The translations under genes were made by a program, and so were the position numbers. Below the pieces are notes generated by a model, which made no database searches, was not told where the DNA came from, and saw only the letters and a list, made by a program, of their open reading frames with translations. Below, piece after piece: positions 1 through 64,000 of a stretch of 64,000 nucleotides of DNA. The stretch spans positions 14,862 to 78,861 of the forward strand of contig JANNVB010000049.1 in assembly GCA_031414215.1 (NCBI GenBank), given 5' to 3'. This stretch comes from Polaromonas sp. (GTDB lineage Bacteria; Pseudomonadota; Gammaproteobacteria; Burkholderiales; Burkholderiaceae_C). Positions within the stretch are counted from its first letter, which is position 1. Each line of letters begins with the position of its first letter.

Positions 1-979
1 TGAGCAGCAGCAGCGTGATGACCAGCACCCCAAAGGTAGACAGCGATATCCACCACGCATCAATGTTCGCCTTGCCCTGGCTCAGCAGCTCGCCGAGCGA
101 CGGCGTACCGGGCGGCACGCCCAGGCCCAGAAAGTCGAGCGACGTTAGTGCCAAGATCGCCGCGCTCATCCGAAACGGCAAAAACGTCACCACCGGCGTC
201 ATGCTGTTGGGCAAAATGTGCCGCCACATGATGTGCAGGTTGCTCACGCCCAGCGCCCGCGCGGCGCGTACGTAGTCGAGCTGGCGGTTGCGTAAAAACT
301 CGGCGCGTACGTAGTCAGACAAGCCCATCCAGCCAAACAGGCTAAGCAAAAACAGCAGCAGCGCCACGCTGGGCGCAAAGACGGCGCTGAAAATGATCAA
401 GAGATAAAGCTCGGGCATGGAGCCCCAAATTTCGATAAACCTCTGCGCCACCAGGTCAGTTTTGCCGCCTGCGTAACCTTGAATCGCACCGGTGATCACG
501 CCAATCACCACACCGATTACTGTTAGCGCTAGTCCAAACAAAACACTTAGCCTGAAGCCATAAATCAGCTGCGCCAGCAGGTCGCGCCCCCTGTCGTCAG
601 TGCCGAGCAGGTTGTCTCGTGATGGGGCTGAAGGATTCGGCGACTTGGCAAAGTAGTTGATGGTTTTGGGGCCGTAGGGGTTAGGCGCGTAAATGGCCCA
701 ATTTGGCGCGGTGGTTAGCTTGTCTTTGATGAACGGATCCAGGTAATCAGCGGGCGTGGCAAAGTCGCCGTCAAAGGTTTTTTCTGAATAGTCTTTGGCC
801 ACCGGAAAGTACAGTTTGCCCTGGTAGCTGACGACCAAAGGCTTGTCGGTCGACAGCACATCGGCAAACAGACTGAGCACGACCAGCGTTGAAAAAAGAA
901 CCAGGCTCCAGAAGCCGAGCTTGTTCTTTTTAAAGCGCAGCCACGCGCGTTTGGTGGGGGAAGGCGAAATGACTGACAT
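1..979 (-). CDS. ABC transporter permease (YejE-like), 3' end beyond window
   Basis: Manual minus-strand translation from ATG 979-977 gives MSVISPSPTKRAWLRFKKNKLGFWSLVLFSTLVVLSLFADVLS... The frame stays open to nt 2 (...AWWISLSTFGVLVITLLLL). ATGA start/stop overlap with the upstream permease gene. Absent from the ORF track because its stop is outside the window. Confidence 0.8.
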   Translation of the reverse strand, partial: MSVISPSPTKRAWLRFKKNKLGFWSLVLFSTLVVLSLFADVLSTDKPLVVSYQGKLYFPVAKDYSEKTFDGDFATPADYLDPFIKDKLTTAPNWAIYAPNPYGPKTINYFAKSPNPSAPSRDNLLGTDDRGRDLLAQLIYGFRLSVLFGLALTVIGVVIGVITGAIQGYAGGKTDLVAQRFIEIWGSMPELYLLIIFSAVFAPSVALLLFLLSLFGWMGLSDYVRAEFLRNRQLDYVRAARALGVSNLHIMWRHILPNSMTPVVTFLPFRMSAAILALTSLDFLGLGVPPGTPSLGELLSQGKANIDAWWISLSTFGVLVITLLLL

Positions 980-2013
980 CAGTCGAACTTCACGCGTGGG
1001 TCAACCAAAACATAGCAAAGATCACTGATCAGCTTCGTCGCCAGCCCAATCAGCGTGAACAAATACAGCGTTCCCAGCACCACCGGGTAGTCACGCCGAA
1101 TGATGCTTTCATAACTGAGCAACCCCAAGCCATCGAGTGAAAACAGTGTTTCTATCAACAGAGAACCGGTGAAAAAAGCGCCAATGAAAGCCGCCGGGAA
1201 ACCGGTGATGATGGGGATCAACGCATTGCGAAACACGTGCTTGTACAGTACCTGCCGCTCGCTCAAACCCTTGGCGCGCGCCGTCAGCACATACTGCTTG
1301 CGTATTTCTTCCAAAAACGAGTTTTTCGTCAGCACCGCCGTTACCGCAAAGCTGCCCAGCACCATCGCAATGATGGGCAGCGTGATGTGCCACAGGTAAT
1401 CCACGATTTTTGCGCCCAAGCTCAATGTTTCCCAGTTGCTGGACGTCAGCCCGCGCAGCGGAAACCACTGCAGCTGCCCGCCAAACACCACCAGCAGCGC
1501 CACCCCCAACACAAACCCGGGAATCGCATAACCCACAAGAACGATCAGGCTGGTGATGAAGTCAAAGCGCGACCCAGCACGCACCGCTTTGGCCACGCCC
1601 AGCGGCACAGCTATCAGGTAGCTGATGAAAAACGTCCACAAGCCGAGGCTGATGGAGACGGGCAGCTTTTCTTTGACCAGTTGCCACACGTCCTTGTTTT
1701 GATAAAAACTTTTGCCCAAATCAAAGGTAGCAAACTGCTTGAGCATTTGCCAGAAGCGCTCATGCACCGGCTTGTCAAAGCCATACAGCACCTTGATTTC
1801 TTCAATGCGTTTGGCATCTACCCCCTGCCTGCCCCGGTAACCGGCGCCTGTTGCGGCGGCGCTTTCACCACCCGAGTCACGGCCCTGCAACTGCGCCACC
1901 ATTTGCTCGACCGGCCCGCCGGGTACAAACTGCACCATGGCAAAAGTCAGCAGCAGCACGCCGAACAAAGTCGGAATCATCAGCAGCAGGCGTTTGAGGA
2001 TGTAGCTGGCCAT
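979..2013 (-). CDS. ABC transporter permease (YejB-like, peptide/opine family)
   Basis: 344-aa multi-TM ORF with a true ATG. Conserved permease loop region ...YVLTARAKGLSERQVLYKHVFRNALIPIITG... In an operon with the binding protein and the second permease. Confidence 0.85.
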   Translation of the reverse strand: MASYILKRLLLMIPTLFGVLLLTFAMVQFVPGGPVEQMVAQLQGRDSGGESAAATGAGYRGRQGVDAKRIEEIKVLYGFDKPVHERFWQMLKQFATFDLGKSFYQNKDVWQLVKEKLPVSISLGLWTFFISYLIAVPLGVAKAVRAGSRFDFITSLIVLVGYAIPGFVLGVALLVVFGGQLQWFPLRGLTSSNWETLSLGAKIVDYLWHITLPIIAMVLGSFAVTAVLTKNSFLEEIRKQYVLTARAKGLSERQVLYKHVFRNALIPIITGFPAAFIGAFFTGSLLIETLFSLDGLGLLSYESIIRRDYPVVLGTLYLFTLIGLATKLISDLCYVLVDPRVKFD

Positions 2014-3809
2014 TATTTATTCTTCCCAGATGCCCACCAAGTCGACATGGCCCAAATACCCGCATCGTAGTAAGGCGGGATAGCAGCTGGCAACACAAAC
2101 TGCCCCGGCCTGTAGCCAATCAAGAATGCGTCGCCGTAATACTGCGGCACAGAGTAGTGGCCATGTGTCAGCACCCGGTCCAGCGCGCGCGTGGCGGCTG
2201 ACAAATCAGGCCGCGTGGTGGCCGTTACTATTTTTTGCAGCAGCGCATCCACCGCCGGGTCGGCAATGCCCCAAATGTTGGACGAACCCGGCGTTTTGGC
2301 GGCTTCAGAGCCGAAACGCTCGATCAATTCACCACCCGGCGCTGTAGAGCCCGGCAGGCGCGCGGTGGTGATTTCAAAGTCAAAGGCATCCATTTTTTGT
2401 TTGCTCAATGAAAAGTCAACCACCCGATACACCAGTGTGATGCCCAGCTTTTCAAGCGCTTTTTGAAACGGCCCAACTACACGAATCAGCGATGGCTGGT
2501 CGCTCAAAAACGTCATCGTGAACGCTTCGCCCTTGGCGTTGCGCAGCGCGCCGTCTTTGTAGACCCAGCCGGCATCTTTCAGCAGCGCCTGGGCCTTGCG
2601 CAGGTTGTCACGCAGGCTGGCAGGTGGTGCGGTGCTGGCACCCACGGGCACAGCGCCAAAAACTTCCGGCTTTAATTTATCGCGCAGTGGCTCCAGCAGC
2701 GCCAACTCGTCTGGCTTGGGCAAACCTTCGGCATGAAACTCGCTGTTCGGAAAGTAGCCGTTCACGCGCTTGTAAATGCCGTAAAACAGCTGGCGGTTCA
2801 TCCATTCAAAATCAAGCGCCAGGCCAATCGCTTGACGTACCCGCACATCTTGAAACTTCGGGTTGCGCAGGTTGAACACATAGCCCTGAAAGTCGCCGGG
2901 GTTGCGGTTTTCAAACGCACGCTTGACCAGCTCGCCCGATGTGAACTGCTTGCCGGTGTACTGCCGGGCCCAGTTGCGCGAAATGAATTCACGCATGAAG
3001 TCATATTCGCCGGCTTTCAGCCCCTCAAAACGCGAGGTTTCGTCAAGGTAAATCTTGAACGTAATGCGGTCGAAGTTGAATTGCCCTTTGCGCGTCGGCA
3101 AATCTGCTGCCCAGTAGTTGGGGTCACGTACATAAGTGATGTCGCGGCCCATTTTGTTGTTGGGCAGTTTGTAGGGGCCAGAACCGATGGGAATGTCGGC
3201 CACGATTTTGTCGAAGGGTCTACCCCCACCCCACTTGCTGCTGAACACCGGCATACCGCCCACCACCAGCGGCAGTTCGGGGTTGGGAGTTGCAAAGTCA
3301 AAGCGCACCACGCGGTCACTGACAACAACAACGCCTTTGACTTCGGCATAAATGGTGCGGAACTGCGGCGCGGCCAGCTTGCTGACCAGTTGCGTGTACG
3401 AATGCAGAACGTCGGCGGCCAAAACGGGCGAACCATCATGAAACCGTGCTTTGGGGTTGAGCCTGAAGGTGGCGGAAAGCTTGTCTGCCGCCACCTCCAC
3501 ATCTTCAGCCAGCAAGCCGTAGGACGTGGTGGGCTCCTCGCTATTACCCACCAGCAGGCTTTCAACCATCAACGTGCTGATGCCGTAAGGCGATGTACCG
3601 CGCAGGGTAAACGGGTTGAACTTGTCAAAGTTGGTGGGCCGGGTTGGCGGCACCATGCGGATTTCTCCGCCCTTGGGTGCTGCGGGGTTCACGTAGCTGA
3701 AATGTGTGAACCCGGCTGGGTACTTGATGTCGCCAAACTGGGCGTACGCGTGCGCTGCCCAGGTGCTTGAACAGGCCATCAACAGTAAAAAACTCAGCAC
3801 AGTGCGCAT
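2013..3809 (-). CDS. ABC transporter substrate-binding protein, family 5 (YejA-like)
   Basis: The track ORF 2013..3824 starts at TTG. ATG at 3809 gives the signal peptide [21 protein letters not shown]. About 600 aa, typical of peptide/nickel/opine-type SBPs. 1-nt TAATG overlap with the permease gene. Confidence 0.85.
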
Positions 3810-3846
3810 GTCACAATTCTGCAAGATTTTTCATAAGGAATACGTC

Positions 3847-4635
3847 ATGGGTTTTTTAACTGGCAAAAAATTATTGATTACTGGTGTGTTGAGCAACCGC
3901 TCGATCGCTTACGGCATCGCCAAAGCGTGCAAGGCTCAAGGCGCTGAGCTGGCTTTTGCCTATGTGGGCGAGCGTTTCAAGGCACGCATCACCGAGTTTG
4001 CGGCAGACTTTGACTCGACCCTGATTTTTGACTGCGACGTGGGCAGCGACGAGCAAATTACTCAACTATTCACCGACCTGGCCAAAGTTTGGCCCAAGTT
4101 TGACGGTTTTGTACACAGCATTGGTTTTGCGCCCAAAGAAGCGATTTCAGGCGACTTTCTCGAAGGCTTGTCGCGCGAGGGCTTCAAAATCGCCCACGAC
4201 ATCAGCGCCTACAGCTTCCCGGCGATGGCCAAGGCTGCCCTGCCCTACCTGAATGACAAATCAGCGTTGCTGACGTTGACCTACCTGGGCGCGCTGCGCG
4301 TACTGCCCAACTACAACACCATGGGCCTGGCCAAGGCGAGTCTGGAGGCATCGGTGCGCTACACGGCTGAATCACTGGGCCCCAAAAACATTCGCGTCAA
4401 CGGCATTAGCGCCGGGCCCATCAAAACCCTGGCGGCTAGCGGTATTGCAGGCTTTAGTAAAATATTAGGCGCGGTAGCAGCCGCTGCACCGATGCGCCGC
4501 AATGTGACGATTGAAGAAGTCGGCAACGTGGCCGCGTTTTTAATGAGTGACCTGGCCAGCGGCGTAACGGCTGAAATCACCTATGTCGATGGTGGCTTTA
4601 GCCAGGTGGTGGGCGGGATTGCTGAATCCGCCTAA
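3847..4635 (+). CDS. fabI: enoyl-[acyl-carrier-protein] reductase (NADH)
   Basis: [27 protein letters not shown] nucleotide-binding N-terminus. Y-x6-K region [34 protein letters not shown] at 3847 chosen inside the longer track ORF 3706..4635. Confidence 0.9.
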
Positions 4636-4642
4636 ATCTAAG

Positions 4643-4702
4643 CGCTACGTTATTCGTAGCTGCTTGCGCCCGTATTCATTGGGCTAAAGGCCTTTTTATA
4701 GG
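4643..4702 (+). repeat. Family-A repeat, solo end (hairpin GCTAC-N7-GTAGC + core + tail)
   Basis: gctacgttattcgtagcTGCTTGCGCCCGTATTCATTGGgctaaaggcctttttatagg, in the intergenic region after fabI. Confidence 0.85.
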
Positions 4703-4711
4703 TGAAAACAC

Positions 4712-5821
4712 ATGATTTCTGTCCCAAACGCCTTCTCCAGCAGCTACGCACAGGCCAGAGTCAAGTTTTTAGAAGCTGCGGCCATCGCTGGCTTGCAGGT
4801 TCAGTCACACGCGCACCCACTCAAGGGCCGTGACGGTGAAGACTTGGCGATGGACGTGGCGCGTGATGGCGCACTTGGTGCTGAGAATTTGCTCATCGTC
4901 AGCAGCGCCTGCCACGGGGTAGAAGGCTATTGCGGCAGCGGCGTGCAGGTGCATGCGCTGCACGATGCGGAGTGGCTTGCAAAATCCCGCGCATCTGGCA
5001 CAGCGGTTTTGTACATCCATGCGCTCAACCCGTATGGTTTTTCTCACATCCGCCGCACGACGCATGAAAACGTGGACTTGAACCGCAATTTTCAGGACTT
5101 CACCAAGCCCCTGCCCGACAACGCCGCCTACCGCGCTTTGGAGCCGCTGATATTGCCCGAAGCCTGGCCGCCGACTGCAGACAACGAGGCCGCCATTGCA
5201 GATTTCATAGCTACAAACGGCCAGTTGGCCTATCAGTCAGCCATCACCCAAGGCCAGCACGAATTTGCCGACGGCCTATTTTACGGTGGTAACAGCCCAA
5301 CCTGGAGCAACCAGACCCTGCGCGGCGTGCTGCGCCAGCATACAAAATCCGCCAAACGCATCGGCTGGATAGACCTGCATACTGGCCTGGGCGCCAGTGG
5401 CCACGGCGAGCGTATTTGGGCGGGGCGTGATGATGCCGTAGCTGTGGCGCGGGCCAGAAGCTGGTGGGGTGGCGGCAAAGACGGCAACGCGGCCACGCCC
5501 ATCACGTCGATTTACGACGGCTCATCCACTTCTGCTTTTTTAACCGGCCTGATGTGGCATTCGATCTACCAGGAAGCGCCCCAAGCCGAATACACGGGTA
5601 TCGCGATGGAATACGGCACCGTACCCGTGCTGGACGTGCTGGGCGCTCTGCGCGCCGAACACTGGCTGAACAACCACCCCAATGCACCAGCAGAGCTGGC
5701 AAGCCAGATCAAGGCGCAAATGATGACCGCGTTTTACACCGACACCGACCTGTGGCGCGGCCAGATCATCAGCCAGGCGCGCCAATCGATGTTTCAGGCG
5801 GTGGATGGGCTGAGTTCTTGA
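4712..5821 (+). CDS. M14-type zinc carboxypeptidase-like protein (DUF2817-like)
   Basis: 369-aa ORF. HxxE zinc motif in SSACHGVEGY and a later His in IDLHTGLG, as in the M14/succinylglutamate-desuccinylase fold. The family name is from memory only. Confidence 0.55.
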   Translation: MISVPNAFSSSYAQARVKFLEAAAIAGLQVQSHAHPLKGRDGEDLAMDVARDGALGAENLLIVSSACHGVEGYCGSGVQVHALHDAEWLAKSRASGTAVLYIHALNPYGFSHIRRTTHENVDLNRNFQDFTKPLPDNAAYRALEPLILPEAWPPTADNEAAIADFIATNGQLAYQSAITQGQHEFADGLFYGGNSPTWSNQTLRGVLRQHTKSAKRIGWIDLHTGLGASGHGERIWAGRDDAVAVARARSWWGGGKDGNAATPITSIYDGSSTSAFLTGLMWHSIYQEAPQAEYTGIAMEYGTVPVLDVLGALRAEHWLNNHPNAPAELASQIKAQMMTAFYTDTDLWRGQIISQARQSMFQAVDGLSS

Positions 5822-5921
5822 AGCTTTGGATGCTGGCAAATGCGTCAAATACCCACTGTCACAAATGGGTCTTGAGAAGAGATTAGATTGATCCTCTAAC
5901 TTTTTTTATGGAGCTTTTCAA

Positions 5922-6278
5922 ATGAATACTCTAGAAATCGCGCAAGCCTTTACCGACCTGTGCAAAAAAGGAGAGTTTGAGGCGGCTGGCAAACAATACT
6001 GGTCAGACGAAATCGTCTCCTGCGAGCCGCAAGCGGGCGACATGTCAGAGGTCAAAGGGCGTGCAGCGGTAGAAGCCAAAGGCGCCTGGTGGTATGCCAA
6101 TCACGAGATCCACAGTGTCAAAGTTGAAGGCCCGCACGTTCATGGCCACCAGTTTGTGGTGCGCTTTATCATGGACATCACGCCCAAAGGCGCAAACCGC
6201 ATGACCGCAGATGAGATGGGCGTGTATACCGTGCTGGAAGAAAAAATAGTCGAAGAACGGTTCTTTTACGGGACTTGA
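5922..6278 (+). CDS. SnoaL/NTF2-like small protein, function unknown
   Basis: 118-aa ORF with an SD-like GGAG upstream of the ATG. Sequence character MNTLEIAQAFTDLCKKGEFEAAGKQYWSDE... resembles SnoaL-like domain proteins. Confidence 0.45.
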   Translation: MNTLEIAQAFTDLCKKGEFEAAGKQYWSDEIVSCEPQAGDMSEVKGRAAVEAKGAWWYANHEIHSVKVEGPHVHGHQFVVRFIMDITPKGANRMTADEMGVYTVLEEKIVEERFFYGT

Positions 6279-6406
6279 GCGGCATTGAAGAGCTGCGCGT
6301 CTTGAACTGAAATAAACCGAAACATTTCGCCACCGCCCAGACAAGATTTCTATGCGCCCGCCGGGCACCATTGAGGCTTCTTAACAACGCCTTTAAAGGA
6401 CGCATC

Positions 6407-6865
6407 ATGAAACTCTGGATTAAACGAACACTGGCTACCGCTCTGGGTGCCACACTGGTGATTGGCTCGCTGGCTGCCTGCTCGGGTGGCCGACATGGCG
6501 ACAAGATGACGGACGCCGACATCGCGGCCAAGCAAACCAAAATGGTGGAGTATGCTGGCAAGAAGCTTGACTTGAACGACGCGCAAAAGCAGCGTTTGAG
6601 TGTGCTGGGCGACAAACTGCGTGAGCAGCGCACCGCCCTGATCGGCAAAACCACAGACCCACGTGCCGAGCTGCAAAGCCTGGTGGCGGGCACCACGCTC
6701 GACAAGGCCAAGGCACAGGCCATGATTGAAGAAAAAACCAGCGCCCTACGCAGCAAAAGCCCTGAAGTGATTGCCGCCGCCGCTGACTTTTACGATAGCC
6801 TGAACCCTGCCCAGCAGCAACAAGTGCGCGACTTGATGCAGCGCCGCAAAGGCTGGCGTGGTTGA
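6407..6865 (+). CDS. periplasmic Spy/CpxP-like protein (lipoprotein signal)
   Basis: MKLWIKRTLATALGATLVIGSLAAC lipobox. Two LTXXQ-like motifs (LNDAQ, LNPAQ). Sits directly upstream of an OmpR/HK pair. ATG 6407 chosen inside the track ORF 6371..6865. Confidence 0.55.
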   Translation: MKLWIKRTLATALGATLVIGSLAACSGGRHGDKMTDADIAAKQTKMVEYAGKKLDLNDAQKQRLSVLGDKLREQRTALIGKTTDPRAELQSLVAGTTLDKAKAQAMIEEKTSALRSKSPEVIAAAADFYDSLNPAQQQQVRDLMQRRKGWRG

Positions 6866-6987
6866 TCTGGTCGGCGTTGCCATAGGCGCAGTGGCTGCCT
6901 TTGTTGCGGTGGGGGTGGGAATTTATTTCTCCCGAAACCGTGACCCTTGGTAAGCCTTGGTCAGCTTAAACAACGGCAGAATGCAGC

Positions 6988-7665
6988 ATGTCCAAAATTC
7001 TGCTGATTGACGACGACGAACAGCTATCTGCGCCACTGGCGGCGTACTTCAAACGCTTTGACCTGCTGCTAGAAAGCGCCACTCGCCCAAGCTTGGGCGT
7101 TGCCAAGCTGAGCGGTGGCGGCTTTGACGCTGCGATTCTGGACGTGATGCTGCCTGAGATGGACGGCTTTGAGCTGTGCCGCACCATTCGCAAAACCAGT
7201 GACATCCCCATCATCATGCTCACAGCCCGTGGCGAGGTGATGGACCGGGTCGTGGGGCTGGAGCTGGGCGCTGACGACTATTTGCCCAAACCGTTTGAGC
7301 CGCGTGAGCTGGTGGCGCGCCTGCAAACCGTACTGCGCCGACGCAGATTGCCTGCTGACAAACAGCGCCTGGTTTTTGACGGCCTGGAGATTGATTTAGA
7401 TACCCACACCGTGCTGCGGCACGGCCAGGCCGTGACGCTAACAGGCACTGAATACGCCTTGCTCTCGCTGCTGGCAGGCACGCCCGGCAAAGTCTTTTCT
7501 AGAGACGATATCTTGAACCAGCTGCGTGGCCATGAGGCTGATTTGTTCAGCCGCTCGGTCGACATTGTGGTCAGCCGCCTGCGCAAAAAGCTCGAACCCC
7601 TGGACTGCATCAAGACGCTGCGCAATGCGGGCTATTCATTGGCCGTGGGCCGGGCCACGGCGTAA
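6988..7665 (+). CDS. OmpR-family response regulator
   Basis: REC domain (LLIDDDEQL...DAAILDVMLPEMDGFEL...TARGE) plus a winged-helix C-terminus (...LTGTEYALLSLLA...VDIVVSRLRKKLE). Confidence 0.9.
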   Translation: MSKILLIDDDEQLSAPLAAYFKRFDLLLESATRPSLGVAKLSGGGFDAAILDVMLPEMDGFELCRTIRKTSDIPIIMLTARGEVMDRVVGLELGADDYLPKPFEPRELVARLQTVLRRRRLPADKQRLVFDGLEIDLDTHTVLRHGQAVTLTGTEYALLSLLAGTPGKVFSRDDILNQLRGHEADLFSRSVDIVVSRLRKKLEPLDCIKTLRNAGYSLAVGRATA

Positions 7666-7671
7666 ACACAC

Positions 7672-8985
7672 ATGAAAAACAACAACAACCAACCCAAAAG
7701 CTGGCTGCACCGCCTGGGGCATTCATTGCGTTTGCGGCTGTTGCTGCTTTTTTTGCTGCTGGCCCTGGCCATGAGTGCGGCTTTTATTGGCGGCACCAAA
7801 AAAGCGTTTTCAACCGGCTGGCGCGAGGCCGTCAAGCCGCTGCTGACGGATTACGTGGACAGGCTGGCGGCAGATATGGGTTCGCCACCTGATGCGCAAA
7901 AAGCCAGATTACTGGTAGGGCGCCTGCCCATCTCAGTGCGGATTGAAGGCCCGGCAACCCAATTTGACTCGCACCCCAATCGCCCCTCGGACAAGTGGCA
8001 GCAAGACAACCGCGACTATGGCTCGGGTGAGACAAACCAGAACTTTCTAAAACGTAAAACACCTGACGGCCACACCATCACCTTCGGGCTGGGCAACATG
8101 GAATGGCGGCGCGGGCCCGACATGGCCGGCTGGCTCACGCTGGCGATGCTGCTGGGGCTGACGGCGCTGGCCTTTGCCTATGTGCGCCGCCTGTTCAAGC
8201 CACTGGACGACATTGGCGCGGGGGTGCAGCGCTTTGGCGCAGGTAACTTCAGCCAGCCGATTGCCGTGCGTAGAAGTGACGAGTTGGGCGACCTAGCCGG
8301 GCAAATCAACACCATGGGCCAAGAAATTGCGCAAATGCTGGACGCCAAACGCGCCCTGCTGCTGGCCATCAGCCACGAGCTGCGCTCCCCCCTGACCCGT
8401 GCCCGCCTGAACACCGAGCTGCTGCCCGAAACCGGCGACACCCAAGACCAACGAAGCGCCCTGCTCCGCGACCTGGCCGAAATGGCGCAGCTGATTACCG
8501 ACCTGCTGGAAAGCGAACGCCTGAGCGGCAGCCATGCGGCACTGAACCTGGAGCCGACTGACCTAGGTGAGCTGGTGCAGGAAGTGGTTGCAGGCATGAG
8601 CAACTCCGCTCCGCTACAAATCAAGTTTGATGCAGATTTACCGCGGCTGCAACTGGACCGTACCCGCATCAAGCTGCTGCTGCGCAACCTGCTAGACAAC
8701 GCCCAGCGCCACGGCCAGGGGCCGATTGACTTGAATCTGAGCCGCGCTGGCAACGACCTGCTGCTAACCGTACGCGACCACGGCCCCGGCATCCCGGCAG
8801 ACCAACTGCCCCAACTGGGCCAAGCCTTCTTCAGGCTAGACACAGCCCGCCAGCGCAGCACAGGCGGTGTGGGGCTGGGCCTGTACCTGTGCCGCCTGGT
8901 GGCCATGGCGCATGGTGGGGAGTTGGTGCTTGAAAACGCCGAGCCGGGGCTGCGAGCTTGTGTACGGCTACCAGTCGCTATATAA
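7672..8985 (+). CDS. sensor histidine kinase (TM-HAMP-HisKA-HATPase)
   Basis: H-box SHELRSPLTRA. N, G1 and G2 regions (LLDNAQRHG, DHGPGIP, GGVGLGLYLC). The last two codons plus the stop (GCT ATA TAA) lie inside the hairpin of the following repeat. Confidence 0.9.
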   Translation: MKNNNNQPKSWLHRLGHSLRLRLLLLFLLLALAMSAAFIGGTKKAFSTGWREAVKPLLTDYVDRLAADMGSPPDAQKARLLVGRLPISVRIEGPATQFDSHPNRPSDKWQQDNRDYGSGETNQNFLKRKTPDGHTITFGLGNMEWRRGPDMAGWLTLAMLLGLTALAFAYVRRLFKPLDDIGAGVQRFGAGNFSQPIAVRRSDELGDLAGQINTMGQEIAQMLDAKRALLLAISHELRSPLTRARLNTELLPETGDTQDQRSALLRDLAEMAQLITDLLESERLSGSHAALNLEPTDLGELVQEVVAGMSNSAPLQIKFDADLPRLQLDRTRIKLLLRNLLDNAQRHGQGPIDLNLSRAGNDLLLTVRDHGPGIPADQLPQLGQAFFRLDTARQRSTGGVGLGLYLCRLVAMAHGGELVLENAEPGLRACVRLPVAI

Positions 8986-9187
8986 ACCGTAGCTGCTTGC
9001 GCTCGTATTTATTGGTCTTGAGCCCTAAATGAGCACCTAAAACAGCTGAAAAAGCGGTTTTTGTAGGTGCTTCAAGCCCTGTTTTGGCTTGAAAGCAGGT
9101 TTGAAAGGCAAAAAAGGCCGATTTTTACCTGCCAAATTGGCCTACATGCCAATGAATACGGGCGAAATCAGCTCCTGAATTTATAGC
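8977..9187. mobile_element. Family-A repeat, full-length ~210-bp MITE-like copy with inverted ends
   Basis: Left end gctatataaaccgtagcTGCTTGCGCTCGTATTTATTGG (8977-9015). Right end CCAATGAATACGGGCGAAATCAGCtcctgaatttatagc (9149-9187). Internal hairpin gcacctaaaa...ttttgtaggtgc. No ORF. Confidence 0.8.
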
Positions 9188-9489
9188 GCCTAAATGACCT
9201 GACGCGTTTGCCATTCAAGCCAAAACCTTCCGTTTATCGGGCGTGCTGTGCGACATTTTGCAAGCTATAGTCAAAGTGACCAAACAAGCAGACCACGCTG
9301 GCTGACCTCAACCAGGTCAGCAAACAGCAAAACCAGCTTGCCGGGTTTCACGGAATTTTTAAACCGCTAAATAAACAGATCGATGCCTTGAAACCCAACA
9401 GGCAAGCCAGTTTCAGGAGATTTTGATGTCCAGATTATGTTGCAGCGCCATTTTTTTCCTGAGGGTTTTACGTTGCAAATTAAGTAAGC

Positions 9490-10224
9490 GTGCACATGTT
9501 GACTAGGGATGAAGTTCTAAATGAAATTCGGCGTGTCGCTGCCGAAAACGGCGGCGTGGCTCCGGGTAAGGTGGCGTTCCTGACAGCGACCGGTATACGT
9601 GAGTCAGATTGGAGCGGACGTATCTGGACGACATGGAGCGCGGCAGTTCGCGAGGCTGGCTTAGAACCCCAGAGAATGAATCCACGCCTGCAAGACGATG
9701 TCGTCCTCGATGCCGCCGCTCAAATCGTCCGGAAATATGGTCGCTTTCCTACTGCAGTGGAAATTCGTTTTGAATGCAAGGCGGGTTCCGGACTTCCAAG
9801 TCACAACACGTTCCTTCGTTTCGGGGGTCTTGGCGGTCTGCGTACTCGCCTCTGTGAGTTTGCGCGTGAGCGAGAGCAACACGACATACTTTCCTTACTT
9901 CCGAATCAAACTGAAGAAATGGACGTCACGGGTTCAGAGCACGATGACATCAGCGATAAAGCACTTGTCGAGGGATTTGTTTACCTCATCAAATCTGGGA
10001 GGCACTTTAAGATTGGCAAGGCAAATTCTGTCGAATCGCGGCACCGACAACTGAAAATTCAATTGCCACAGGCGGCCGCAGTAATTCACAGAATCCGGAC
10101 AGATGACCCCTTCGGCATAGAGTCATACTGGCATCGCAGGTTCGCTGACAAGCGGTTGAACGGCGAGTGGTTTGCTCTCTCGGGAGAAGATATCAAGCTA
10201 TTCAAACGTAGAAAGTTTATGTGA
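9490..10224 (+). CDS. GIY-YIG/T5orf172 (MUG113)-like nuclease-domain protein with two N-terminal homing-endonuclease-associated-like repeats
   Basis: C-terminus GFVYLIKSGRHFKIGKANSVESRHRQLK...ESYWHRRFADKRLNGEWFAL fits the GIY-YIG/T5orf172 pattern. The N-terminus has two similar units (LTRDEVLNEIRRVAAENGG.. and DDVVLDAAAQIVRKYGRFPT..). GTG at 9490 or ATG at 9496. Sampled lines are ~45-50% G+C versus >60% in neighbouring genes. Confidence 0.65.
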   Translation: MHMLTRDEVLNEIRRVAAENGGVAPGKVAFLTATGIRESDWSGRIWTTWSAAVREAGLEPQRMNPRLQDDVVLDAAAQIVRKYGRFPTAVEIRFECKAGSGLPSHNTFLRFGGLGGLRTRLCEFAREREQHDILSLLPNQTEEMDVTGSEHDDISDKALVEGFVYLIKSGRHFKIGKANSVESRHRQLKIQLPQAAAVIHRIRTDDPFGIESYWHRRFADKRLNGEWFALSGEDIKLFKRRKFM

Positions 10225-10276
10225 CCCAATTTTTGCCAGGTAATCCCTCAGCCGAAGAAACAATTGGAGAAACAAC

Positions 10277-10306
10277 GGGGGGCAAACTCCAATTGATTTC
10301 AAAACC
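10277..10306 (+). repeat. Family-B repeat fragment (GGGGCAAACTCCAATTGATTTCAA)
   Basis: ggggggcaaactccaattgatttcaaaacc. 24/26 identical to 12609-12634. Related to the GGGTCAGACCCC palindrome at 34305. Confidence 0.7.
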
Positions 10307-10338
10307 AGGTCGGCGTGCAGGTCTGCAACCGCCGAATA

Positions 10339-10457
10339 CTATCTAAAACGTAGCTGCTTGCACGCGTATTTATTGGTCTGGAGCCCTGAATGACCATCAA
10401 AAACAGCTGAAAAAGCGGTTTTAAAGCCTGCTTCACCCCCCAGTTTTGACTTGAAGC
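10339..10457 (+). repeat. Family-A repeat, left half-element (~120 bp)
   Basis: ctatctaaaacgtagcTGCTTGCACGCGTATTTATTGGtctggagccctgaatgacc...cagctgaaaaagcggtttt... aligns over ~100 nt with the left arm of 8977-9187, in the same orientation. Confidence 0.8.
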
Positions 10458-10635
10458 GTCATCCGTTTACAAAACCGACCTGGCATCTGCAAGCAAACAC
10501 CAGTCGCCGCCGATGTCGAATCCGTAGCTACAAAAACATTGGAATGCTCATCAGTAAATCCCCTCTGGAGGGTCACGCTGAGTCGTGTTAATTTGGCGAT
10601 TGGATTCCCTTCAACCTCCCACATCACCCCATAAC

Positions 10636-11955
10636 ATGACGCAACTCCCTCGCACCCCACTGGCCCTGATGGGCGCTTCACTGTTGTTTCTGGCGGGTTG
10701 CGCCGCTGTGCCGACTACCCCGCCCGAGGCGGCTCCAGTCAAGCAGGCCTGCCCTGCCGGTGTGCCAGCCGGTGCAAGCTGCCTGCGGGGGCAAGACTCT
10801 GCTACGGCGCACTACCTTATCGTGATGCCAGCCAAATGGAGCGGCGTACTGGTAGTGCATGCCCATGGCGGGCCTGTGCTGGGCGAGCCCAAAACCACCC
10901 GCTCCGATGAAGACATCATGCGCTGGGGTGTCACCGTCAAAGAAGGGCATGCCTGGGCGGGCTCGGTGTTTCGACAGGGCGGCTTTGCTGTGACCACGGC
11001 TGCCGAAGATACCGAGCGTGTGCGCCGGATTTTTGTTGACCATGTGGCCAAACCGCGCGTGACCTTGCTGCACGGGCAGTCGTGGGGCGGCATGGTGGCC
11101 ACGCGGGCGGCCGAGATGTTTCCCAAATCGTGGAACGGTATGTTGCTGACGAGCGGCGTGGTGGCAGGGCCAGCCACCTACGACTTTCGGCTGGACTTGC
11201 GTGCAATCTACCAGCACCTTTGCGGCAACCTGCCGCTGGCTACCGAGCCCGCCTATTCACTGGCCGTTGGCTTGCCCGCCGACAGCAAGCTGACCAACGC
11301 AGAGATTGTGGCTAGAGCAGACGAATGCCTGGGCGTGCGAAAGCCGGCCGCCCAGCGCACGCCCCAGCAGGCGCAAAAGCTCAAAACCATTGTGGATGTG
11401 CTCAAGATTCCCGAAAGCTCGGTGGTGGGCCACCTGAACTGGGCTACCTTCACGCTGCGCGATGTGGTCACCAAAAATGGCGGCGTCAGCCCGTTTGGCA
11501 ACGAGCGCGTGCGCTATGTGGGATCAAATGACGATGCGGCGCTCAATGCCGCCGTGCAACGTTTCAAGCCCGACCCAGCCGCCGTAGCGCGGTTTGCCGC
11601 CGACGTTGACCACGCCGGGCGCTTTGCCGTGCCCGTGGTCAGTGCGCACGGTATTGGCGACGCAACAGTGTTTGTAGAGGGCAGCGACACGCTGCGCCAG
11701 CGTATGGCAGCGGCTGGCAACGGCCAGCGGCTGGTACAAAACTTTGTGGATTCAGCTGAGCACAGTTATTGGGGCGATGCCTACTACCCGCCGCTGTTTA
11801 ACGCGCTCTTGACATGGGTTGAAAAGGGCCAAAAACCCACACCGGCAGGCATTGCCGCCAGTTGCCTGCAGCAACCAGGCGCTGCCGCCAAAGACTGCCA
11901 GTTTTTGCCAGACTACGTGAACAAACCTTTAGCCTCACGCGTCTTTGTGCGCTGA
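10636..11955 (+). CDS. alpha/beta-hydrolase-like lipoprotein, substrate unknown
   Basis: ATG 10636 gives MTQLPRTPLALMGASLLFLAGC (lipobox). HAHGGP and nucleophile elbow GQSWGG. The track ORF starts further upstream at 10585. Confidence 0.5.
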   Translation: MTQLPRTPLALMGASLLFLAGCAAVPTTPPEAAPVKQACPAGVPAGASCLRGQDSATAHYLIVMPAKWSGVLVVHAHGGPVLGEPKTTRSDEDIMRWGVTVKEGHAWAGSVFRQGGFAVTTAAEDTERVRRIFVDHVAKPRVTLLHGQSWGGMVATRAAEMFPKSWNGMLLTSGVVAGPATYDFRLDLRAIYQHLCGNLPLATEPAYSLAVGLPADSKLTNAEIVARADECLGVRKPAAQRTPQQAQKLKTIVDVLKIPESSVVGHLNWATFTLRDVVTKNGGVSPFGNERVRYVGSNDDAALNAAVQRFKPDPAAVARFAADVDHAGRFAVPVVSAHGIGDATVFVEGSDTLRQRMAAAGNGQRLVQNFVDSAEHSYWGDAYYPPLFNALLTWVEKGQKPTPAGIAASCLQQPGAAAKDCQFLPDYVNKPLASRVFVR

Positions 11956-12009
11956 GCCATGCTGATGGGGCTGTAGTCGCAGGCAGCCCTCGCGCAACTC
12001 AGGCCCGAT

Positions 12010-12429
12010 TTACGTCGACCCTTCAATGACCGTGCCCGAGGCCAGCAGCTCGTCAATGCGGGCCATGACCTGCAGGCCGGTTTGGGAGTAGGGGTCGAAC
12101 TCGGGCCAGACGATTTTGGTTTCGGGGTCCACGTCTGACAGGCTCACATGGGCCATGGACCAGTTTTCGTACCGGCGCCTGGCAATGCTTTCACAGTGGA
12201 TCATTTCCACATTGGCATGCCGCTTGTCAGCATAAATGCGCGCATACAGCTGGGTAACAGTGCTGCGCTCGCCCTCAAGCGCCTGCAGGTAAACGCCCTG
12301 GCCCTGGCATAGCACGCCAGTAATGCCATTGGCCAAGTTGGTGACCTGTGCTTTTCGCAAAATGGCCTGAGCAGTGTCAGCGGTTTGCGTGCCGGCTGCA
12401 CTGCTGATGTAGATAACGCGGATGAGCAT
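12010..12429 (-). CDS. BLUF-domain (blue-light FAD sensor) short protein
   Basis: MLIRVIYISS...NGITGVLCQGQGVYLQALEGERSTVTQLYARIYADKRH matches the BLUF signature. ATG 12429 preferred over GTG 12438. Confidence 0.8.
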   Translation of the reverse strand: MLIRVIYISSAAGTQTADTAQAILRKAQVTNLANGITGVLCQGQGVYLQALEGERSTVTQLYARIYADKRHANVEMIHCESIARRRYENWSMAHVSLSDVDPETKIVWPEFDPYSQTGLQVMARIDELLASGTVIEGST

Positions 12430-12572
12430 GAAAAGCACCTGATGGATGAGAACTGCCTAAGCGAAGCCAACGGTAATTCGGCAGACATTTGAACCGCTGA
12501 CTCGCGCGCAATTGCGATAGCAAGCGTACCAGAGCGGCATGACCCGTTGCTGCAAGAGGTTTTGGAAAGACG

Positions 12573-12612
12573 ATGGGCAAAATAATGGGAAAATAATGGG
12601 AAAATAATGGGG
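12573..12612. repeat. 11-bp tandem repeat (ATGGGAAAATA, about 3.5 units)
   Basis: atgggcaaaata atgggaaaata atgggaaaata atggggg, in the BLUF / phd-doc divergent intergenic region. Confidence 0.9.
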
Positions 12613-12634
12613 GTCAGACTCCAATTGATTTCAA
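12609..12634 (+). repeat. Family-B repeat fragment (GGGGTCAGACTCCAATTGATTTCAA)
   Basis: gggggtcagactccaattgatttcaa. Near-identical to 10277-10306. Confidence 0.7.
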
Positions 12635-12690
12635 TGCGAGGCATTTTTTTCCAAACAAATTGCTTGACCATGAGCCCAGTCGTGTTCAGT

Positions 12691-12704
12691 ATTACGTTTG
12701 TAAT
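12691..12704. promoter_or_regulatory. small palindrome ATTAC-N4-GTAAT just upstream of the phd SD (possible antitoxin operator)
   Basis: attacgtttgtaat lies 4 nt before the GGAG SD of the antitoxin gene. TTGACC at 12664-12669 could be a -35 element. Confidence 0.25.
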
Positions 12705-12718
12705 AACGGAGTCACATC

Positions 12719-12943
12719 ATGCACATGCTCAAACTGACGCAAATTGGTAATTCGGTCGGCGCTATCTTTCCCAAGGATCTACTGGCGCAAATGCGACTTG
12801 AAAAAGGTGATGATTTTTATGTCACTGAAACACCTGACGGCCTGCGCATCACCGCGCACAACCCGGAATTTGAAGAACAAATGCGCCTTGGTCGCGAAAT
12901 CATGAAAGAGCGGCGTACCGTGTTGCGCGAGCTGGCCAAATGA
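12719..12943 (+). CDS. AbrB/MazE-fold antitoxin (Phd-role partner of Doc)
   Basis: 74 aa. KLTQIGNSVGAIFPKDLLAQMRLEKGDDFYV is a SpoVT/AbrB-type swapped-hairpin motif. ATGA overlap with the Doc gene. Confidence 0.8.
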   Translation: MHMLKLTQIGNSVGAIFPKDLLAQMRLEKGDDFYVTETPDGLRITAHNPEFEEQMRLGREIMKERRTVLRELAK

Positions 12944-13335
12944 CCGCCTGGCGCTGGATTGACCGCGCCGTATTAATTGCCATCCACGACATGCAGTTGG
13001 CCGAGCACTGCGGCGGCGCGGGCTTGCGGGACGGCAATTTGCTTGAATCAGCATTGGCCAAACCAGAAAACCTGGCGGCGTGTGGCGAGCCTGATGCTGC
13101 TGCGTTGGCAGCCGCTTACGGTTACGGGATTTCGCGTAACCACGCTTTTATTGATGGCAATGAATGTACCGCATGGGTGGCGGCAGAGCTGTTTTTAAAG
13201 CTCAACGGCTGGCGCCTTGTTGTCGATGATGCGGATTGCGTGCTCACCATGCTGGCCGTCGCCACAGGCGACATCACAGAAGACGCTTTTGCCGACTGGC
13301 TGCGACTTCATGCACATAAAAAGCTGGTTAAATAG
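12940..13335 (+). CDS. doc: Doc (death-on-curing, Fic-fold) family toxin with a non-canonical active-site motif
   Basis: ...VLIAIHDMQLAEHCGGAGLRDGNLLESALAKP... is typical of the Doc family. The Fic/Doc motif reads HAFIDGNECTA (CAC GCT TTT ATT GAT GGC AAT GAA TGT ACC) instead of HxFx(D/N)(A/G)NKRTA. Confidence 0.85.
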   Translation: MTAWRWIDRAVLIAIHDMQLAEHCGGAGLRDGNLLESALAKPENLAACGEPDAAALAAAYGYGISRNHAFIDGNECTAWVAAELFLKLNGWRLVVDDADCVLTMLAVATGDITEDAFADWLRLHAHKKLVK

Positions 13336-13344
13336 GTTTTAAAC

Positions 13345-13383
13345 CCAATAAATACGGGCGCGGGCAGCTCATTAACTTGTAGC
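13345..13383 (-). repeat. Family-A repeat, solo end
   Basis: CCAATAAATACGGGCGCGGGCAGCtcattaacttgtagc, between the convergent doc and decarboxylase stops. Confidence 0.8.
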
Positions 13384-13387
13384 GGTC

Positions 13388-15694
13388 TTACTTCCCCACG
13401 CAATCCGCGTAATACCGCAGCTTGCCTTTGGCATCGACCTGCTCGACCAGACCGTGAATGTCGGTTTCAAAGCCCGGGCACTGGGCATTGAACTCGCGCG
13501 CAAACTTCAAATAATCCACGATCTTTTTGTTGAAGACTTCGCCGGGAATCAATAGTGGAATGCCCGGTGGGTATGGCGTGACCAGGCCCACGGTGATGCG
13601 GCCTTCCAGGTGGTCAATCTCTACCCGCTCGGTGGTGCGGTGGGCGATGTGGGCGTAAGCGTCGCTGGGTTTCATCGCGGGTTCAAGGTCGCTCTGATAG
13701 ACCTCGGTTGTCAGCCGCGCAATGTCGTACTTGGCGTACATGGCGTGGATGTGCTGGCACAGGTCGGCCAGGCCCATTTGCTCGTACTTGGGGTGCTTTT
13801 GGCAAAACTCGGGAAGGATGCGCCACATGGCGGCGTTCTTGTCATAGTCGTCCTTGAACTGTTGCAAGGCGGTGAGCAAGGTGTTCCAGCGGCCTTTGGT
13901 GATGCCGATGGTGAACATGATGAAAAAACTGTAAAGGCCGGTTTTTTCAACAATCACGCCGTGCTCGGCCAAAAACTTGGTGACGATGCTGGCTGGGATG
14001 CCGGTTTTGGCAAACTTGCCGTTCAGGTCCATACCCGGCGTGACGATGGTCGCCTTGATCGGGTCGAGCATGTTGAAGCCGGTGGCCATTTGGCCAAAGC
14101 CGTGCCAGTTGTTGGCACCGTTTCTGGCGGTTTTGGCGCTGCGAGACTCGCCCTTGATGATCCAGTCTTTCGGGTTGCCAATGCCTTCTTCGCCAGCATC
14201 ATCGCCCTCAAACTTGTCTGGGCCCCAGACCTTGAACCACCAATCAGCACCATATTCAGCGTCGATCTTCTTCATGGCACGACGGAAGTCGAGCGCCTCG
14301 GCAATGCTTTCTTCAACCAGCGCGGTGCCACCCGGTGGCTCCATCATAGCGGCGGCAACGTCGCAACTGGCAATAATGCTGTACTGCGGGGAGGTAGAGG
14401 TGTGCATCAGATACGCTTCATTGAACAGGTGCCTGTCGAGCTTGACGTCCTGCGAGTCCTGCACCAGCACGTGACTGGCCTGGCTGATACCGGCCAGCAG
14501 TTTGTGGATGGATTGCGTGGAATAAACCACCGCCGTCTTGGGGCGTATGCGGTTCTTGCCCATGGCGTGGTAACTGCCGTAAAACGGGTGAAACGCGGCG
14601 TGCGGCAACCAGGCTTCGTCAAAGTGCAGGTTGTCGATGTAGCCGTCGAGCATGCCTTTGATGGTTTCGGTGTTGTACAGCACGCCGTCGTAGGTGGACT
14701 GCGTCAATGTCATCACGCGCGGTTTGATTTTGCTGATGTTCTTGACGCCCTTGAGCAGCGGGTTGGCTGCAATTTTGGCGCGAATGGCGTCGGGTTCAAA
14801 CTCGCTTTGCGGAATCGGCCCGATGATACCGAAATGGTTGCGCGTAGGCTTGAGGAACACCGGAATCGAGCCGGTCATGATGATCGCGTGCAAGATCGAC
14901 TTGTGGCAGTTGCGGTCGACCACCACCACGTCGCCCGGTGCCACGGTGTGGTGCCACACCATCTTGTTGCTGGTTGACGTGCCGTTGGTGACGAAAAAGC
15001 AATGATCTGCGTTAAAAATCCGCGCTGCGTTGCGCTCAGACGCGCCAATCGCGCCGTCGTGGTCCAGCAGTTGGCCGAGCTCTTCGACCGCGTTGCAGAC
15101 GTCAGCGCGCAGCATGTTTTCACCATAAAACTGGTGGTACATCTGGCCGACCGGGCTTTTCAAAAACGCCACGCCACCCGAATGGCCGGGACAATGCCAG
15201 CTGTAGGAGCCGTCTTCAGCGTAGTCGAGCAGTGCCTTGAAGAACGGCGGCTGCACGCCTTCCAGGTAGCTTTTAGCTTCTCTCAAAATATGCCGGGCCA
15301 CAAACTCAGGCGTGTCTTCAAACATGTGAATGAAGCCGTGCAGCTCACGCAAAATATCGTTCGGGATATGGCGTGAGGTTTTGGTTTCGCCATAGACGTA
15401 AATCGGCACATCCAGATTCTTGCGGCGCACTTCTTCAATGAAGTTGCGCAGGTTTAAAACCGCCGGGTCCAAATCAGGGCCGGGGGTAAATTCTTCATCA
15501 TCGATCGACAAAATAAACGCACTCGCCCTGCTTTGCTGCTGGGCAAACTGGCTCAGGTCGCCGTAGCTGGTCACACCCAACACTTCAAAACCTTCGGTTT
15601 CTATGGCTTGCGCCAGTGCGCGAATGCCCAGGCCGGAGGTGTTTTCAGAGCGGAAGTCTTCGTCAATGATGACGATGGGGAAACGAAATTTCAT
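13388..15694 (-). CDS. Orn/Lys/Arg decarboxylase (large, wing-domain biodegradative-type fold)
   Basis: ATG 15694 gives MKFRFPIVIIDEDF... (receiver-like wing domain). PLP region ...FFVTNGTSTSNKMV...DRNCHKS...STHKLLAG-like (SIHKLLAGISQAS). The track ORF extends to 15874, but that extension is hydrophobic junk. Confidence 0.9.
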   Translation of the reverse strand: MKFRFPIVIIDEDFRSENTSGLGIRALAQAIETEGFEVLGVTSYGDLSQFAQQQSRASAFILSIDDEEFTPGPDLDPAVLNLRNFIEEVRRKNLDVPIYVYGETKTSRHIPNDILRELHGFIHMFEDTPEFVARHILREAKSYLEGVQPPFFKALLDYAEDGSYSWHCPGHSGGVAFLKSPVGQMYHQFYGENMLRADVCNAVEELGQLLDHDGAIGASERNAARIFNADHCFFVTNGTSTSNKMVWHHTVAPGDVVVVDRNCHKSILHAIIMTGSIPVFLKPTRNHFGIIGPIPQSEFEPDAIRAKIAANPLLKGVKNISKIKPRVMTLTQSTYDGVLYNTETIKGMLDGYIDNLHFDEAWLPHAAFHPFYGSYHAMGKNRIRPKTAVVYSTQSIHKLLAGISQASHVLVQDSQDVKLDRHLFNEAYLMHTSTSPQYSIIASCDVAAAMMEPPGGTALVEESIAEALDFRRAMKKIDAEYGADWWFKVWGPDKFEGDDAGEEGIGNPKDWIIKGESRSAKTARNGANNWHGFGQMATGFNMLDPIKATIVTPGMDLNGKFAKTGIPASIVTKFLAEHGVIVEKTGLYSFFIMFTIGITKGRWNTLLTALQQFKDDYDKNAAMWRILPEFCQKHPKYEQMGLADLCQHIHAMYAKYDIARLTTEVYQSDLEPAMKPSDAYAHIAHRTTERVEIDHLEGRITVGLVTPYPPGIPLLIPGEVFNKKIVDYLKFAREFNAQCPGFETDIHGLVEQVDAKGKLRYYADCVGK

Positions 15695-15861
15695 GGCATT
15701 AAAGGTGGTGATGAATAAAGCAGCAACAAGAGCCTGAGGAACAAGAACCTGCGAAACTGTCAAAGTGTACGGAAATAATATGGCGTTGAGCTTGCAGGGT
15801 GCTACATTGGCCGCAAAGTGTGTTCCCAGTCCTACAAACAACAAAACAAAGGAGAGTCGGC

Positions 15862-16284
15862 ATGTCGGAATCAACCATTTGGTGGCTGCTAGCAGGTGCT
15901 GCAGTGGGCATAGAGCTTGTCACGGGCACGTTTTACCTGCTGATGCTGGCCATCGGCTTGGCGGCTGCGGCCATAGCGGCTCATTTGGGCTTGCCACTGA
16001 CCTGGCAACTCGTCACAGCTGCGGTGGTGGGCGGCGGCGCAGTGGTGCTGTGGCACTACTTGCGCGGCGACCAACCCAGCAAGCTGCCAGCTCAGTCAAA
16101 CGCAGATGTGCACATCGACATTGGCGAACCGGTGTTTGTTGAAGTCTGGAACGCCGACGGCACGGCCAACGTCAAATACCGCGGCTCCAATTGGGCCGCC
16201 ATTACCCACGGTTCAGCGCCATCAGCAGGCCAGCACCGGATCAAAGAGCTGATGGGCAATCGCCTGGTGCTTGAGAAAATTTAA
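15862..16284 (+). CDS. NfeD-family membrane protein
   Basis: AAGGAGAG SD then ATG 15862. MSESTIWWLLAGAAVGIELVTGTFYLLMLAIGLAAAAIAAHL TM hairpin plus a C-terminal OB-like segment. Precedes an SPFH gene, the classical NfeD-SPFH pair. Confidence 0.8.
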   Translation: MSESTIWWLLAGAAVGIELVTGTFYLLMLAIGLAAAAIAAHLGLPLTWQLVTAAVVGGGAVVLWHYLRGDQPSKLPAQSNADVHIDIGEPVFVEVWNADGTANVKYRGSNWAAITHGSAPSAGQHRIKELMGNRLVLEKI

Positions 16285-16317
16285 ACCTTTTAATTTGTTA
16301 CTAACCGGGAGAAACCT

Positions 16318-17229
16318 ATGGAAATTGCACTCGTCCTGCTCGTTGTAGCGGCTATTTTTATTGTGCGCAGCATCAAGGTGGTGCCGCAGCAAAACGCTTG
16401 GGTGGTAGAGCGGTTGGGCAAGTACCACGCTGCGCTGACGCCGGGCTTGAATTTTTTAGTGCCCTTCATTGACAAGGTCGCCTACAAACATTCGCTGAAA
16501 GAAATCCCGCTGGATGTGCCTAGCCAGGTTTGTATCACGCGCGACAACACCCAATTGCAGGTCGACGGTATTTTGTACTTTCAGGTCACAGACCCGATGC
16601 GTGCCAGCTACGGTTCGTCCAACTACATCGTTGCAGTGACGCAATTGGCGCAAACCTCGCTGCGCTCGGTCATCGGCAAGCTGGAACTGGATAAAACCTT
16701 TGAAGAGCGCACCATCATCAACTCGCAAGTCGTTGCCGCGATTGACGAGGCAGCGCTTAACTGGGGCGTGAAGGTGCTGCGCTACGAGATCAAAGACCTG
16801 ACACCCCCGAAGGAAATCTTGCATGCCATGCAGTCGCAAATCACCGCTGAACGTGAAAAGCGCGCGCTGATTGCAGCGTCTGAAGGCCGCAGGCAAGAGC
16901 AGATCAACATAGCCACTGGCGAGCGTGAGGCTTTTATTGCCCGGTCTGAAGGCGAAAAGCTGGCCGCCATCAACAACGCGCAGGGCGAAGCTTCAGCCAT
17001 CCTGGCAGTGGCTGATGCCAATGCCAAAGCGATTGAATTAGTAGCCAACGCGATACGCCAGCCCGGCGGTGAGCAAGCCGTGCAACTGAAGGTGGCTGAA
17101 AAAGCGGTAGAGGCGTATGCCCGTGTGGCTGCTGATGCGACAACCACCTTGATCGTGCCCAGCAACATGACGGAAGTTGCCGCCCTCATCACGTCCGCCA
17201 TGAAGATGGTTCAATCAAACAAAACTTGA
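16318..17229 (+). CDS. SPFH/band-7 (stomatin-like) protein
   Basis: N-terminal TM, then ...VVPQQNAWVVERLGKYHAALTPGLNFLVPFIDKV...ITRDNTQLQVDGILYFQVTDP..., followed by a coiled-coil Ala/Glu-rich tail. Confidence 0.9.
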   Translation: MEIALVLLVVAAIFIVRSIKVVPQQNAWVVERLGKYHAALTPGLNFLVPFIDKVAYKHSLKEIPLDVPSQVCITRDNTQLQVDGILYFQVTDPMRASYGSSNYIVAVTQLAQTSLRSVIGKLELDKTFEERTIINSQVVAAIDEAALNWGVKVLRYEIKDLTPPKEILHAMQSQITAEREKRALIAASEGRRQEQINIATGEREAFIARSEGEKLAAINNAQGEASAILAVADANAKAIELVANAIRQPGGEQAVQLKVAEKAVEAYARVAADATTTLIVPSNMTEVAALITSAMKMVQSNKT

Positions 17230-17245
17230 AATTTCCAAGGCTGTC

Positions 17246-17620
17246 ATGGATGTGATGAATGTTTTAGGTACGGCACTGGTGCCCTGCTCTTATGACCCGC
17301 TGACAGGCTACTTCAGGGACGGCTGCTGCAAAACGGACGAAAGCGACACCGGCTCGCACCTGATTTGCGCACGGGTAACGCCAGAGTTTTTGGTTTTTTC
17401 AAGCGACCGCGGCAATGATCTGACCACGCCCCGGCCTGAATTCCGCTTTGCTGGCCTAAAGCCTGGCGACCGCTGGTGCCTGTGCGCCACCCGCTGGGCC
17501 GAAGCCCTGACAGCCGGCGTCGCCCCGCCGGTGGTGCTGGAAAGCACACACGCCAGCGCGCTCAGGTTCGTCACGATAGAGCAATTGGAAAAGCACCGCT
17601 TCTCTAGCGCGCTACAATAG
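17246..17620 (+). CDS. DUF2237-like small Cys-rich protein
   Basis: NVLGTALVPCSYDPLTGYFRDGCCKTDESDTGSHLICARVTPEFL... matches my memory of DUF2237 proteins. Confidence 0.6.
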   Translation: MDVMNVLGTALVPCSYDPLTGYFRDGCCKTDESDTGSHLICARVTPEFLVFSSDRGNDLTTPRPEFRFAGLKPGDRWCLCATRWAEALTAGVAPPVVLESTHASALRFVTIEQLEKHRFSSALQ

Positions 17621-17630
17621 AAGGCTTAGC

Positions 17631-17720
17631 GGAAGGGTGGATGAGCGGTTTAAGTCATACGCCTGGAAAGCGTACGTAGGGTTAAACCTACCGCGGGTTC
17701 GAATCCCGCCTCTTCCGCCA
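17631..17720 (+). tRNA. tRNA-Ser (anticodon GGA)
   Basis: Acceptor GGAAGGG / CTCTTCC (one G-U pair). Anticodon loop CU-GGA-AA. Long variable arm. T-arm GCGGG-TTCGAAT-CCCGC. Encoded CCA. Confidence 0.9.
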
Positions 17721-17736
17721 GAAAACATCGACAAAA

Positions 17737-17762
17737 AGCCACCCTTGAGGTGGCTTTTTTAA
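17737..17762. terminator. rho-independent terminator after the tRNA (bidirectional context)
   Basis: Stem gccacc-cttga-ggtggc preceded by an A-run and followed by TTTTTT. Also lies downstream of the minus-strand gene that ends at 17803. Confidence 0.6.
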
Positions 17763-17802
17763 TGGCTTTTTGTTTTTGGCTCAAAACACTCAAGGCTTTA
17801 AA

Positions 17803-18390
17803 TCAAAAGTCGTCAGACGCGATATCAGTTGTTTTACCGGCTTCCGCCGCTTTGATACTGGCAATCGTTTTAGCATTTGCTTGGGAGGCCTTGCTTGGCA
17901 TACTTCCATTTTCAGCCACCGGTATCTGTTGCTGGGTTGGAACTGTAGTCATGAGCTTGCGAAGCTTTGAAACGGAGATGACTCTTTGGCCGTTCTTCTG
18001 CATTTCGCCACAGTTTGACCAAACGAGGCTCCCTGGGCCATTGAAAACCTCAGTAACGTGACCGTCCTTGTCAAGCTGCAAGACGATCAGTTGCTCAGGT
18101 TCAGCGCGAAGACCAACAGATTTGCCTTGTGTTGCCTTGATTTCAACCTGCTTGCCGTTTGGCGCTAGCGCGTCATGAGAAGGACTTGAAGCGCGGTTCA
18201 GGGTGAGGTTGTAACGATACGCCGCCAACACTTCACCGATGCTTCCCACGAGGTGACCGTCTGGTGTGAACGAGCGACCAGGAAAAAGCGCTTCAAATTC
18301 ACCTACAAGTGCATACAGCCTGCATACGAGTTCCGGGACATATTCCGCAGCGTGGGATTCGGTCTTGTTCATGAAGTCAAGTGTATGCAT
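17803..18390 (-). CDS. hypothetical protein with a PD-(D/E)xK-like nuclease motif set
   Basis: 195 aa. Ordered motifs GSIGE ... SHDAL ... VEIKAT (E / D / ExK) and a low-complexity Q/A/S tail. ATG 18390 or 18372. G+C about 54% in sampled lines. Confidence 0.4.
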   Translation of the reverse strand: MHTLDFMNKTESHAAEYVPELVCRLYALVGEFEALFPGRSFTPDGHLVGSIGEVLAAYRYNLTLNRASSPSHDALAPNGKQVEIKATQGKSVGLRAEPEQLIVLQLDKDGHVTEVFNGPGSLVWSNCGEMQKNGQRVISVSKLRKLMTTVPTQQQIPVAENGSMPSKASQANAKTIASIKAAEAGKTTDIASDDF

Positions 18391-18517
18391 TCGTCCGCCG
18401 AAATGACTTTCGTCTTTTGAGTGTGCGGACGCAAAATGGACTAATTAGTGCTGTTAGCGCTTTGCGAAGACCTTTATAAGATTAAAACTGCTGACAAGAC
18501 TGTGTTCACCCATTTCT

Positions 18518-18578
18518 ACCCATCATTTAGCCCTCCGACCCAATAAATACATGCGCAAGTAGCTCCTTAATTTATAGC
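18518..18578 (-). repeat. Family-A repeat, right-arm copy
   Basis: acccatcatttagccctccgaCCCAATAAATACATGCGCAAGTAGCtccttaatttatagc. Confidence 0.8.
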
Positions 18579-18680
18579 ATTTTTTATGCGACAACACGAC
18601 CGCAACACAGACTACAGCAAATGGCATAAATTTCTAATTGGTTTAAAATACCATTTTTAAAGAGAAAAACAGGTTTAACC

Positions 18681-18926
18681 ATGAAATCCACTTCTAGCCT
18701 GTCAAATGGCAGAGCCATAATCCCAGCCGCTTTGCGCCATGAACTCCAGCTTGAGGAAGGCGACCAGTTGCTTTGGAGTGTGCGCAATGGCGAATTGGTG
18801 GCAACAACGCAGCGCGCAAAGTTGCGAAATGCGCAAAGTCTCTTCCAAGCCAGTCTTGCTGCTAACAGCCCCTCTCTAGCTGATGAACTGATTGCAGAGC
18901 GTCGCGCAGAAGCCGCGCAGCGATGA
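18681..18926 (+). CDS. vapB: AbrB/SpoVT-fold antitoxin (VapB-type)
   Basis: 81 aa. SNGRAIIPAALRHELQLEEGDQLLW. 4-nt overlap with the PIN gene. Confidence 0.75.
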   Translation: MKSTSSLSNGRAIIPAALRHELQLEEGDQLLWSVRNGELVATTQRAKLRNAQSLFQASLAANSPSLADELIAERRAEAAQR

Positions 18927-19333
18927 AGACTGTCACGGTGCTGGATGCTTCTGCCATCTTGGCTTTTTTGCAGGGTGAACCGGGGCAAGATCTCGTTTTA
19001 GCTGCGCTGCAAACGCGGCGCTGCGTCGTTAGCGCGGCCAATCAGGCTGAAATCATTACCAAGTCGCTTGACCGTGGGCTGGCTGAGGAAACCATTACCG
19101 CCATACTTGCTGAGCTGAACTACACGTCAGTCGATATTCCTGTTGCAGATGGTGAGCAAGCTGGGCGAATGCGCAGCTTGAGTCGAAGCGCCGGGCTAAG
19201 CCTGGCAGATCGGCTTTGCCTGGCGCTGGCTTGCCGACTGAAGGCCAGAGTTTTGACAGCGGATCGCGCATGGCTGCAAGTGGCTGATGCTTTGAAGCTT
19301 GATATTGTGCTGATCCGGGGCGAGATGCACTAA
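18923..19333 (+). CDS. vapC: PIN-domain ribonuclease toxin (VapC-type)
   Basis: 136 aa. Acidic quartet context VLDASAILAF ... NQAEI ... SLADRLCLALA ... VLTADR. Confidence 0.8.
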   Translation: MKTVTVLDASAILAFLQGEPGQDLVLAALQTRRCVVSAANQAEIITKSLDRGLAEETITAILAELNYTSVDIPVADGEQAGRMRSLSRSAGLSLADRLCLALACRLKARVLTADRAWLQVADALKLDIVLIRGEMH

Positions 19334-19366
19334 AGCCTATTTCGGGTCTGTTTTCAAGCCTTTTTC

Positions 19367-19430
19367 ACCCATCATTTAGCCCTGCAGCCCAATAAATACG
19401 GGCGCAAGCAGCTACTTTTTTAATAGTAGC
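19367..19430 (-). repeat. Family-A repeat, right-arm copy
   Basis: acccatcatttagccctgcagCCCAATAAATACGGGCGCAAGCAGCtacttttttaatagtagc. Same orientation as 18518-18578. Confidence 0.85.
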
Positions 19431-19452
19431 TGCCCGCCAGATGACCAGCCCC

Positions 19453-21810
19453 TCAGGGCTTGCTCAACACCAGGGTTGGCGCAATTCGCTGCCGCTCCAC
19501 ATCTTCTGGGTGAAAAGGCAATTGCGGCCAGCGCTTTTCAGAATACATGCGCAACTGGTCGGTCTGGTGTGGTGAGCCTGGGTTGGTGCTTTGGCCGTAA
19601 ACCAGCAGCGCTTGGGCCACGGGGCCGCGCTCATCAAACGTCACGGTTTGAACGTAGCTGGTGCCGTAGTCAATGCGGATACCGGCGCTGCTGATGCCTG
19701 GCCGGCCACGGTCGCCGACGTTGTTGAGCACGCCTTCAGTATCGTCACCACCATGCAGAGGGATGTTGTCGTTGGAGAACACCACGCGCTGTACCTGGCC
19801 CAGCGGTGCATCGAGGGCAAAGCCTGAATCGCGCAATTTTTTAACCGCGCCAGCCAGGGCGTCCCATACGCGGGTGGCGGTGGCAGCGTCGGTCATGCGC
19901 AGGCCTGCTGGCGTGGCGACTGGGCGGGCTTTGTCAAAGGGCTCACGGTAGACGTTGGGAATAGCGTTGGCGGTGCGCCAAAACTCGCGGAACAGCGGCG
20001 CGCCTTTGGCATCGACATTGCTGCGCATGCCGCCATCGTGAAAGGTTTTAAGCGCAGCGCAGCCATCTTTGGCCTCGGCGCTCGGTGCTTGGGCGCAGGC
20101 GGCCAGCAAGTCGGGCAGCACCATGCGGGCCAGCAGGTTGCGGTTGTCGAACAATTGGTTCTGTATGCCTGCAAATGTGACCTTGCCCTTGGTCAGCATC
20201 TCGGGGATTTCAATCAAACCAGAGCGGGTGCGTGAGCGGCGAACCACGTCGTCGCCGACCATGACGGACACCGGACCCCACTTCTGATCAGGCTGGGTGT
20301 AGAAAAAACTGTCGTTGCTGTTGTGCAGCCAGTCTTGCCGCACCACGACGGGCATGCGCGCTGGCGCTATCAGGCCGGGTACGGGCGAGGCGCTGTCGCG
20401 CTTCCAGTTGCAGTCGCTGCGTGAGCCGTCTAGCACCACCAGATTGGCCGCGCCCAGCAAGGCCGCAGCGGGGCGGCTGGGGGCGCAGCGTTGAATGTCT
20501 GCCAGTTCAAGGTCAGGCACACCGCTGACGTCGGCATACATCGCATCGCCTGCGCGGTCAGCGGCGATGGTGTTGACAAACGGTGTACCCAGCCCATTCA
20601 TGGCGCTGCGCAAGTCACCCACGTTGCGGGCTTTGGCAAACTGGATGTACATGTCGGTTGAGCGCACGCTGCCGGCGTTGGCGTCTTGAATGGCGTAGGC
20701 GCGTTCGGCTGTCCAGGCCAGGCCAGCGCGCGGCATGACCAGAATCGGGCCAAATCGGCTGGTCCAGATGGTTTGTTCACGCCCACCCACCGTCACTTTT
20801 TTGGCGACCATCGGCTCTTCTTTGCCGTCGATGATGTAAGTGGTGGGCTTGCCAGCGGCCAGGGTCAGCTCGTGCAGGGTAAAGCGCTTGCCGGTAGACA
20901 CGGTGTGCGACCAAGCCACGTCTTTGTTAAAGCCAAGCTGTACAGCGGCTGTCCAGCCCAGGGCTGCGCCCATCACGTCCATCTGGCCGGGAATCGTCAA
21001 ACGCATTTGGTAAAAGCGGCTGGGGCCCACCCATGGGTAGTGGGGGTTGCCCAGTAACATGCCGCTGCCATTGGCCGTGGTCTGCTTGCCGAAAGCCCAG
21101 GCGTTGGAGCCAAGGGGCGAGTCGAGCAAACCTGCTTCTCGCAGTTGCTCGCGGGCACCCTGAGCGTAGGCCAGCAAGTCGCCCTGTACGGCTGGATGTG
21201 CTGCTGCTTTTACAGGCGGCGCAGCAGCCGCAATCGCGTCAGCCAAAGCGCCAGCACCCGCCTGTACGTTGATGGCTTCTGTTGCACGGTAAATGTCAAG
21301 CAGCGTCATGGGCTGCACCCAGGGCTTGCCATTGCATTCGGCAGGCAGCTTGCCAGCGTTGTCTTGCAAGTAGCGGTTAAAGCCCGCCACATAGCCTTTG
21401 GCCATCGCTCGGTTGTTGGCGCTGGACGCGTCCCAGCTGGCCTGCAGCTTGGCGTCATTCATGTGGGACTGCACAAACGCGTCAATGACAGCATTGGGCA
21501 AAGTACGCACCCCCAGCACGCCGGTGGCTGTAGCGCCAAAGTGCTGCGACCGCTGGCCACGCACTGTGGCCATCACGTCAAAGCTCAGGCACACGTTGTC
21601 TTGTGCATGGGCATAGGCGGTGCCGTAAGCCAGCATCTCCATGTTGGACGCGGTGATGTGCGGAATGCCGTGTGTGGTGCGGATGATGCGAACACTCTCG
21701 CCAGCGGGTGCAAAGGCGTTACCTTGCGGCATGCTGGTGCAGGCAGCAAGCGCCAGCACGGCAGTGGCCAGGGCGATGAAATGAAGTCCGGTGCCCGGGG
21801 AAGGTTTCAC
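19453..21810 (-). CDS. Ntn-hydrolase acylase (penicillin/AHL acylase family), lipoprotein
   Basis: 785 aa. GTG start with AGGAG 7 nt upstream. Signal LALAAC. Autoprocessing/nucleophile site ...SPLGSNAWAFG..., as in PvdQ/QuiP-type acylases. Confidence 0.85.
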   Translation of the reverse strand: MKPSPGTGLHFIALATAVLALAACTSMPQGNAFAPAGESVRIIRTTHGIPHITASNMEMLAYGTAYAHAQDNVCLSFDVMATVRGQRSQHFGATATGVLGVRTLPNAVIDAFVQSHMNDAKLQASWDASSANNRAMAKGYVAGFNRYLQDNAGKLPAECNGKPWVQPMTLLDIYRATEAINVQAGAGALADAIAAAAPPVKAAAHPAVQGDLLAYAQGAREQLREAGLLDSPLGSNAWAFGKQTTANGSGMLLGNPHYPWVGPSRFYQMRLTIPGQMDVMGAALGWTAAVQLGFNKDVAWSHTVSTGKRFTLHELTLAAGKPTTYIIDGKEEPMVAKKVTVGGREQTIWTSRFGPILVMPRAGLAWTAERAYAIQDANAGSVRSTDMYIQFAKARNVGDLRSAMNGLGTPFVNTIAADRAGDAMYADVSGVPDLELADIQRCAPSRPAAALLGAANLVVLDGSRSDCNWKRDSASPVPGLIAPARMPVVVRQDWLHNSNDSFFYTQPDQKWGPVSVMVGDDVVRRSRTRSGLIEIPEMLTKGKVTFAGIQNQLFDNRNLLARMVLPDLLAACAQAPSAEAKDGCAALKTFHDGGMRSNVDAKGAPLFREFWRTANAIPNVYREPFDKARPVATPAGLRMTDAATATRVWDALAGAVKKLRDSGFALDAPLGQVQRVVFSNDNIPLHGGDDTEGVLNNVGDRGRPGISSAGIRIDYGTSYVQTVTFDERGPVAQALLVYGQSTNPGSPHQTDQLRMYSEKRWPQLPFHPEDVERQRIAPTLVLSKP

Positions 21811-21907
21811 GTTGTGCTCCTAGTTATTCTTAAAACAGCATGCTAAAAGTCTCAGTCTGTATTGTCAAATGCATAATTAACAATAGTTCAATCGCTTTTT
21901 TGTATAT

Positions 21908-22831
21908 ATGAACGCCACTATTGCCCAGCTAAGGCACTTTATTGCACTTGCAGAAAGCGGCAGCTTTACGCGCGCAGCAGACCACACGCGCCGATCACAG
22001 GCGGCATTTAGTCGCAGCATTTCAGTGCTTGAATCCACCTTGGGCGGTGAACTGGTCGAGCGGGTTGGGCGCGGTAACAAGCTCACCCTCATGGGCCGCA
22101 TGGTGCTGGCACATGCCCGTCAGGTCGTTGCCCAGGTCGATGAGTTGCACCAGGTAGCGCTGCACCATGTCAGTGGCCATGCGGGACAAATCCGTATTGG
22201 CCTGGGACCCACGCCGTCAACGTTGCTCTCGCAGCCGCTTTTGCATTTTGCGCGCACTTACCCCGCTGGCATGCGGATCCGGATAACAAGGGGCCCGAGG
22301 GAGCAACAACTGCTGGCCTTGCGCAACCGACAGGTCGATGCACTGGTCACTGACTTGCGGTCGATCCCGCTTGCCGATAGCGATCTTGTGGTGAAAGAAG
22401 TGGCCGAAATGCCTCTTGGTGCTGTCTGTCATTCAGCGCATCCACTGACGCAAAAACTGAAACCCAACTTACCCGACTTACTGACATATCCCATCGCGAG
22501 TACAGCCATGACAGATCTGTTTGCGAAACAACTGGTAGCGCGCTTTGGCCCTACCGTCCATCCCGATGTCAGTGTGTCATTAGAGTCGGAAGACTTGCCT
22601 GAACTTTTGCAAGCTGTATGCGACAGCAACGCCGTGTACATAGGTGTTTTAGCGCCAGCACGCTCGTTGATACAGCAAGGCCAACTGGTGGTGCTTCCCT
22701 TTGCATCTGAAGGACTGACCTCGCGTATCGCGTGGGTACAACGCAAAGAACACGCGCCAAACCCTGCGCTGGACGAAATAAGGACTCTTGTTTGTGCGGA
22801 GCTTGTAGTTCAGGCGAATTTCATTGAGTAG
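21908..22831 (+). CDS. LysR-family transcriptional regulator
   Basis: N-terminal HTH MNATIAQLRHFIALAESGSFTRAADHTRRSQAAFSRSISVLE. Divergent from the acylase gene. Confidence 0.85.
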   Translation: MNATIAQLRHFIALAESGSFTRAADHTRRSQAAFSRSISVLESTLGGELVERVGRGNKLTLMGRMVLAHARQVVAQVDELHQVALHHVSGHAGQIRIGLGPTPSTLLSQPLLHFARTYPAGMRIRITRGPREQQLLALRNRQVDALVTDLRSIPLADSDLVVKEVAEMPLGAVCHSAHPLTQKLKPNLPDLLTYPIASTAMTDLFAKQLVARFGPTVHPDVSVSLESEDLPELLQAVCDSNAVYIGVLAPARSLIQQGQLVVLPFASEGLTSRIAWVQRKEHAPNPALDEIRTLVCAELVVQANFIE

Positions 22832-22881
22832 ACGCAAACAGATGTGGATCTGATTTCTTATTCGTTTTGACAATTAGTTCC

Positions 22882-23082
22882 GCTATTTTTTTAATAGCTG
22901 CTTACCCAAGCAAACAGGCGTTTCTGGCTATTTTTCTTTGCTAAATCGCCCTCTTTTTTAGCTTTCCAACAGTTTTTCACGTTTGTTAGCAGCTTGTTTT
23001 GCACATCTTATATGCGCTTTTATGTATTTTTTAGTGCTGCAGACCAATAAATACGGGCGCAAGCAGCTAATATTTTGATAGC
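22882..23082. mobile_element. Family-A repeat, full-length ~200-bp MITE-like copy with inverted ends
   Basis: Left end gctatttttttaatagcTGCTTACCCAAGC (degenerate core). Right end CCAATAAATACGGGCGCAAGCAGCtaatattttgatagc. AT-rich interior, no ORF. Confidence 0.75.
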
Positions 23083-23133
23083 AATCATAGATAACTTTGA
23101 GGCTAGTTCAAACCCAACAAGCAACATGCCAGC

Positions 23134-23165
23134 CAAAAAAAGCCACCTCACGGTGGCTTTTTATC
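23134..23165. terminator. bidirectional rho-independent terminator
   Basis: aaaaaaa-GCCACC-tcac-GGTGGC-ttttt. Serves the minus-strand binding-protein gene that ends at 23190. Confidence 0.7.
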
Positions 23166-23189
23166 GGGGTTTATTTAACCGGGGTCAAA

Positions 23190-24332
23190 TTAACGCACCA
23201 CAGCAATTGCGTCACGCTTGCCGGCCTTGTAGGTGTACAAGGTCAAAGCGCCGTTCTTGATGTCGCCTTTTTCGTCAAAAGCGATGGTACCGGTCACGCC
23301 TTTGTAGCCGTCGGTTTTAGCGAGGACTGGCAGGTATTTTGCTGGCTCTGAAGAACCTGCTTTGACCATGGCAGCGACCATCACATTGAGGGCGTCATAC
23401 ACGTAAGGTGCATAGACTTGCACGTCAGCATTGAACTTCTTCTTGAAGTCAGCGTTGAACTTGTCCAAGCCAGCTTTTTGAGCGCCTTCTACACCACCAG
23501 CTTCAGCGCACACCACTTGGCCGTCAGCCATGGCCGGACCGGCCAGTTTGGCCAGCTCGCTGGAGCAGATGCCGTCACCGCCCATGAACTTGGCGTCGAT
23601 ACCCAGGTTCTTCATCTGGCGCAGCATCGGGCCAGCAACAGCGTCCATGCCGCCGAAGAAAATCACGTCTGGTTTCTTGCCTTTGAGGGTCGTCAAGATA
23701 GGCATGAAGTCAGTTGCTTTGTCGGTCGTGAACTCTTGGCCCACAATGTTGCCACCGGCTTTCTTAACGGCCTTGACAAACTCTTCAGCAACGCCCTGAC
23801 CGTAAGCGGTACGGTCATCAATCACGGCAATTGACTTGCCCTTGAGGGTGGACACAGCATAACGGCCCAACGTGCCGCCCAGGTGAACGTCGTCAGCCAC
23901 CACGCGGAAGGTGGTTTTGTAGCCAGCGCGGGTAAATGCTGGGTTGGTAGCTGATGGGGAAATTTGTGGAATACCAGCGGCGCTGTAAATTTTTGAAGCA
24001 GGGATCGAAGTACCTGAGTTCAGGTGACCGATCACGCCTGAAACCTTCATGTCAGCCAGCTTTTGTGCAACTGCCGTGCCCTGCTTTGGGTCACCAGCGT
24101 CGTCTTCAAGCACCAGCTCGAGCTTGACCTTTTTGCCGCCGATCATCACGCCCTTGGCGTTCAGTTCTTCGACAGCCATCTTGGCGCCGTTTTCGTTGTC
24201 TTTACCAAGGTGAGCAATGCTGCCAGAGATCGGGCCAACGTGGCCGATCTTCACAACCATGTCTTGGGCATAGGAAAAGCCTGCAAAAGAAGCTACGGCT
24301 GCGAGCACTGTCAATTTGAATTTCATCTGCAT
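23190..24332 (-). CDS. branched-chain amino acid ABC transporter substrate-binding protein (LivJ/K-like)
   Basis: Signal MQMKFKLTVLAAVASFAGFSYA, then ...VKIGHVGPISGSIAHLGKDNENGAKMAVEELN..., the type-I periplasmic binding fold. Confidence 0.85.
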   Translation of the reverse strand: MQMKFKLTVLAAVASFAGFSYAQDMVVKIGHVGPISGSIAHLGKDNENGAKMAVEELNAKGVMIGGKKVKLELVLEDDAGDPKQGTAVAQKLADMKVSGVIGHLNSGTSIPASKIYSAAGIPQISPSATNPAFTRAGYKTTFRVVADDVHLGGTLGRYAVSTLKGKSIAVIDDRTAYGQGVAEEFVKAVKKAGGNIVGQEFTTDKATDFMPILTTLKGKKPDVIFFGGMDAVAGPMLRQMKNLGIDAKFMGGDGICSSELAKLAGPAMADGQVVCAEAGGVEGAQKAGLDKFNADFKKKFNADVQVYAPYVYDALNVMVAAMVKAGSSEPAKYLPVLAKTDGYKGVTGTIAFDEKGDIKNGALTLYTYKAGKRDAIAVVR

Positions 24333-24490
24333 AAAAGACTCCGGTTAAAAAAATAAAAAAAGGTTAAGAACAATTTTTTGTCCTAGCCCGTGAGATTAAC
24401 GCAATTTTCAAGCCTGAACCATAGCAACGCCCCTCGGTTTCCCTAGGTTTACAGGGTTCATCAAAATAAAAGATGGGACAGTAGCCGCTC

Positions 24491-24805
24491 TTATTGATTG
24501 CGCTGCGGCAGCTCTTGCGCGACAGCCTGGCTGACCGATTCCCGCACCACCAGCTCAATTTCTTCACGCAGGCGTGGCCCCAAGGTTTGCGTGTGAGACA
24601 GGATCACTTGTGCAACTGCCTCACGCAACCGCCTTTCCAGTACCAGGTCAACCCGCTGCATCACACGATGCACGATTTGATCTTCAAGCTGGACTACGTT
24701 TTGTTGCACATGGGCTTCGGGCGCTTTTGTACTGAAATGGTCGGCCTGAGGCACGACATTGGTCAGTGTGGGTACATACCGGGGCGGCAGGTTTGTGTTG
24801 TTCAT
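24491..24805 (-). CDS. hypothetical protein (translationally coupled to holC)
   Basis: 104-aa ORF with an ATGA overlap with the holC stop. No recognisable domain. Confidence 0.4.
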   Translation of the reverse strand: MNNTNLPPRYVPTLTNVVPQADHFSTKAPEAHVQQNVVQLEDQIVHRVMQRVDLVLERRLREAVAQVILSHTQTLGPRLREEIELVVRESVSQAVAQELPQRNQ

Positions 24806-25248
24806 GCGGCCTGCGTTACTGGTTGTGATTCATGCCGCTTCAATGAGTAACCCCGATCCCGGTAATGCTTCCATCTGTCTCTGGCAGCAAGTCGGTCAGC
24901 CTCCAAACTCGATGCGACTTCAATAAAACGCTCGAAACGCTCGAAACCAACAGGCACATGCTGTCCCAAATTGATCAACACACTGCCTGCACTGATGGAT
25001 GGGCATGTGTCCAGTTGATCGGCAAGCCATATTGGTGTGGCCGCAAGCTTTGGAGCGAGCGAGTTGCTTCGGCAATGTGGCAAAAACTCTGTGGCTGAAA
25101 AACTCCACAGCCATTGGTCAACTTGCAGTAGCAGTTCTGGCTCAGCCGTGACGACAGCCCTAGCCCCGCTGCGATAGGCCTTGCGCAGCAAGCGGCAGCT
25201 GTAGTGCAGCTTGTCGGGCACATTCACATGAAACTCGATGTCGGTCAT
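24802..25248 (-). CDS. holC: DNA polymerase III subunit chi
   Basis: MTDIEFHVNVPDKLHYSCRLLRKAYRSGARAVV... is a typical chi N-terminus. Conserved pepA-holC order with an ATGA overlap. Confidence 0.8.
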   Translation of the reverse strand: MTDIEFHVNVPDKLHYSCRLLRKAYRSGARAVVTAEPELLLQVDQWLWSFSATEFLPHCRSNSLAPKLAATPIWLADQLDTCPSISAGSVLINLGQHVPVGFERFERFIEVASSLEADRLAARDRWKHYRDRGYSLKRHESQPVTQAA

Positions 25249-26747
25249 GCCGAACGAACGCGCTTTTTAGCCGCCGTTTGGCCAGTGGCTGACGGGGCAA
25301 CGACTTGGCCCAGCAAATAGTCCACCAGCAGTGCCACGGGCCTGCCAGTTGCACCTTTGGCAGCGCCGCTTTTCCAAGCCGTGCCAGCTATGTCCAAGTG
25401 AGCCCAGGCAAATTTAGTGGTGAAGCGTTGCAAAAATTTGGCGGCTGTGACTGCTCCACCTGCTCGCCCGGCCACGTTGGCAATATCTGCAAAATTGGTT
25501 TTAAGGCCTTCAGCGTAGTCGTCGTCCAGCGGCATGCGCCAGCACAAATCCATGGACGAATCACCCGCATCCAGCAAGGCCTTGGCAAGGCCATCGTTGC
25601 TGGCAAACAAGCCGCTGCGTACGCCCCCAAGAGCAATCACGCAAGCGCCCGTGAGTGTGGCAATATCTATCACGGCTCGCGGCTTGAAGCGCTCGGCATA
25701 GGTCAGCGCATCGCACAGGACCAAGCGCCCTTCGGCATCGGTGTTCAAAATTTCAATGGTTTGGCCGCTCATGCTGGTCACCACATCGCCAGGCTTGATG
25801 GCGCGGCCATCGGGCATGTTCTCGCAAGCAGGTATCAAACCCATCACGTTGATGGCGGGCTGCAAATCAGCCAGCGCCCTGAAGACACCCAGCACGCTGG
25901 CCGCCCCGCACATGTCAAACTTCATCTCGTCCATTTCCGGCGCTGGCTTGATGGAGATGCCGCCTGTGTCAAAGGTAATGCCCTTACCCACCAGCACAAT
26001 CGGCGCCTGGGTTTTAGCGGCGCCGTCGTAGCGCAGCACGATAAAACGCAGCGGTTCGCTCGACCCTTGCGCCACCGCCATGAATGAGCCCATGCCCAGC
26101 TTGGCGACTTCTTTGGGGCCGAGCACATCGACCTTAATATTGGGCAGCTTGCCCAGCGCATTGGCTGCGCCTGCCAGCAATACCGGGGTGGCGTGATTGG
26201 CTGGCCGGTTGGCCCACTCCTTGGCCAACGCAATGCCCTTGACCAGTGCCAAGCCTTTTTCAAAACCGGGTTTGACTTTCGCTGCGCTAGGGACAGCCAG
26301 CGCTACTTGCGCCAGCTTGACAGGTATGGGTTTTGACTTGGTCGTGGCATAGGCATAAGCCGCGTCGCCACACGCCACCACGGCAGTGCGCACCAGGTCG
26401 TCTGAAGGTTCTTCAAACGCGCACAAGCTCAACACAACACGCGTGACGTTGCTGCTTTTGAGCGCATTGATCGCTGCCACCACAGCTAAACGCACATTTT
26501 TGGCGCTGCCGTCGCCGCAGCCCACCAAAACCAGCCGGGTAGCAGCCAAACCCGCAGAGCGATAGCTGCTGATCAATTTGCCGGGCTTGGTTTCCAGGTC
26601 GCCTGACTTGATGGCCAACGCGATGAGCTTTGAGACTGGGTCTGCACTGTTGGATGTCGACAAGTCTTGCGGCACGAGGACGACCAAGGCATCGCATTTT
26701 TCAGCAGAAAGCCGGGTACGGGTCAATGTTTTAAGTTCAAAGTCCAT
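25245..26747 (-). CDS. pepA: leucyl aminopeptidase (M17)
   Basis: ...VGKGITFDTGGISIKP...NTDAEGRLVLCDALTYA... M17 signature. ATG 26747 (MDFELKTL). Confidence 0.9.
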   Translation of the reverse strand: MDFELKTLTRTRLSAEKCDALVVLVPQDLSTSNSADPVSKLIALAIKSGDLETKPGKLISSYRSAGLAATRLVLVGCGDGSAKNVRLAVVAAINALKSSNVTRVVLSLCAFEEPSDDLVRTAVVACGDAAYAYATTKSKPIPVKLAQVALAVPSAAKVKPGFEKGLALVKGIALAKEWANRPANHATPVLLAGAANALGKLPNIKVDVLGPKEVAKLGMGSFMAVAQGSSEPLRFIVLRYDGAAKTQAPIVLVGKGITFDTGGISIKPAPEMDEMKFDMCGAASVLGVFRALADLQPAINVMGLIPACENMPDGRAIKPGDVVTSMSGQTIEILNTDAEGRLVLCDALTYAERFKPRAVIDIATLTGACVIALGGVRSGLFASNDGLAKALLDAGDSSMDLCWRMPLDDDYAEGLKTNFADIANVAGRAGGAVTAAKFLQRFTTKFAWAHLDIAGTAWKSGAAKGATGRPVALLVDYLLGQVVAPSATGQTAAKKRVRSA

Positions 26748-26808
26748 AATCAAAGGTCTGACCAATCAAGAATAAATAAAATCTAGGCAAAAGGGCGCTG
26801 TTGAGCTG

Positions 26809-27921
26809 ATGTTATTCCAATCTTCCATACGCAGAGAGCTGGCCCGGAGTTTCGGGGCTACGTTTGTTGTCTTGATCACCATTGTGCTGACCATTGTGCT
26901 GATACGCACATTGGGTCAAGCCTCACGCGGCGTTATCAACCCGCAAGATGTGATGCTGTTCATGGCCTATTCGGCTCTGGGCCGTCTGCCCACCATTTTG
27001 ACGTTGTCGCTGTTCATTGCCATGGTAGGCACTTTGTCGCGCATGTACCGTGACAGTGAAATGGTGGTCTGGTTTAGCAGTGGTCGCAGTTTGATGGGCT
27101 TTTTGGCACCGCTGTTTCGCTTTGCTTGGCCCGTGTTACTGATTGTTGCTTTGACATCCTTGTTTATTTGGCCCTGGACAAACCAGCAAACCCGCGACAT
27201 GCAGCAGCGTTACGCAGGGCGAAGCGATATTGACCGCATTGCGCCGGGACAGTTCCAGGAGTCATCTGGTGGGAATCGGGTGTTTTTCATTGATCGGGAT
27301 GCCAAAACTGATCAGAAATCAAGCAACAACGTCTTCATCGCCGCAAATGAAAAAGGTAAAAACTCCATCACCACCGCACGTTCTGGCCGGATTGAAATTA
27401 CTGGCGAAAAACAGGTACTGATTTTAGAAAACGGCCAGCGCCTGGAAAACGAGAACGGCAAGAACAGCTTGAAGATCAGCAATTTTGAAGAGTACGGCAG
27501 CGCGGTAGGCAGTACTGCCCAAGAAAACACAGAGGCCAGCGATGCCAAGCTGCTGTCTATACCTGTGTTGTTGAGCGCACCGACACGTGCCAACCTGAGT
27601 GAGTTGGCCTGGCGGCTTGGGCTGGCAGTGGCTGCCATCAATTTTGTGGTGCTGGCAGTGGCGCTGGCCAATGTCAACCCGCGAGGTGGACGCAGCGGCA
27701 ACTTTGTTTTTGTGGTGCTGACTTTTTTGGTCTACAACAACCTCGTAAACCTGGGGCAAAGCTGGATTTTGGGCGGGCTGGTGAGTTTTGGCGGATGGCT
27801 GATGCTGCTGCATGGCGGCGTCTTGCTGCTGGGCTTGCTGTGGCTGGCCAAGCGCAACGCCAACTGGACGCTGCGTTCGGCTTTTCGCACACGTCCCAAA
27901 CTGAACAGGGCGGCCGCATGA
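26809..27921 (+). CDS. lptF: LPS export ABC permease LptF
   Basis: YjgP/YjgQ family. MLFQSSIRRELARSFGATFVVL. Divergent from pepA, as in many proteobacteria. Confidence 0.85.
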   Translation: MLFQSSIRRELARSFGATFVVLITIVLTIVLIRTLGQASRGVINPQDVMLFMAYSALGRLPTILTLSLFIAMVGTLSRMYRDSEMVVWFSSGRSLMGFLAPLFRFAWPVLLIVALTSLFIWPWTNQQTRDMQQRYAGRSDIDRIAPGQFQESSGGNRVFFIDRDAKTDQKSSNNVFIAANEKGKNSITTARSGRIEITGEKQVLILENGQRLENENGKNSLKISNFEEYGSAVGSTAQENTEASDAKLLSIPVLLSAPTRANLSELAWRLGLAVAAINFVVLAVALANVNPRGGRSGNFVFVVLTFLVYNNLVNLGQSWILGGLVSFGGWLMLLHGGVLLLGLLWLAKRNANWTLRSAFRTRPKLNRAAA

Positions 27922-29078
27922 AAACCATTCGCCGTCTGATTTATGGCGAGGTGCTGACAGCCATTGCTTTGGTCGCGATGGGTTTTTTAGCGCTCTTCTT
28001 CTTTTTTGACATGGTCGATGAGTTGCAATATCTGGGCAAAAACAATGGCTTGCCCAGCGGCCTGCCCACAGCCAGTGACATCTATCAAATCCGTCATGCG
28101 CTGGTGTACGTGGGTCTGTTAGTGCCCAACCACCTGTACGAGTTGCTACCCATATCGGTGCTGATCGGCACTATTTTTGTGATGGCCAGAATGGCACAAA
28201 GCTCTGAATACACGATTTTGCGAACCAGCGGCCTGGACCCCTGGCGGGCGCTGAAAATGTTGCTCAATTTGGGCGCGATTTTTGTGGTGCTGAGCTTTGC
28301 AATCGGCGATTATTTGGCACCATTGAGTGAGCGCACCGCCCAACTGCTCAAAGCCAGGTACCAAGGCACCATCACGGTTGGCCAAACTGGCGCTTGGCTG
28401 AAAGAAAAGCAGGCCTACAACACCGTGATTGCCAACGTCAGAACACTCTCCCCAGACAACGAGATGCTGGGCTTGCAGATATTTGAATTCAACAACAAAG
28501 GCTTGGTGGTGTCAAAAATGCAAGCCGCTAGCGCCTCCTTTGGGCTAGACGATTCATGGCAACTGCACAGTGTGACGCGTACCGAGTTCAATGTAGTACC
28601 GGACACAACCCAGCAAAGCAATCCAGCTAAACAGACAGCCGATGTGGCTCGCAATTCAATCGCCAACTTTCGCTGGCCCACTGAAATTACCCAGGAGATG
28701 GTGTCGGTGGCGCTACTCAAGCCTGAGCGCATGGGCACGCTGGATTTGTTCAATTACATTCGCCACCTCGATGCCAACGGCCAGTCTGCCCAGCGCTATG
28801 AAATTGAGTTTTGGAAAAAGGTTTTTTACCCACTCAGCTGCCTGGTGATGGTGATGCTGGCTTTGCCGTTCGCCTATTTGCATTTCCGTTCTGGCGGCAT
28901 TGCTGCTTACGTGTTTGCTGGCGTCATGATTGGCATCAGTTTCTTTTTGCTCAACAACGTTTTTGGCTATGTGGGCAACCTGCAAAACTGGCAACCCTGG
29001 CTTGCCGCTGCTGCGCCGGGCATGCTGTACATGGGCATTTCATTGGGCGCCTTTGGCTGGCTGGTTTTGAGACGTTAG
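27918..29078 (+). CDS. lptG: LPS export ABC permease LptG
   Basis: ATG 27918 (MKTIRRLIYGEVL...) with an ATGA overlap with lptF. YjgP/YjgQ family. Confidence 0.85.
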   Translation: MKTIRRLIYGEVLTAIALVAMGFLALFFFFDMVDELQYLGKNNGLPSGLPTASDIYQIRHALVYVGLLVPNHLYELLPISVLIGTIFVMARMAQSSEYTILRTSGLDPWRALKMLLNLGAIFVVLSFAIGDYLAPLSERTAQLLKARYQGTITVGQTGAWLKEKQAYNTVIANVRTLSPDNEMLGLQIFEFNNKGLVVSKMQAASASFGLDDSWQLHSVTRTEFNVVPDTTQQSNPAKQTADVARNSIANFRWPTEITQEMVSVALLKPERMGTLDLFNYIRHLDANGQSAQRYEIEFWKKVFYPLSCLVMVMLALPFAYLHFRSGGIAAYVFAGVMIGISFFLLNNVFGYVGNLQNWQPWLAAAAPGMLYMGISLGAFGWLVLRR

Positions 29079-29101
29079 ATAACGATAGGCACACACTAAG
29101 C

Positions 29102-29461
29102 ATGACAACTGGCATTCTTCTTTTTGCGCATGGTTCACGTGACCCGCAGTGGCGACTACCGATTGAAGCCGTCGCCACGCAAATCTCCCAACGCCAACCC
29201 GGCACGCTGGTACGCTGCGCCTATTTGGAGCTTTGTCTCCCATCGCTGCCCGATGCCGCTACAGATTTAATAGCTGCTGGCGCCCACCAATTAAGGGTTT
29301 TTCCGTTATTTTTAGGTGTTGGGAAGCATGCCAGAGAAGACTTGCCCCTGCTCATCGATGAAATTCGTGCGGCTCACCCAGGCGTCACTGTCGAGCTGTT
29401 GCCCACGGCAGGCGAATCGGAAAAGCTGACCTCACTCATGGCCGATATTGCACTTTCGTAA
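29102..29461 (+). CDS. CbiX/SirB-type (sirohydrochlorin) chelatase, short form
   Basis: MTTGILLFAHGSRDPQW...VFPLFLGVGKHARED. ATG 29102 chosen. The track ORF 28811.. overlaps lptG. Confidence 0.65.
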   Translation: MTTGILLFAHGSRDPQWRLPIEAVATQISQRQPGTLVRCAYLELCLPSLPDAATDLIAAGAHQLRVFPLFLGVGKHAREDLPLLIDEIRAAHPGVTVELLPTAGESEKLTSLMADIALS

Positions 29462-29529
29462 GGGACCAGGCTGGGTGGGCTTTAGTGTCAAAATAGCATA
29501 ATGAAAATAACAATCAGTGAATATTTGAT

Positions 29530-30468
29530 ATGAATCTCCACCAGTTCCGGTTTGTTCAAGAAGCCGTTCGCCGCAAGCTGAACCTGACAGAAACCGCGCG
29601 CGTCCTGCACACATCGCAACCCGGCGTCTCCAAAGCCATCATCGAGCTTGAAGAAGAATTGGGCGTTGAAATTTTTGCGCGCCACGGCAAACGCCTCAAA
29701 CGCGTCACAGAGCCCGGCGAGCACGTGCTCAAAAGCATAGACCTCATCCTGCGCGAAGTGGGTAACCTCAGGCGCATTGGCGAGCAATACTCCAAGCAAG
29801 ACAGCGGCACGCTGTCGATTGCCACCACCCACACCCAAGCCCGGTACGTGCTGCCGCAGCCGGTGGCCAAGCTGCGTGAAGCTTTCCCTAAAGTCAATGT
29901 CAGCTTGCATCAAGGCTCGCCCGACCAGGTCGCCCAGATGCTGATGGACGAGGTGGCTGAAATTGGCATTGCCACGGAGTCGTTAACGCACTACGCGGAC
30001 TTGATCACCCTGCCCTGCTATGAGTGGCAACACATGCTGGTGTTGCCGCTGGCGCATCCATTGGCGAACAAAACCAACATCACACTGCAAGACTTGGCGC
30101 TTGAACCGTTGATCACATACCACCCATCATTTACAGGCCGCACCAAAATTGACCAAGCCTTTGCAGCCAAACGCTTGCAGCCACGCATAGCGCTGGAAGC
30201 GATTGATTCAGACGTGATCAAAACCTATGTGCGCCTTGGGCTGGGCGTTGGCATTGTGGCTGAAATGGCCCTCAAAGACGACGGCACCAACAGTGACTTG
30301 ATAGCGATCCCTGCTGGACATTTGTTTGGCGTGAACGTGGCGCGAGTGGCCTTCAAGCGCAGCGCCTACCTGCGCAATTTTGTCTACACTTTTGCAGAGT
30401 TGCTCAGCAGCGATTTGACCCGCAGTGCGATTGAAAAAACCATGTCAGGTCATAGCAGCGATTTTTGA
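29530..30468 (+). CDS. cysB: CysB-type LysR-family regulator
   Basis: MNLHQFRFVQEAVRRKLNLTETARVLHTSQPGVSKAIIELEEELGVEIF...IATTHTQARYVLP is highly CysB/Cbl-like. Confidence 0.75.
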   Translation: MNLHQFRFVQEAVRRKLNLTETARVLHTSQPGVSKAIIELEEELGVEIFARHGKRLKRVTEPGEHVLKSIDLILREVGNLRRIGEQYSKQDSGTLSIATTHTQARYVLPQPVAKLREAFPKVNVSLHQGSPDQVAQMLMDEVAEIGIATESLTHYADLITLPCYEWQHMLVLPLAHPLANKTNITLQDLALEPLITYHPSFTGRTKIDQAFAAKRLQPRIALEAIDSDVIKTYVRLGLGVGIVAEMALKDDGTNSDLIAIPAGHLFGVNVARVAFKRSAYLRNFVYTFAELLSSDLTRSAIEKTMSGHSSDF

Positions 30469-30496
30469 TATTTTAATTTTGAGATCCATTCAGCCC

Positions 30497-31678
30497 ATGA
30501 ACTCTGTCATTGAACGAACCCCACAACTCAAAACCAAGTTACCAACCGTCGGCACCACCATCTTCACGGTGATGTCGACCTTGGCCGCAGAGAAGAACGC
30601 CGTCAATCTGGGCCAAGGGTTTCCGGATTTTGAATGCGACCCCAAACTGGTCGACGCAGTGACACACGCCATGACCCAAGGCTTGAACCAGTACCCGCCC
30701 ATGCCCGGCGTACCTGTGCTGCGCGAAGCGATATCAGCCAAACTGCTCAAGCTCTACGGACGCAGCTACAACGCCAACACCGAAATCACCGTGACTGCTG
30801 GCGCAACCCAGGCCATCATTACCGCTATATTGGCCGTGGTACACCCTGCCGACGAAGTCATCGTGCTGGAGCCCTGCTACGACAGCTATGTACCCAACAT
30901 TGAGCTGGCAGGCGGCGTGGTGGTGCGTGTGCCTTTGGTTCCGGGCACGTTCAGGCCAGACTTTGACAAAATCAGCGCGGCCATGACACCCAAAACGCGC
31001 GCCATCTTGGTCAATTCACCGCACAACCCCAGCGCCACGGTTTGGACTGAGGCCGACATGCTGAAGTTGCAAGACCTGTTAGCGCCCACCGATGTGCTGC
31101 TGATCAGCGACGAGGTGTACGAGCACATGGTGTTTGACGCCGACAAGGGTATAGGGCAAATTCACCAAAGCGCCGCACGCTTTGCAGGCTTGGCGGCACG
31201 CGCTTTCATCGTCAGCAGTTTTGGCAAGACCTACCATGTGACGGGCTGGAAGGTGGGTTATGTGGCTGCGCCTGCTGCCTTGATGGCTGAGTTCCGCAAG
31301 GTGCATCAGTTCAACGTGTTCACCGTCAACACACCCGTGCAATATGGCTTGGCCAGCTATATGGCCAACGAGGCTGCTTATCTGGACTTGCCCGCTTTTT
31401 ACCAGCGCAAACGCGATTTGTTTCGCGCAGGCTTGGCCAAAACCCGCTTCAAGCTGCTGCCCAGCGAAGGCAGCTATTTTCAATGTGTCGATATTTCAGA
31501 CGTGAGCGACTTGAACGAAGCCGATTTTTGCAAATGGATCACCGCTGAAATCGGTGTGGCGGCGATACCGCTGTCTGCTTTTTACGGCAACGCTTTTGAC
31601 CAGCGCGTGGTGCGCTTTTGCTTTGCCAAAAAAGACGAAACGCTGAATGCTGCTTTGGCGCGGCTGGCGCGTTTGTAG
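30497..31678 (+). CDS. PLP-dependent aminotransferase (YbdL/methionine aminotransferase-like)
   Basis: ...KLPTVGTTIFTVMSTLAAEKNAVNLGQGFPDF...NQYPPMPG...SSFGKTYHVTGWKVGY (PLP lysine). ATG 30497. Confidence 0.85.
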   Translation: MNSVIERTPQLKTKLPTVGTTIFTVMSTLAAEKNAVNLGQGFPDFECDPKLVDAVTHAMTQGLNQYPPMPGVPVLREAISAKLLKLYGRSYNANTEITVTAGATQAIITAILAVVHPADEVIVLEPCYDSYVPNIELAGGVVVRVPLVPGTFRPDFDKISAAMTPKTRAILVNSPHNPSATVWTEADMLKLQDLLAPTDVLLISDEVYEHMVFDADKGIGQIHQSAARFAGLAARAFIVSSFGKTYHVTGWKVGYVAAPAALMAEFRKVHQFNVFTVNTPVQYGLASYMANEAAYLDLPAFYQRKRDLFRAGLAKTRFKLLPSEGSYFQCVDISDVSDLNEADFCKWITAEIGVAAIPLSAFYGNAFDQRVVRFCFAKKDETLNAALARLARL

Positions 31679-31750
31679 AAACAGCGTCGGCATTGGCTGA
31701 CGACTTGATGCGCCATGCGCCTGTTTGATAATTGAATATTGGAATCAAAA

Positions 31751-31779
31751 ATAAATGCTTCATAACAAGGAGCATTTAT
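31751..31779 (+). promoter_or_regulatory. perfect 9-bp hairpin occluding the SD and start codon of the following small gene
   Basis: ATAAATGCT (31751-59) / AGCATTTAT (31771-79) with an 11-nt loop. The AAGGAG SD (31767-72) and the AT of the ATG (31778) lie in or next to the stem. Confidence 0.4.
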
Positions 31780-31936
31780 GTCTATCTCCCTCATCCTGCT
31801 GATCGTTTTAATTCTGATTCTGGTCGGCGCATTGCCTACCTGGGGTCACAGCCGCAGTTGGGGATATGGCCCGAGTGGTGGCTTGGGACTGGTCGTGATT
31901 ATTTTGATCGTCTTGTTGCTCATGGGGCGCATCTAA
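31778..31936 (+). CDS. DUF3309-like small membrane protein (52 aa)
   Basis: Found by eye, since it is below the track's size cut-off. MSISLILLIVLILILVGALPTWGHSRSWGYGPSGGLGLVVIILIVLLLMGRI. Good SD. Confidence 0.6.
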   Translation: MSISLILLIVLILILVGALPTWGHSRSWGYGPSGGLGLVVIILIVLLLMGRI

Positions 31937-31956
31937 AAACATTCGGGTGGCTGGCG

Positions 31957-34900
31957 TCAACTGTTCAGTTGCAGCCATACCTTCTCAAGCCGTTTGATGC
32001 TAACGGGTTGCGGTGTGCGCAGTTCCTGTGCAAAAAAGCTCACCCGTAACTCCTCCAACAGCCATCGAAACTCTTGCATGCGCGCATCGCTTGCACCCTT
32101 GCGTTCGGCCACCAGTCGCAAGTAGCGTTGTTCTTGGGGTTTGAGCTCTAACATCTTGGCGGCATCTCGTGCCGGGTCCGATCGCCACTTGTCCAGCCGA
32201 GCCGTGATGGCTTTGAGATAGCGCGGAAAGTGTTGCAACTGCGTGTACGGCGTGGCGGTTAAAAACCGTTTGGGGACCAGCCGCTGCAACTGCTGGGCGC
32301 AGTCGGCGCTGGCCTCAACCGCATTTTTTGTGTCCTTGACCTTGCGCTGTGCAACCGTGAATTCAAACAGAACACCGCCCGCCAATCGCGCGATTTCAGT
32401 AGCTATCAGCGTCAGCCGACCGCGACCTTCTTCCAGGCGCTTTTTGAACTCCGCTTCATTGGTTGGCAAAGGCTCCAGCAAAAACGTCCTCGCCAAGGCG
32501 ACTTCAAGAATTTGCCCACGCAATTCCTCCAGCGTTCCGCCACCTGAATTGTCTGCAGCGCGACCCACCAGCATGTAGGCTGTGGCCATTTTCTGCAGAT
32601 CGGGCAGGTTTTTTTCTAGGTACTTGATGGCGTCCTTGATTTGCAGCGCAAACAGGCGGGACAGCCCTGCCCGGTGTTTGGCAGCGGCAAGTTCAGGTTC
32701 GTCAAAGACTTCTATCGTCACGGCATCGACCAAATCGATCAACGCCGGAAACCCAATCAGTGTTTGCGCTCCCTTTCTAATCTCCATCAGCTCAGGCAGC
32801 TCGCCAAAGGCCCAACTGGTGTAGCGCTCAAGCGATTTATGCGCTATTATTTTAGGAGCTGCTTGCTCCCGTATTTGTTGGTTTGGAGGTCTATTTGATA
32901 CCTCAAAAGCATTCAAAACAGGTGTTTTTGAGGTATCAAGGCTTGAAACAGCCAAATTCTTCAGCCCGGCCAGCGCCTGAAACGCCCCGCGCGCCTGCAC
33001 ACCCAAGTCCCCTTTGAGCCCGGCCAGGCTGCGCCCTGCACCCAGTTGCCGGCCATGCTCATCGACCACTCTAAAGTTCATGAACAAGTGTGGCGCTAGC
33101 ATGTCCAGCTTCAAGTCGCCGCGTTTGACATCAACCGCCGTGGCATCGCGCACCAACTTCAACACCGCATCCGTCAATGAGCCTGTACCGAAGACTTCGG
33201 CCTGGCTCAGTTGCTCGGTCATGCGGGCTGCGGTGTCAGGCAGCGGCACCAGGCGCGAGCGGGGCCGCTGGTGCAGGGTTTTGATGAGTGCCTGCACTTT
33301 GTCTTTCAGCATACCCGGCACCAGCCACTCGCAGCGCTCCTCATTGACCTGGTTCAGGGCAAACAGCGGCACATCCACCGTCACGCCGTCTTTTGCATCA
33401 CCTGGCTCATGAAGATACGTGGCCGTGCAGTCCACCCCGCCCAAACGAAGAATTTTCGGAAAAGCCTGCGTCGTGATGCCTGCCGCCTCGTGGCGCATCA
33501 GCTCTTCCTGGGTCAACAAGAGCAGCTTGGGCTGCTTTTTAATTTCTTCCTTGTACCAGGCCTCGCAGCTCGCACCGCTGCAAACATCCGCTGGCAGCTG
33601 CTGGTCGTAAAAGGCGTAAATCAGCTCTTCATCGACCAACACATCTTGCCTGCGGGCTTTGTGCTCCAGGTCTTGGACTTTGGCGATCAGCTTTTCATTG
33701 GCCTTTAGGAATCCGAGCGGCGTATCCCAGTTGCCAGCGACCAAGGCTTCGCGAATGAAAACCTCACGCGCTGCCACTGGGTCAACCCGGCCAAAGTTGA
33801 CGCGCCGCCCGCTGTAAACCACCAAACCATAAAGTGTGGCGCGCTCCAACGCGGTGACTTGCGCGGCTTTTTTCTCCCAATGCGGGTCGAGCAATTGCTT
33901 TTTGAGTAAGTGGCCTGCGACCTGCTCGATCCACTGCGGCTCAATATTGGCAATGCCACGGCCAAAAAGGCGTGTGGTCTCCACCAGCTCGGCGGCCACG
34001 ATCCAGCGACCTGGCTTTTTGCTGAGGTTAGCGCCGGGGTGGCGATAAAACTTAATGCCGCGTGCGCCTAAGTACCAGTCTTCCTCGTCGCTCTTTTGAC
34101 CCAGGTTACCGAGCAAGCCGCACAGCATGGACTGGTGCAGTTGCTCGTAGCTGGCGGGTTTGGTGTTGATGTCCCAGTGCTGCTCGGCCACGGTACTGAC
34201 GAGTTGGGAATGGATGTCGCGCCACTCGCGAACCCGACGCATGTTGATGAAGTTTTCCCTCAACAAATTTTCGTGTTGACGGTTGGAAAGCTTATGTGTT
34301 TGGAGGGTCAGACCCCGATTACCGGAGGTGTCCGCGCCAGCGGGCGGCTCGGTAGATCGGGCTCTGACCCCCACACTTTGTAAGTCCCCGCCCCGCCCAC
34401 CACGCGAATCCCCAAGCCACTTCCAAAGCTTCAAATAACCCACAAACTCGCTTTTTTCGTCGTCAAACTTGGCATGCGCCTGGTCAGCCTGGGCTTGCTT
34501 GTCCATCGGACGGTCACGCACGTCTTGCACGCTCAGGGCGCTGGCGATCACCAATACTTCGTCTAACGCGCCACGGCTTTTGGCCTCCAAAATCATGCGG
34601 CCCACGCGCGGGTCCAGCGGCAGCTTGGCCAGCGTGTGGCCAACGGCGGTGAGTTCGTTGTCGTCGTCCACTGCACCCAACTCGGCCAGCAACTGGTAGC
34701 CGTCTGTCATGGCGCGGCGCTGAGGCGCTTCGATGAAGGCGAAGTCTTCAATCGCACCCAGATGCAGCGCCTTCATGCGCAAAATAACTGCGGCCAATGA
34801 GCTGCGCAAAATCTCGGGGTCGGTAAATCGCTGGCGGCCAGCAAAGTCTTGCGCGTCATACAGCCGTATGCAAATGCCGTCGGCCACCCGGCCGCAGCGC

Positions 34901-35976
34901 CCGGCGCGCTGGTTGGCGGCAGCCTGGCTGATCGGCTCGACCATCAACTGCTCCACCTTGCTCCTGAAGCTGTAGCGTTTGACGCGCGCTGTACCTGCGT
35001 CAATCACATACCGAATCCCCGGTACGGTGAGCGACGTTTCAGCCACATTGGTGGCCAACACGATGCGGCGGTTGTTGTGGTTGGCAAAAATCTGGTCCTG
35101 CTCCGCGGGGCTCAGGCGTGCAAACAACGGCAGCACATCGGCACCGCGATTCAGAGGCTGGTGTGCCAAATGCTTGCGCAGGTGGTCAGCAGCTTCCCTG
35201 ATTTCACGCTCTCCCGGCAAAAAAACCAGAATGTCGCCAGCGTTGTGCGGGCTGAGCCACAGCTCGTCCACGGCATCGGCAATTGCATCGTTCAGGTCAT
35301 AGTCGCGCGATTCTTCAAACGGTCTGTATCTTTGCTCAACCGGAAACATCCGACCAGAAACCATGATGACCGGGGAAGGCCCTTTTGCGGACGCAAAGTA
35401 TTCAGCAAACCGGTTCGCATCAATCGTCGCCGACGTGATGATGACTTTCAAATCGGGTCGGCGCGGCAGCAACTGGCGCAGGTAGCCGAGTAAAAAGTCG
35501 ATGTTCAAGCTGCGCTCGTGCGCCTCATCAATGATGATGGTGTCATAGGCATTGAGCAGCGGGTCGGTTTGCGTCTCAGCCAGCAAAATACCTTCGGTCA
35601 TCAGCTTCACGGATGCGTCCCGGCTCAGGCGGTCCTGAAACCGCACCTTGAAACCCACCACATCGCCCAGCGGTGTTTTAAGTTCTTCCGCTATGCGCTT
35701 GGCCACACTGGATGCAGCAATGCGCCTCGGCTGGGTGTGGCCAATCAGTTTGGCGCGCTGGCCAGCCGGGTAGTTGAGTTTGCCGCGCCCCATGGCCAGC
35801 AAAATTTTGGGCAGTTGCGTGGTTTTGCCAGAGCCGGTTTCACCGCAAACAATCACCACTTGATGCGCGGCAATGGCGGCAGTGATCTCCGCCCGTTTGC
35901 CTGATACGGGCAGCGATTCAGGAAAATCGATGTGCAAAGGTGATGGTGTGTCTACAGGCAAGGACGTGATGCTCAA
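31957..35976 (-). CDS. hrpA: ATP-dependent RNA helicase HrpA (DEAH-box)
   Basis: GETGSGKTTQLPK, IIDEAHERS, ITSATID, QRAGRCGR motifs. 1339 aa. The only available start is TTG 35976, with a GAGG SD. Carries two repeat elements in frame. Confidence 0.95.
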   Translation of the reverse strand: MSITSLPVDTPSPLHIDFPESLPVSGKRAEITAAIAAHQVVIVCGETGSGKTTQLPKILLAMGRGKLNYPAGQRAKLIGHTQPRRIAASSVAKRIAEELKTPLGDVVGFKVRFQDRLSRDASVKLMTEGILLAETQTDPLLNAYDTIIIDEAHERSLNIDFLLGYLRQLLPRRPDLKVIITSATIDANRFAEYFASAKGPSPVIMVSGRMFPVEQRYRPFEESRDYDLNDAIADAVDELWLSPHNAGDILVFLPGEREIREAADHLRKHLAHQPLNRGADVLPLFARLSPAEQDQIFANHNNRRIVLATNVAETSLTVPGIRYVIDAGTARVKRYSFRSKVEQLMVEPISQAAANQRAGRCGRVADGICIRLYDAQDFAGRQRFTDPEILRSSLAAVILRMKALHLGAIEDFAFIEAPQRRAMTDGYQLLAELGAVDDDNELTAVGHTLAKLPLDPRVGRMILEAKSRGALDEVLVIASALSVQDVRDRPMDKQAQADQAHAKFDDEKSEFVGYLKLWKWLGDSRGGRGGDLQSVGVRARSTEPPAGADTSGNRGLTLQTHKLSNRQHENLLRENFINMRRVREWRDIHSQLVSTVAEQHWDINTKPASYEQLHQSMLCGLLGNLGQKSDEEDWYLGARGIKFYRHPGANLSKKPGRWIVAAELVETTRLFGRGIANIEPQWIEQVAGHLLKKQLLDPHWEKKAAQVTALERATLYGLVVYSGRRVNFGRVDPVAAREVFIREALVAGNWDTPLGFLKANEKLIAKVQDLEHKARRQDVLVDEELIYAFYDQQLPADVCSGASCEAWYKEEIKKQPKLLLLTQEELMRHEAAGITTQAFPKILRLGGVDCTATYLHEPGDAKDGVTVDVPLFALNQVNEERCEWLVPGMLKDKVQALIKTLHQRPRSRLVPLPDTAARMTEQLSQAEVFGTGSLTDAVLKLVRDATAVDVKRGDLKLDMLAPHLFMNFRVVDEHGRQLGAGRSLAGLKGDLGVQARGAFQALAGLKNLAVSSLDTSKTPVLNAFEVSNRPPNQQIREQAAPKIIAHKSLERYTSWAFGELPELMEIRKGAQTLIGFPALIDLVDAVTIEVFDEPELAAAKHRAGLSRLFALQIKDAIKYLEKNLPDLQKMATAYMLVGRAADNSGGGTLEELRGQILEVALARTFLLEPLPTNEAEFKKRLEEGRGRLTLIATEIARLAGGVLFEFTVAQRKVKDTKNAVEASADCAQQLQRLVPKRFLTATPYTQLQHFPRYLKAITARLDKWRSDPARDAAKMLELKPQEQRYLRLVAERKGASDARMQEFRWLLEELRVSFFAQELRTPQPVSIKRLEKVWLQLNS
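32843..32960 (+). repeat. Family-A repeat, left half-element inside the hrpA ORF (in frame)
   Basis: gctattattttaggagcTGCTTGCTCCCGTATTTGTTGGtttggaggtc... plus an internal 12-bp hairpin gatacctcaaaa/ttttgaggtatc. Translated on the minus strand as ...SSLDTSKTPVLNAFEVSNRPPNQQIREQAAPKIIAHKS... Confidence 0.85.
34305..34370. repeat. Family-B palindromic (REP-like) element inside the hrpA ORF (in frame)
   Basis: GGGTCAGACCCCGAT (34305-19) and ATCGGGCTCTGACCC (34356-70) are 14/15 inverted repeats. Translated as ...GVRARSTEPPAGADTSGNRGLTL... Confidence 0.75.
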
Positions 35977-36012
35977 AGCCTCACATTATCAACGCCCACA
36001 GCTGATACTGCG

Positions 36013-37236
36013 CTACAGCAAACGGTTATCGGGCAGTTCCACAGTTTCGCCGCTCGAATGGTCAAACCACGCAATTCGGCTGGCGTAGCTGATGGCGGTG
36101 CGCGACATGCGCTGGCCCATGGCAATCGCGTCGGAGCCGCGCGACTCGGGATTTGACACCATCAAAGCGCCGACGCCAATATCTGCCACCCAAAGCGTGC
36201 TTTCTGTCTCAATCCGCGCGGCATCACGGCTGGTGCTCAATGAGACCGAGCGGCGCAGCCGTGCCTCTACGGCTCGGGCCATGTCAATCAACAAGCCACT
36301 TTCTCTGCAATGCGGCATGACCAATACAAACCCGTCGTTTCCTAACCTGCCCATCTCGACATGGCCGGGCACGGTACGGCGCAAACGGGCGGCACACACA
36401 AAAAGTGCGTGGTTCACGGCTGGCGCGCCGTGCAGTTGCTCCAGCGCATACAAATTGGCAATCGTCAGCACCACAATGCCCATGGGTTGCGGCTTGTCAC
36501 GAAAGCTTTTGAACACCGCACCGACCATTTGGCCGGTTTCAGCATGGGAGCGCATGCGCGTCACCGGGTCGTAACTCGGGCCATAAGCCATGAGCTTGTG
36601 GAGTTCAATCAGGTAGGCATAACGCGACCACAGTACCGATGCCATGATGACCATGTACAGCGTGGCAGCCAAAGCGCTGATGGCATGAAGCCGCCAAGAC
36701 ACCCCCAGCGGCTCCAAGGCAATCGCGCTCAGCCCCACCAACGCGACTAGCATGCAGCAAATTGCAAGCACCACCGCCCAAGCCAGGCGGTCACCAGACC
36801 ACGCTTTTTTAAGAGCCGCACCCAACGCAGTCAAACCGAGCAAAGTGGCCGTTGCCGTGCCCAGCATCAAAAACTCCTTGTGTGGCAATTGGAAGCCCCA
36901 GACCAGCACCACCAACAGCAGGCCACCCAAAGCAGCGATGGTGCGGTGCCGCATACGTGGTGATTTTGTAAAACCCAACACAGTCAACAGCAAGTAGGTC
37001 AGCACCACAGAAACAACCATGGTGACAAGCGCCAGGCAGACGGTCTGCGTTTGCGTAGCCCCCATGGGCAACATGCCTAAAAATGCAGCGACATACAAAG
37101 CCGATACCAACGCAGACAAGGCCGCATTCAGCGCGATGCGGCGTAGCGAGCGCGCGTAGGCAAAGGCGGATCCGATCAAGATGCCGACCACCACACCAAA
37201 AAAACAGCCCCACAGGCCAATGGCTAGTTTGTCCAT
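36013..37236 (-). CDS. multi-TM membrane protein with a degenerate GGDEF-like C-terminal domain (paralog 1)
   Basis: About 6-7 N-terminal TM helices. C-terminus DPVTRMRSH...LTIANLYALEQLHG...RLGNDGFVLVM aligns to the GGDEF domain, but GGDEF reads GNDGF and the upstream metal-site Asp is absent. Confidence 0.6.
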   Translation of the reverse strand: MDKLAIGLWGCFFGVVVGILIGSAFAYARSLRRIALNAALSALVSALYVAAFLGMLPMGATQTQTVCLALVTMVVSVVLTYLLLTVLGFTKSPRMRHRTIAALGGLLLVVLVWGFQLPHKEFLMLGTATATLLGLTALGAALKKAWSGDRLAWAVVLAICCMLVALVGLSAIALEPLGVSWRLHAISALAATLYMVIMASVLWSRYAYLIELHKLMAYGPSYDPVTRMRSHAETGQMVGAVFKSFRDKPQPMGIVVLTIANLYALEQLHGAPAVNHALFVCAARLRRTVPGHVEMGRLGNDGFVLVMPHCRESGLLIDMARAVEARLRRSVSLSTSRDAARIETESTLWVADIGVGALMVSNPESRGSDAIAMGQRMSRTAISYASRIAWFDHSSGETVELPDNRLL

Positions 37237-37250
37237 CGCGTCACGTTACA

Positions 37251-38477
37251 TCATGCTCTGGCCTGCAAAACAGGCAGTTCCACAGTTTCACCGCTGGAAT
37301 GGTCAAACCAGGCGATGCGGCTGGCGTAACTGACCGCGGTGCGCGCCAATCGCCGCGCCATCACAATCGCATCTGTGCCGCGAGATTCAGGGTTGACAAT
37401 CATTAGCACACCCACACCGATTTCAGCTACCCACTCGGTGTTGCCACTGCCTAACTGGGATACGTCGCGACTGGTATTGAGCGTGACCGAACGGTGCAGC
37501 CGTGTCTCCAGCGCGCGCGCCAAATCGATGACTTGCTTGCTGTCGGTGCAGTTTTGCATGATGAGCAGAAACCCGTCCGCCCCCAGTCTGCCCATTTCTA
37601 TATGCCGGGGTACCCAACGTCGTAAGCGTGCTGCACATACGAAAAAGGCATTGTTAACCGCAGCAACACCATGCAGTTGCTCCAAAGCGTACAGATTAGC
37701 AATCGTCAGCACCACCACCCCCATGCGCGATGGCTTGTCCCGAAAGTCCTTAAAAATACTACCCACCATTTGTCCGGTTTCTTGATGCGAGCGCATCCGC
37801 GTGACTGGGTCATAGCCTGGGCCGTGTGCCATTACCTCGTGTAACTCAATTAAATACGCATAACGCATCCAAATAACGAAAGCGACTGAAGCCAAATACA
37901 GCGTGGCAGTTCCGGCCGTGATGACATGCACGATCAACAAAGGTTTCCCACGGTTCAGTGCAATCAGGGCCAATCCAACAAACGCCACAAATATACAAAG
38001 TACACTGAAGGCCATAACGCGACCTAGTCGCTCTCCACGCATCGCAATACGAATACTAAATGCCAGTGCGGCTATAGCCAACACGCCGTTGAGAGACAAA
38101 CAGAAAGCAAGCGCCTGAAACGGTGAAAATATCCAGCTCATCGCGAGGATAGCCCCACACAACCCCATCAATACGTAAGCCAAACGCTCGCGTACGTTTG
38201 GCGACTTCAGCATACCCAGAATATTTAACGACTGGTACACGAGAAAGCCAGCGATCAGAGTTGTCAGGTGCGCCAAAAAGCGCGCCAGCGCATCGGGGTC
38301 TTTCAACTGGAAAACTCCCAAAAATGCGACGGTATAAAAAGCCGACATCAATGCCGTCAACGCAGCATTCAGTGAAATGCGGTGCAGGGAACGGGAATAG
38401 GCCACTAACGAGCCCATGAGCATGACCACTGTCATACCAAAAAAGCAGCCCCACAAGCCATGTATCAGTTTTTCCAT
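37251..38477 (-). CDS. multi-TM membrane protein with a degenerate GGDEF-like C-terminal domain (paralog 2)
   Basis: ATG 38477 (MEKLIHGLWGCFFG). Collinear with paralog 1. RLGADGFLLIM in place of GGDEF. Identical tail YASRIAWFDHSSGETVELP. Confidence 0.6.
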   Translation of the reverse strand: MEKLIHGLWGCFFGMTVVMLMGSLVAYSRSLHRISLNAALTALMSAFYTVAFLGVFQLKDPDALARFLAHLTTLIAGFLVYQSLNILGMLKSPNVRERLAYVLMGLCGAILAMSWIFSPFQALAFCLSLNGVLAIAALAFSIRIAMRGERLGRVMAFSVLCIFVAFVGLALIALNRGKPLLIVHVITAGTATLYLASVAFVIWMRYAYLIELHEVMAHGPGYDPVTRMRSHQETGQMVGSIFKDFRDKPSRMGVVVLTIANLYALEQLHGVAAVNNAFFVCAARLRRWVPRHIEMGRLGADGFLLIMQNCTDSKQVIDLARALETRLHRSVTLNTSRDVSQLGSGNTEWVAEIGVGVLMIVNPESRGTDAIVMARRLARTAVSYASRIAWFDHSSGETVELPVLQARA

Positions 38478-38645
38478 CGGGACGAAAGATACCCTGCCCC
38501 GGCTATTGACGCAACCTCTATTTGGAGAAGAGGCCACACACTAAATCACGAAACACGAGCATTTACCTGCTTTACACTTGAATTGTTGTAGGGCCAGCCG
38601 CCCTGATGCCCCTAGTTCTCTTGCTATAGCCTTGTGAGTACGCCC

Positions 38646-39995
38646 ATGTCTGCCGTCTTCAATTTCACCTTTGTGCCCTGGTTTCGCTCGGTAGCGCCAT
38701 ACATCCACACGCATCGGGGCAAAACCTTTGTCGTCGGTATCGCAGGCGAGGCGATTGCTGCAGGCAAGCTGCAGCACATTGCGCAAGACCTGGCGCTGAT
38801 TCAAAGCATGGGCGTCAAAATCGTGCTGGTGCATGGCTTTCGTCCACAAGTCAATGAACAACTGGCAGCCAAAGGTCACGAAGCCAAATACTCCCAAGGC
38901 ATGCGCATTACCGACGAAGTGGCGCTAGACAGCGCGCAAGAAGCCGCAGGCCAGCTGCGCTACGAGATTGAAGCCGCCTTCAGCCAGGGCCTGCCCAACA
39001 CACCGATGGCTGGCGCCACGGTACGGGTGATTTCAGGCAATTTCATCACCGCGCGGCCCGTCGGCATTGTGGATGGCGTGGACTTCAAGCACTCTGGCTT
39101 GGTGCGCAAGGTCGATACCGTGGGCATCATGCGCACTCTCGACTTTGATGCCATGGTGTTGCTGTCACCGTTCGGTTTTTCGCCTACGGGCGAAGCTTTT
39201 AATTTAACGATGGAAGAAGTCGCCACCAGTGTGGCGATTGCACTAGGTGCCGACAAGCTGATCTTTTTGACAGAAATCCCCGGCATCCGCATGAACCCCG
39301 ATGAGCCCGCCAGCGAAGACAACCCGATTGACACCGAGCTGCCACTGGCTGCGGCTGAAAAGCTGCTGGCCAGCTTGCCCAACGCGACCCAACCGCTTGA
39401 TGTCGCGTTTTATTTGCAACACTGCGTCAAAGCCTGCAAATCAGGCGTGGAGCGCAGCCACATCTTGCCGTTTGCAGTCGACGGCGCTCTGCTGCTGGAG
39501 ATTTACGTCCACGACGGCATTGGCACGATGGTGATTGATGAAAAACTAGAGGAACTGCGCGAAGCAACGGCGGATGACGTAGGCGGCATTTTGCAATTGA
39601 TCGAACCGTTTGAAAAAGACGGCACATTGGTCAAACGCGACCGTACTGAAATTGAGCGCGACGCCGACAACTACACCATCATCGAGCACGACGGCGTGAT
39701 TTTTGCCTGCGCCGCCCTGTACCCCTACCCCGAGGCCAAAACAGCCGAGATGGCAGCGCTAACGGTGTCGCCGCAGTCCCAAGGTCAGGGCGACGGCGAA
39801 AAGGTTTTAAAACGCATCGAACAACGCGCTCGTGCCGCAGGCCTGCAAAGCATTTTTGTACTGACCACCCGCACCATGCACTGGTTTATCAAACGCGGCT
39901 TTGTGCAGGTTGACCCTGACTGGCTGCCCGATGCCCGCAAACGCAAGTACAACTGGGACCGCAAGTCGCAGGTGCTGGTGAAAAAGCTGAGTTAA
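38646..39995 (+). CDS. argA: amino-acid N-acetyltransferase (N-acetylglutamate synthase)
   Basis: FRSVAPYIHTHRGKTFVVGIAGEAI...VLVHGFRPQV kinase-like domain plus a C-terminal GNAT domain. ATG 38646 (the track GTG at 38634 is possible). Confidence 0.9.
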   Translation: MSAVFNFTFVPWFRSVAPYIHTHRGKTFVVGIAGEAIAAGKLQHIAQDLALIQSMGVKIVLVHGFRPQVNEQLAAKGHEAKYSQGMRITDEVALDSAQEAAGQLRYEIEAAFSQGLPNTPMAGATVRVISGNFITARPVGIVDGVDFKHSGLVRKVDTVGIMRTLDFDAMVLLSPFGFSPTGEAFNLTMEEVATSVAIALGADKLIFLTEIPGIRMNPDEPASEDNPIDTELPLAAAEKLLASLPNATQPLDVAFYLQHCVKACKSGVERSHILPFAVDGALLLEIYVHDGIGTMVIDEKLEELREATADDVGGILQLIEPFEKDGTLVKRDRTEIERDADNYTIIEHDGVIFACAALYPYPEAKTAEMAALTVSPQSQGQGDGEKVLKRIEQRARAAGLQSIFVLTTRTMHWFIKRGFVQVDPDWLPDARKRKYNWDRKSQVLVKKLS

Positions 39996-40006
39996 GTCAG
40001 GTGAAG

Positions 40007-41080
40007 TCACAGCGACTCAACCAAGCCCATATCAGGCTTTAAAAGCCACCGCTGCCACTCATCAGCCAATTGCTCGCTGGCAGATGTTGCAGTGCTCCAG
40101 GCTTTCACCCGTGCCTGCAAATCAGTCCCGTAACGGGCAAAGTCGGTGCGGTCTGGCAGCTTGCCGTTTGGCAGGGTTTTGACCCAATCCGGGTTCGGTG
40201 CCAGTAGCAGCATATTGTCTAAAAACGGCGTTGCTTTGTGTCGCCACTTTAAGCTTTTGTCCAGCCAGCCCGGCACGACCGATTTTTGAAAATGTGGATA
40301 CAACACAAGCCCATTTGATGCCGCTGGGTAATTCAAGTGCAAATGGTAGTCCGTGATGCCGCCGTCCCAATACGCCCCAGGCGGTGCGCCGGGAATGTCA
40401 CGCACTGAGCGCAGCGCAAACGGTATCGAGCAACTGGCTTGCAGCGCGGGGTTGAAGTTGGCCGCCGTCAGGTCGATTTGGCGCGTACGGTAGTCGCGTG
40501 CATCAAACGGCAGCGCAGCGTTTTGGCTTGAAAACACCACCCGCTCCAGCCAGGCGCCCATGGCCTTGCGGTGCACGCCGTTGCTCAAAAATGCGCCCAG
40601 GTAGCCCAGCGGCGTGGCCACTTTGCGCTCCCTCCGCAAAATGTGCCGCCCGCGCGAGGTGATGATGTGCAGTTTGTAGCGCGGGTGGCTCAAGACATCA
40701 GCCACTTTGCCTGCGTAAAAACGGGCCAGGTTGCGGCCAAACTCCTCGCTCACCGTATCGGCAGACGGAAACTTTTCACCCGGTTTGAGGGCATAGTCTT
40801 GGCGAATGTAGTCGTACTCCAGTTGCTCAAACCCCGCTACTGGATTTGTCAGGCAAGCCGTGGCCATACGCCAGGCGCCAATGGATGCGCCGACCAGATG
40901 GACCTCATGGCTTGATTGCGCCAGCCAGTCCCCAAAAATAAACCTGTCCAGCGGCCCAAGAATCAAACCCTTGGGCCCGCCCGCAGCACCGGGGATGACG
41001 CCAACATCGTGCGGCTGCAGGCCGTTTTGTGCGATGTGCTGCATGGCTTTGGGGCCTGCGTAAATGCGGAGAGCTTGCAT
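40007..41080 (-). CDS. patatin-like phospholipase family protein
   Basis: GAAGGPKG oxyanion region, GASIG nucleophile elbow, and a later DGG (YWDGGITDY). Confidence 0.7.
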   Translation of the reverse strand: MQALRIYAGPKAMQHIAQNGLQPHDVGVIPGAAGGPKGLILGPLDRFIFGDWLAQSSHEVHLVGASIGAWRMATACLTNPVAGFEQLEYDYIRQDYALKPGEKFPSADTVSEEFGRNLARFYAGKVADVLSHPRYKLHIITSRGRHILRRERKVATPLGYLGAFLSNGVHRKAMGAWLERVVFSSQNAALPFDARDYRTRQIDLTAANFNPALQASCSIPFALRSVRDIPGAPPGAYWDGGITDYHLHLNYPAASNGLVLYPHFQKSVVPGWLDKSLKWRHKATPFLDNMLLLAPNPDWVKTLPNGKLPDRTDFARYGTDLQARVKAWSTATSASEQLADEWQRWLLKPDMGLVESL

Positions 41081-41087
41081 GGGTTGA

Positions 41088-43514
41088 CTACTTCTTCAAC
41101 CCAGCCAACTTCCCAAACGCCGAAGCCATCGCTGATGGCACGGCCTGAGGTACTTCTTGTCGGCTGCGGTTTTGATTCTGATTAAACCCAGGCCTTGAGC
41201 CCTCAAAACGGTTATCACGCGGCGCATCACGCCTGGCAGGCGCCTCCCCTAGTTTCATCGTCAGCCCAATCCGCTTGCGGGCCACGTCAATTTCCGTCAC
41301 CCTCACTTTCACGATATCGCCTGTTTTGACGACCTCACGCGCGTCGGTAGTGAACTTGTGGCTGAGCTGGCTGACGTGTACCAGGCCGTCTTGATGCACG
41401 CCGATGTCGATGAATGCGCCGAAGGCTGCGACGTTGCTGACGGTGCCTTCGAGCTCCATGCCTTCACGCAGATCCTTGATGTCTTCCACGCCATCGTTAA
41501 AGCGGGCGACTTTGAAGCTGGGGCGCGGGTCTCGGCCTGGTTTTTCCAGCTCCAGCAAGATGTCTTTGACGGTGATCACGCCAAACTTGTCATTGGCGAA
41601 CAGCTCGGGCTTTAACGTTTTGAGCATGTCGGCGCGGCCCATCAGCTCGGCCACCGGTTTGCCAGTGTGCAGCATGATCTGTTCAACGACAGCATAGGTT
41701 TCGGGGTGAACGCCGGTCATGTCCAGCGGGTTGCTGCTGCCGTTCAAACGTAAAAAGCCTGCGCTTTGCTCAAAGGTTTTTGCGCCCAGGCCTGTCACCT
41801 TCAGCAAGTCAGCCCGGCTGGCAAACGCGCCGTTCGCGTCACGCCAGCGCACGACTGACTTGGCCACGGTTTGGCTCAGACCCGACACCCGCGCCAGCAG
41901 CGGCACGCTGGCGGTATTCAGGTCTACGCCGACGCTGTTCACGCAGTCTTCCACCACGGTGTCCAGGCTACGGGCTAAATCCGACTGGTTCACGTCATGC
42001 TGGTACTGGCCTACACCTATGGATTTTGGGTCAATTTTCACGAGTTCTGCCAACGGGTCTTGCAGGCGGCGCGCAATGCTGGCTGCGCCTCGCAGGCTCA
42101 CGTCCACGTCGGGCATTTCCTGGCTGGCGAACTCGCTGGCCGAATAAACCGATGCGCCAGCTTCACTCACAACTACTTTTTCTACTATGAAATCAGTAGC
42201 TGCTTGCGCCCGTATTGATTGGTCTGGAGCAATATTTGATGTATTTTTTGAGCTCTTTTGGAGCATTTTGATCAAATCTGCAGCCAATTTGTCGGTTTCG
42301 CGGCTGGCGGTGCCATTGCCAATCGCAATCAGGTTCACGCCGTGCTTTTCAGCCAACTTGGCCAGCGTATGCAGCGAGCCGCCCCAGTCTTTGCGCGGCT
42401 CGTGCGGGAAGACGGTGGCCGTTTCAACCAGCTTGCCTGTACTGTCCACCACCGCCACCTTCACCCCCGTGCGTATGCCGGGGTCCAAGCCCATCACCAC
42501 GCGCGGCCCTGCGGGTGCGGCCAACAGCAGGTCGCGCAGGTTGTCGGCAAATACCTTGATGGCGACCTTTTCAGCGTCTTCACGCAACCGGGTGAAAAGG
42601 TCACGCTCCAGTGACAAGCTGAGCTTGACGCGCCAAGCCCAGGCGACGCATTTGCGCAGAAGGTCGTCGGCGGGGCGGGCTCTGTGCGACCAGCCCAAGT
42701 GCAAGGCGATTTTTCCCTCTGCTAAAGAAACCACTGGTCCTTTAACAGGCACATCGCCCAGCGGCGGCTCGGGCAGCAACAGCTTGGCATCCAGAATCTC
42801 CAAACCCCGCCCCCTGAAAACTGCCAGCGCCCGGTGGGACGGCACGCGGCCTATCGGCTCGTCGTAGGCAAAATAGTCGCGAAACTTGGCGTTATCAGCT
42901 AAGTTTTCGTCTTTGCCCGTCACCAGTTTTGAGCTGAACAAGCCTTCAGACCACAACCAGCCGCGCAGCATTTGCACCAGCGCAGCGTCTTCGGCCCAGC
43001 GCTCGCTCAAAATGTCACGCACGCCGTCCAGCACAGCCTGCACGGTGGTGAAGTCGTCGCCCTGCTCGTTTTTGTCTGGCTTCACATACGCCGCAGCTTC
43101 GCCCGCTGGCACAAGCAAAGGATTGGCAAACAGCGCGTCGGCCAGTGGCTCAATGCCCGCCTCACGCGCAATTTGGCCTTTGGTGCGGCGCTTTTGCTTG
43201 TACGGCAGGTACAGGTCTTCCAGGTCTTGCTTGGTGGCAGCCAGCTCAATGGCTGCGCGCAGTTCGGACGTCAGCTTGCCTTGGCTTTCAATGCTGCTCA
43301 GCACGGCTTCACGGCGTTCTGCCAGCTCACGCAGGTAACCCAGGCGGTATTCGAGTTCCCGCAATTGGATGTCGTCCAGCCCGCCAGTGGCTTCTTTGCG
43401 GTAACGGGCAATAAACGGGACTGTTGCGCCGCCGTCCAGCAACTCAACAGCGGTTTTGACCTGATGGTCCTGGACCTTGATTTCGAGCGCGATTTGGCGA
43501 ATGATAGTGTGCAT
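41088..43514 (-). CDS. tex: Tex transcription accessory protein (S1 RNA-binding)
   Basis: ATG 43514 gives MHTIIRQIALEIKVQDHQVKTAVELLDGGATVPFIARYRKEATGGLDD... C-terminal S1 domain GMELEGTVSNVAAFGAFIDIGVHQDGLVHVSQL. The track ORF extension to 43871 is rejected. Carries one repeat in frame. Confidence 0.9.
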   Translation of the reverse strand: MHTIIRQIALEIKVQDHQVKTAVELLDGGATVPFIARYRKEATGGLDDIQLRELEYRLGYLRELAERREAVLSSIESQGKLTSELRAAIELAATKQDLEDLYLPYKQKRRTKGQIAREAGIEPLADALFANPLLVPAGEAAAYVKPDKNEQGDDFTTVQAVLDGVRDILSERWAEDAALVQMLRGWLWSEGLFSSKLVTGKDENLADNAKFRDYFAYDEPIGRVPSHRALAVFRGRGLEILDAKLLLPEPPLGDVPVKGPVVSLAEGKIALHLGWSHRARPADDLLRKCVAWAWRVKLSLSLERDLFTRLREDAEKVAIKVFADNLRDLLLAAPAGPRVVMGLDPGIRTGVKVAVVDSTGKLVETATVFPHEPRKDWGGSLHTLAKLAEKHGVNLIAIGNGTASRETDKLAADLIKMLQKSSKNTSNIAPDQSIRAQAATDFIVEKVVVSEAGASVYSASEFASQEMPDVDVSLRGAASIARRLQDPLAELVKIDPKSIGVGQYQHDVNQSDLARSLDTVVEDCVNSVGVDLNTASVPLLARVSGLSQTVAKSVVRWRDANGAFASRADLLKVTGLGAKTFEQSAGFLRLNGSSNPLDMTGVHPETYAVVEQIMLHTGKPVAELMGRADMLKTLKPELFANDKFGVITVKDILLELEKPGRDPRPSFKVARFNDGVEDIKDLREGMELEGTVSNVAAFGAFIDIGVHQDGLVHVSQLSHKFTTDAREVVKTGDIVKVRVTEIDVARKRIGLTMKLGEAPARRDAPRDNRFEGSRPGFNQNQNRSRQEVPQAVPSAMASAFGKLAGLKK
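42185..42270 (+). repeat. Family-A repeat inside the tex ORF (in frame)
   Basis: ctatgaaatcagtagcTGCTTGCGCCCGTATTGATTGGtctggagcaatatttgatg... Translated on the minus strand as ...MLQKSSKNTSNIAPDQSIRAQAATDFIV... Confidence 0.85.
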
Positions 43515-43638
43515 TTTTTTAATTTTTCTAACCAGAAGATGCATCAACTGACGCTGGAAACATGCATTGTCCCACAGCAAAAACACGCCCACGGGAGAAC
43601 AATCAACCATCGATTTATCGCACCCGCCGGAGAACCCC

Positions 43639-44127
43639 ATGCGCACCAAGTCCCTGCTCTTTATCACCTTTACCCTGCTGATAGCGGCTTTTACCGTTCT
43701 CAATGTGGACGAGTTCACTCGTACCAGCACATTGAGTCTGGGCTTTACCACCATGCAGATGCCCCTTGGGCTGATCATGCTGATGCTGGTGGCTGCCCTG
43801 TTGCTGATTTTTTTGACTTTCGCGCTGTACATGCGCAGCGTGCAGCTGCTTGAAAACCGCAAACAATCCAAAGAACTGACATCGCAACGCGACCTAGCCG
43901 AGAAGGCCGAAAGCTCCCGCTTCAGCCAGCTCCGGGGCTACCTGGAATCGCAGGCGCTGATGTGCAAAAACCGTGAAACCGAAACGATCGCCAACCTGGA
44001 TCGCCGCATGGCACAGACCGAAAAGCATTTGCTGCAGCGTCTGGAGCAATCCGACAAGACCAACGCCGCCTATTGGGGTCAGCATGACGATGCCTTGGCG
44101 CGCAACAGGTTACAGCCTCAACGATAA
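43639..44127 (+). CDS. membrane-anchored coiled-coil protein (LapA/DUF1049-like N-terminus)
   Basis: GGAGAA SD then ATG 43639. Two TM helices (LLFITFTLLIAAFTVL, LIMLMLVAALLLIFLTFALY), then a charged helical tail. Confidence 0.4.
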   Translation: MRTKSLLFITFTLLIAAFTVLNVDEFTRTSTLSLGFTTMQMPLGLIMLMLVAALLLIFLTFALYMRSVQLLENRKQSKELTSQRDLAEKAESSRFSQLRGYLESQALMCKNRETETIANLDRRMAQTEKHLLQRLEQSDKTNAAYWGQHDDALARNRLQPQR

Positions 44128-44205
44128 GCTGGGGCCACTTTAAAGTTGTAAGAAGCCGCCATCCCACACGACAAAACAGAGTTACAACACTTTGTGGAGT
44201 CTTTC

Positions 44206-44955
44206 ATGCGCCAGTCAGTCAATTTTTACACTCCTAAATTAATAGCTGCTTGCACCCTGATCTGTTGGTCTGCAGGCACTTTCGCACAGTCAAACCAGTG
44301 CTCAGTGGCCTCCGGGCCCACCATCACACCCGTGGTCGAGCTGTACACCTCTGAAGGCTGCAGCTCTTGCCCGCCCGCCGACAAATGGGCGTCCAGCCTA
44401 AAAGGCAGCAACACGGTGGTGCAAGCCTTTCATGTCGGTTACTGGGACTACATCGGTTGGGTAGACCGTTTTGCAGCGCCCGCCTACACCCAGCGCCAAC
44501 GCGAGATTGCGGCTAAAAACAATCTGCGCAGCATCTACACCCCGCAAGCCGTACTCGACGGCAAAGACTGGCCGCGCTGGGGGGGCAAGCCTGAAGGCAA
44601 AGAGCCTGCCAAAGCAACAATCACATTGAAGCAACTTGGCACTGACCAGTTTGAAGCCAGCGTCACACCTATCTTGCCCGCCACCAACTGGTCAGCCTAC
44701 TGGACAGTCACCGAGCACGGCCACAACTCCAAGGTGCTGGCGGGCGAAAACAAAGGCGAGTTTTTAAAACACGACTTTGTAGTGCGCCAACTGGTGCAAG
44801 CTGGCGACTACAAAGCGGGCGATACAGCGGCCCAAAAGCTCACCTTCCGCAGCATCGCGCCTACGCCTGGCCACCCGCGCCAGGTCAATTTGGTGGTGTT
44901 TGACGCCAAAACGGGCAAAACCCTGCAGGCGGTGAGCTTGCAGTGCGCCGCGTGA
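44206..44955 (+). CDS. DUF1223-family secreted thioredoxin-like protein
   Basis: ATG 44206 with a GGAG SD. Signal peptide. VELYTSEGCSSCPPADKW motif characteristic of DUF1223. Confidence 0.7.
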   Translation: MRQSVNFYTPKLIAACTLICWSAGTFAQSNQCSVASGPTITPVVELYTSEGCSSCPPADKWASSLKGSNTVVQAFHVGYWDYIGWVDRFAAPAYTQRQREIAAKNNLRSIYTPQAVLDGKDWPRWGGKPEGKEPAKATITLKQLGTDQFEASVTPILPATNWSAYWTVTEHGHNSKVLAGENKGEFLKHDFVVRQLVQAGDYKAGDTAAQKLTFRSIAPTPGHPRQVNLVVFDAKTGKTLQAVSLQCAA

Positions 44956-45017
44956 CCTGTTCTGCACCAATAGCCGCACCCTGACTGTGCCAAATCAGTT
45001 TGGCACATACTTGCTGG

Positions 45018-46247
45018 ATGACCAAAACATCACTCGACAAAGCCCACATCAAATTCCTACTCCTGGAAGGTATTCATCCTTCAGCCGTCAAAGTCCTGCA
45101 AGCAGCGGGCTACAGCAACATCGAAAGCATCAGCGGTGCGCTTGAAGGCCAAGCCTTGTTCGACAAAATTGCCGACGCGCATTTCATTGGCATTCGCTCC
45201 CGCACCCAGCTCACGGCAGACGTTTTTGCACACGCCCACAAGCTGGCCGCCGTTGGTTGCTTTTGCATTGGCACCAATCAGGTTGACCTGAACGCCGCGC
45301 GTGAAAAAGGCATTGCGGTGTTCAACGCACCGTTTTCAAACACCCGCTCGGTGGCCGAGCTGGTGTTGGCCGAGGCTATTTTGCTGCTGCGCGGCGTGCC
45401 GGAAAAAAGCGCGGTAGCTCACCGTGGCGGCTGGCAAAAGTCGGCCGACAACTCGTATGAGATTCGCGGTAAAACGCTGGGCATCGTCGGCTACGGATCC
45501 ATTGGTACGCAGTTGTCGGTATTGGCTGAAGGCCTGGGCATGCAGGTAGTGTTTTACGACGTGGTGACCAAGCTGGCATTGGGCAACGCGCGTCAAATCC
45601 CCGCGCTCAACGATTTGCTGGCCATGTCAGATGTGGTTAGCCTGCATGTGCCTGAGCTGCCCAGTACCCAGTGGATGATGGGCGCGGCGCAAATCGCCGC
45701 CATGAAGCCAGGGGCTGTGCTGATCAATGCCTCACGCGGGACGGTGGTGGAGATTGAGCCGCTGGCCGACGCATTGAAAGCCAAAAAACTCCTGGGTGCA
45801 GCGATTGACGTGTTTCCAGAAGAGCCCAGCAGCAACAAAGAGCCGTTTGAATCCCCCCTGCGCGGGCTAGACAACGTGATACTCACCCCGCACGTGGGCG
45901 GCTCCACCATCGAGGCGCAAGAAAACATTGGCATTGAAGTAGCTGAAAAGCTGGTCAAGTATTCCGACAACGGCACGTCAACCTCGTCGGTCAACTTTCC
46001 GGAAGTCGCCCTGCCCGCCCACCCCGGCAAGCACCGCTTGCTGCACATCCACCGCAACGTGCCGGGCGTGCTGCAGCAGATCAACACCGTGTTTGGTGCC
46101 AACCACATCAACATTGCGTCCCAGTACCTGCAAACCCATGGCGACATCGGCTATGTGGTGATCGATATTGACGCCGCGCATTCTGATGTGGCGCTGGCCA
46201 GTTTGCATGACGTGACGGGGACGATTCGCAGCCGTGTGTTGTTTTAA
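45018..46247 (+). CDS. serA: D-3-phosphoglycerate dehydrogenase (long form with ACT domain)
   Basis: Collinear with E. coli SerA throughout (KIKFLLLEGIH..., GIVGYGSIGTQL, NASRGTVV, TPHVGGST, ...IRSRVLF). ATG 45018. Confidence 0.9.
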   Translation: MTKTSLDKAHIKFLLLEGIHPSAVKVLQAAGYSNIESISGALEGQALFDKIADAHFIGIRSRTQLTADVFAHAHKLAAVGCFCIGTNQVDLNAAREKGIAVFNAPFSNTRSVAELVLAEAILLLRGVPEKSAVAHRGGWQKSADNSYEIRGKTLGIVGYGSIGTQLSVLAEGLGMQVVFYDVVTKLALGNARQIPALNDLLAMSDVVSLHVPELPSTQWMMGAAQIAAMKPGAVLINASRGTVVEIEPLADALKAKKLLGAAIDVFPEEPSSNKEPFESPLRGLDNVILTPHVGGSTIEAQENIGIEVAEKLVKYSDNGTSTSSVNFPEVALPAHPGKHRLLHIHRNVPGVLQQINTVFGANHINIASQYLQTHGDIGYVVIDIDAAHSDVALASLHDVTGTIRSRVLF

Positions 46248-46263
46248 CGTATTTTGAAATTTC

Positions 46264-46322
46264 GCTGTATAAAAAATAGCTGCCTGCACCCGTATTCATT
46301 GGACTAAAGGCCTATTTGTACC
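46264..46322 (+). repeat. Family-A repeat, solo end
   Basis: gctgtataaaaaatagcTGCCTGCACCCGTATTCATTGGactaaaggcctatttgtacc. Confidence 0.8.
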
Positions 46323-46398
46323 TTATATCGGCATGCCTATGACTGGCAACCGAAGCACTTATCTAGGTTCAGCACCATGCCAATTTGTGCACGTATCT

Positions 46399-46761
46399 TC
46401 ATGAGTCATCTCCAGACTCATCCGATAAAAGGGGATGCGTACCGAAGAGCGTCAACAAAGCGGAACTGTCCTTCCGGGCAGAAACCGCGTGCTTTTCGCC
46501 GGGGCTGATGTGGCACAAATCACCTGGGTTCAGCGTCAACTGTCGCCCCATCGTTTCAAAAAGAATCTCACCTTCGAGGCACTGAAATACCAAATGAAGG
46601 CTGACAGCGTGTGGTTTTAAAACATGGCCACGAGGCAGTACAAGACGTGAAATTTGCAACGCATGTTCTCTGACAAGGGTCTGCGACCGACCGGCAGACC
46701 ACTGCTCCCCAAGCGATCCAGCAGCAATGACTTCTCCAAATGTGGCGTGTATTTGGGCCAT
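46399..46761 (-). CDS. cupin-domain protein downstream of norB
   Basis: ATG 46761 (MAQIHATF...). ...GHVLKPHAVSLHLVFQCLEGEILFE...GDLCHISPGEKHAV looks like a cupin beta-barrel. Confidence 0.5.
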   Translation of the reverse strand: MAQIHATFGEVIAAGSLGEQWSAGRSQTLVREHALQISRLVLPRGHVLKPHAVSLHLVFQCLEGEILFETMGRQLTLNPGDLCHISPGEKHAVSARKDSSALLTLFGTHPLLSDESGDDS

Positions 46762-46768
46762 TGACGTT

Positions 46769-49081
46769 TCAATCCGCTCTCGGCGTGGCGCGCCCTGCAA
46801 AATAAGCCCGTACCGCCGCAATCACGATCGGCACCACGCCCACAACAATAAATACGGCATCACCGGGAAATCGCGCCCACTCCATCATGCGCGCCAAGTC
46901 ACCGCCGGTGTAAGCCAGGCTGCGCGCATGCCAGTAGCCGTTGTTCAGCACATCGGCCAATTGCAAAATACCCGCCGGGAACAGGCTGAAGACCACCATC
47001 ATCATCAGCCCGATATTCAGCCCCCAAAAGCCGACGCGGATGTACTTTTCAAGCTCGCGCCACAGCTTTTCATCAACCGTCTGGCGAATGGCAAACACAA
47101 TCAGCGCAATGCCCAACATGCCAAACACACCCATCATGGCGGCGTGGCCGTGGTTGATGGTCAGCAGCGTGCCAGTTTCAAAATAGCTCACCACGGGCAG
47201 GTTGATCAAAAAGCCCAGCACACCCGCGCCAAAAAAGTTCCAGAAACCGACCGACATCAAAAAGTAGAACGTCCATTTGTGCGGCACTTCAGTGCGCTCG
47301 CGCTTGGGGTCTGAACCAGGCCAAGATAGGCGCACAAAATCCCACGCATCCAGGGTGATCAGGGTCAGCGGCACCACTTCAAGCGCTGAAAACACCGCCG
47401 ATAGCGCCATGTTCAAACTGGTTTGACCTGACCAGTACCAGTGATGGCCTGTGCCGATAAAGCCGCCCGCAAAGTACAGCACCGCATCCAGGTAAATCAC
47501 CCGCGTGGCGGTCAGCCGCGTGACCACACCAAATTGCAAAAAGATGATGGCCACCATTACGGTCACAAAAAATTCAAAGAAGCCCTCCACCCACAAGTGA
47601 ATGATCCAAAAGCGCCAGGTATCGACAATTGAAAAGTGCGTGCTGCCGTCAAAAAACATGGCGGGCAAGTAAAACACCGGAATGGCTACGGCTGCGCACA
47701 TGAACAACCCGGCAATCTCGCGGCGCTCAGGGTCTCGCCACGCCGGTTGCAGTGCCCGCACCAGCAACCCAAACCAGAACAGCAACGCCACTGCCAGCAT
47801 CATTTGCCAGGCGCGGCCCAACTCCAGATACTCCCATCCCTGGTGACCAAACCAAAACCACCAGTTGGGCAACAGTTGCAGCATGCCAGCCCACTCGCCC
47901 AGCATGCTGCCCACCACCACCACGATCAAGGCACCAAACAAAACATCGATGCCTTTTTTCTGGCCTTTTGGGTCGCCACCGCCCAGCGTTGCCGCCAAAA
48001 ACAACGCGCCCGCCACATAGCAAGTCGCTATCCAGAAAAGTGCCAATTGCAAATGCCAGGTACGCAGCAAATTACTCGGCAACCAAGCTGCCAGATCGAA
48101 CCCATAAAACGTACCAGGGTCGGCACGGTAATGGGCCAAAGCCCCGCCAACAAGCGTTTGGGCAAATAGCAACAGTGCCACCACCGCAAAATACTTCAGC
48201 GTGGCGCGCTGGGCGGGCGTGGCTGTCGTGCTCTGTGCTGGCGGGTGCAAATAACCGGCTCGGGCTTTCCAGCCCAGGTAGTCAAACTTGCCAAAGGCCA
48301 GCAACACGGCAGCCGTGCCGCCCAATAAAAAGATCAGGCTGACAGCAGACCAGAGCACTGCATCGGCTGATGGCGTATTGCCGGCCAGCGGGTCATAGGG
48401 GAAGTTGTTGGTGTATGAATGGTTGGTACTAGGCCGCAGTGCTGCCGCGGCCCAGGATGTCCATGCCACAAAAGCGCTCAGTTGGCGCAACTCGCCAGGG
48501 TCAGTGATGGTTTTCGCACGCAGGCCACCGTTGTATTTGGGGTCTGAGAAATACTCGACCCAAGCGGCAGGACGACTTGCAAACCATGCTGCGTAGTCTT
48601 CGCCCACCGTCAGCACCTTGGTTTGCGGGTCGTAGAGGTTTTGTTTCAGTGCGGTACGTACCTCTGCTTCAATGGCTGCGCGTTTGGCGGGCGGCAAAGT
48701 TTCTAACGTGCCGTTGCCTCTTGCCAAGGCCATGCTGCTGGCGTTGTGTACGGCCAGTGTGTGCAAATAGTCGGCTGAAAAATCAGGACCCAGAAGAGCG
48801 CCGTGGCCCCAGATCGATCCGTTGTTCATCAGCGCGTATTTTAAAAACACCAGTTGCCCAGCGGTGACGTCTTGGGCGGTGTACACCACAACGCCGCTGG
48901 TGGTCACCACCCGTTCAGGTATTGGCGGCGCGTCGGTGTAGACCCTGGTGGTCAGCAAAATTAGCACCGCAAAGCCGAGCACCATGGTGATGATTGCCGA
49001 GCGCCGCCACCACGGCGACAACTTGTCAGTGGTTTGGGCGCCAGACAGCGGCGGCATGCCAGACGAGAGGTCATTTTGCAT
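46769..49081 (-). CDS. norB: quinol-dependent nitric oxide reductase (single-subunit qNor)
   Basis: About 770 aa. Long N-terminal extension plus a 12-TM heme-copper oxidase core (HLWVEGFFE, HHWYW, GHAAMMGVFG). ATG 49081. Confidence 0.85.
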   Translation of the reverse strand: MQNDLSSGMPPLSGAQTTDKLSPWWRRSAIITMVLGFAVLILLTTRVYTDAPPIPERVVTTSGVVVYTAQDVTAGQLVFLKYALMNNGSIWGHGALLGPDFSADYLHTLAVHNASSMALARGNGTLETLPPAKRAAIEAEVRTALKQNLYDPQTKVLTVGEDYAAWFASRPAAWVEYFSDPKYNGGLRAKTITDPGELRQLSAFVAWTSWAAAALRPSTNHSYTNNFPYDPLAGNTPSADAVLWSAVSLIFLLGGTAAVLLAFGKFDYLGWKARAGYLHPPAQSTTATPAQRATLKYFAVVALLLFAQTLVGGALAHYRADPGTFYGFDLAAWLPSNLLRTWHLQLALFWIATCYVAGALFLAATLGGGDPKGQKKGIDVLFGALIVVVVGSMLGEWAGMLQLLPNWWFWFGHQGWEYLELGRAWQMMLAVALLFWFGLLVRALQPAWRDPERREIAGLFMCAAVAIPVFYLPAMFFDGSTHFSIVDTWRFWIIHLWVEGFFEFFVTVMVAIIFLQFGVVTRLTATRVIYLDAVLYFAGGFIGTGHHWYWSGQTSLNMALSAVFSALEVVPLTLITLDAWDFVRLSWPGSDPKRERTEVPHKWTFYFLMSVGFWNFFGAGVLGFLINLPVVSYFETGTLLTINHGHAAMMGVFGMLGIALIVFAIRQTVDEKLWRELEKYIRVGFWGLNIGLMMMVVFSLFPAGILQLADVLNNGYWHARSLAYTGGDLARMMEWARFPGDAVFIVVGVVPIVIAAVRAYFAGRATPRAD

Positions 49082-49181
49082 ATACAAGTCCTTTTTATTG
49101 GCAGGTTATATGGCTGGCTCGTCAAATGGCTGGAATGGCGGCTAGGTACGCTGACCGTAGATGCAATTGATTGATGAGACT

Positions 49182-49195
49182 TTGCGTTAGATCAA
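49182..49195. promoter_or_regulatory. FNR/Dnr-type box candidate (TTGCG-N4-ATCAA) upstream of norB
   Basis: ttgcgttagatcaa lies ~100 nt upstream of the norB ATG. 8/10 match to TTGAT-N4-ATCAA. Confidence 0.3.
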
Positions 49196-49249
49196 ACATC
49201 ACGCTGGCTTTGCGAAATAAGGATGACCAGCCATAAAACTTGCTCACTG

Positions 49250-49265
49250 TGTGCGCCAGCGTACA
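49250..49265. promoter_or_regulatory. palindrome TGTGCG-CCAG-CGTACA (site D of the shared motif)
   Basis: Midway in the norB / PAS-kinase divergent region. 13/16 match to site A. Confidence 0.35.
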
Positions 49266-49429
49266 GACCGGAGGATCAAAATCAGTGAAAGTCTTGGGAA
49301 TTGCGTTTGGGCGCGGGTTTATGCGGCATTGGACTACACCCATTTGCACCAGTTAGGCGTATGCTGAAAAAACCTGTTTTATTGCAGCCGTGGCCCTAAT
49401 CTCTCAACAGACTCTTCAAACAACCCCAT

Positions 49430-51535
49430 ATGCCCCTGACTGACAGCCTGATTAACGCCAACACTGACGCTGCCATCACTGACGGCATGACAGAAATGTT
49501 GCGCCAGGAAACGCTGCTTAAAACCGGCGCGCTGCAAAAAGCCATTTTCAACAGCGCCAACTTTTCCAGCATCGCCACCGACGCCAAAGGCGTGATCCAG
49601 ATTTTCAACGTGGGCGCGGAGCGCATGTTGGGCTATGCGGCGCTGGAGGTGCTGAACAAAATCACCCCCGCTGATATTTCAGACCCGCAAGAAGTGATTG
49701 CCCGGGCCAAAGCCCTCAGCATTGAACTGGGTACGCAGATTGAGCCCGGTTTTGAGGCGCTGGTCTTCAAGGCTTCACGCGGGATCGAAGACATTTATGA
49801 GCTGACCTACATCCGCAAAGACGGCAGCCGCTTTCCGGCCATGGTGTCCGTGACAGCCTTGCGCGACGAAGCGGACGTGATCATTGGTTACTTGCTGATT
49901 GGCACCGACAACACTGTGCGCAAGCAGGTTGAAGAAGAGCGCAAAAAGCTGGACCAGCGGCTGCGCGACCAGCAGTTCTACACCCGCTCGCTGATTGAGT
50001 CCAACATCGATGCGCTGATGACCACCGACCCGGCGGGCATCATTTCAGACGTCAACAAGCAAATGGAAGCGCTGACCGGCTGCACGCGCGACGAACTGAT
50101 AGGCGCACCGTTTAAAAACTATTTCACCGAGCCGGACCGCGCTGAAGCCGGTATCAAGCGGGTGCTCAATGAGAACAAGGTCACCAACTACGAGCTGACG
50201 GCCCGCGCAAGGGACGGCAGGGAAACCGTGGTGTCTTACAACGCCACCACCTTTCATGACCGGGAACGAAACCTGCAAGGCGTTTTTGCGGCGGCGCGAG
50301 ACATCACCGAGCGCAAACTGCTCGACCAGGTGCTGCAAGACAATAACGTCGAGCTGCAAAACGCCATGTCAGCAGCTGAAAAAGCCAACCTCGCCAAGTC
50401 AGAGTTTTTGTCCAGCATGAGCCATGAGCTGCGCACACCGCTCAGCGCCATCCTTGGGTTTGCCCAATTGATAGAGTCTGGCGAGCCACCTCCATCGCCC
50501 ACCCAAAAACGCAGCGTTGACCAGATCCTTCTGGCAGGCTGGTATTTGCTGAACCTGATCAATGAAATTTTGGACCTAGCGCTGATTGAGTCCGGCAAGC
50601 TGTCGCTGTCGCCAGAGCCGGTGTCGCTGGCTGCGGTCATGCACGAGTGTGAAGACATGATCGAGCCGCAGGTGCAAAAGCGCGGCATCACGATGGTTTT
50701 CCCGCATCGGGAACTGCCGTATTTCATCAAGGCAGACCGCACCCGCATCAAACAAATTTTGATCAATTTGCTTTCAAACGCCATCAAATACAACCGAAGT
50801 AACGGCAGGGTTGTGGTGGAGTGTATTGAGGTGCCTGAAGGGCGCATACGAATTTGTGTTGAAGACACCGGCCAGGGTTTGAGTGCTGAACAAATTACTC
50901 AGCTATTTCAGCCGTTTAATCGCCTCGGGCAGGAAGCCCATGCCGAAGAAGGCACCGGTATTGGCCTGGTCATGACAAAACGACTGGTCGAGCTGATGGG
51001 CGGCGTGATTGGCGTTGAAAGCACCGTCGGTGAAGGCAGTATTTTTTGGGTTGAAATGAACCTGACGGATGAACGACAAGCCCATGCCGACCACACCCAT
51101 TTTCCAGCTGCCACAGCTTTGCCACTGCCGGTTGGCAGCAAGTTGCGCACGCTGCTGTACGTAGAAGACAACCCGGCTAACCTGATGCTGGTTGAACGGC
51201 TGATTGACCGACGCCCCGACCTGCGCCTGCTGACCGCGACAGACGGTTACAGCGGCATTGAGATGGCGCGCGCGTCCATGCCCGATGTGATTTTGATGGA
51301 CATCAACCTGCCCGGCATCAGCGGCATCAAGGCTTTGAGGATATTGAGCGACGACCCTGCCACAGCGCATATTCCGGTCGTGGCCCTGAGCGCCAACGCC
51401 ATGCCGCGCGACATTGAAAAAGGCCTGGACGCGGGGTTTTTCAAGTACCTGACCAAACCGCTGAAGATCAACGAATTTATGGACACACTGGACGACGTGC
51501 TCAAGTTTTCCGAACTAAAGGCTGCAACCCCATGA
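49430..51535 (+). CDS. PAS-domain hybrid sensor histidine kinase/response regulator
   Basis: Multiple PAS units. H-box SMSHELRTPLSAILGF. HATPase (NAIKYN, DTGQGL, GTGIGL). C-terminal REC (LLYVEDNPANL...ILMDINLPGISG). Confidence 0.85.
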   Translation: MPLTDSLINANTDAAITDGMTEMLRQETLLKTGALQKAIFNSANFSSIATDAKGVIQIFNVGAERMLGYAALEVLNKITPADISDPQEVIARAKALSIELGTQIEPGFEALVFKASRGIEDIYELTYIRKDGSRFPAMVSVTALRDEADVIIGYLLIGTDNTVRKQVEEERKKLDQRLRDQQFYTRSLIESNIDALMTTDPAGIISDVNKQMEALTGCTRDELIGAPFKNYFTEPDRAEAGIKRVLNENKVTNYELTARARDGRETVVSYNATTFHDRERNLQGVFAAARDITERKLLDQVLQDNNVELQNAMSAAEKANLAKSEFLSSMSHELRTPLSAILGFAQLIESGEPPPSPTQKRSVDQILLAGWYLLNLINEILDLALIESGKLSLSPEPVSLAAVMHECEDMIEPQVQKRGITMVFPHRELPYFIKADRTRIKQILINLLSNAIKYNRSNGRVVVECIEVPEGRIRICVEDTGQGLSAEQITQLFQPFNRLGQEAHAEEGTGIGLVMTKRLVELMGGVIGVESTVGEGSIFWVEMNLTDERQAHADHTHFPAATALPLPVGSKLRTLLYVEDNPANLMLVERLIDRRPDLRLLTATDGYSGIEMARASMPDVILMDINLPGISGIKALRILSDDPATAHIPVVALSANAMPRDIEKGLDAGFFKYLTKPLKINEFMDTLDDVLKFSELKAATP

Positions 51536-52008
51536 ACAACGAATTCGATATCTTCAACGCCCGCATCCTGATTGTTGACGACATGCCCGTCAACGTGCAG
51601 TTGCTCGAACAACTGCTGGCAGAAACTGGCTACACCCAAGTCAGCTCAACATTGGACCCGCAGGCGGTCTGTGGGCTGCACGCGGCCCACCCTTATGACC
51701 TGATTTTGCTGGACCTCAAAATGCCGGTGATGGACGGCTTTCAGGTCATGCAGGGACTCGAAAAAACCCCGGGCGACAGCTACCTGCCCGTCATCGTGCT
51801 GACGGCCGAGCCCAGCCACAAACTGCGTGCCTTGCAGGCGGGTGCCAAAGACTTCATCAGCAAACCGTTTGACCTGATTGAAGTCAAAACCCGCATCTAC
51901 AACATGCTGGAGGTGCGCCTGCTGTATAAAAAGCTTGCGCAATACACCAAGCTGCTGGAATACGCGACCAACCAGCGCACAGAAGACATGATTTCAGTCA
52001 GGCACTGA
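51532..52008 (+). CDS. single-domain response regulator (REC)
   Basis: ILIVDDMPVNVQLL...LILLDLKMPVMDGF...LTAEPS...KPF. ATGA overlap with the kinase gene. Confidence 0.85.
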   Translation: MNNEFDIFNARILIVDDMPVNVQLLEQLLAETGYTQVSSTLDPQAVCGLHAAHPYDLILLDLKMPVMDGFQVMQGLEKTPGDSYLPVIVLTAEPSHKLRALQAGAKDFISKPFDLIEVKTRIYNMLEVRLLYKKLAQYTKLLEYATNQRTEDMISVRH

Positions 52009-52025
52009 CCGGGCATTCAAGCGGG

Positions 52026-52457
52026 TCAGCCCGTTGCTACAAGCCTGTCAGCCCGAGCAGCACCCAGCACGTCTGAAAAGTGGCTGTCCACCAGTTCCAC
52101 AGGCCGTTTGCCTTTGAGCCATACATTCGGCTGCGCAAACCACTGCGCCAGCGTCCAGTTGTCCAGCACGGCAGACAACTCATGTACCACGCGCCGCACT
52201 TCCTGCTTGACAGACAGGTCATGTGGGTGGAACTGGAACATCGGTATCCAGTAGTGGTTTTGCCATTCAAAGCTGAAAATATCACGCGACACAATCCGCT
52301 TGGCCACGCTGACAAAATCACCTTTTTGCTTGTCTTCTAGTAGCAGCGCCAGGTCGTCGGCCCTGGCTGTGCCGCCACGGGTTTTGTAAGCATCAATCAT
52401 GGCCTCGAAGCCTTGGCGGTTAAGAACGTTGGTCATGGCCAATATCGGCACGTCCAT
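52026..52457 (-). CDS. hypothetical protein; C-terminal segment resembles the DUF2384 (Xre/MbcA/ParS antitoxin-type) domain
   Basis: ATG 52457 (MDVPILAM...; the track start 52478 is TTG). C-terminus WFAQPNVWLKGKRPVELVDSHFSDVLGAARADRLVATG fits the W-F-x-x-P-N-x-x-L-x-G-x-x-P pattern. Confidence 0.4.
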   Translation of the reverse strand: MDVPILAMTNVLNRQGFEAMIDAYKTRGGTARADDLALLLEDKQKGDFVSVAKRIVSRDIFSFEWQNHYWIPMFQFHPHDLSVKQEVRRVVHELSAVLDNWTLAQWFAQPNVWLKGKRPVELVDSHFSDVLGAARADRLVATG

Positions 52458-52474
52458 GGAGCCCTGCCTGCCGT

Positions 52475-52858
52475 TCAACGTTTTTGCTGTATTTGGCGCT
52501 CAATTGTCAGTGCCGCATGCAATTGCTGCATGGACTCGACGCACTCCAGCACCGTCTTTTTCGTCAGCTCGTGTCGGTTGTGTAGCGGCAGTTCAGGGGC
52601 TTTAACCAGCGCGTCACTCACGCAGTTTTCAAGCCGCTTTTGGATGGCATGAAACAGCTCATCCCAGTCTTCTGGGGCAATTTTTGGACGCAGGTCGAGC
52701 AAATTTGCATCTGGCCCAGGGTTGGGCTCAGGATTCAGCTCGGGTGCGGGTATTGGTCGATGCACGCTTTGGGCTGCGCCCTTGCTGCGAAACAAACCAA
52801 GCACTGATTGCGCCACCTGAGTGACATGCGGCATAGGGGTATTGGCCAGTCGAATCAT
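52475..52858 (-). CDS. hypothetical protein (Pro-rich linker + helical C-terminus)
   Basis: 127-aa ORF. ATG with an AAGGAG SD. First gene of a two-gene unit. No domain recognised. Confidence 0.4.
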   Translation of the reverse strand: MIRLANTPMPHVTQVAQSVLGLFRSKGAAQSVHRPIPAPELNPEPNPGPDANLLDLRPKIAPEDWDELFHAIQKRLENCVSDALVKAPELPLHNRHELTKKTVLECVESMQQLHAALTIERQIQQKR

Positions 52859-52926
52859 GGAAAGCTTCTCCTTAGAGCTTATTCAATGTGGGTGGCTCTA
52901 TTGAAAATGCAGGCAGTACCGCCGTC

Positions 52927-52942
52927 TGTTCGTTAGCGCACA
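52927..52942. promoter_or_regulatory. palindrome TGTTCG-TTAG-CGCACA (site C of the shared motif)
   Basis: 69-84 nt upstream of the 52858 start. Followed by TA, as in sites A and B (CGCACATA). Confidence 0.4.
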
Positions 52943-52991
52943 TAGTACAGTTTGTGACTTATTTATTTTGATGTTTTAAAGTAACTAATAT

Positions 52992-53112
52992 GCTATGTTT
53001 TTAGGAGCTTTTTACGCCCGTATTTATTAGTTTAGAGGCCTAAACAGTACCTATAAAGTGTCTGAAAACAGAGCTTTAAGTGCTTTTTAAGACGCAAAAC
53101 ACCCGTTTTGAC
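52992..53112 (+). repeat. Family-A repeat, degenerate left half-element
   Basis: gctatgtttttaggagcTTTTTACGCCCGTATTTATTAGtttagaggcctaaacagtacctataaag... Confidence 0.7.
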
Positions 53113-53122
53113 TATGGCCTGC

Positions 53123-53824
53123 CTACAACAGCTCGGCGTAGGTCTTTTGGTCTGCCGCGTAGCAGCCGCAGGCGGCGCGCTCTAAGCCCTTGCGGTTAAG
53201 CACCGTCACCTTACCCCGACTGTAGGCAATCAGCCCATTTTTTTGCAGCGCGCCTGCTGCCGCCGAAATGCCCACCCGCCGCACACCCAGCATATAGGCC
53301 AAAAACTCTTGCGTTACCTCAAAGCTGCTGGCACGCGACCTGTCCTGGCTCATCAGCAGCCAGCGCGCCAGGCGCGGGCCAATTTGATGAAACCGCACGC
53401 AGGCGGTTGACTCGGCCAGTTGCGCCATCAGCACATACAAATAGCGGTTTAACTCGTTTTGCAGGGCTGGGCTGGCGGCCAGCTCGGCCTTAAAAGCCCT
53501 GGTACCAATGCGCAACGCTGTGCCAGCGCCCTGCACCAGCGCATGCAGCGGGGCGGTAGCCACGCCCAGCGCCAGCTGCACGCCCAGCATGCCCTCGCGG
53601 CCCACCATGCCCACCTCGACACCGGGGCTGCCTTTAACCACTGCAATCAGCGAGATAAAACCAGCGGTGGGGAAATACACATATTGGGTCGGTTTACCGG
53701 GTTCGCACAATACCTCGGCCAGCGTTAAATCAACACTTTCGCAAGCGGCGATAAAGCGCAGGCGATCTTTTTTGGGGAGCAAATCAATCAGGTGATTGCC
53801 CGGGGGAGTTGACTTCGGCGTCAT
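53123..53824 (-). CDS. Crp/Fnr-family transcriptional regulator (1)
   Basis: cNMP-binding-like barrel (YVYFPTAGFISLIAVV...VGMVGREGMLG) plus a C-terminal HTH (TQEFLAYMLGVRRVGISAAAGALQKNGLI). Confidence 0.85.
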   Translation of the reverse strand: MTPKSTPPGNHLIDLLPKKDRLRFIAACESVDLTLAEVLCEPGKPTQYVYFPTAGFISLIAVVKGSPGVEVGMVGREGMLGVQLALGVATAPLHALVQGAGTALRIGTRAFKAELAASPALQNELNRYLYVLMAQLAESTACVRFHQIGPRLARWLLMSQDRSRASSFEVTQEFLAYMLGVRRVGISAAAGALQKNGLIAYSRGKVTVLNRKGLERAACGCYAADQKTYAELL

Positions 53825-53939
53825 GAAAAGCCTTTGGTGCGCTGCTGCCCTTCAGGTTGAAGGAATGAGCCACGGCCCTGCTGCTGAAGTTAGCAGTCTT
53901 GATCGATGGGTTAGCTTATAGGAAATGAGCTGAAATGTT

Positions 53940-53955
53940 TGCGTGCTACCGCACA
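53940..53955. promoter_or_regulatory. site B of the shared motif (TGCGTG-CTAC-CGCACA; alternative left half TTTGCG at N6)
   Basis: 116-131 nt upstream of the 53824 start. Right half CGCACATA is perfect and the left half is weak. Confidence 0.3.
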
Positions 53956-54002
53956 TAGCGCCGAAACCAGCCAGATAAGCGCCAATAGACTACACCACTG
54001 GG

Positions 54003-54752
54003 CTAGGCGGCAGTTTTTGCAGGCAGCAAGCGGTCGTATTCTTTTTTGACCACGGCATAACACTCGCAACTGCGTTCTTCCAGGCCTGGCCTGTTGAGCA
54101 CATTGATACGGCCCCGGCTGTACTTGATGAGTCCGGCGTTTTGCAGCTTGGTCGCGCCTTCGGTCACGCCTTCCCGGCGAACGCCCAGCATGTTGGCAAT
54201 CAGCTCTTGCGTCATGGTCAGCTCGTTGCCGTCTAGCCTGTCCAGGCTCAGCAGCAGCCAGCGGCACAACTGCTGGTCAAGCGTATGGTGACGGTTGCAC
54301 ACAGCGGTTTGCGACATTTGGGTAATCAACGCCTGGGTGTAGCGCAGCAGCAAGTGCAGCACCGGGCCGCCCCGGTCAAACTCTTTTTTCATGGCCTTGG
54401 CTTTGAGGCGAAAGCCGTGCCCTGCGCTTTGCACCACGGCCCGGCTGGGCGTGGAGCCGCCACCCATGAAGAGTGAGATGCCCACCAGGCCTTCGTTGCC
54501 CACCACCGCAATTTCAGCAGATGCACCGTTTTCCATCACATACAGCATTGAAACGATGGCCGTGGTGGGAAAGTAAACGTGGCTCAGTGTTTTGCCCGAC
54601 TCATAAAGGACGTGGCCCAGCGGCATTTCGACATGCTCCAGCAAGGGCAGCCAGCGCTGCCACTCATCACCCGCCAGGGCGGCAAGCAAACGGTTTTTAC
54701 GGGGGCTAGGTGCTTTTGCGTCCGGCATATTTGAATCGGGTTTTGATGCCAT
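54003..54752 (-). CDS. Crp/Fnr-family transcriptional regulator (2)
   Basis: ATG 54752 with an AGGAG SD. NRLLAALAGDEWQRWLPLLEHVEMPLGHVLYESGKTLSHVYFPTT... plus HTH TQELIANMLGVRREGVTEGATKLQNAGLI. Confidence 0.85.
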   Translation of the reverse strand: MASKPDSNMPDAKAPSPRKNRLLAALAGDEWQRWLPLLEHVEMPLGHVLYESGKTLSHVYFPTTAIVSMLYVMENGASAEIAVVGNEGLVGISLFMGGGSTPSRAVVQSAGHGFRLKAKAMKKEFDRGGPVLHLLLRYTQALITQMSQTAVCNRHHTLDQQLCRWLLLSLDRLDGNELTMTQELIANMLGVRREGVTEGATKLQNAGLIKYSRGRINVLNRPGLEERSCECYAVVKKEYDRLLPAKTAA

Positions 54753-54843
54753 GGTGAAACTCCTGTTAGGCCAGCTTTGCATCACTACCGCAGGACGGTT
54801 TGGCACAAAGTCCAGCAGTCTAGACACATTGTGCGCGTTTATC

Positions 54844-54859
54844 TGTGCGCTAACGCACA
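54844..54859. promoter_or_regulatory. perfect palindrome TGTGCG-CTAA-CGCACA (site A of the shared motif)
   Basis: 92-107 nt upstream of the 54752 start. An extra half-site TTGTGCGCG lies at 54829-37. Confidence 0.45.
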
Positions 54860-54901
54860 TAACTGTTACACGGCGCTAATGCAAAGTGTTAATACAAAGC
54901 G

Positions 54902-57900
54902 TTAATGAAAATCACGACTGGGCGTACCCAGCCGACCCAGCAGGGGCGACAAGTCCTCCAGGCTGGCGGCAATCAGGTTACGTACTTTGCCAAAGCCTTC
55001 AGGCGCGCCGTCTTCTTCACTGCGCTGCCATGTGCCGTACACGGCCAACAGCCGGGCATGCAGCACCTCAGCGCGCTGGGTTTGCCGCAATGACTTCCAG
55101 ACAATCACATTGATCGACCCGGTTTCGTCTTCAAGGGTGAGGAACATCGTGCCTTTGGCGGTTGAGGGCTGCTGGCGCAGCGTGACGATACCGCAGGCGG
55201 CGACGTCTTCGCCATCGGGCAGTGCGTTGAGCTGCGCGGCGGTTAAAAAGCCTTTTTCAGCCAGGCGTGAGCGCAGCAGTGCCAGCGGGTGGCGGCGCAG
55301 CGTGAGGCCGGTGGCGCGGTAGTCGAACAAAATGTTTTCACCCTCGGGCGTGTCTGGCAGGTCGAGTGCCGCCTCGTGCGTGGGCACGGCTTTTAGCAGC
55401 AGTGGCTGCGGTTTGATGGCTGCTGCTTGCCACACCTGCTGCCTGCGGTGGCCGGCCAGCGGGGCGAGTGCATCGGCGGCGGCCAGGGCGTTGACCTCTA
55501 AGGTGCCGAGCTGGGCGCGCAGGCAGAGGTCTTCAACACTGGTGAATGCGGCTTGGCTTCTGGCGGTCAGGATGCGGTCAACCGTGGTCTCGCTCAGGCC
55601 GCTGACCAGGCGCAGCCCCAGGCGAATGGCGGGCTGGTTGGGGCGTATGCCGGGGTAGGCTGCATCAGGTTCACGCAAAACCGCATTTGCCTCAAGGGTG
55701 CAGTCCCAGGCGCTTTGGGTGATGTCGATGGCTCGTACGTCAACCCCGTGCCTGCGGGCGTCTTGCATCAGTTGCGACGGTGAATAAAACCCCATCGGCT
55801 GGGAGTTGACGAGTGCAGCAAAAAAACAGGCGGGTTCATGGCATTTGAGCCAGCAACTGACATACACCAGCTTGGCAAAGCTGGCGGCGTGGCTTTCAGG
55901 AAAACCGTATTCGCCAAAGCCTTCAATCTGCTTGAAGATGTTGTCGGCAAAGCTGCGCTCATAGCCGCGCTCAACCATGCGGCCCACCAGCCGGTCGTAA
56001 AACCGCTTGACGCCGCCCTTTCGCTTCCAGGCGGCCATGGAGCGGCGCAGGTCATCGGCCTCGCCAGCGGTAAAGTCAGCCGCCACCATGGCGATTTGCA
56101 TGACCTGCTCTTGAAATATCGGCACGCCCAGGGTGCGGCCCAGGGCGCGGCGCAGCTCTTCATTGGGGTAGGTTTCAAGCTGCGGGTTGGCGCGGCGTTT
56201 GAGGTAAGGGTGCACCATGCCGCCTTGAATCGGCCCGGGCCGCACGATGGCGACTTCAACCACCAGGTCGTAAAAGCAGCGCGGTTTGAGGCGCGGCAGC
56301 ATGCTCATTTGCGCCCGGCTTTCGATTTGAAACACGCCCACCGTATCGGCCTGGCAAATCATGTCGTAGGTTTGCTCGTCGCCTGACGGGATCTGGTGCA
56401 TCTCCAGGCGCCCACCGCGCCACTGGTCAATCAGCTGCAAGCTGCGCCGAATGGCCGACAACATGCCGAGCGCCAGCACATCAACTTTCAGCAGACCCAT
56501 CGCGTCCAGGTCGTCTTTGTCCCACTGAATGATGCGCCGCGCCTCCATGGTGGCGGGCTGAATCGGCACCAGCCGTGTCAGCTTGGATTGCGTCAGCACA
56601 AAGCCGCCCACATGCTGGCCCAAGTGGCGCGGGAAACCGAGCAATTGCACCGTCAGGTCCAGCCACTGCAAGATCGGGCCAGCGTCTTTTGCTTCGTTGA
56701 TATTGGCTTCTTGCAGGCGCTGAGCCAGCAGGCCGCTGCCGTCAAACCAGAAGTTTTCTTTGGCAAACTGCTCAATCATTTCAGGTGCAATACCGAGTGC
56801 CTTTCCCACATCACGAATGGCGCTGCGGGGCCGGTAGCAGGTGACGGTGGCGGCTATTGCCGCGCGGTCATGGCCGTATTTGGCGTAGATGTACTGAATC
56901 ACTTCTTCACGCCGTTGGTGCTCAAAGTCAACATCAATGTCGGGCGGCTCTTTGCGTTCGCGGCTGATAAAGCGTTCAAACAGCAATTGGCTTTCAGCCG
57001 GGTTGACCGCCGTGATGCCGAGGCAAAAGCACACCGCCGAATTGGCCGCAGAGCCGCGCCCCTGACACAAAATGCCCTGCTCGCGCGCAAAGCGGACGAT
57101 GTCATGCACGGTGATGAAATACATCTCGTAGTGCAGCTCTTCAATCAGGGCGAGTTCATGCGCCAGCTGGGTGCTGATTTGTGCGGGCACACCGCCCGGG
57201 TAGCGCTGGGCTGCGCCATCGCCTGTCAGGCGGCGCAGGCAGTTGGCGGGGGTTTCTTGTGTGGCGGCGATCTCGCCCAGCGGGTAGCGGTAAAGGTCAC
57301 GAATTTCGTTCAGGTTAAACGTGCAGCGCGACGCGACAACCAGGGTGGCTGCCAGCAGCTCGGGCGGGTACAAGCTGGCCAGCCGCATGCGGGGCCGCAA
57401 ATGCGCCTCAGCGTTGGGCTGCAGGGCAAAGCCGCAGTCGTGGACGGTTTTACTCAGCCCAATGGCGGTGAGGACGTCGTGCAGCGGCTTGCGTGATCGC
57501 ACATGCATGCGCACGTCCCCGCAAGCGAGAAGCGGCACGCCGGTTTGCTGGCTGAGTACCTGCAATTGCTGCAGGCGCAGCGCGTCGTCCAGCCCTTGCA
57601 GCAGCTCGACGCCAAGCCACATATGGGCGCTTTTTTGGGTATTAAAAAGGCCTTTTAACCAATGAATACGGGCGCAAGCAGCTTCTGTATTGATAGCACC
57701 TTGCACCAGGCAGACAATGACCTCACAGTGCTTCAGAATCGACAAGTCTGTACTTGGCGTGACCAAATAGCTGCCTTTTTCCACGGCATCGCCTGCGGCT
57801 CTGGCTTGGGTAATAAATTCGCACAGGTTGCCCCAGCCGCTGGCGTTGTGCGGCAACACCACCAGGCGAAAAGGCGAGTCACACGACACCCAAAACTCGG

Positions 57901-58099
57901 CTCCCGGCAGCAGCTGAATGCCGCATTTTTCAGCCTCGCCATGGGCCCGCACCACACCGGCGACCGAACATTCGTCTGTCATCGCGATGGCTTTGTAGCC
58001 CAGGGCGTGGGCGCGCGCTACCAGCTCCTCAGCGTGCGACGCGCCGCGCTGAAAGCTGAAATTGCTCAGCACATGGAGTTCAGCGTATTCCGGAAGCAT
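54902..58099 (-). CDS. dnaE2: error-prone DNA polymerase DnaE2 (ImuC)
   Basis: ATG 58099 gives MLPEYAELHVLSNFSFQRGAS (PHP domain), then the Pol III alpha core. 1-nt TAATG overlap with imuB. Carries one repeat in frame. Confidence 0.9.
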   Translation of the reverse strand: MLPEYAELHVLSNFSFQRGASHAEELVARAHALGYKAIAMTDECSVAGVVRAHGEAEKCGIQLLPGAEFWVSCDSPFRLVVLPHNASGWGNLCEFITQARAAGDAVEKGSYLVTPSTDLSILKHCEVIVCLVQGAINTEAACARIHWLKGLFNTQKSAHMWLGVELLQGLDDALRLQQLQVLSQQTGVPLLACGDVRMHVRSRKPLHDVLTAIGLSKTVHDCGFALQPNAEAHLRPRMRLASLYPPELLAATLVVASRCTFNLNEIRDLYRYPLGEIAATQETPANCLRRLTGDGAAQRYPGGVPAQISTQLAHELALIEELHYEMYFITVHDIVRFAREQGILCQGRGSAANSAVCFCLGITAVNPAESQLLFERFISRERKEPPDIDVDFEHQRREEVIQYIYAKYGHDRAAIAATVTCYRPRSAIRDVGKALGIAPEMIEQFAKENFWFDGSGLLAQRLQEANINEAKDAGPILQWLDLTVQLLGFPRHLGQHVGGFVLTQSKLTRLVPIQPATMEARRIIQWDKDDLDAMGLLKVDVLALGMLSAIRRSLQLIDQWRGGRLEMHQIPSGDEQTYDMICQADTVGVFQIESRAQMSMLPRLKPRCFYDLVVEVAIVRPGPIQGGMVHPYLKRRANPQLETYPNEELRRALGRTLGVPIFQEQVMQIAMVAADFTAGEADDLRRSMAAWKRKGGVKRFYDRLVGRMVERGYERSFADNIFKQIEGFGEYGFPESHAASFAKLVYVSCWLKCHEPACFFAALVNSQPMGFYSPSQLMQDARRHGVDVRAIDITQSAWDCTLEANAVLREPDAAYPGIRPNQPAIRLGLRLVSGLSETTVDRILTARSQAAFTSVEDLCLRAQLGTLEVNALAAADALAPLAGHRRQQVWQAAAIKPQPLLLKAVPTHEAALDLPDTPEGENILFDYRATGLTLRRHPLALLRSRLAEKGFLTAAQLNALPDGEDVAACGIVTLRQQPSTAKGTMFLTLEDETGSINVIVWKSLRQTQRAEVLHARLLAVYGTWQRSEEDGAPEGFGKVRNLIAASLEDLSPLLGRLGTPSRDFH
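57641..57697 (-). repeat. Family-A repeat inside the dnaE2 ORF (in frame)
   Basis: attaaaaaggccttttaaCCAATGAATACGGGCGCAAGCAGCttctgtattgatagc. Read on the minus strand as GAINTEAACARIHWLKGLFN. Confidence 0.85.
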
Positions 58100-59505
58100 T
58101 ACGCAAAGACTCCTTGCAAATACCACTCGCGCTGGTTTTGGTCACGTTCAGCCAACGCCAGGCGCTCGCTGTAAATCCAAAGCAACACACCCTGCCGGTT
58201 GCGGTAAATAAAGTAGTCGCGCAGTGCTGGCGCGATGTCAGCCTGGTCAGCAAGCAGCCAGCCAGTGGCCTCCAGACGCTGCGGCCCGGCCAGTTTGTGC
58301 AGCGGGCCCTGGTACACCGGGCTGCCCGCCACGGCGGCAAGCTTCAAAGGCACGGCCAGCAGCCAGGAGGGGTATAAAACACCGTTTTCAAGCCTGTTTT
58401 CAGTGTCTTTTAGGCCTTTTGACCAATGAATACGGGCGCAAGCAGCTCCTGATTTAATAGCGTTTGTTGTGCTGACTGCATTCTGCCAGCGCTGCATTTG
58501 CTCCGGCCGGTGGTCTGCACAGGCTTGCCAGGTTTGCACTTGTGCAGCGCCCAGCCGTGCGCTTAAACGCTCGATCAGTTGCAGCGCGCTGTCGCCCTGC
58601 TGTTTGTCCTCTGGCAGCAAGCTGGTGGTTGCGAGTGCACAGGCGCACAGCTTTTCGGTCACCAGCGACTGCAAGCCAATGGTGTGCACGGGGGCAGCCA
58701 GGGTTTGCTGGTTCAGCCGCTCGGTGATCAGCCGCGCCACATGCCGCAGGTCTTGCGCGTTGTTGGCTGATCGAACCACCAACTCGCCAGTTGCCGCCCC
58801 GCCCCGGCGTTTGTCAAAGTGCCAAATGATTTTTAGTGCCGTCAAACCGCTCTGGCGGCCCAGCAGCCAGGCCTGCAATTGCGCCAAGAGTTGCGACACA
58901 CCGGCCATCAACGCTGGGGCATGCACCACCAGCGCATCAAGCTCGAGCTTTTCATCAAACTGCTCGGGCAGTTGCAGCCAGGTATAGCTGTCGGGCAGCA
59001 CGCCCCGAGCCCGGTCCAGTGCGGCCAGCAGCGGCGCGCCAAAGCGGCGGGCCACGCCGTCGCGCGGCAGCTTGAGCAGGTCGTCCCAGGTGCGGCAACC
59101 CATGCGTTCGAGCACGTCCAGGTGCGGGCGAGCGGCGCTTAAAGTGTGCATCGGCATGTCGGCTACCCGGCCAGCGGGCTGCACTGGCTGGCCGCGCTGC
59201 AAGCGCAAGCGCCCGAGTGCTATTAATGATGTAGCGCCTTGCGCCCGTATATATTGGGCTAGAGGCATATTTAATGCTAAAAACTGCTGCAATTGCTGCT
59301 CTAGCAGGGCCAAGAGCTTGCGCAAACCACCAAACAGCCGCAAGCTGCCGGAGACTTCCATCACCACGGCTTCGTCGAGCAGGGCCACGCGCGGGGTAAA
59401 ACCCAGCGCAATGGCGCTGATGGCCCGCTGCAAGGCGGCGTCGTCCATCAGCATGGGCTCAGTGAAGGACTCAGTGGATGAGGCTTGTAACGCGATCCAG
59501 CGCAT
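58099..59505 (-). CDS. imuB: Y-family-polymerase-like ImuB
   Basis: MRWIALQ... start. Sits between imuA and dnaE2 in the canonical cassette order. Carries two repeats in frame. Confidence 0.8.
   Translation of the reverse strand: MRWIALQASSTESFTEPMLMDDAALQRAISAIALGFTPRVALLDEAVVMEVSGSLRLFGGLRKLLALLEQQLQQFLALNMPLAQYIRAQGATSLIALGRLRLQRGQPVQPAGRVADMPMHTLSAARPHLDVLERMGCRTWDDLLKLPRDGVARRFGAPLLAALDRARGVLPDSYTWLQLPEQFDEKLELDALVVHAPALMAGVSQLLAQLQAWLLGRQSGLTALKIIWHFDKRRGGAATGELVVRSANNAQDLRHVARLITERLNQQTLAAPVHTIGLQSLVTEKLCACALATTSLLPEDKQQGDSALQLIERLSARLGAAQVQTWQACADHRPEQMQRWQNAVSTTNAIKSGAACARIHWSKGLKDTENRLENGVLYPSWLLAVPLKLAAVAGSPVYQGPLHKLAGPQRLEATGWLLADQADIAPALRDYFIYRNRQGVLLWIYSERLALAERDQNQREWYLQGVFA
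58408..58461 (-). repeat. Family-A repeat inside the imuB ORF (in frame)
   Basis: ttttaggccttttgaCCAATGAATACGGGCGCAAGCAGCtcctgatttaatagc. Read on the minus strand as AIKSGAACARIHWSKGLK. Confidence 0.85.
59219..59275 (+). repeat. Family-A repeat inside the imuB ORF (in frame, opposite orientation)
   Basis: gctattaatgatgtagcGCCTTGCGCCCGTATATATTGGgctagaggcatattt. Read on the minus strand as PLAQYIRAQGATSLIAL. Confidence 0.8.
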
Positions 59506-60256
59506 GAAGCGGCTTTCGGAGCAGGTCAGACAAATCGATATAAGGCGTTTGCACTGGTACGGGCAGGCTTTGGCGGTGGCTGGGCCTTTGGCTGGCGGCT
59601 AAAAAGGCTGCTAGCCGCTGCGGCCGTGTATCAAGCAGCACGGGCGCGGCCAGTGGCGGGCCACGGCGCTTGAAAACATCGACCAGCAGATGGCCGCTGC
59701 TGGTTGCAGCTTGTAATAGCAAACGCAATGGCGCCGGAGACGATTCGTGCTGCGCCCGCTGCAGCCTGAAAACAAACAACAGCTTGTTGTGGGTGTGGGC
59801 CGCAATTTGCAGGCGGCGCAAGTGGGCGCTGCGCGCATCGGGCAGCCAGGCCACGACGGCGCCCACGTCAGCGCATTGCAGTGCCTCGCGGGTGGCCCAC
59901 AACAGCGCGGGGGCATCGTTTTTTTCAGCGTGGATACGCAGCAGGCGCTGCATGTCCAGCGCTTGCGCGGCCAGCGATGGGGCAAACGGGACATGCGGCG
60001 CGCCAACCAGCACTGTCCAGCCACGCGCCTGTGTTTTTTGCATGGCCGCCAAGGCAGGCAACAGCAAACCCCATTCATGCAGCCCCGCCTGCGACTGCAG
60101 CAGCTCGGTCAGGCTGGCACGCGGCCAACCGCCGCCGGGCAACACGCTGTCAAGCGCGGCGTAACCGGTCGCCACGGTTTGCTGGCTGTTGCCGCCCAGC
60201 TCACCGGCGCGCCAGACATGCGCCAGATGGGCGGAATCAATGAGTAAGGGAGACAA
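59471..60256 (-). CDS. imuA: ImuA (RecA/SulA-like) translesion-synthesis accessory protein
   Basis: ...VWRAGELG...TGYAALDSVLPGGGWPRASLTELL... is typical of ImuA. TTG start at 60256 (no ATG is available). First gene after the LexA box. Confidence 0.75.
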   Translation of the reverse strand: MSPLLIDSAHLAHVWRAGELGGNSQQTVATGYAALDSVLPGGGWPRASLTELLQSQAGLHEWGLLLPALAAMQKTQARGWTVLVGAPHVPFAPSLAAQALDMQRLLRIHAEKNDAPALLWATREALQCADVGAVVAWLPDARSAHLRRLQIAAHTHNKLLFVFRLQRAQHESSPAPLRLLLQAATSSGHLLVDVFKRRGPPLAAPVLLDTRPQRLAAFLAASQRPSHRQSLPVPVQTPYIDLSDLLRKPLHALDRVTSLIH

Positions 60257-60289
60257 AATGGGTGTCAGAGCAGGTTGGCACTGTCAAAA

Positions 60290-60309
60290 TACTGTTTATA
60301 TGTACAGTA
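60290..60309. promoter_or_regulatory. LexA (SOS) box
   Basis: TACTGTTTATATGTACAGTA is a perfect CTGT-N8-ACAG palindrome, 34 nt upstream of the imuA start. Confidence 0.85.
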
Positions 60310-60469
60310 TTTTGCCTGATTTGACAATATTTACAACCGCTCTTGAGGCCGCTTGGACAGGGTGTCAGGCGCTATGTTTTTTTACAGCTTGCCGGGCTGG
60401 CTTGGCCAGTTAACCCGGCACGCTGGGCAAGCCAGCATGGCGACAAGCCATGTATGAATGACGCTTTTC

Positions 60470-60508
60470 GCTATAGATTTAATAGCTGCTTGCGCCCGTA
60501 TTTATTGG
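60470..60508 (+). repeat. Family-A repeat, solo end abutting or overlapping the icd stop codon
   Basis: gctatagatttaatagcTGCTTGCGCCCGTATTTATTGG. The icd stop TAA (60504-60502, minus strand) is the TAA inside CCAATAAAT. Confidence 0.85.
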
Positions 60509-62067
60509 CCTTGACCCAAAGCAAAGCCTGCCTCGCCGTCAAAAGCGCAGAGGTTTTCCATCTTGATAAAGTCCAGCCCCAAGCCATGAACGGCTTGCAG
60601 CAGCGCAATGATGTCCAGGTGCGAGGTGTTGGCCGCAGCGCCTGCCTTGTCAACACCCATGAAACGGCAGCGCCAGTGGTCGGTACAAAAGGTTTCGTCA
60701 AAGCCATTGGGCCAAACTTTGACGCCCCGGTTTGTCACCATCTGCAACTGAAAGCCCAAGCCGTCATGCGATGCCAGCATGGCCAGCATTTTTGCAGCCA
60801 GCTCGTTAGGTTGGGTGTTGGATGGCGCATGCAGAAAAATGTCTACGCCAACGATTGTTTTCAGGGCGGGTTTGCGAGCTGGTTTGGGGCTGCTGGCCTT
60901 TTTAGGTGCGGGTTGAACTTGCATTGCATAGTTGACGGCTGCGAGCTGGCGCGGTGTGCGGCCCATCCGGGCAATCACCGCATCGGTAAAGGCTTGTGTG
61001 CCCACCGCTTGTTTTTCTTCATGCGTATTGCGCATCAAGTCGGCCGTCAATATGCCGTCTTCAAGCGTGGCCAGCAAGGCGTTGTGGATTCGGGTGGCTG
61101 CATCGACCTGGCCAATGTGAACCAGCATCATCACCGCACCCAGCAGCAGGCCGGCCGGGTTGGCCATGTCGCGCCCGGCAATGTCGGGGGCGCTGCCGTG
61201 AATGGCCTCAAACATGGCGACATGTTCACCAATGTTGGCGCTGCCGCCCAGGCCAACGCTGCCCGTCAACTCGGCGGCCACGTCAGAAATAATGTCGCCG
61301 TACAGGTTGGGCGTGACGATGACGTCAAAGTCGCCGGGGCGAGTGGCCAGCCGGGCTGTACCAATGTCAATGATCATGTGGTCAGCCGCAATTTGCGGAT
61401 ATTCAGCGCGAATCTCGTCAAACACCTTGTGAAACAGGCCGTCTGTCATCTTCATGATGTTGTCTTTGGTCATGCAGGTGACTTTTTTGCGGCCATGCGC
61501 CAGCGCGTACTCAAAGGCATAGCGCACGATTTTTTCGCAGCCCGGGCGGCTGATCAGCTTTAAGCATTGCACCACGTCATCGGTTTGCCGATGCTCAATG
61601 CCAGCGTACAGGTCTTCTTCGTTTTCCCGAACGATCACCACGTCCATACCGGGGTGAGGCGTGGCCACAAACGGGTGGTAGCTGGCGCAAGGCCGCACAT
61701 TGGCATACAGGCCCAGCGTTTTGCGAATCGTGACATTCAGGCTTTTGTAGCCACCCCCCGAAGGAGTGGTGATGGGGGCTTTCAAAAACACCTTGGTGCG
61801 GCGCAGGCTGTCCCAAGCCGCAGGGGCGATACCAGAGGTGTTTCCGCTCAGGTAAATTTGCTCCCCAATGTGGATGTTTTCAGGCGCTAGTAGCGCACCG
61901 CCAGCCTCAAGAATACGCAAGGTGGCTTGCATGATTTCTGGGCCAATGCCGTCACCACTGGCCACGGTGATGGGCGTGCGCAACTGGCCGCCAGAGGCTG
62001 GTTTGGGCACTGCCATGGGCTTGGGCTGAAGAGTGTGGCTGGCTGGTATTAGGTCAAGGACTTGCAT
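60502..62067 (-). CDS. icd: isocitrate dehydrogenase (NADP), long form with an extra C-terminal domain
   Basis: Isocitrate/isopropylmalate DH core (ITVASGDGIGPEI, NLYGDIISDVAAELTGSVGLGGSANIG, EAIHGSAPDIAG). This is followed by a Lys/Pro-rich linker and a ~130-aa extra domain. ATG 62067 (alternative 62016; the track TTG at 62115 is rejected). Confidence 0.75.
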   Translation of the reverse strand: MQVLDLIPASHTLQPKPMAVPKPASGGQLRTPITVASGDGIGPEIMQATLRILEAGGALLAPENIHIGEQIYLSGNTSGIAPAAWDSLRRTKVFLKAPITTPSGGGYKSLNVTIRKTLGLYANVRPCASYHPFVATPHPGMDVVIVRENEEDLYAGIEHRQTDDVVQCLKLISRPGCEKIVRYAFEYALAHGRKKVTCMTKDNIMKMTDGLFHKVFDEIRAEYPQIAADHMIIDIGTARLATRPGDFDVIVTPNLYGDIISDVAAELTGSVGLGGSANIGEHVAMFEAIHGSAPDIAGRDMANPAGLLLGAVMMLVHIGQVDAATRIHNALLATLEDGILTADLMRNTHEEKQAVGTQAFTDAVIARMGRTPRQLAAVNYAMQVQPAPKKASSPKPARKPALKTIVGVDIFLHAPSNTQPNELAAKMLAMLASHDGLGFQLQMVTNRGVKVWPNGFDETFCTDHWRCRFMGVDKAGAAANTSHLDIIALLQAVHGLGLDFIKMENLCAFDGEAGFALGQGQ

Positions 62068-62171
62068 GATGCTTCCGTAAAGTGAGGTGATGAACAGGCT
62101 TGACTGTGGCAGCAAAATACCGCTGCGTATAATGATGTTTATTCATGTTTTATATAGATAAAATGTAATGT

Positions 62172-63119
62172 ATGAAACTTGTCCATAAACTCCCTAGAGC
62201 ATCTTTTGCGCAATTGCGCAGTTTTGATGCCGTTGCGCGCTTGGGCGGCATCACCAAAGCGGCCCAAGCGCTGATGCTGACGCAGCCCACGGTGTCCACC
62301 CAGATGCGTGAGCTGGCAGACGGGCTGGGCGTGGCGTTGCTGGCCCCCGCTGGGCGGGGTGTTCGCCTGACAGATGCTGGCCATGCGCTGCTGCGTACCA
62401 CCACCCAATTGTTTGACGTGTGGCGCAATTTTGAAGACGAAGCCAGCAGTTTGCGCGGCATGCTCAGTGGTTCTCTGCGCATTGCGGGCGTAACCACCAC
62501 TGAGTATTTTTTGGCGCAATGGCTCAAACCTTTTCTTGCCAGCCACCCGGGGATTGACGTGGACCTGGTGGTGGACAACCGCGACGCCATCGTCAAACGG
62601 CTGGAAGGCGGGGCAGACGATCTGGTCGTCATGATGATGCCGCCTGCACACCTGGCGCTTGAACGAATTGCCGTGATGCAAAACCCGCTGGTGGTGATTG
62701 GCCCTGTGGGGCACCCCTGGCAACATCGCCGCAGTGTGCCGCTCAAGCTGCTGGATGACGCTGACCTGTTGATGCGGGAGGCGGGCTCAGGAACGCGACA
62801 AGCGGCGCTTGATTTTTTTGCCGCACGCGGCATCGCGCCGCGCCTGCGAATGGCGCTGGGCAGCAACGAGGCCGTCAAGCATGCGGTGGCTGCCGGCTTG
62901 GGCTTGTCGGTTGTGTCGCGCCACGTGCTGGCCGCTGACCCGACACGCGAAGGCCTGTGCGTGCTGCCTGTGCGCGGCTTTCCGATTCAGCGTGACTGGT
63001 ACGCGGTGTGGCGCAAAGACCGCCGCTTGCCTCACGTTGCGGCTGCTTTTTTGAGTTTTGTGCAAACTGCTGAGCCGTACGACGCATCATCATCACGCCC
63101 GAAAGACAAGAAGAGTTGA
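62172..63119 (+). CDS. LysR-family transcriptional regulator
   Basis: ASFAQLRSFDAVARLGGITKAAQALMLTQPTVSTQMRELAD HTH. Divergent from icd. Confidence 0.85.
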   Translation: MKLVHKLPRASFAQLRSFDAVARLGGITKAAQALMLTQPTVSTQMRELADGLGVALLAPAGRGVRLTDAGHALLRTTTQLFDVWRNFEDEASSLRGMLSGSLRIAGVTTTEYFLAQWLKPFLASHPGIDVDLVVDNRDAIVKRLEGGADDLVVMMMPPAHLALERIAVMQNPLVVIGPVGHPWQHRRSVPLKLLDDADLLMREAGSGTRQAALDFFAARGIAPRLRMALGSNEAVKHAVAAGLGLSVVSRHVLAADPTREGLCVLPVRGFPIQRDWYAVWRKDRRLPHVAAAFLSFVQTAEPYDASSSRPKDKKS

Positions 63120-63172
63120 AGATTGCAAACTTGACTTTTAAGAGGTGCTTTGTCACGCGGGATAATTGCGCC

Positions 63173-64000
63173 ATGAATCCTTTGCTCTCTAAACTGCAGC
63201 CCTACCCTTTCGAGCGGCTGCGCCTGCTGCACGCAGGTATCACGCCCAACCCCGCTTACAAACCCATCAGCCTGGGCATTGGCGAGCCGCGCCACGCAAC
63301 GCCGCAACTGATCAAAGATGCGCTAACCGGCTCTTTGCAAGGCTTGGCCAGCTACCCCGGCACGCTGGGTGAACCGAAATTGCGCCAAACGATCAGCGAC
63401 TGGCTCGAGCGCCGTTATGACTTGGCGGTTGATGCGGCTACGCAAATACTGCCTGTGAATGGCTCGCGTGAGGCGCTGTTTGCGCTGGCGCAGACGGTGA
63501 TTGACCCTTCACGCAAACCAATCGTCATCTCGCCGAACCCGTTTTATCAAATTTACGAAGGCGCGGCTTTGCTAGCGGGCGCCGATGTGTACTTTGCGCC
63601 CAGCGACCCTGCCCGCAACTTTGCGGTTGATTATTCAGCCGTACCTAGCGAGGTGTGGGCCAAAACCCAGTTGCTGTTTGTTTGCTCGCCCGGCAACCCA
63701 GCGGGGGCAGTGATGACGCTCGCCGAATGGAAAATGCTGTTTGACTTGAGCGACCGCTATGGTTTTGTGATTGCCTCAGACGAGTGCTACAGCGAGATTT
63801 ACTTCCGTGACGAGCCGCCTTTGGGTGGCCTGCAGGCCGCAGCGCTTCTGGGCCGGCATGACTTTAAAAACCTGATCGCCATGACCAGCCTGTCCAAACG
63901 CAGCAATGTGCCAGGCTTGCGCAGCGGTTTTGTGGCGGGGGACGCCGCACTCATCAAGCCCTTCCTGCTGTACCGCACTTATCACGGCAGCGCCATGAGC
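63173..64000 (+). CDS. dapC: succinyldiaminopimelate transaminase (beta-proteobacterial DapC type), 3' end beyond window
   Basis: Manual translation from ATG 63173 gives MNPLLSKLQPYPFERLRLLHAGITPNPAYKPISLGIGEPRH...SLSKRSNVPGLRSGFVAG (PLP lysine). Open to nt 64000. Not in the ORF track because no stop lies in the window. Confidence 0.8.
   Translation, partial: MNPLLSKLQPYPFERLRLLHAGITPNPAYKPISLGIGEPRHATPQLIKDALTGSLQGLASYPGTLGEPKLRQTISDWLERRYDLAVDAATQILPVNGSREALFALAQTVIDPSRKPIVISPNPFYQIYEGAALLAGADVYFAPSDPARNFAVDYSAVPSEVWAKTQLLFVCSPGNPAGAVMTLAEWKMLFDLSDRYGFVIASDECYSEIYFRDEPPLGGLQAAALLGRHDFKNLIAMTSLSKRSNVPGLRSGFVAGDAALIKPFLLYRTYHGSAMS

Follow-up and report, generated by a model that had tools for sequence, protein, structure and literature searches.

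A dispersed repeat of Polaromonas carries a stop codon that is depleted from copies read in frame within genes

Copies of the repeat in the window

The window, that is the whole 64,000-nucleotide stretch of Polaromonas sp. DNA analysed here, contains the genes hrpA, tex, dnaE2, imuB and icd together with copies of a short repeat lying both between and within genes. A search for the core CCAATRAATACGGGCG, allowing at most two mismatches, returned 16 copies as compared to 0.07 expected from shuffles, and an nhmmer model added a weak 17th copy. In the window copies, the core takes the form CCAAT(A/G)AATACGGGCG. The repeat unit is 63 nt long with about 40% G+C and includes a nearly invariant 25-nt core, CCAATAAATACGGGCGCAAGCAGCT. 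The copies are listed below, with the codon read on the element strand in the frame CAA-NNN-ATA (the forward frame).

4642..4704, minus strand: intergenic unit, TGA; core 4667-4682
8975..9037, minus strand: intergenic unit, TAA; core 9000-9015; the stop codon of a histidine-kinase ORF (7672-8985) lies within its right end
9127..9189, plus strand: intergenic unit, TGA; core 9149; head-to-head partner of 8975..9037
10336..10398, minus strand: intergenic unit, TAA; core 10361-10376
13323..13385, plus strand: intergenic unit, TAA; core 13345; its own TAG (13333-13335) ends a Fic-family ORF (12940-13335), and a convergent ORF (13388-15874) ends 3 nt past its right end
18518..18580, plus strand: intergenic unit, TAA; core 18540
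19367..19429, plus strand: intergenic unit, TAA; core 19389; right-end hairpin with 12-nt arms
23022..23084, plus strand: intergenic unit, TAA; core 23044
32841..32903, minus strand: unit in hrpA (ORF 31957-35976, minus strand); core 32866-32881; codon 32875-32877, CAA
42182..42244, minus strand: unit in tex, YqgF domain (ORF 41088-43871, minus strand); core 42207-42222; codon 42216-42218, TCA
44235..44277, minus strand: weak, diverged 17th copy within a DUF1223 ORF (44194-44955); orthologous copy in locus L109
46262..46324, minus strand: intergenic unit, TGA; core 46287-46302; 14 nt past the stop of ORF 45000-46247; orthologous copy in L109
52990..53052, minus strand: intergenic unit, CTAATAA (two in-frame stops); core 53015-53030; orthologous copy in L109
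57637..57699, plus strand: reverse-oriented unit in dnaE2 (ORF 54902-58126, minus strand), TGA; core 57659
58401..58463, plus strand: reverse-oriented unit in imuB, element-strand codon TGA; core 58423; hypervariable linker
59217..59279, minus strand: repeat-like segment in imuB (ORF 58099-59505, minus strand); core 59242-59257; codon 59251-59253, TAT
60468..60530, minus strand: unit at the icd 3′ end (ORF 60502-62115, minus strand); core 60493-60508; TAA at 60502-60504 is the icd stop

Minus-strand coordinates given in an earlier note on this DNA were off by about 10 to 23 nt because a longer core had been used. In long copies, a T-tract or hairpin arm precedes the 63-nt unit; the long form in hrpA extends to about 32945 and has a hairpin with 17-nt arms. 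Some other copies have a small right-end hairpin, and a GCTAC...GTAGC hairpin occurs only in some copies. Terminal inverted repeats were absent from the five copies examined. Neither an element-wide inverted repeat nor a whole-element palindrome was found, the hairpins being confined to the left arm or the right end of some copies. An Rfam scan of the window returned tRNA only, and a literature search with the core sequence gave no match. The Polaromonas interspersed repeat is a previously undescribed family.

The codon states assigned to the 16 strong copies in the earlier note were found again. Thirteen carry TAA (eight) or TGA (five), and three carry a sense codon, namely CAA in hrpA, TCA in tex and TAT in imuB. 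By translation, these three are read CAA-NNN-ATA-CGG in long ORFs with matching Pfam domains. The split is thus 3 sense and 0 stop for them, against 0 sense and 13 stop for the rest (exact p = 1/560), and within the window the claim that copies outside this frame keep the stop holds. The copy with core 60493 had been counted as not translated in that frame, but icd reads it in exactly that frame, CAA-TAA-ATA, and terminates at the repeat's own TAA. In icd the stop is used, not avoided. The reverse frame had been described as lacking a stop in every copy. This is contradicted by copy 53015, which reads ...ATT TAT TAG. When the full 63-nt unit is considered, 7 of the 16 window copies contain at least one reverse-frame stop.

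Stop codons in coding and intergenic copies across the genus

The window and 100 Polaromonas loci, together 0.75 Mb of Polaromonas DNA, were surveyed and yielded 232 copies, a sample biased to well-preserved copies since the loci were picked with an exact-core pattern. About 30% of the copies lie inside genes, as called by our own codon-usage caller and not by curated annotation. The host genes are real and include GluQRS, MutL, GuaA, ProA, LpxK, asparaginase, crotonase and carboxyltransferase, with the qualification that copies below about 35 bits, such as that in LpxK, may be native sequence resembling the repeat by chance. Copies were single or in a head-to-head pair, and no tandem arrays were seen. 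Orthologous duplicate pairs among the loci were few (seven), and no clean empty intergenic site was found among the 100 loci.

A stop was present in 120 of 163 intergenic copies (74%) and in none of the 26 gene-internal copies read CAA-NNN-ATA (Fisher test, p = 1e-13). Copies in other coding frames kept it at about the intergenic rate (15/27; p = 4e-6 as compared to the in-frame copies). The in-frame depletion anticipated in the earlier note is therefore observed genus-wide. Its companion claim, that copies outside the frame keep the stop, does not extend beyond the window: 43 of the 163 intergenic copies (26%) have a sense codon, led by TCA (11), TTA (9) and TGG (8). The sense variants are not equally common in the two classes. 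TCA makes up 27% of the in-frame coding copies and 7% of the intergenic ones, and CAA 23% (6/26) and 2%. Of the 43 intergenic sense copies, 3 have CAA and 8 have TGG, which is found in 0/26 in genes. Changes at the first base of the codon are enriched 9-fold in genes (15/26 vs 10/163, p = 2e-9). The coding sense codons are diverse, and a single step separates 16 of the 26 from TAA or TGA. The census contained no real gene interrupted by a stop-bearing copy, both candidates being spurious antisense ORFs, and three genes end on the element's TAA, the icd case having been verified. Overall, selection against the in-frame stop is real, although the result holds in part by definition: stops are excluded from any intact ORF, which makes the depletion test partly circular.

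The insertions in hrpA and tex are old. The hrpA copy adds a net 40 aa as compared to E. coli HrpA and is found in all of 120 orthologues, in which the residue at the codon is mostly Q. The peptide predicted from it includes QQIREQAAP. The tex copy adds a net 54 nt as compared to empty tex sites in loci L101 and L102; filled and empty sites differ by these 54 nt with no duplication visible, the loop having diverged. In tex orthologues the residue is mostly S, also L, V, I or M, and four of them (P0196, P0233, P0234 and P0240) are without the insert, showing presence/absence polymorphism. The two insertions recur in almost all of some 120 orthologues, which are 84-96% identical, and Q and S predominate at the codon, so that the codon changes are old and inherited. 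The orthologue comparison proposed for dating the substitutions therefore reveals old insertions and, for the same reason, gives no date to a repair event. In hrpA, tex and imuB orthologues, the frame is always open and the residues at the codon are varied. Some intergenic copies are also common to relatives of about 84% identity. The orthologous intergenic copies at 46262..46324 and in L109 differ, TGA vs TAA, showing that the stop codon mutates in place. Outside the stop codon position, divergence is equal in coding and intergenic copies. A subfamily test gave a single weak association with codon class, A at position -21 in 13 of 17 TCA copies (p = 7e-5), and no linked substitution for the other classes.

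Origin of the sense codons and the imuB-dnaE2 copies

The reading that we favor, with a probability of about three in four, is that the repeat has a TAA-bearing master, that purifying selection removes copies with an in-frame stop, and that the survivors are sense or gene-terminal. The master sequence would have TAA in the frame CAA-TAA-ATA, and a copy read in that frame would truncate its host protein and be removed. Survivors would have either a sense codon at the TAA position or a place at the extreme 3′ end with TAA as the gene's stop, as in icd. The donor copy may already have had the sense codon, TCA, TTA and TGG being standing variants. Alternatively, a point mutation may have created the sense codon once the copy was in place, as would fit the strong enrichment in genes of CAA, which is a T-to-C transition. 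For the order of insertion and stop loss, we infer that either may have come first. The earlier note had held that insertions were retained only when, or after, the stop was removed; the stop depletion supports this in part, but 'when' is not separable from 'after'.

It may be that no repair took place and that only donor copies already sense (TCA, TTA, TGG) became fixed in genes. This would fit the 26% of intergenic copies with sense codons, TCA as the commonest state among both coding and intergenic sense copies, the recurrence of S at the tex codon throughout the genus, and the lack of interrupted genes representing an unrepaired stage in the census. However, the excess of CAA in genes, the lack of TGG there and the enrichment of first-base changes are at odds with it. 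In addition, with only 10% of donor units open in this frame, forward coding copies should be about 6-fold rarer than reverse ones, whereas they are about 3-fold more numerous. We regard the absence of repair as a serious but rather unlikely alternative.

The stop could instead be derived, if the founder was open, the old coding copies stem from it, and a TAA master later filled intergenic regions. The genus-wide age of the hrpA, tex and imuB coding copies and the dominance of the forward frame among coding copies would agree with such a history, which nevertheless appears improbable: genic sense codons are diverse and mostly one step from TAA or TGA, relatives of about 84% identity have intergenic copies in common as well, coding and intergenic copies have diverged equally outside the codon, and the diagnostic substitutions amount to the weak one at -21. 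Equally improbable, in our view, is that definition alone is at work, ORF sequence being without stops and ordinary drift accounting for the three changes in copies of long standing. The logic is sound, orthologues do show the imuB codon drifting from one sense state to another, and no core position varies more over all 232 copies than the middle base of the codon (A 123, G 55, T 28, C 26). But drift would leave genic stops at the intergenic rate and create pseudogenes, none of which was seen; the stops kept in other coding frames and the first-base enrichment in genes also argue against it.

The imuB segment 59217..59279 adds no net length and aligns with a native strand-helix of distant ImuB proteins, encoding strand 83-90 and the first part of helix 93-103. 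Among orthologues the codon specifies Y, L, I, V, M or S. Of the three single-base changes described in the earlier note, the CAA, TCA and TAT states are confirmed, but a one-step origin of TAT from TAA does not follow, because the imuB codon varies among orthologues and no length was added. GC3 of the window segment is 0.25 vs 0.73 in the remaining gene; over the window, L103 and L105 the values are 0.25-0.40 vs 0.71-0.73, and the equivalent segment of distant ImuB genes reaches 0.80-0.90. The PDB contained no ImuB relative by sequence; an AlphaFold ImuB model was moderate (mean pLDDT 64), with weak Foldseek matches to Pol IV. The second imuB copy (58401..58463) is read GCT GCT TGC GCC CGT ATT CAT TGG. 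The dnaE2 copy is in the same reverse frame and adds only 4 aa as compared to distant DnaE2 proteins (plasmid DnaE2 sequences were used, an E. coli DnaE alignment being uninformative). In distant MAG loci, element-like segments occupy the same three imuB-dnaE2 positions, with no dispersed copies in the 20 kb flank. A birth of the repeat core from imuB, whose segment would then be a source that never had a stop, is in line with this distribution and with the native alignment, but was rejected on codon composition as highly improbable, the segment being compositionally foreign and the two other operon copies, in opposite orientation, being unable to be sources as well.

Net insertions of +18, +35 and +40 aa (54-120 nt) are clear in some copies, with hrpA, tex and GluQRS as hosts. 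In imuB, dnaE2 and an enoyl-CoA hydratase, a native segment is replaced at equal length, the copy in a carboxyltransferase being a further in-place case, and copies without added length are not explained by a simple insertion model. A speculative and quite unlikely addition to selection on a TAA-bearing repeat is that gene entry also proceeds by templated patch replacement. Patches copied from dispersed units during repair or recombination would overwrite segments of equal length, among them central structural elements like the strand-helix of the ImuB palm and a helix in a crotonase. Concerted evolution, or a function at the DNA level, would afterwards preserve the 25-nt core. If true, this would be a new route for selfish DNA to rewrite proteins.

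Placement relative to genes and likeness to known repeats

The right end of intergenic copies lies a median of 12 nt past a stop codon, and most of these copies are antisense to the gene whose stop codon lies just upstream. A promoter and terminator scan found terminator-like sites at the shuffled-control rate and did not call repeat copies as terminators. The forward frame is open in only 10% of intergenic units, as compared to 64% for the reverse frame, and two or three forward-frame stops fall within the 63-nt unit in 47 of 115 intergenic copies. Internal coding copies are nevertheless 26 in the forward frame vs 9 in the reverse frame. Relative to the reverse frame, about 6-fold fewer were predicted and about 3-fold more observed, an 18-fold excess in the stop-bearing frame. 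This forward-frame bias is not predicted by a passive filter. We provisionally ascribe it to an orientation-dependent cost of the reverse orientation, which may end or process transcripts since it is the usual one just past stop codons. Patch replacement, if it occurs, would also explain the 18-fold excess.

The closest analogue appears to be the Rickettsia palindromic elements (RPE), described as dispersed repeats of about 100 bp found between and inside genes, in frame (Ogata et al. 2000, 2002, via PMC10969869). Compared by description, both are dispersed repeats that lie in frame in many unrelated housekeeping genes, with a predicted conserved peptide and the host ORF intact; the Polaromonas hosts are hrpA, tex, imuB and dnaE2 in the window and GluQRS, MutL, GuaA, ProA, asparaginase, crotonase and carboxyltransferase elsewhere. 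However, RPE hosts are obligate intracellular Alphaproteobacteria, whereas Polaromonas is a free-living betaproteobacterium. The Polaromonas repeat also differs in lacking a whole-element palindrome, in that its consensus places a stop in the frame preferred by genic copies, and in that some copies replace native protein segments at unchanged length.

To our knowledge, in-frame genic repeats have so far been treated as a near-unique Rickettsia oddity. The presence of another, apparently unrelated, family in a free-living genus such as Polaromonas would make them general. Stop loss in genic copies is the outcome expected of natural selection; the family is predicted to be unusual in how often its copies become part of proteins, and its built-in stop is visibly removed or exploited by selection. 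It may serve as a natural experiment on protein tolerance of foreign peptides, and in the annotation of Polaromonas genomes and MAGs it would flag insertions and the ends of genes.

MITEs with intragenic copies include ERIC, Correia/NEMIS and Coxiella QMITE1 (PMC3184786, PMC10969869). Like them, the Polaromonas repeat is a small, non-coding, high-copy interspersed element, polymorphic for presence in tex, at times fused in frame and at times supplying stop codons to neighboring genes. In contrast, it has no terminal inverted repeats (five copies). At the tex site no target-site duplication is visible between filled and empty forms, though the loop there has diverged. BRE are betaproteobacterial repeats of about 90 bp and 69% G+C, often in tandem arrays (Hot et al. 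2011, PMC3110155), with their highest count in Polaromonas sp. JS666 (PMC3110155). Both families occur in Betaproteobacteria and are mostly intergenic with some copies wholly within coding sequences, but the present unit has about 40% G+C and is single or head-to-head, never in tandem arrays. The two are therefore different families, given these differences in G+C and arrangement.

Uptake sequences (USS of Pasteurellaceae, DUS of Neisseria) are built on cores of 9-12 nt and originate through point mutations. They resemble the Polaromonas repeat in high density, in a frequent position shortly past the ends of genes, at times as pairs in inverse orientation, and in many genic copies in preferred frames at unchanged protein length, with a core conserved at the DNA level. 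The Polaromonas repeat differs in that its invariant core spans 25 nt of a 63-nt unit, and in its net insertions of 54-120 nt. REP/REPIN are short (20-40 bp), G+C-rich extragenic palindromes with a GTAG or CGTC tag, whereas the Polaromonas unit is 63 nt long with about 40% G+C and has 30% of its copies in genes.

The repeat and its copies in the window

The 16-nt core CCAATRAATACGGGCG occurs 16 times in the window with at most two mismatches, as compared to 0.07 expected from shuffles. A profile built from the copies, named here by core start, added a weak one at 44235-44277. Codon-by-codon translation showed that three copies lie within long ORFs that read them as CAA-NNN-ATA-CGG (the forward frame; NNN is called the codon below).

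ORFs reading a copy in the forward frame
31957-35976, minus strand: hrpA, codon CAA
41088-43871, minus strand: tex, codon TCA
58099-59505, minus strand: imuB, codon TAT

The HrpA, Tex and neighbouring DnaE2 ORFs were named by Pfam, and ImuB from homologues bearing that name. The remaining 13 strong copies carry TAA (8) or TGA (5), exactly the codon states claimed in the earlier note, though its minus-strand coordinates were off by about 10-23 nt. Copy 60493, given there as not translated in this frame, is in fact read in it by icd, whose stop is the element's own TAA. Two copies of opposite orientation, one in imuB and one in dnaE2, are read GCT GCT TGC GCC CGT ATT CAT TGG. This reverse frame had been described as free of stops; copy 53015 has a TAG within that stretch, and over the 63-nt unit 7 of the 16 copies have at least one stop.

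Scanning for the exact pattern with any bases allowed at the codon (CCAANNNATACGGGCGCAAGCAGCT) gave at least 100 loci and, among the matches listed, every locus was from Polaromonas or a Burkholderiales MAG. Using nhmmer, 232 copies were found in the window and the 100 loci listed. Counted from the core start, the copies are sharply conserved from about -22 to +41, and the right end, ATAGCG, is clean; the unit measures 63 nt at about 40% G+C. Among the 232 copies, no core position varies more than the middle base of the codon. In many copies the unit is extended on the left by an arm of phased T-tracts, often folding into a hairpin whose stem varies by copy (GATACCTCAAAA/TTTTGAGGTATC in hrpA, AGGTGCCTGAAAATA/TATTTTCAGGTGCCT at the comparison locus L056). 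No terminal inverted repeats in five copies of the unit, no Rfam match to it and no excess of terminator-like sites were found, and a literature search with the core sequence gave no match. Within the window, Rfam matched a tRNA gene (17631-17717) and nothing else. At 8975-9189, between two genes, copies 9000 (minus) and 9149 (plus) stand head to head; their abutting left arms form a large imperfect palindrome.

Depletion of the built-in stop and age of the sense codons

Gene calls came from a codon-usage model for which long ORFs served as training set. For the comparison of stops, one copy per orthologous group was kept, with at least 150 nt (5′) and 100 nt (3′) of gene around it.

Copies by location, and stops at the codon among those compared
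Intergenic: 163 copies; stops in 120/163 (TAA 73, TGA 32, TAG 15)
Inside a gene, forward frame CAA-NNN-ATA: 35 copies; stops in 0/26 internal copies (TCA 7, CAA 6, TTA 3, others)
Gene ends on the codon: 3 copies
Other coding frames: 31 copies; stops in 15/27

The forward-frame copies differ from the intergenic ones (Fisher p=1e-13) and from those in other coding frames (p=4e-6). Copies of at least 45 bits gave the same outcome (8/0 vs 18/80, p=5e-6). Substitutions at the first base of the codon were found in 15/26 genic as compared to 10/163 intergenic copies (p=2e-9). A Pfam check of ten host ORFs showed ordinary enzymes. Two apparent genes interrupted by a stop-bearing copy were discarded as spurious antisense ORFs. 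The depletion therefore shows that selection against the built-in stop is real. The earlier note had proposed that genic copies lost the stop by three point changes and were retained only when, or after, it was removed. Its core is sound and statistically supported, sense variants being far from equally common in genic and intergenic copies; the effect is however largely expected, 26% of intergenic copies have sense codons (chiefly TCA, TTA and TGG), and imuB, one of the three examples, was misread.

Each of the 120 best HrpA homologues (84-96% identity) has the insert, and the codon usually encodes Q. Among the 120 best Tex homologues most have it as well, usually with S, otherwise with L, V, I or M; four Tex homologues (P0196, P0233, P0234, P0240) are without it. 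The sense codons of hrpA and tex were thus inherited from deep ancestors, and these data fit a sense-codon donor and later repair alike. Two empty tex sites differ from the occupied one by a net 54 nt, and no target duplication is visible against them. Five Tex orthologues (P0128, P0160, P0183, P0201, P0231) have a different insert (..VRAEPVEASPSTSSGRT..) in the same YqgF-domain loop (window 42182-42244), so that the loop is a hotspot shared by at least two repeat families.

In the syntenic relative L109 (about 84% DNA identity), the five copies of the shared region are all present; one intergenic copy with TGA in the window has TAA at the orthologous site in L109. Between the two, the 25-nt core is identical at 24/25 positions in the hrpA copy (32841-32903) and 25/25 in the tex copy, as compared to 27/38 and 32/38 (71-84%) in the rest of the unit and about 84% in the surrounding genome. 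This alignment suggests that the core is under DNA-level constraint or concerted evolution.

Placement at gene ends and frame bias

In 63 of 96 well-scoring intergenic copies, the 3′ end of a gene faces the right end of the unit at a median gap of 12 nt. The unit thus normally follows closely on a stop codon and runs antisense to the gene concerned, as do copies 13345, 46287, 9000 and 60493 in the window. This proximity of ATAGCG to the stop of a converging gene suggests target specificity or a 3′-end function. Three window genes terminate inside a copy, with stops at 8983-8985 (histidine kinase), 13333-13335 (Fic-family ORF) and 60502-60504 (icd). A 3.1-kb segment with a qNor-type norB and a cupin gene (46320-49422) is absent in L109, and a 621-nt segment is found only in L109 (reverse complement 19067-19688); both indels start 14-18 nt left of a core (46287 and 53015).

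Of 115 intergenic units, the forward frame is open in only 10% and the reverse GCT-GCT-TGC frame in 64%. Internal coding copies nevertheless number 26 forward and 9 reverse (binomial p=5e-16), for which a passive filter for units open at insertion does not account. Repair after insertion, a better-tolerated forward peptide (..AQxIRAQAA..IA) and a penalty on reverse-oriented units inside transcripts are each possible contributors. We provisionally favour the last, because the reverse orientation normally sits just after stop codons.

In-place replacement and relation to known repeats

The imuB copy is no simple insertion. An element-like peptide, ..SN..AQxIRAQ[GA]ATSLIA, is present in 120/120 ImuB homologues (at least 58% identity), the codon encoding Y, L, I, V, M or S. 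The region has its usual length (55 residues vs a median of 53 in 113 distant representatives) and aligns with the native motif of the latter, g.APTSLAALALAR. In the AlphaFold model, whose Foldseek matches are weak and to Pol IV, the segment forms strand 83-90 and begins helix 93-103, within the region of the protein that is predicted best. GC3 in this segment is 0.25 vs 0.73 in the rest of the gene; two distant MAG loci are AT-rich there too (0.40/0.71 and 0.30/0.72), and outside the clade the segment has a GC3 of 0.80-0.90. Derivation of the repeat from imuB was rejected on these values. An AT-rich segment of usual length indicates that native sequence was replaced in place by repeat DNA.

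Length is also nearly unchanged in dnaE2 (only +4 aa vs three plasmid DnaE2 proteins), in an enoyl-CoA hydratase (L009 3848 / L078 5432; +2 aa vs PDB 4k2n) and in a carboxyltransferase (L029 2913; 489 residues over 491 Pfam profile positions), the units of the last two scoring 44-51 bits. In contrast, hrpA (+40 aa), GluQRS (+35 aa) and tex (+18 aa) have net insertions. Two distant imuB-dnaE2 loci (ImuB 48-52% identical) have weak repeat-like segments at the window's positions, L103 at 10226-10258 and 11922-11977, L105 at 10268-10294 and 11035-11092, and 20 kb of flanking sequence shows no dispersed copies. Possible reasons are a transfer of the cassette between lineages or extinction of the repeat in these two.

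Overall, the repeat is an undescribed family, anchored to stop codons and about 30% intragenic. With its frame bias and in-place replacements, both unexplained, it is of more interest than the stop depletion. Rickettsia palindromic elements, dispersed repeats found repeatedly in frame within housekeeping genes according to PMC10969869, are the closest analogue. Both reside in frame inside housekeeping genes, but the Polaromonas repeat has no element-wide palindrome, contains a stop in the coding frame used most often and sometimes replaces native sequence. It lacks the terminal inverted repeats of a MITE and falls outside the definitions of REP and uptake sequences. The beta-proteobacterial repeat BRE, with 69% G+C and a tandem layout (PMC3110155), is thus a different element.

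An unrelated, G+C-rich second in-frame insert lies in hrpA (34297-34395, codons about 525-562) and is bounded by terminal inverted repeats of 15-16 nt (GGGGTCAGAGCCCGAT ... ATCGGGGTCTGACCC). The orthologous hrpA of L109 is without this insert, which is thus a more recent, MITE-like insertion. A short related palindrome is found at 12607-12625.

Follow-up and report, generated by a model that had tools for sequence, protein, structure and literature searches.

A conserved TGTnCG palindrome as the predicted operator of a Crp/Fnr subfamily and of a small signalling and stress gene island

Background

The CRP protein of E. coli recognizes a 16-bp two-fold symmetric box (TGTGA-N6-TCACA), placed at -41.5 in class II promoters. 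FNR, DNR and NnrR belong to the same superfamily and follow the same class II logic at boxes of the type TTGAT-N4-ATCAA or TTGCG-N4-CGCAA; FNR senses oxygen through an N-terminal cysteine-bound [4Fe-4S] cluster, and DNR and NnrR are linked to nir and nor genes. NtcA of cyanobacteria is a class II activator that uses the box GTA-N8-TAC at -41.5, Clr of Sinorhizobium meliloti is a cAMP/cGMP receptor with the box TGTT-N8-AACA, and YeiL is a stationary-phase member of the group in E. coli.

The stretch of DNA analysed here (64 kb, hereafter the window) contains two Crp/Fnr genes and none further:

crp2: 54003..54752, minus strand, Crp/Fnr-family regulator of 249 aa (PF13545, PF00027)
crp1: 53123..53824, minus strand, paralogous Crp/Fnr regulator of 233 aa (PF13545)

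A first-pass annotation had connected these genes, an operon of two hypothetical proteins and the divergent promoter between norB and a PAS hybrid kinase through the palindrome TGTGCG-N4-CGCACA, regarded as CRP-like in its half-site but differently spaced. The spacing is in fact that of CRP, as TGTGCG-N4-CGCACA can equally be written TGTGC-N6-GCACA, and the 16-bp two-fold geometry, the TGTG positions, the central CTAG/TA preference, the T/A flanks and the -41.5 placement are all shared with the CRP box. In contrast, at its inner two positions each half carries CG here and AT in CRP, and the G corresponding to CRP G7 is degenerate. The protein fold is also shared (Foldseek TM ~0.6-0.7) and crp2 retains the Arg-Glu pair R180-E181 of the CRP recognition helix, whereas the R185 position is occupied by Glu in crp2 and by Ala or a variable residue in crp1. 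Identity to CRP is below 20%, a phmmer search gave no match to CRP chains in the PDB at E <= 0.001, and the NCBIfam matches include no CRP model. Unlike CRP, crp2 has a non-canonical phosphate-binding cassette, TPSRA (GGxSTPSRAVVQ), and it carries an additional helix at the C-terminus and a Cys3-His set that is invariant. CRP proper is thus ruled out by the CG-for-AT box and the R185 equivalents (Glu in crp2, Ala in crp1), and neither a canonical cAMP cassette nor close similarity was found.

The motif is not an FNR box either, as had been proposed, given that matrix position 2 is G in 99% of the sites (GTnCG) where FNR-type boxes have T as the outer base; its inner CG matches the NnrR-type half-site TTGCG. 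The recognition helix reads E..SR in FNR and E..TE in crp2. As the cysteines of crp2 start only at C152, it has no FNR-type N-terminal Fe-S motif, which rules out an FNR oxygen sensor. An FNR-type box does occur next door, upstream of norB, but the conserved nir/nor linkage of DNR and NnrR was not observed, norB being adjacent in 2 of 81 loci (window included). NtcA is the best weak sequence-model match (NCBIfam TIGR03697) and, of the structural matches, the most similar in sequence (21-23% identity), and the variant half-site TGTACG contains GTA-N8-TAC; nevertheless, a score of 16.7 bits, where the cut-off is 244.95, excludes NtcA itself, and the additional conserved CG positions, the phyla and the target genes are different. 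The Clr box, likewise a 16-bp palindrome of the CRP type, begins with TGT and ends in ACA, and TGTTCG variants fit it; the Clr structures 7pza/7pzb are matched at E ~1e-10 (identity 16%), but its inner bases and its canonical cyclic nucleotide-binding cassette set it apart. YeiL was discarded, the best E-value of a crp2 BLASTP search against MG1655 YeiL being 0.55.

Results and discussion

Four palindromic sites in the window

All four sequences were found where the first-pass annotation had placed them, as was the continuation CGCACATA that it had described as common to sites A, B and C:

Site A: core 54844-54859, TGTGCGCTAACGCACA; 20-bp operator 54842..54861, TCTGTGCGCTAACGCACATA; unstranded; upstream of crp2
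Site B: core 53940-53955, TGCGTGCTACCGCACA; 20 bp 53938..53957; unstranded; asymmetric; between the crp2 stop and the crp1 start, TATGTGCGGTAGCACGCAAA in gene orientation
Site C: core 52927-52942, TGTTCGTTAGCGCACA; 20 bp 52925..52944; unstranded; upstream of the hyp127-hyp143 pair
Site D: core 49250-49265, TGTGCGCCAGCGTACA; 20 bp 49248..49267; unstranded; 172 bp 5' of the kinase ATG

An extra half-site, CGCGCACA, is present at 54830-54837. Counting within the window alone yields a weakly significant excess of the motif, with four matches at up to one mismatch versus 0.75 expected (four or more were reached in 1 of 100 shuffles); one of the four is a chance match at 26895, within a tandem duplication in the lptF gene. 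With up to two mismatches there was no excess in the window (9 matches versus 9.4 expected), so that counts alone do not separate site B from chance.

Comparative evidence goes beyond these window counts and, at the level of sequence, settles that the sites are real. A matrix seeded with the pattern of the window and trained on loci from 80 genomes, all chosen for carrying a crp2 orthologue (74-88% identical), refined the motif to T-n-TGTnCG-nTAn-CGnACA-n-A, in which half-site position 4 is degenerate (G 58%, T 22%, A 15%). At 14 bits or more and within 300 bp upstream, this 20-bp matrix, scanned over the same loci on which it had been trained, detected a site at 68 of the 80 crp2 orthologues, compared with 0.15 in resampled sequence. 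The raw pattern, which is independent of matrix training, was present with up to two mismatches in about 60 of the 80 genomes when the 350 bp in front of the crp2 orthologue were scanned; the density in the window predicts ~0.06 matches per upstream region. Sites are concentrated in intergenic DNA (0.78 per kb versus 0.05 per kb deep inside coding regions, a ratio of about 15-27), and several crp2 orthologues are preceded by two of them. In the window, the matrix scored exactly sites A, C, D and B above 9 bits (29.0, 28.4, 25.5 and 17.2 bits, respectively). The shared cis-element proposed in the first-pass annotation is borne out, and it is retained upstream of orthologues. In distant family members the motif is only partly kept: one at 55% identity has an upstream site of 10 bits, and for one at 50% identity, in an Acidobacteriota genome, an upstream site was not found. 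Variable positions that mirror each other show no covariation (positions 4 and 13 complement each other in 76 sites versus 86 expected), so the two halves are probably read independently of each other, which fits a protein dimer and not a hairpin.

Position of the sites relative to promoters

Each site is followed by a -10-like hexamer:

Site A: TAGACT, 54817..54822, minus strand, starting 30 bp from the site centre
Site B: TATAAG, 53915..53920, minus strand, starting 28 bp from the site centre
Site C: TTCAAT, 52900..52905, minus strand, starting 30 bp from the site centre
Site D: weak GAAAGT, 49287..49292, plus strand (kinase side), starting 30 bp from the site centre

A distance of 30 bp from the centre to the -10 element places the centre at -41.5, the classical position of class II activators. 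Among 100 oriented sites, TAnnnT starts at +30 from the centre in 19 and at any other offset in 0-4 (binomial p ~1e-10), and half of the 38 Crp-gene promoters compared between species (19) have nAnnnT at +30. In the window this spacing holds for sites A and C; site B has its -10 at +28, and the hexamer of site D is weak. The TTCAAT of site C recurs with identical sequence and spacing in two other loci (L001, the closest relative, and L009), site C being itself conserved with its -10 in the former, and A31, A33 and T35 of the site D hexamer are also conserved there. No sigma-70 promoter with a good -35 was found in 48900-55000. With their two-fold symmetry, a length of 16 bp and placement at -41.5, the sites have the form of Crp/Fnr-type operators, which typically span 14-16 bp, and are predicted to be bound by such a protein.

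Target genes

The remaining genes next to the sites are:

hyp127: 52475..52858, minus strand, 127 aa, domain-free by searches
hyp143: 52026..52457, minus strand, 143 aa, weak PF09722 match and AF2 model
PAS hybrid kinase: 49430..51535, plus strand, cytoplasmic PAS-PAS-HisKA-HATPase-REC histidine kinase of 701 aa (Pfam)
Response regulator: 51532..52008, plus strand, single-domain protein of 158 aa (PF00072), overlapping the kinase stop codon

hyp127 gave no Pfam, NCBIfam or PADLOC match, and a region related to its N-terminal part is fused to GGDEF domains elsewhere. hyp143 probably consists of a winged-helix N-terminal part and a DUF2384-like (Xre/MbcA/ParS C-terminal) domain, considering a sub-cut-off match to PF09722 (E 6e-4), the precomputed PF09722 assignment of several homologues, and weak Foldseek matches of its AF2 model (pLDDT 91) to MbcA and Rv2175c (TM 0.61 for Rv2175c). 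In the loci of other species, sites precede 85 of 114 Crp genes, 13 of 16 PAS kinases and 7 of 8 members of the hyp127 family; by comparative sequence analysis, the conserved targets are thus the two crp genes, with predicted auto- or cross-regulation, the operon of the PAS hybrid kinase and its receiver, and the hyp127-hyp143 pair. Other-species targets also include BON, OmpA, CsbD and DUF1003 proteins, Usp neighbours and arcDABC arginine deiminase genes, which suggests a stress or energy-limitation signal.

The regulators

By sequence profile and structural model, crp1 and crp2 (39% identical to each other) are members of the Crp/Fnr superfamily, within a large subfamily (4,221 clusters at 50% identity, E <= 1e-30) of which no characterised member was found in the PDB, NCBIfam or the literature searched. 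The C-terminal Crp-type helix-turn-helix is recognized above cut-off in both (PF13545, E 7e-15 in crp1 and 8e-15 in crp2); the cNMP-binding-like domain PF00027 scores 28.4 bits in crp2 (cut-off 27.5) and 19.9 bits, below the cut-off, in crp1. The AF2 model of crp2 (pLDDT 84) has the beta-roll (strands 39-117) and long dimerisation helix (130-155) of the superfamily, and Foldseek aligned it with CRP, GlxR, FNR and NtcA at E 1e-11 to 1e-13 (TM 0.6-0.72). The Cys3-His set, invariant in crp2, is made up of C152, H156, C229 and C231.

The explanation that we favour, with a probability of roughly 0.75, is that sites A-D are operators at which a dimer of the adjacent Crp/Fnr protein acts as a class II activator of a self-activating island. 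The operators would be centred near -41.5 of promoters that have a -10 but lack a recognizable -35, a layout in which a CRP/FNR-type activator would touch RNA polymerase directly. Once activated by its signal, crp2 would positively autoregulate its own gene at site A, a strong site, and would start a cascade by stimulating crp1, whose site B is half-degenerate and presumably of lower affinity. It would also stimulate the hyp127-hyp143 pair (site C) and the PAS hybrid kinase-receiver operon (site D). The comparisons show that the sites exist and are conserved, where they lie and which gene families they precede; the identity of the binding protein, the activating effect and the identity of the signal are what we infer here. 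The binder is most likely crp2, with its helix-turn-helix that is at least 90% conserved, perhaps together with crp1.

It is unlikely that crp1 is itself the binder, that the two form a heterodimer, or that the sites are divided between the paralogues. The recognition helices do differ (GVRRVGIS, of the form RRVGIS/T, in crp1 and GVRREGVTE in crp2), and crp1, having Val in place of the Glu equivalent to CRP E181, might read the T or A that occurs at the degenerate position 4. Sites at crp1 promoters are, moreover, systematically unlike the others: the perfect right and weak left halves noticed at site B turned out to be general among the 28 crp1-promoter sites (on average 2.36 mismatches in the promoter-proximal half versus 0.61 in the distal half). 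However, G at position 4 is as frequent in loci with an adjacent crp1 as in loci without (60% versus 59%, p = 0.84), and the 40 loci lacking an adjacent crp1 still carry ~2.3 sites each, although crp1 could be encoded elsewhere in those genomes.

An improbable extension of crp2-centred activation would have site D act in both directions, bringing norB, and with it NO reductase, into the regulon. Site D does lie in the divergent norB-kinase intergenic region, 176 bp and 172 bp from the respective start codons, and both the site and the arrangement are conserved in the closest relative. Against this, norB has its own FNR/DNR-type box, TTGAT-N4-CGCAA (window 49182-49195), which is 100% conserved and has TAnnnT at +30; site D lies 69 bp upstream of that box, centred at ~-110.5 of the norB promoter, 6.6 helical turns away and off phase. 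Besides the scarcity of loci in which norB is adjacent, the site is kept upstream of the kinase in two loci without norB there (L085, syntenic with the window, and L003). The norB of the closest relative is the sole denitrification protein among 110 other-species target proteins, and the 25 Pfam families listed for them include none of denitrification. Most likely, norB is driven separately by an FNR/DNR-type regulator at its own box, and it is not demonstrably part of the island. Of the compact regulon proposed earlier, the Crp paralogues, the phosphorelay and the two hypothetical proteins are retained, and NO reductase is not.

Activation by crp2 is also preferred over the very unlikely case that the sites are repressor operators mediating negative autoregulation. 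Autorepression is common among autoregulated transcription factors, the extra half-site, which lies between the -10 of site A and the site itself, could mediate it, and paired upstream sites occur in some crp2 orthologues; yet the fixed 30 bp to the -10 and the absent -35 are the signature of activator-dependent class II promoters, and one would expect repression to work from a site that overlaps the -10 or the start of transcription. Finally, a reading of the palindromes as accidental matches, or as structural elements (hairpins, terminators, REP-like repeats) unconnected with the regulators, which the lack of excess at two mismatches and the location of site A ~43 bp after the dnaE2 stop codon might suggest, is effectively refuted by the cross-species statistics, the intergenic enrichment and the fixed phasing with the -10, with no compensatory covariation between the arms, no T-run after the palindromes and no Rfam family match.

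Conclusions

The four sites appear to define a small self-activating signalling and stress gene island, and the tempting link of this Crp/Fnr island to NO reductase is corrected as unsupported. A broader proposal, doubtful as a whole, joins Cys3-His sensing, a stress or anoxic-survival island and a new DNA specificity in one uncharacterised subfamily. The first pair of residues, C152 and H156, sits at the hinge end of the dimerisation helix and the second, C229 and C231, where the extra C-terminal helix begins; together they would serve as ligands of a metal ion or Fe-S cluster at the hinge between sensor and DNA-binding domains; the Glu at the CRP R185 position would read the inner C:G pairs; and the subfamily would positively autoregulate and control, in Burkholderiales and Xanthomonadales, a general-stress or anoxic-survival island holding BON, OmpA, CsbD, Usp and arginine deiminase genes, PAS kinases and c-di-GMP enzymes. 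If true, Cys3-His ligation would be a new mode of redox, oxygen or metal sensing in the Crp/Fnr family, and the invariant set is flagged as a candidate sensor. The predicted operator, T-n-TGTnCG-nTAn-CGnACA-n-A at -41.5, together with the core regulon, gives a widespread Crp/Fnr subfamily a concrete, testable definition with which regulons can be predicted in hundreds of genomes of Burkholderiales and gamma-proteobacteria, and points to a positive-feedback island that may join two Crp paralogues, a PAS phosphorelay and stress or anoxic-survival genes.

Palindromic sites and their neighbouring genes

The four palindromes of pattern TGTGCG-N4-CGCACA that the first-pass annotation had reported were all found, base for base, where it had placed them, and the continuation CGCACATA that it described as common to A, B and C is also seen in the sequence.

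Candidate operator sites
54844-54859, site A, TGTGCGCTAACGCACA, before crp2
53940-53955, site B, TGCGTGCTACCGCACA, before crp1
52927-52942, site C, TGTTCGTTAGCGCACA, before the hyp127-hyp143 gene pair
49250-49265, site D, TGTGCGCCAGCGTACA, between norB and the PAS kinase gene

Gene map of the region, drawn from Pfam matches
46769-49081, minus strand, quinol-type norB
49430-51535, plus strand, cytoplasmic PAS-PAS hybrid histidine kinase
51532-52008, plus strand, receiver protein, overlapping the kinase stop codon
52026-52457, minus strand, hyp143, weak DUF2384 match
52475-52858, minus strand, hyp127, without domain
53123-53824, minus strand, crp1, Crp/Fnr family
54003-54752, minus strand, crp2, Crp/Fnr family
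54902-60256, minus strand, imuA-imuB-dnaE2 mutagenesis cassette

The nearest named relatives are Polaromonas MAGs, and crp1 and crp2 are the only Crp/Fnr genes in the window. A long open reading frame from 54860 was rejected as the start of crp2, given that its first 36 residues are unconserved and that AGGAG precedes the ATG at 54752. The imuA-imuB-dnaE2 cassette is headed by a perfect LexA-type SOS box (60292-60307, CTGTTTATATGTACAG, CTGT-N8-ACAG), about 36 bp upstream of imuA. Directly downstream of norB and overlapping its 3' end there is a cupin-domain open reading frame of 140 aa (46399-46821). The spacer of about 180 bp from the crp1 stop to site C (52945-53120) is unusually AT-rich, has no Rfam match and contains blocks kept in the closest relative, L001 (AATAAAT.CGGGCG.AA.AAGCT..TAAAAACATAGC); it might be an additional regulatory site or a small RNA.

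Allowing at most one mismatch, the 64-kb window holds four matches to the pattern against 0.75 expected, a number reached by 1 of 100 shuffles. With at most two mismatches there are nine matches against 9.4 expected, and tolerances of two or three mismatches give no enrichment; since the two-mismatch count is at chance level, site B is not validated from the window alone. One of the four matches with at most one mismatch, at 26895-26910, was discarded as due to chance, lying as it does inside lptF in a tandem duplication. This 12-bp duplication, CCATTGTGCTGA twice (26878-26901), is in the 5' part of lptF and produces the sole coding-region near-match to the palindrome in the window.

Conservation of the motif

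Sites were compared across 80 loci carrying crp2 orthologues (74-88% identity), obtained from a scan of species-representative genomes and belonging to Burkholderiales (Polaromonas, Variovorax, Ramlibacter, Collimonas, Methyloversatilis and others) and gamma-proteobacteria (Dyella, Rhodanobacter, Thermomonas, Thiocystis). About 60 of the 80 loci have the raw pattern, with up to two mismatches, in the 350 bp before the crp2 orthologue, against an expectation, taken from the density in the window, of about 0.06 matches per region. A symmetrised 20-bp matrix made from the sites of these loci has the consensus T-n-TGTnCG-nTAn-CGnACA-n-A, with TA at the centre; G2, T3, C5 and G6 are near-invariant, with degeneracy at position 4 (G 58%, T 22%, A 15%). 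Sites of at least 14 bits occur in 68 of the 80 upstream regions, compared with 0.15 in Markov-resampled sequence, and sites number 0.78 per kb between genes versus 0.05 per kb deep in coding DNA; these matrix scores are partly circular because the matrix was trained on the same loci, whereas the raw-pattern result is not. Only the four sites exceed 9 bits in the 64-kb window (A 29.0, C 28.4, D 25.5 and B 17.2). As weak support, fragments of the motif (TATGTn, CGCTAG, GTCTGT) are also among the 6-mers enriched upstream of crp2 orthologues, where AT-rich words dominate. Upstream of a homologue with 55% identity the site is weak (10 bits), with stronger sites nearby, and a homologue with 50% identity from an Acidobacteriota genome has no upstream site, indicating that the operator belongs to the proteobacterial crp2 clade.

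As had been proposed, the motif is not the FNR box, because its outer base, which is T in FNR boxes, is G in 99% of the sites. The accompanying claim that its spacing differs from that of CRP does not hold, given that TGTGCG-N4-CGCACA can equally be written TGTGC-N6-GCACA, in the 16-bp frame of TGTGA-N6-TCACA; the motif consensus TGTGCGCTAGCGCACA departs from the CRP consensus TGTGATCTAGATCACA only at two inner bases per half. No description of the motif or of this Crp/Fnr clade was found in the literature searched, PDB or NCBIfam, and a paper on B. cenocepacia anr2 was set aside as a precedent, its subject being a true Anr homologue.

Nature of the element and promoter placement

A palindrome could also act as an RNA hairpin. 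This reading is ruled out by the lack of arm covariation, positions 4 and 13 being complementary in 76 of 206 sites where 86 would be expected, and by the absence of any matching Rfam family; moreover, no T-run follows the palindromes. The halves vary independently, as a dimeric protein predicts.

When 100 sites were each oriented to their single downstream gene, a -10-like element (T-A-n-a-n-T) appeared at +30 to +35 relative to the site centre, with TAnnnT starting at +30 in 19 of the 100 and in 0-4 at any other offset (p ~1e-10). The +30 spacing is found in both target classes, Crp genes (19/38) and other targets (18/50), and predicts that the operator is centred at -41.5, where CRP/FNR-type activators bind in class II promoters. 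In class II promoters of such activators the operator stands in for the -35 element.

The -10 elements in the window
Site A, 54817-54822, TAGACT at +30
Site C, 52900-52905, TTCAAT at +30, same hexamer and spacing in L001
Site B, TATAAG at +28
Site D, kinase side, weak GAAAGT at +30

A consensus scan of 48900-55000 detected no sigma-70 promoter with a good -35, a result that is not informative alone and that fits activator dependence. An extra half-site lies between site A and its -10 (54830-54837; plus strand TGTGCGCG, gene orientation CGCGCACA) and might serve in autorepression when the regulator is abundant.

Site D and norB

The regulon originally suggested comprised the two crp genes, the kinase operon, the hyp127-hyp143 pair and norB, and all of these members except norB are retained here. 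Adjacency of norB is restricted to the window and L001, and alignment of their norB-kinase intergenic regions revealed two conserved blocks. One is site D, in which differences between the two genomes are confined to degenerate positions. The other is an FNR/DNR/NnrR-type box (49182-49195, TTGCGTTAGATCAA; TTGAT-CTAA-CGCAA on the norB strand), 100% conserved in L001, about 108 bp upstream of the norB ATG and followed in both genomes by TAnnnT at +30 towards norB, which indicates that norB has its own conventional class II promoter under a different regulator; the cognate regulator is not encoded in the window. The centre of site D is 69 bp beyond this box, at -110.5 from the norB promoter and off helical phase. 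In L085, which is syntenic with the window (imuAB-dnaE2 ... crp2-crp1, RR-HK, serA, DUF1223) but lacks norB, a 27-bit site is kept between the start of the kinase gene and the 3' end of serA, and L003 likewise keeps the site by the kinase with norB absent. Together with the separate norB box, these sites indicate that the kinase operon is what site D serves, with a secondary influence on norB possible.

Target families

Over the 80 loci, sites were tallied upstream of 85 of 114 Crp-family genes, 13 of 16 PAS histidine kinases, 7 of 8 members of the hyp127 family, 5 of 6 OmpA-type proteins and 4 of 5 BON proteins. Also behind sites are genes for DUF4398 lipoproteins, fatty-acid hydroxylases, single receivers, GGDEF proteins, cyclic glucan synthase, CsbD, DUF1003, DUF3309, BrkB and FMN reductase proteins, and amino-acid permeases. 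The loci resemble islands with sites in almost every intergenic region, and the order site-crp2-site-crp1-site-hyp127-hyp150, then convergent RR-HK-site, is repeated in L001 and L003.

In L084 the crp2 surroundings (four Usp genes, a cation ATPase, an alcohol dehydrogenase, cbb3 oxidase genes and a BLUF protein) form a neighbourhood of the hypoxia or anoxic-survival type. The same locus has a 24-bit site before an arginine deiminase operon (L084:12859-17719) in which the permease gene arcD comes first and genes for ADI, OTCase and carbamate kinase (arcABC) come after it.

The hyp143 family is small (110 proteins), and some of its proteins match the DUF2384 (Xre/MbcA/ParS C-terminal) model. The AF2 model of hyp143 (pLDDT 91) bears a weak likeness to Rv2175c (TM 0.61) and to the antitoxin MbcA; tentatively, hyp143 may bind DNA or resemble an antitoxin. 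No domain or family match was obtained for hyp127, and PADLOC gave no defence-system match for either protein. PAS-GGDEF-EAL genes come after hyp127 homologues in L008, L013 and L025. In other species, an N-terminal segment resembling hyp127 (DWDxLFxAVxxRL ... LxQLHxxLxxER) is fused to a GGDEF diguanylate cyclase (e.g. L016:8807-9628 and relatives).

The Crp/Fnr regulators

Orthologues of crp2 are conserved over nearly their full length, including the recognition helix GVRREGVTE; in crp1 orthologues this helix is GvRRvGiT. Compared with CRP (R180-E181-x-x-x-R185), crp2 retains the Arg-Glu pair and has Glu at the R185 position, which would read the extra inner C:G pairs. We also considered that crp1, with Val in its helix, might read T or A at half-site position 4, and rejected this since site composition is equal whether or not crp1 is adjacent (p = 0.84). 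Sites in 28 crp1 promoters are asymmetric, with 0.61 mismatches in the distal half versus 2.36 in the promoter-proximal half, so the weak half of site B is a conserved design; it is consistent with a putative lower-affinity step in a crp2-to-crp1 cascade.

The AF2 model of crp2 (pLDDT 84, pTM 0.82) shows the Crp/Fnr fold with two additional C-terminal helices, and in structure it is closest to M. tuberculosis CRP, GlxR, FNR, NtcA and Clr (14-23% identity). In sequence searches, phmmer against PDB detected one sequence, an uncharacterised Eubacterium protein, no specific NCBIfam model matches the regulators, look-ups of distant cluster representatives returned generic names only, and YeiL proved unrelated past superfamily level. 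The subfamily comprises 4,221 clusters at 50% identity (E <= 1e-30). Just 12 columns are invariant across 45 diverse representatives (47-68% identity), and they include C152, H156, C229 and C231, which are invariant in crp1 too. In crp2 these residues occupy the hinge and the beginning of an extra C-terminal helix, which suggests that the hinge may bind a metal or an Fe-S cluster; the N-terminal cysteine cluster of FNR is absent from crp2.

Proposed mechanism

The comparisons show that the sites exist, that they are conserved, where they lie and which gene families they precede; from this we infer as follows which protein binds, whether it activates and what it senses. The crp2 product would be activated by a signal, perhaps sensed through its beta-roll pocket or the Cys3-His set; judging by the targets, this may be stress or a shortage of energy and oxygen. 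Once active, it would occupy sites A-D at -41.5 and recruit RNA polymerase, amplifying its own expression through site A, switching on crp1 through the weaker site, and inducing the PAS kinase-receiver pair and hyp127-hyp143. The mechanism so proposed is that of classical Crp/Fnr class II regulation, with a new operator specificity and possibly a new sensor module.
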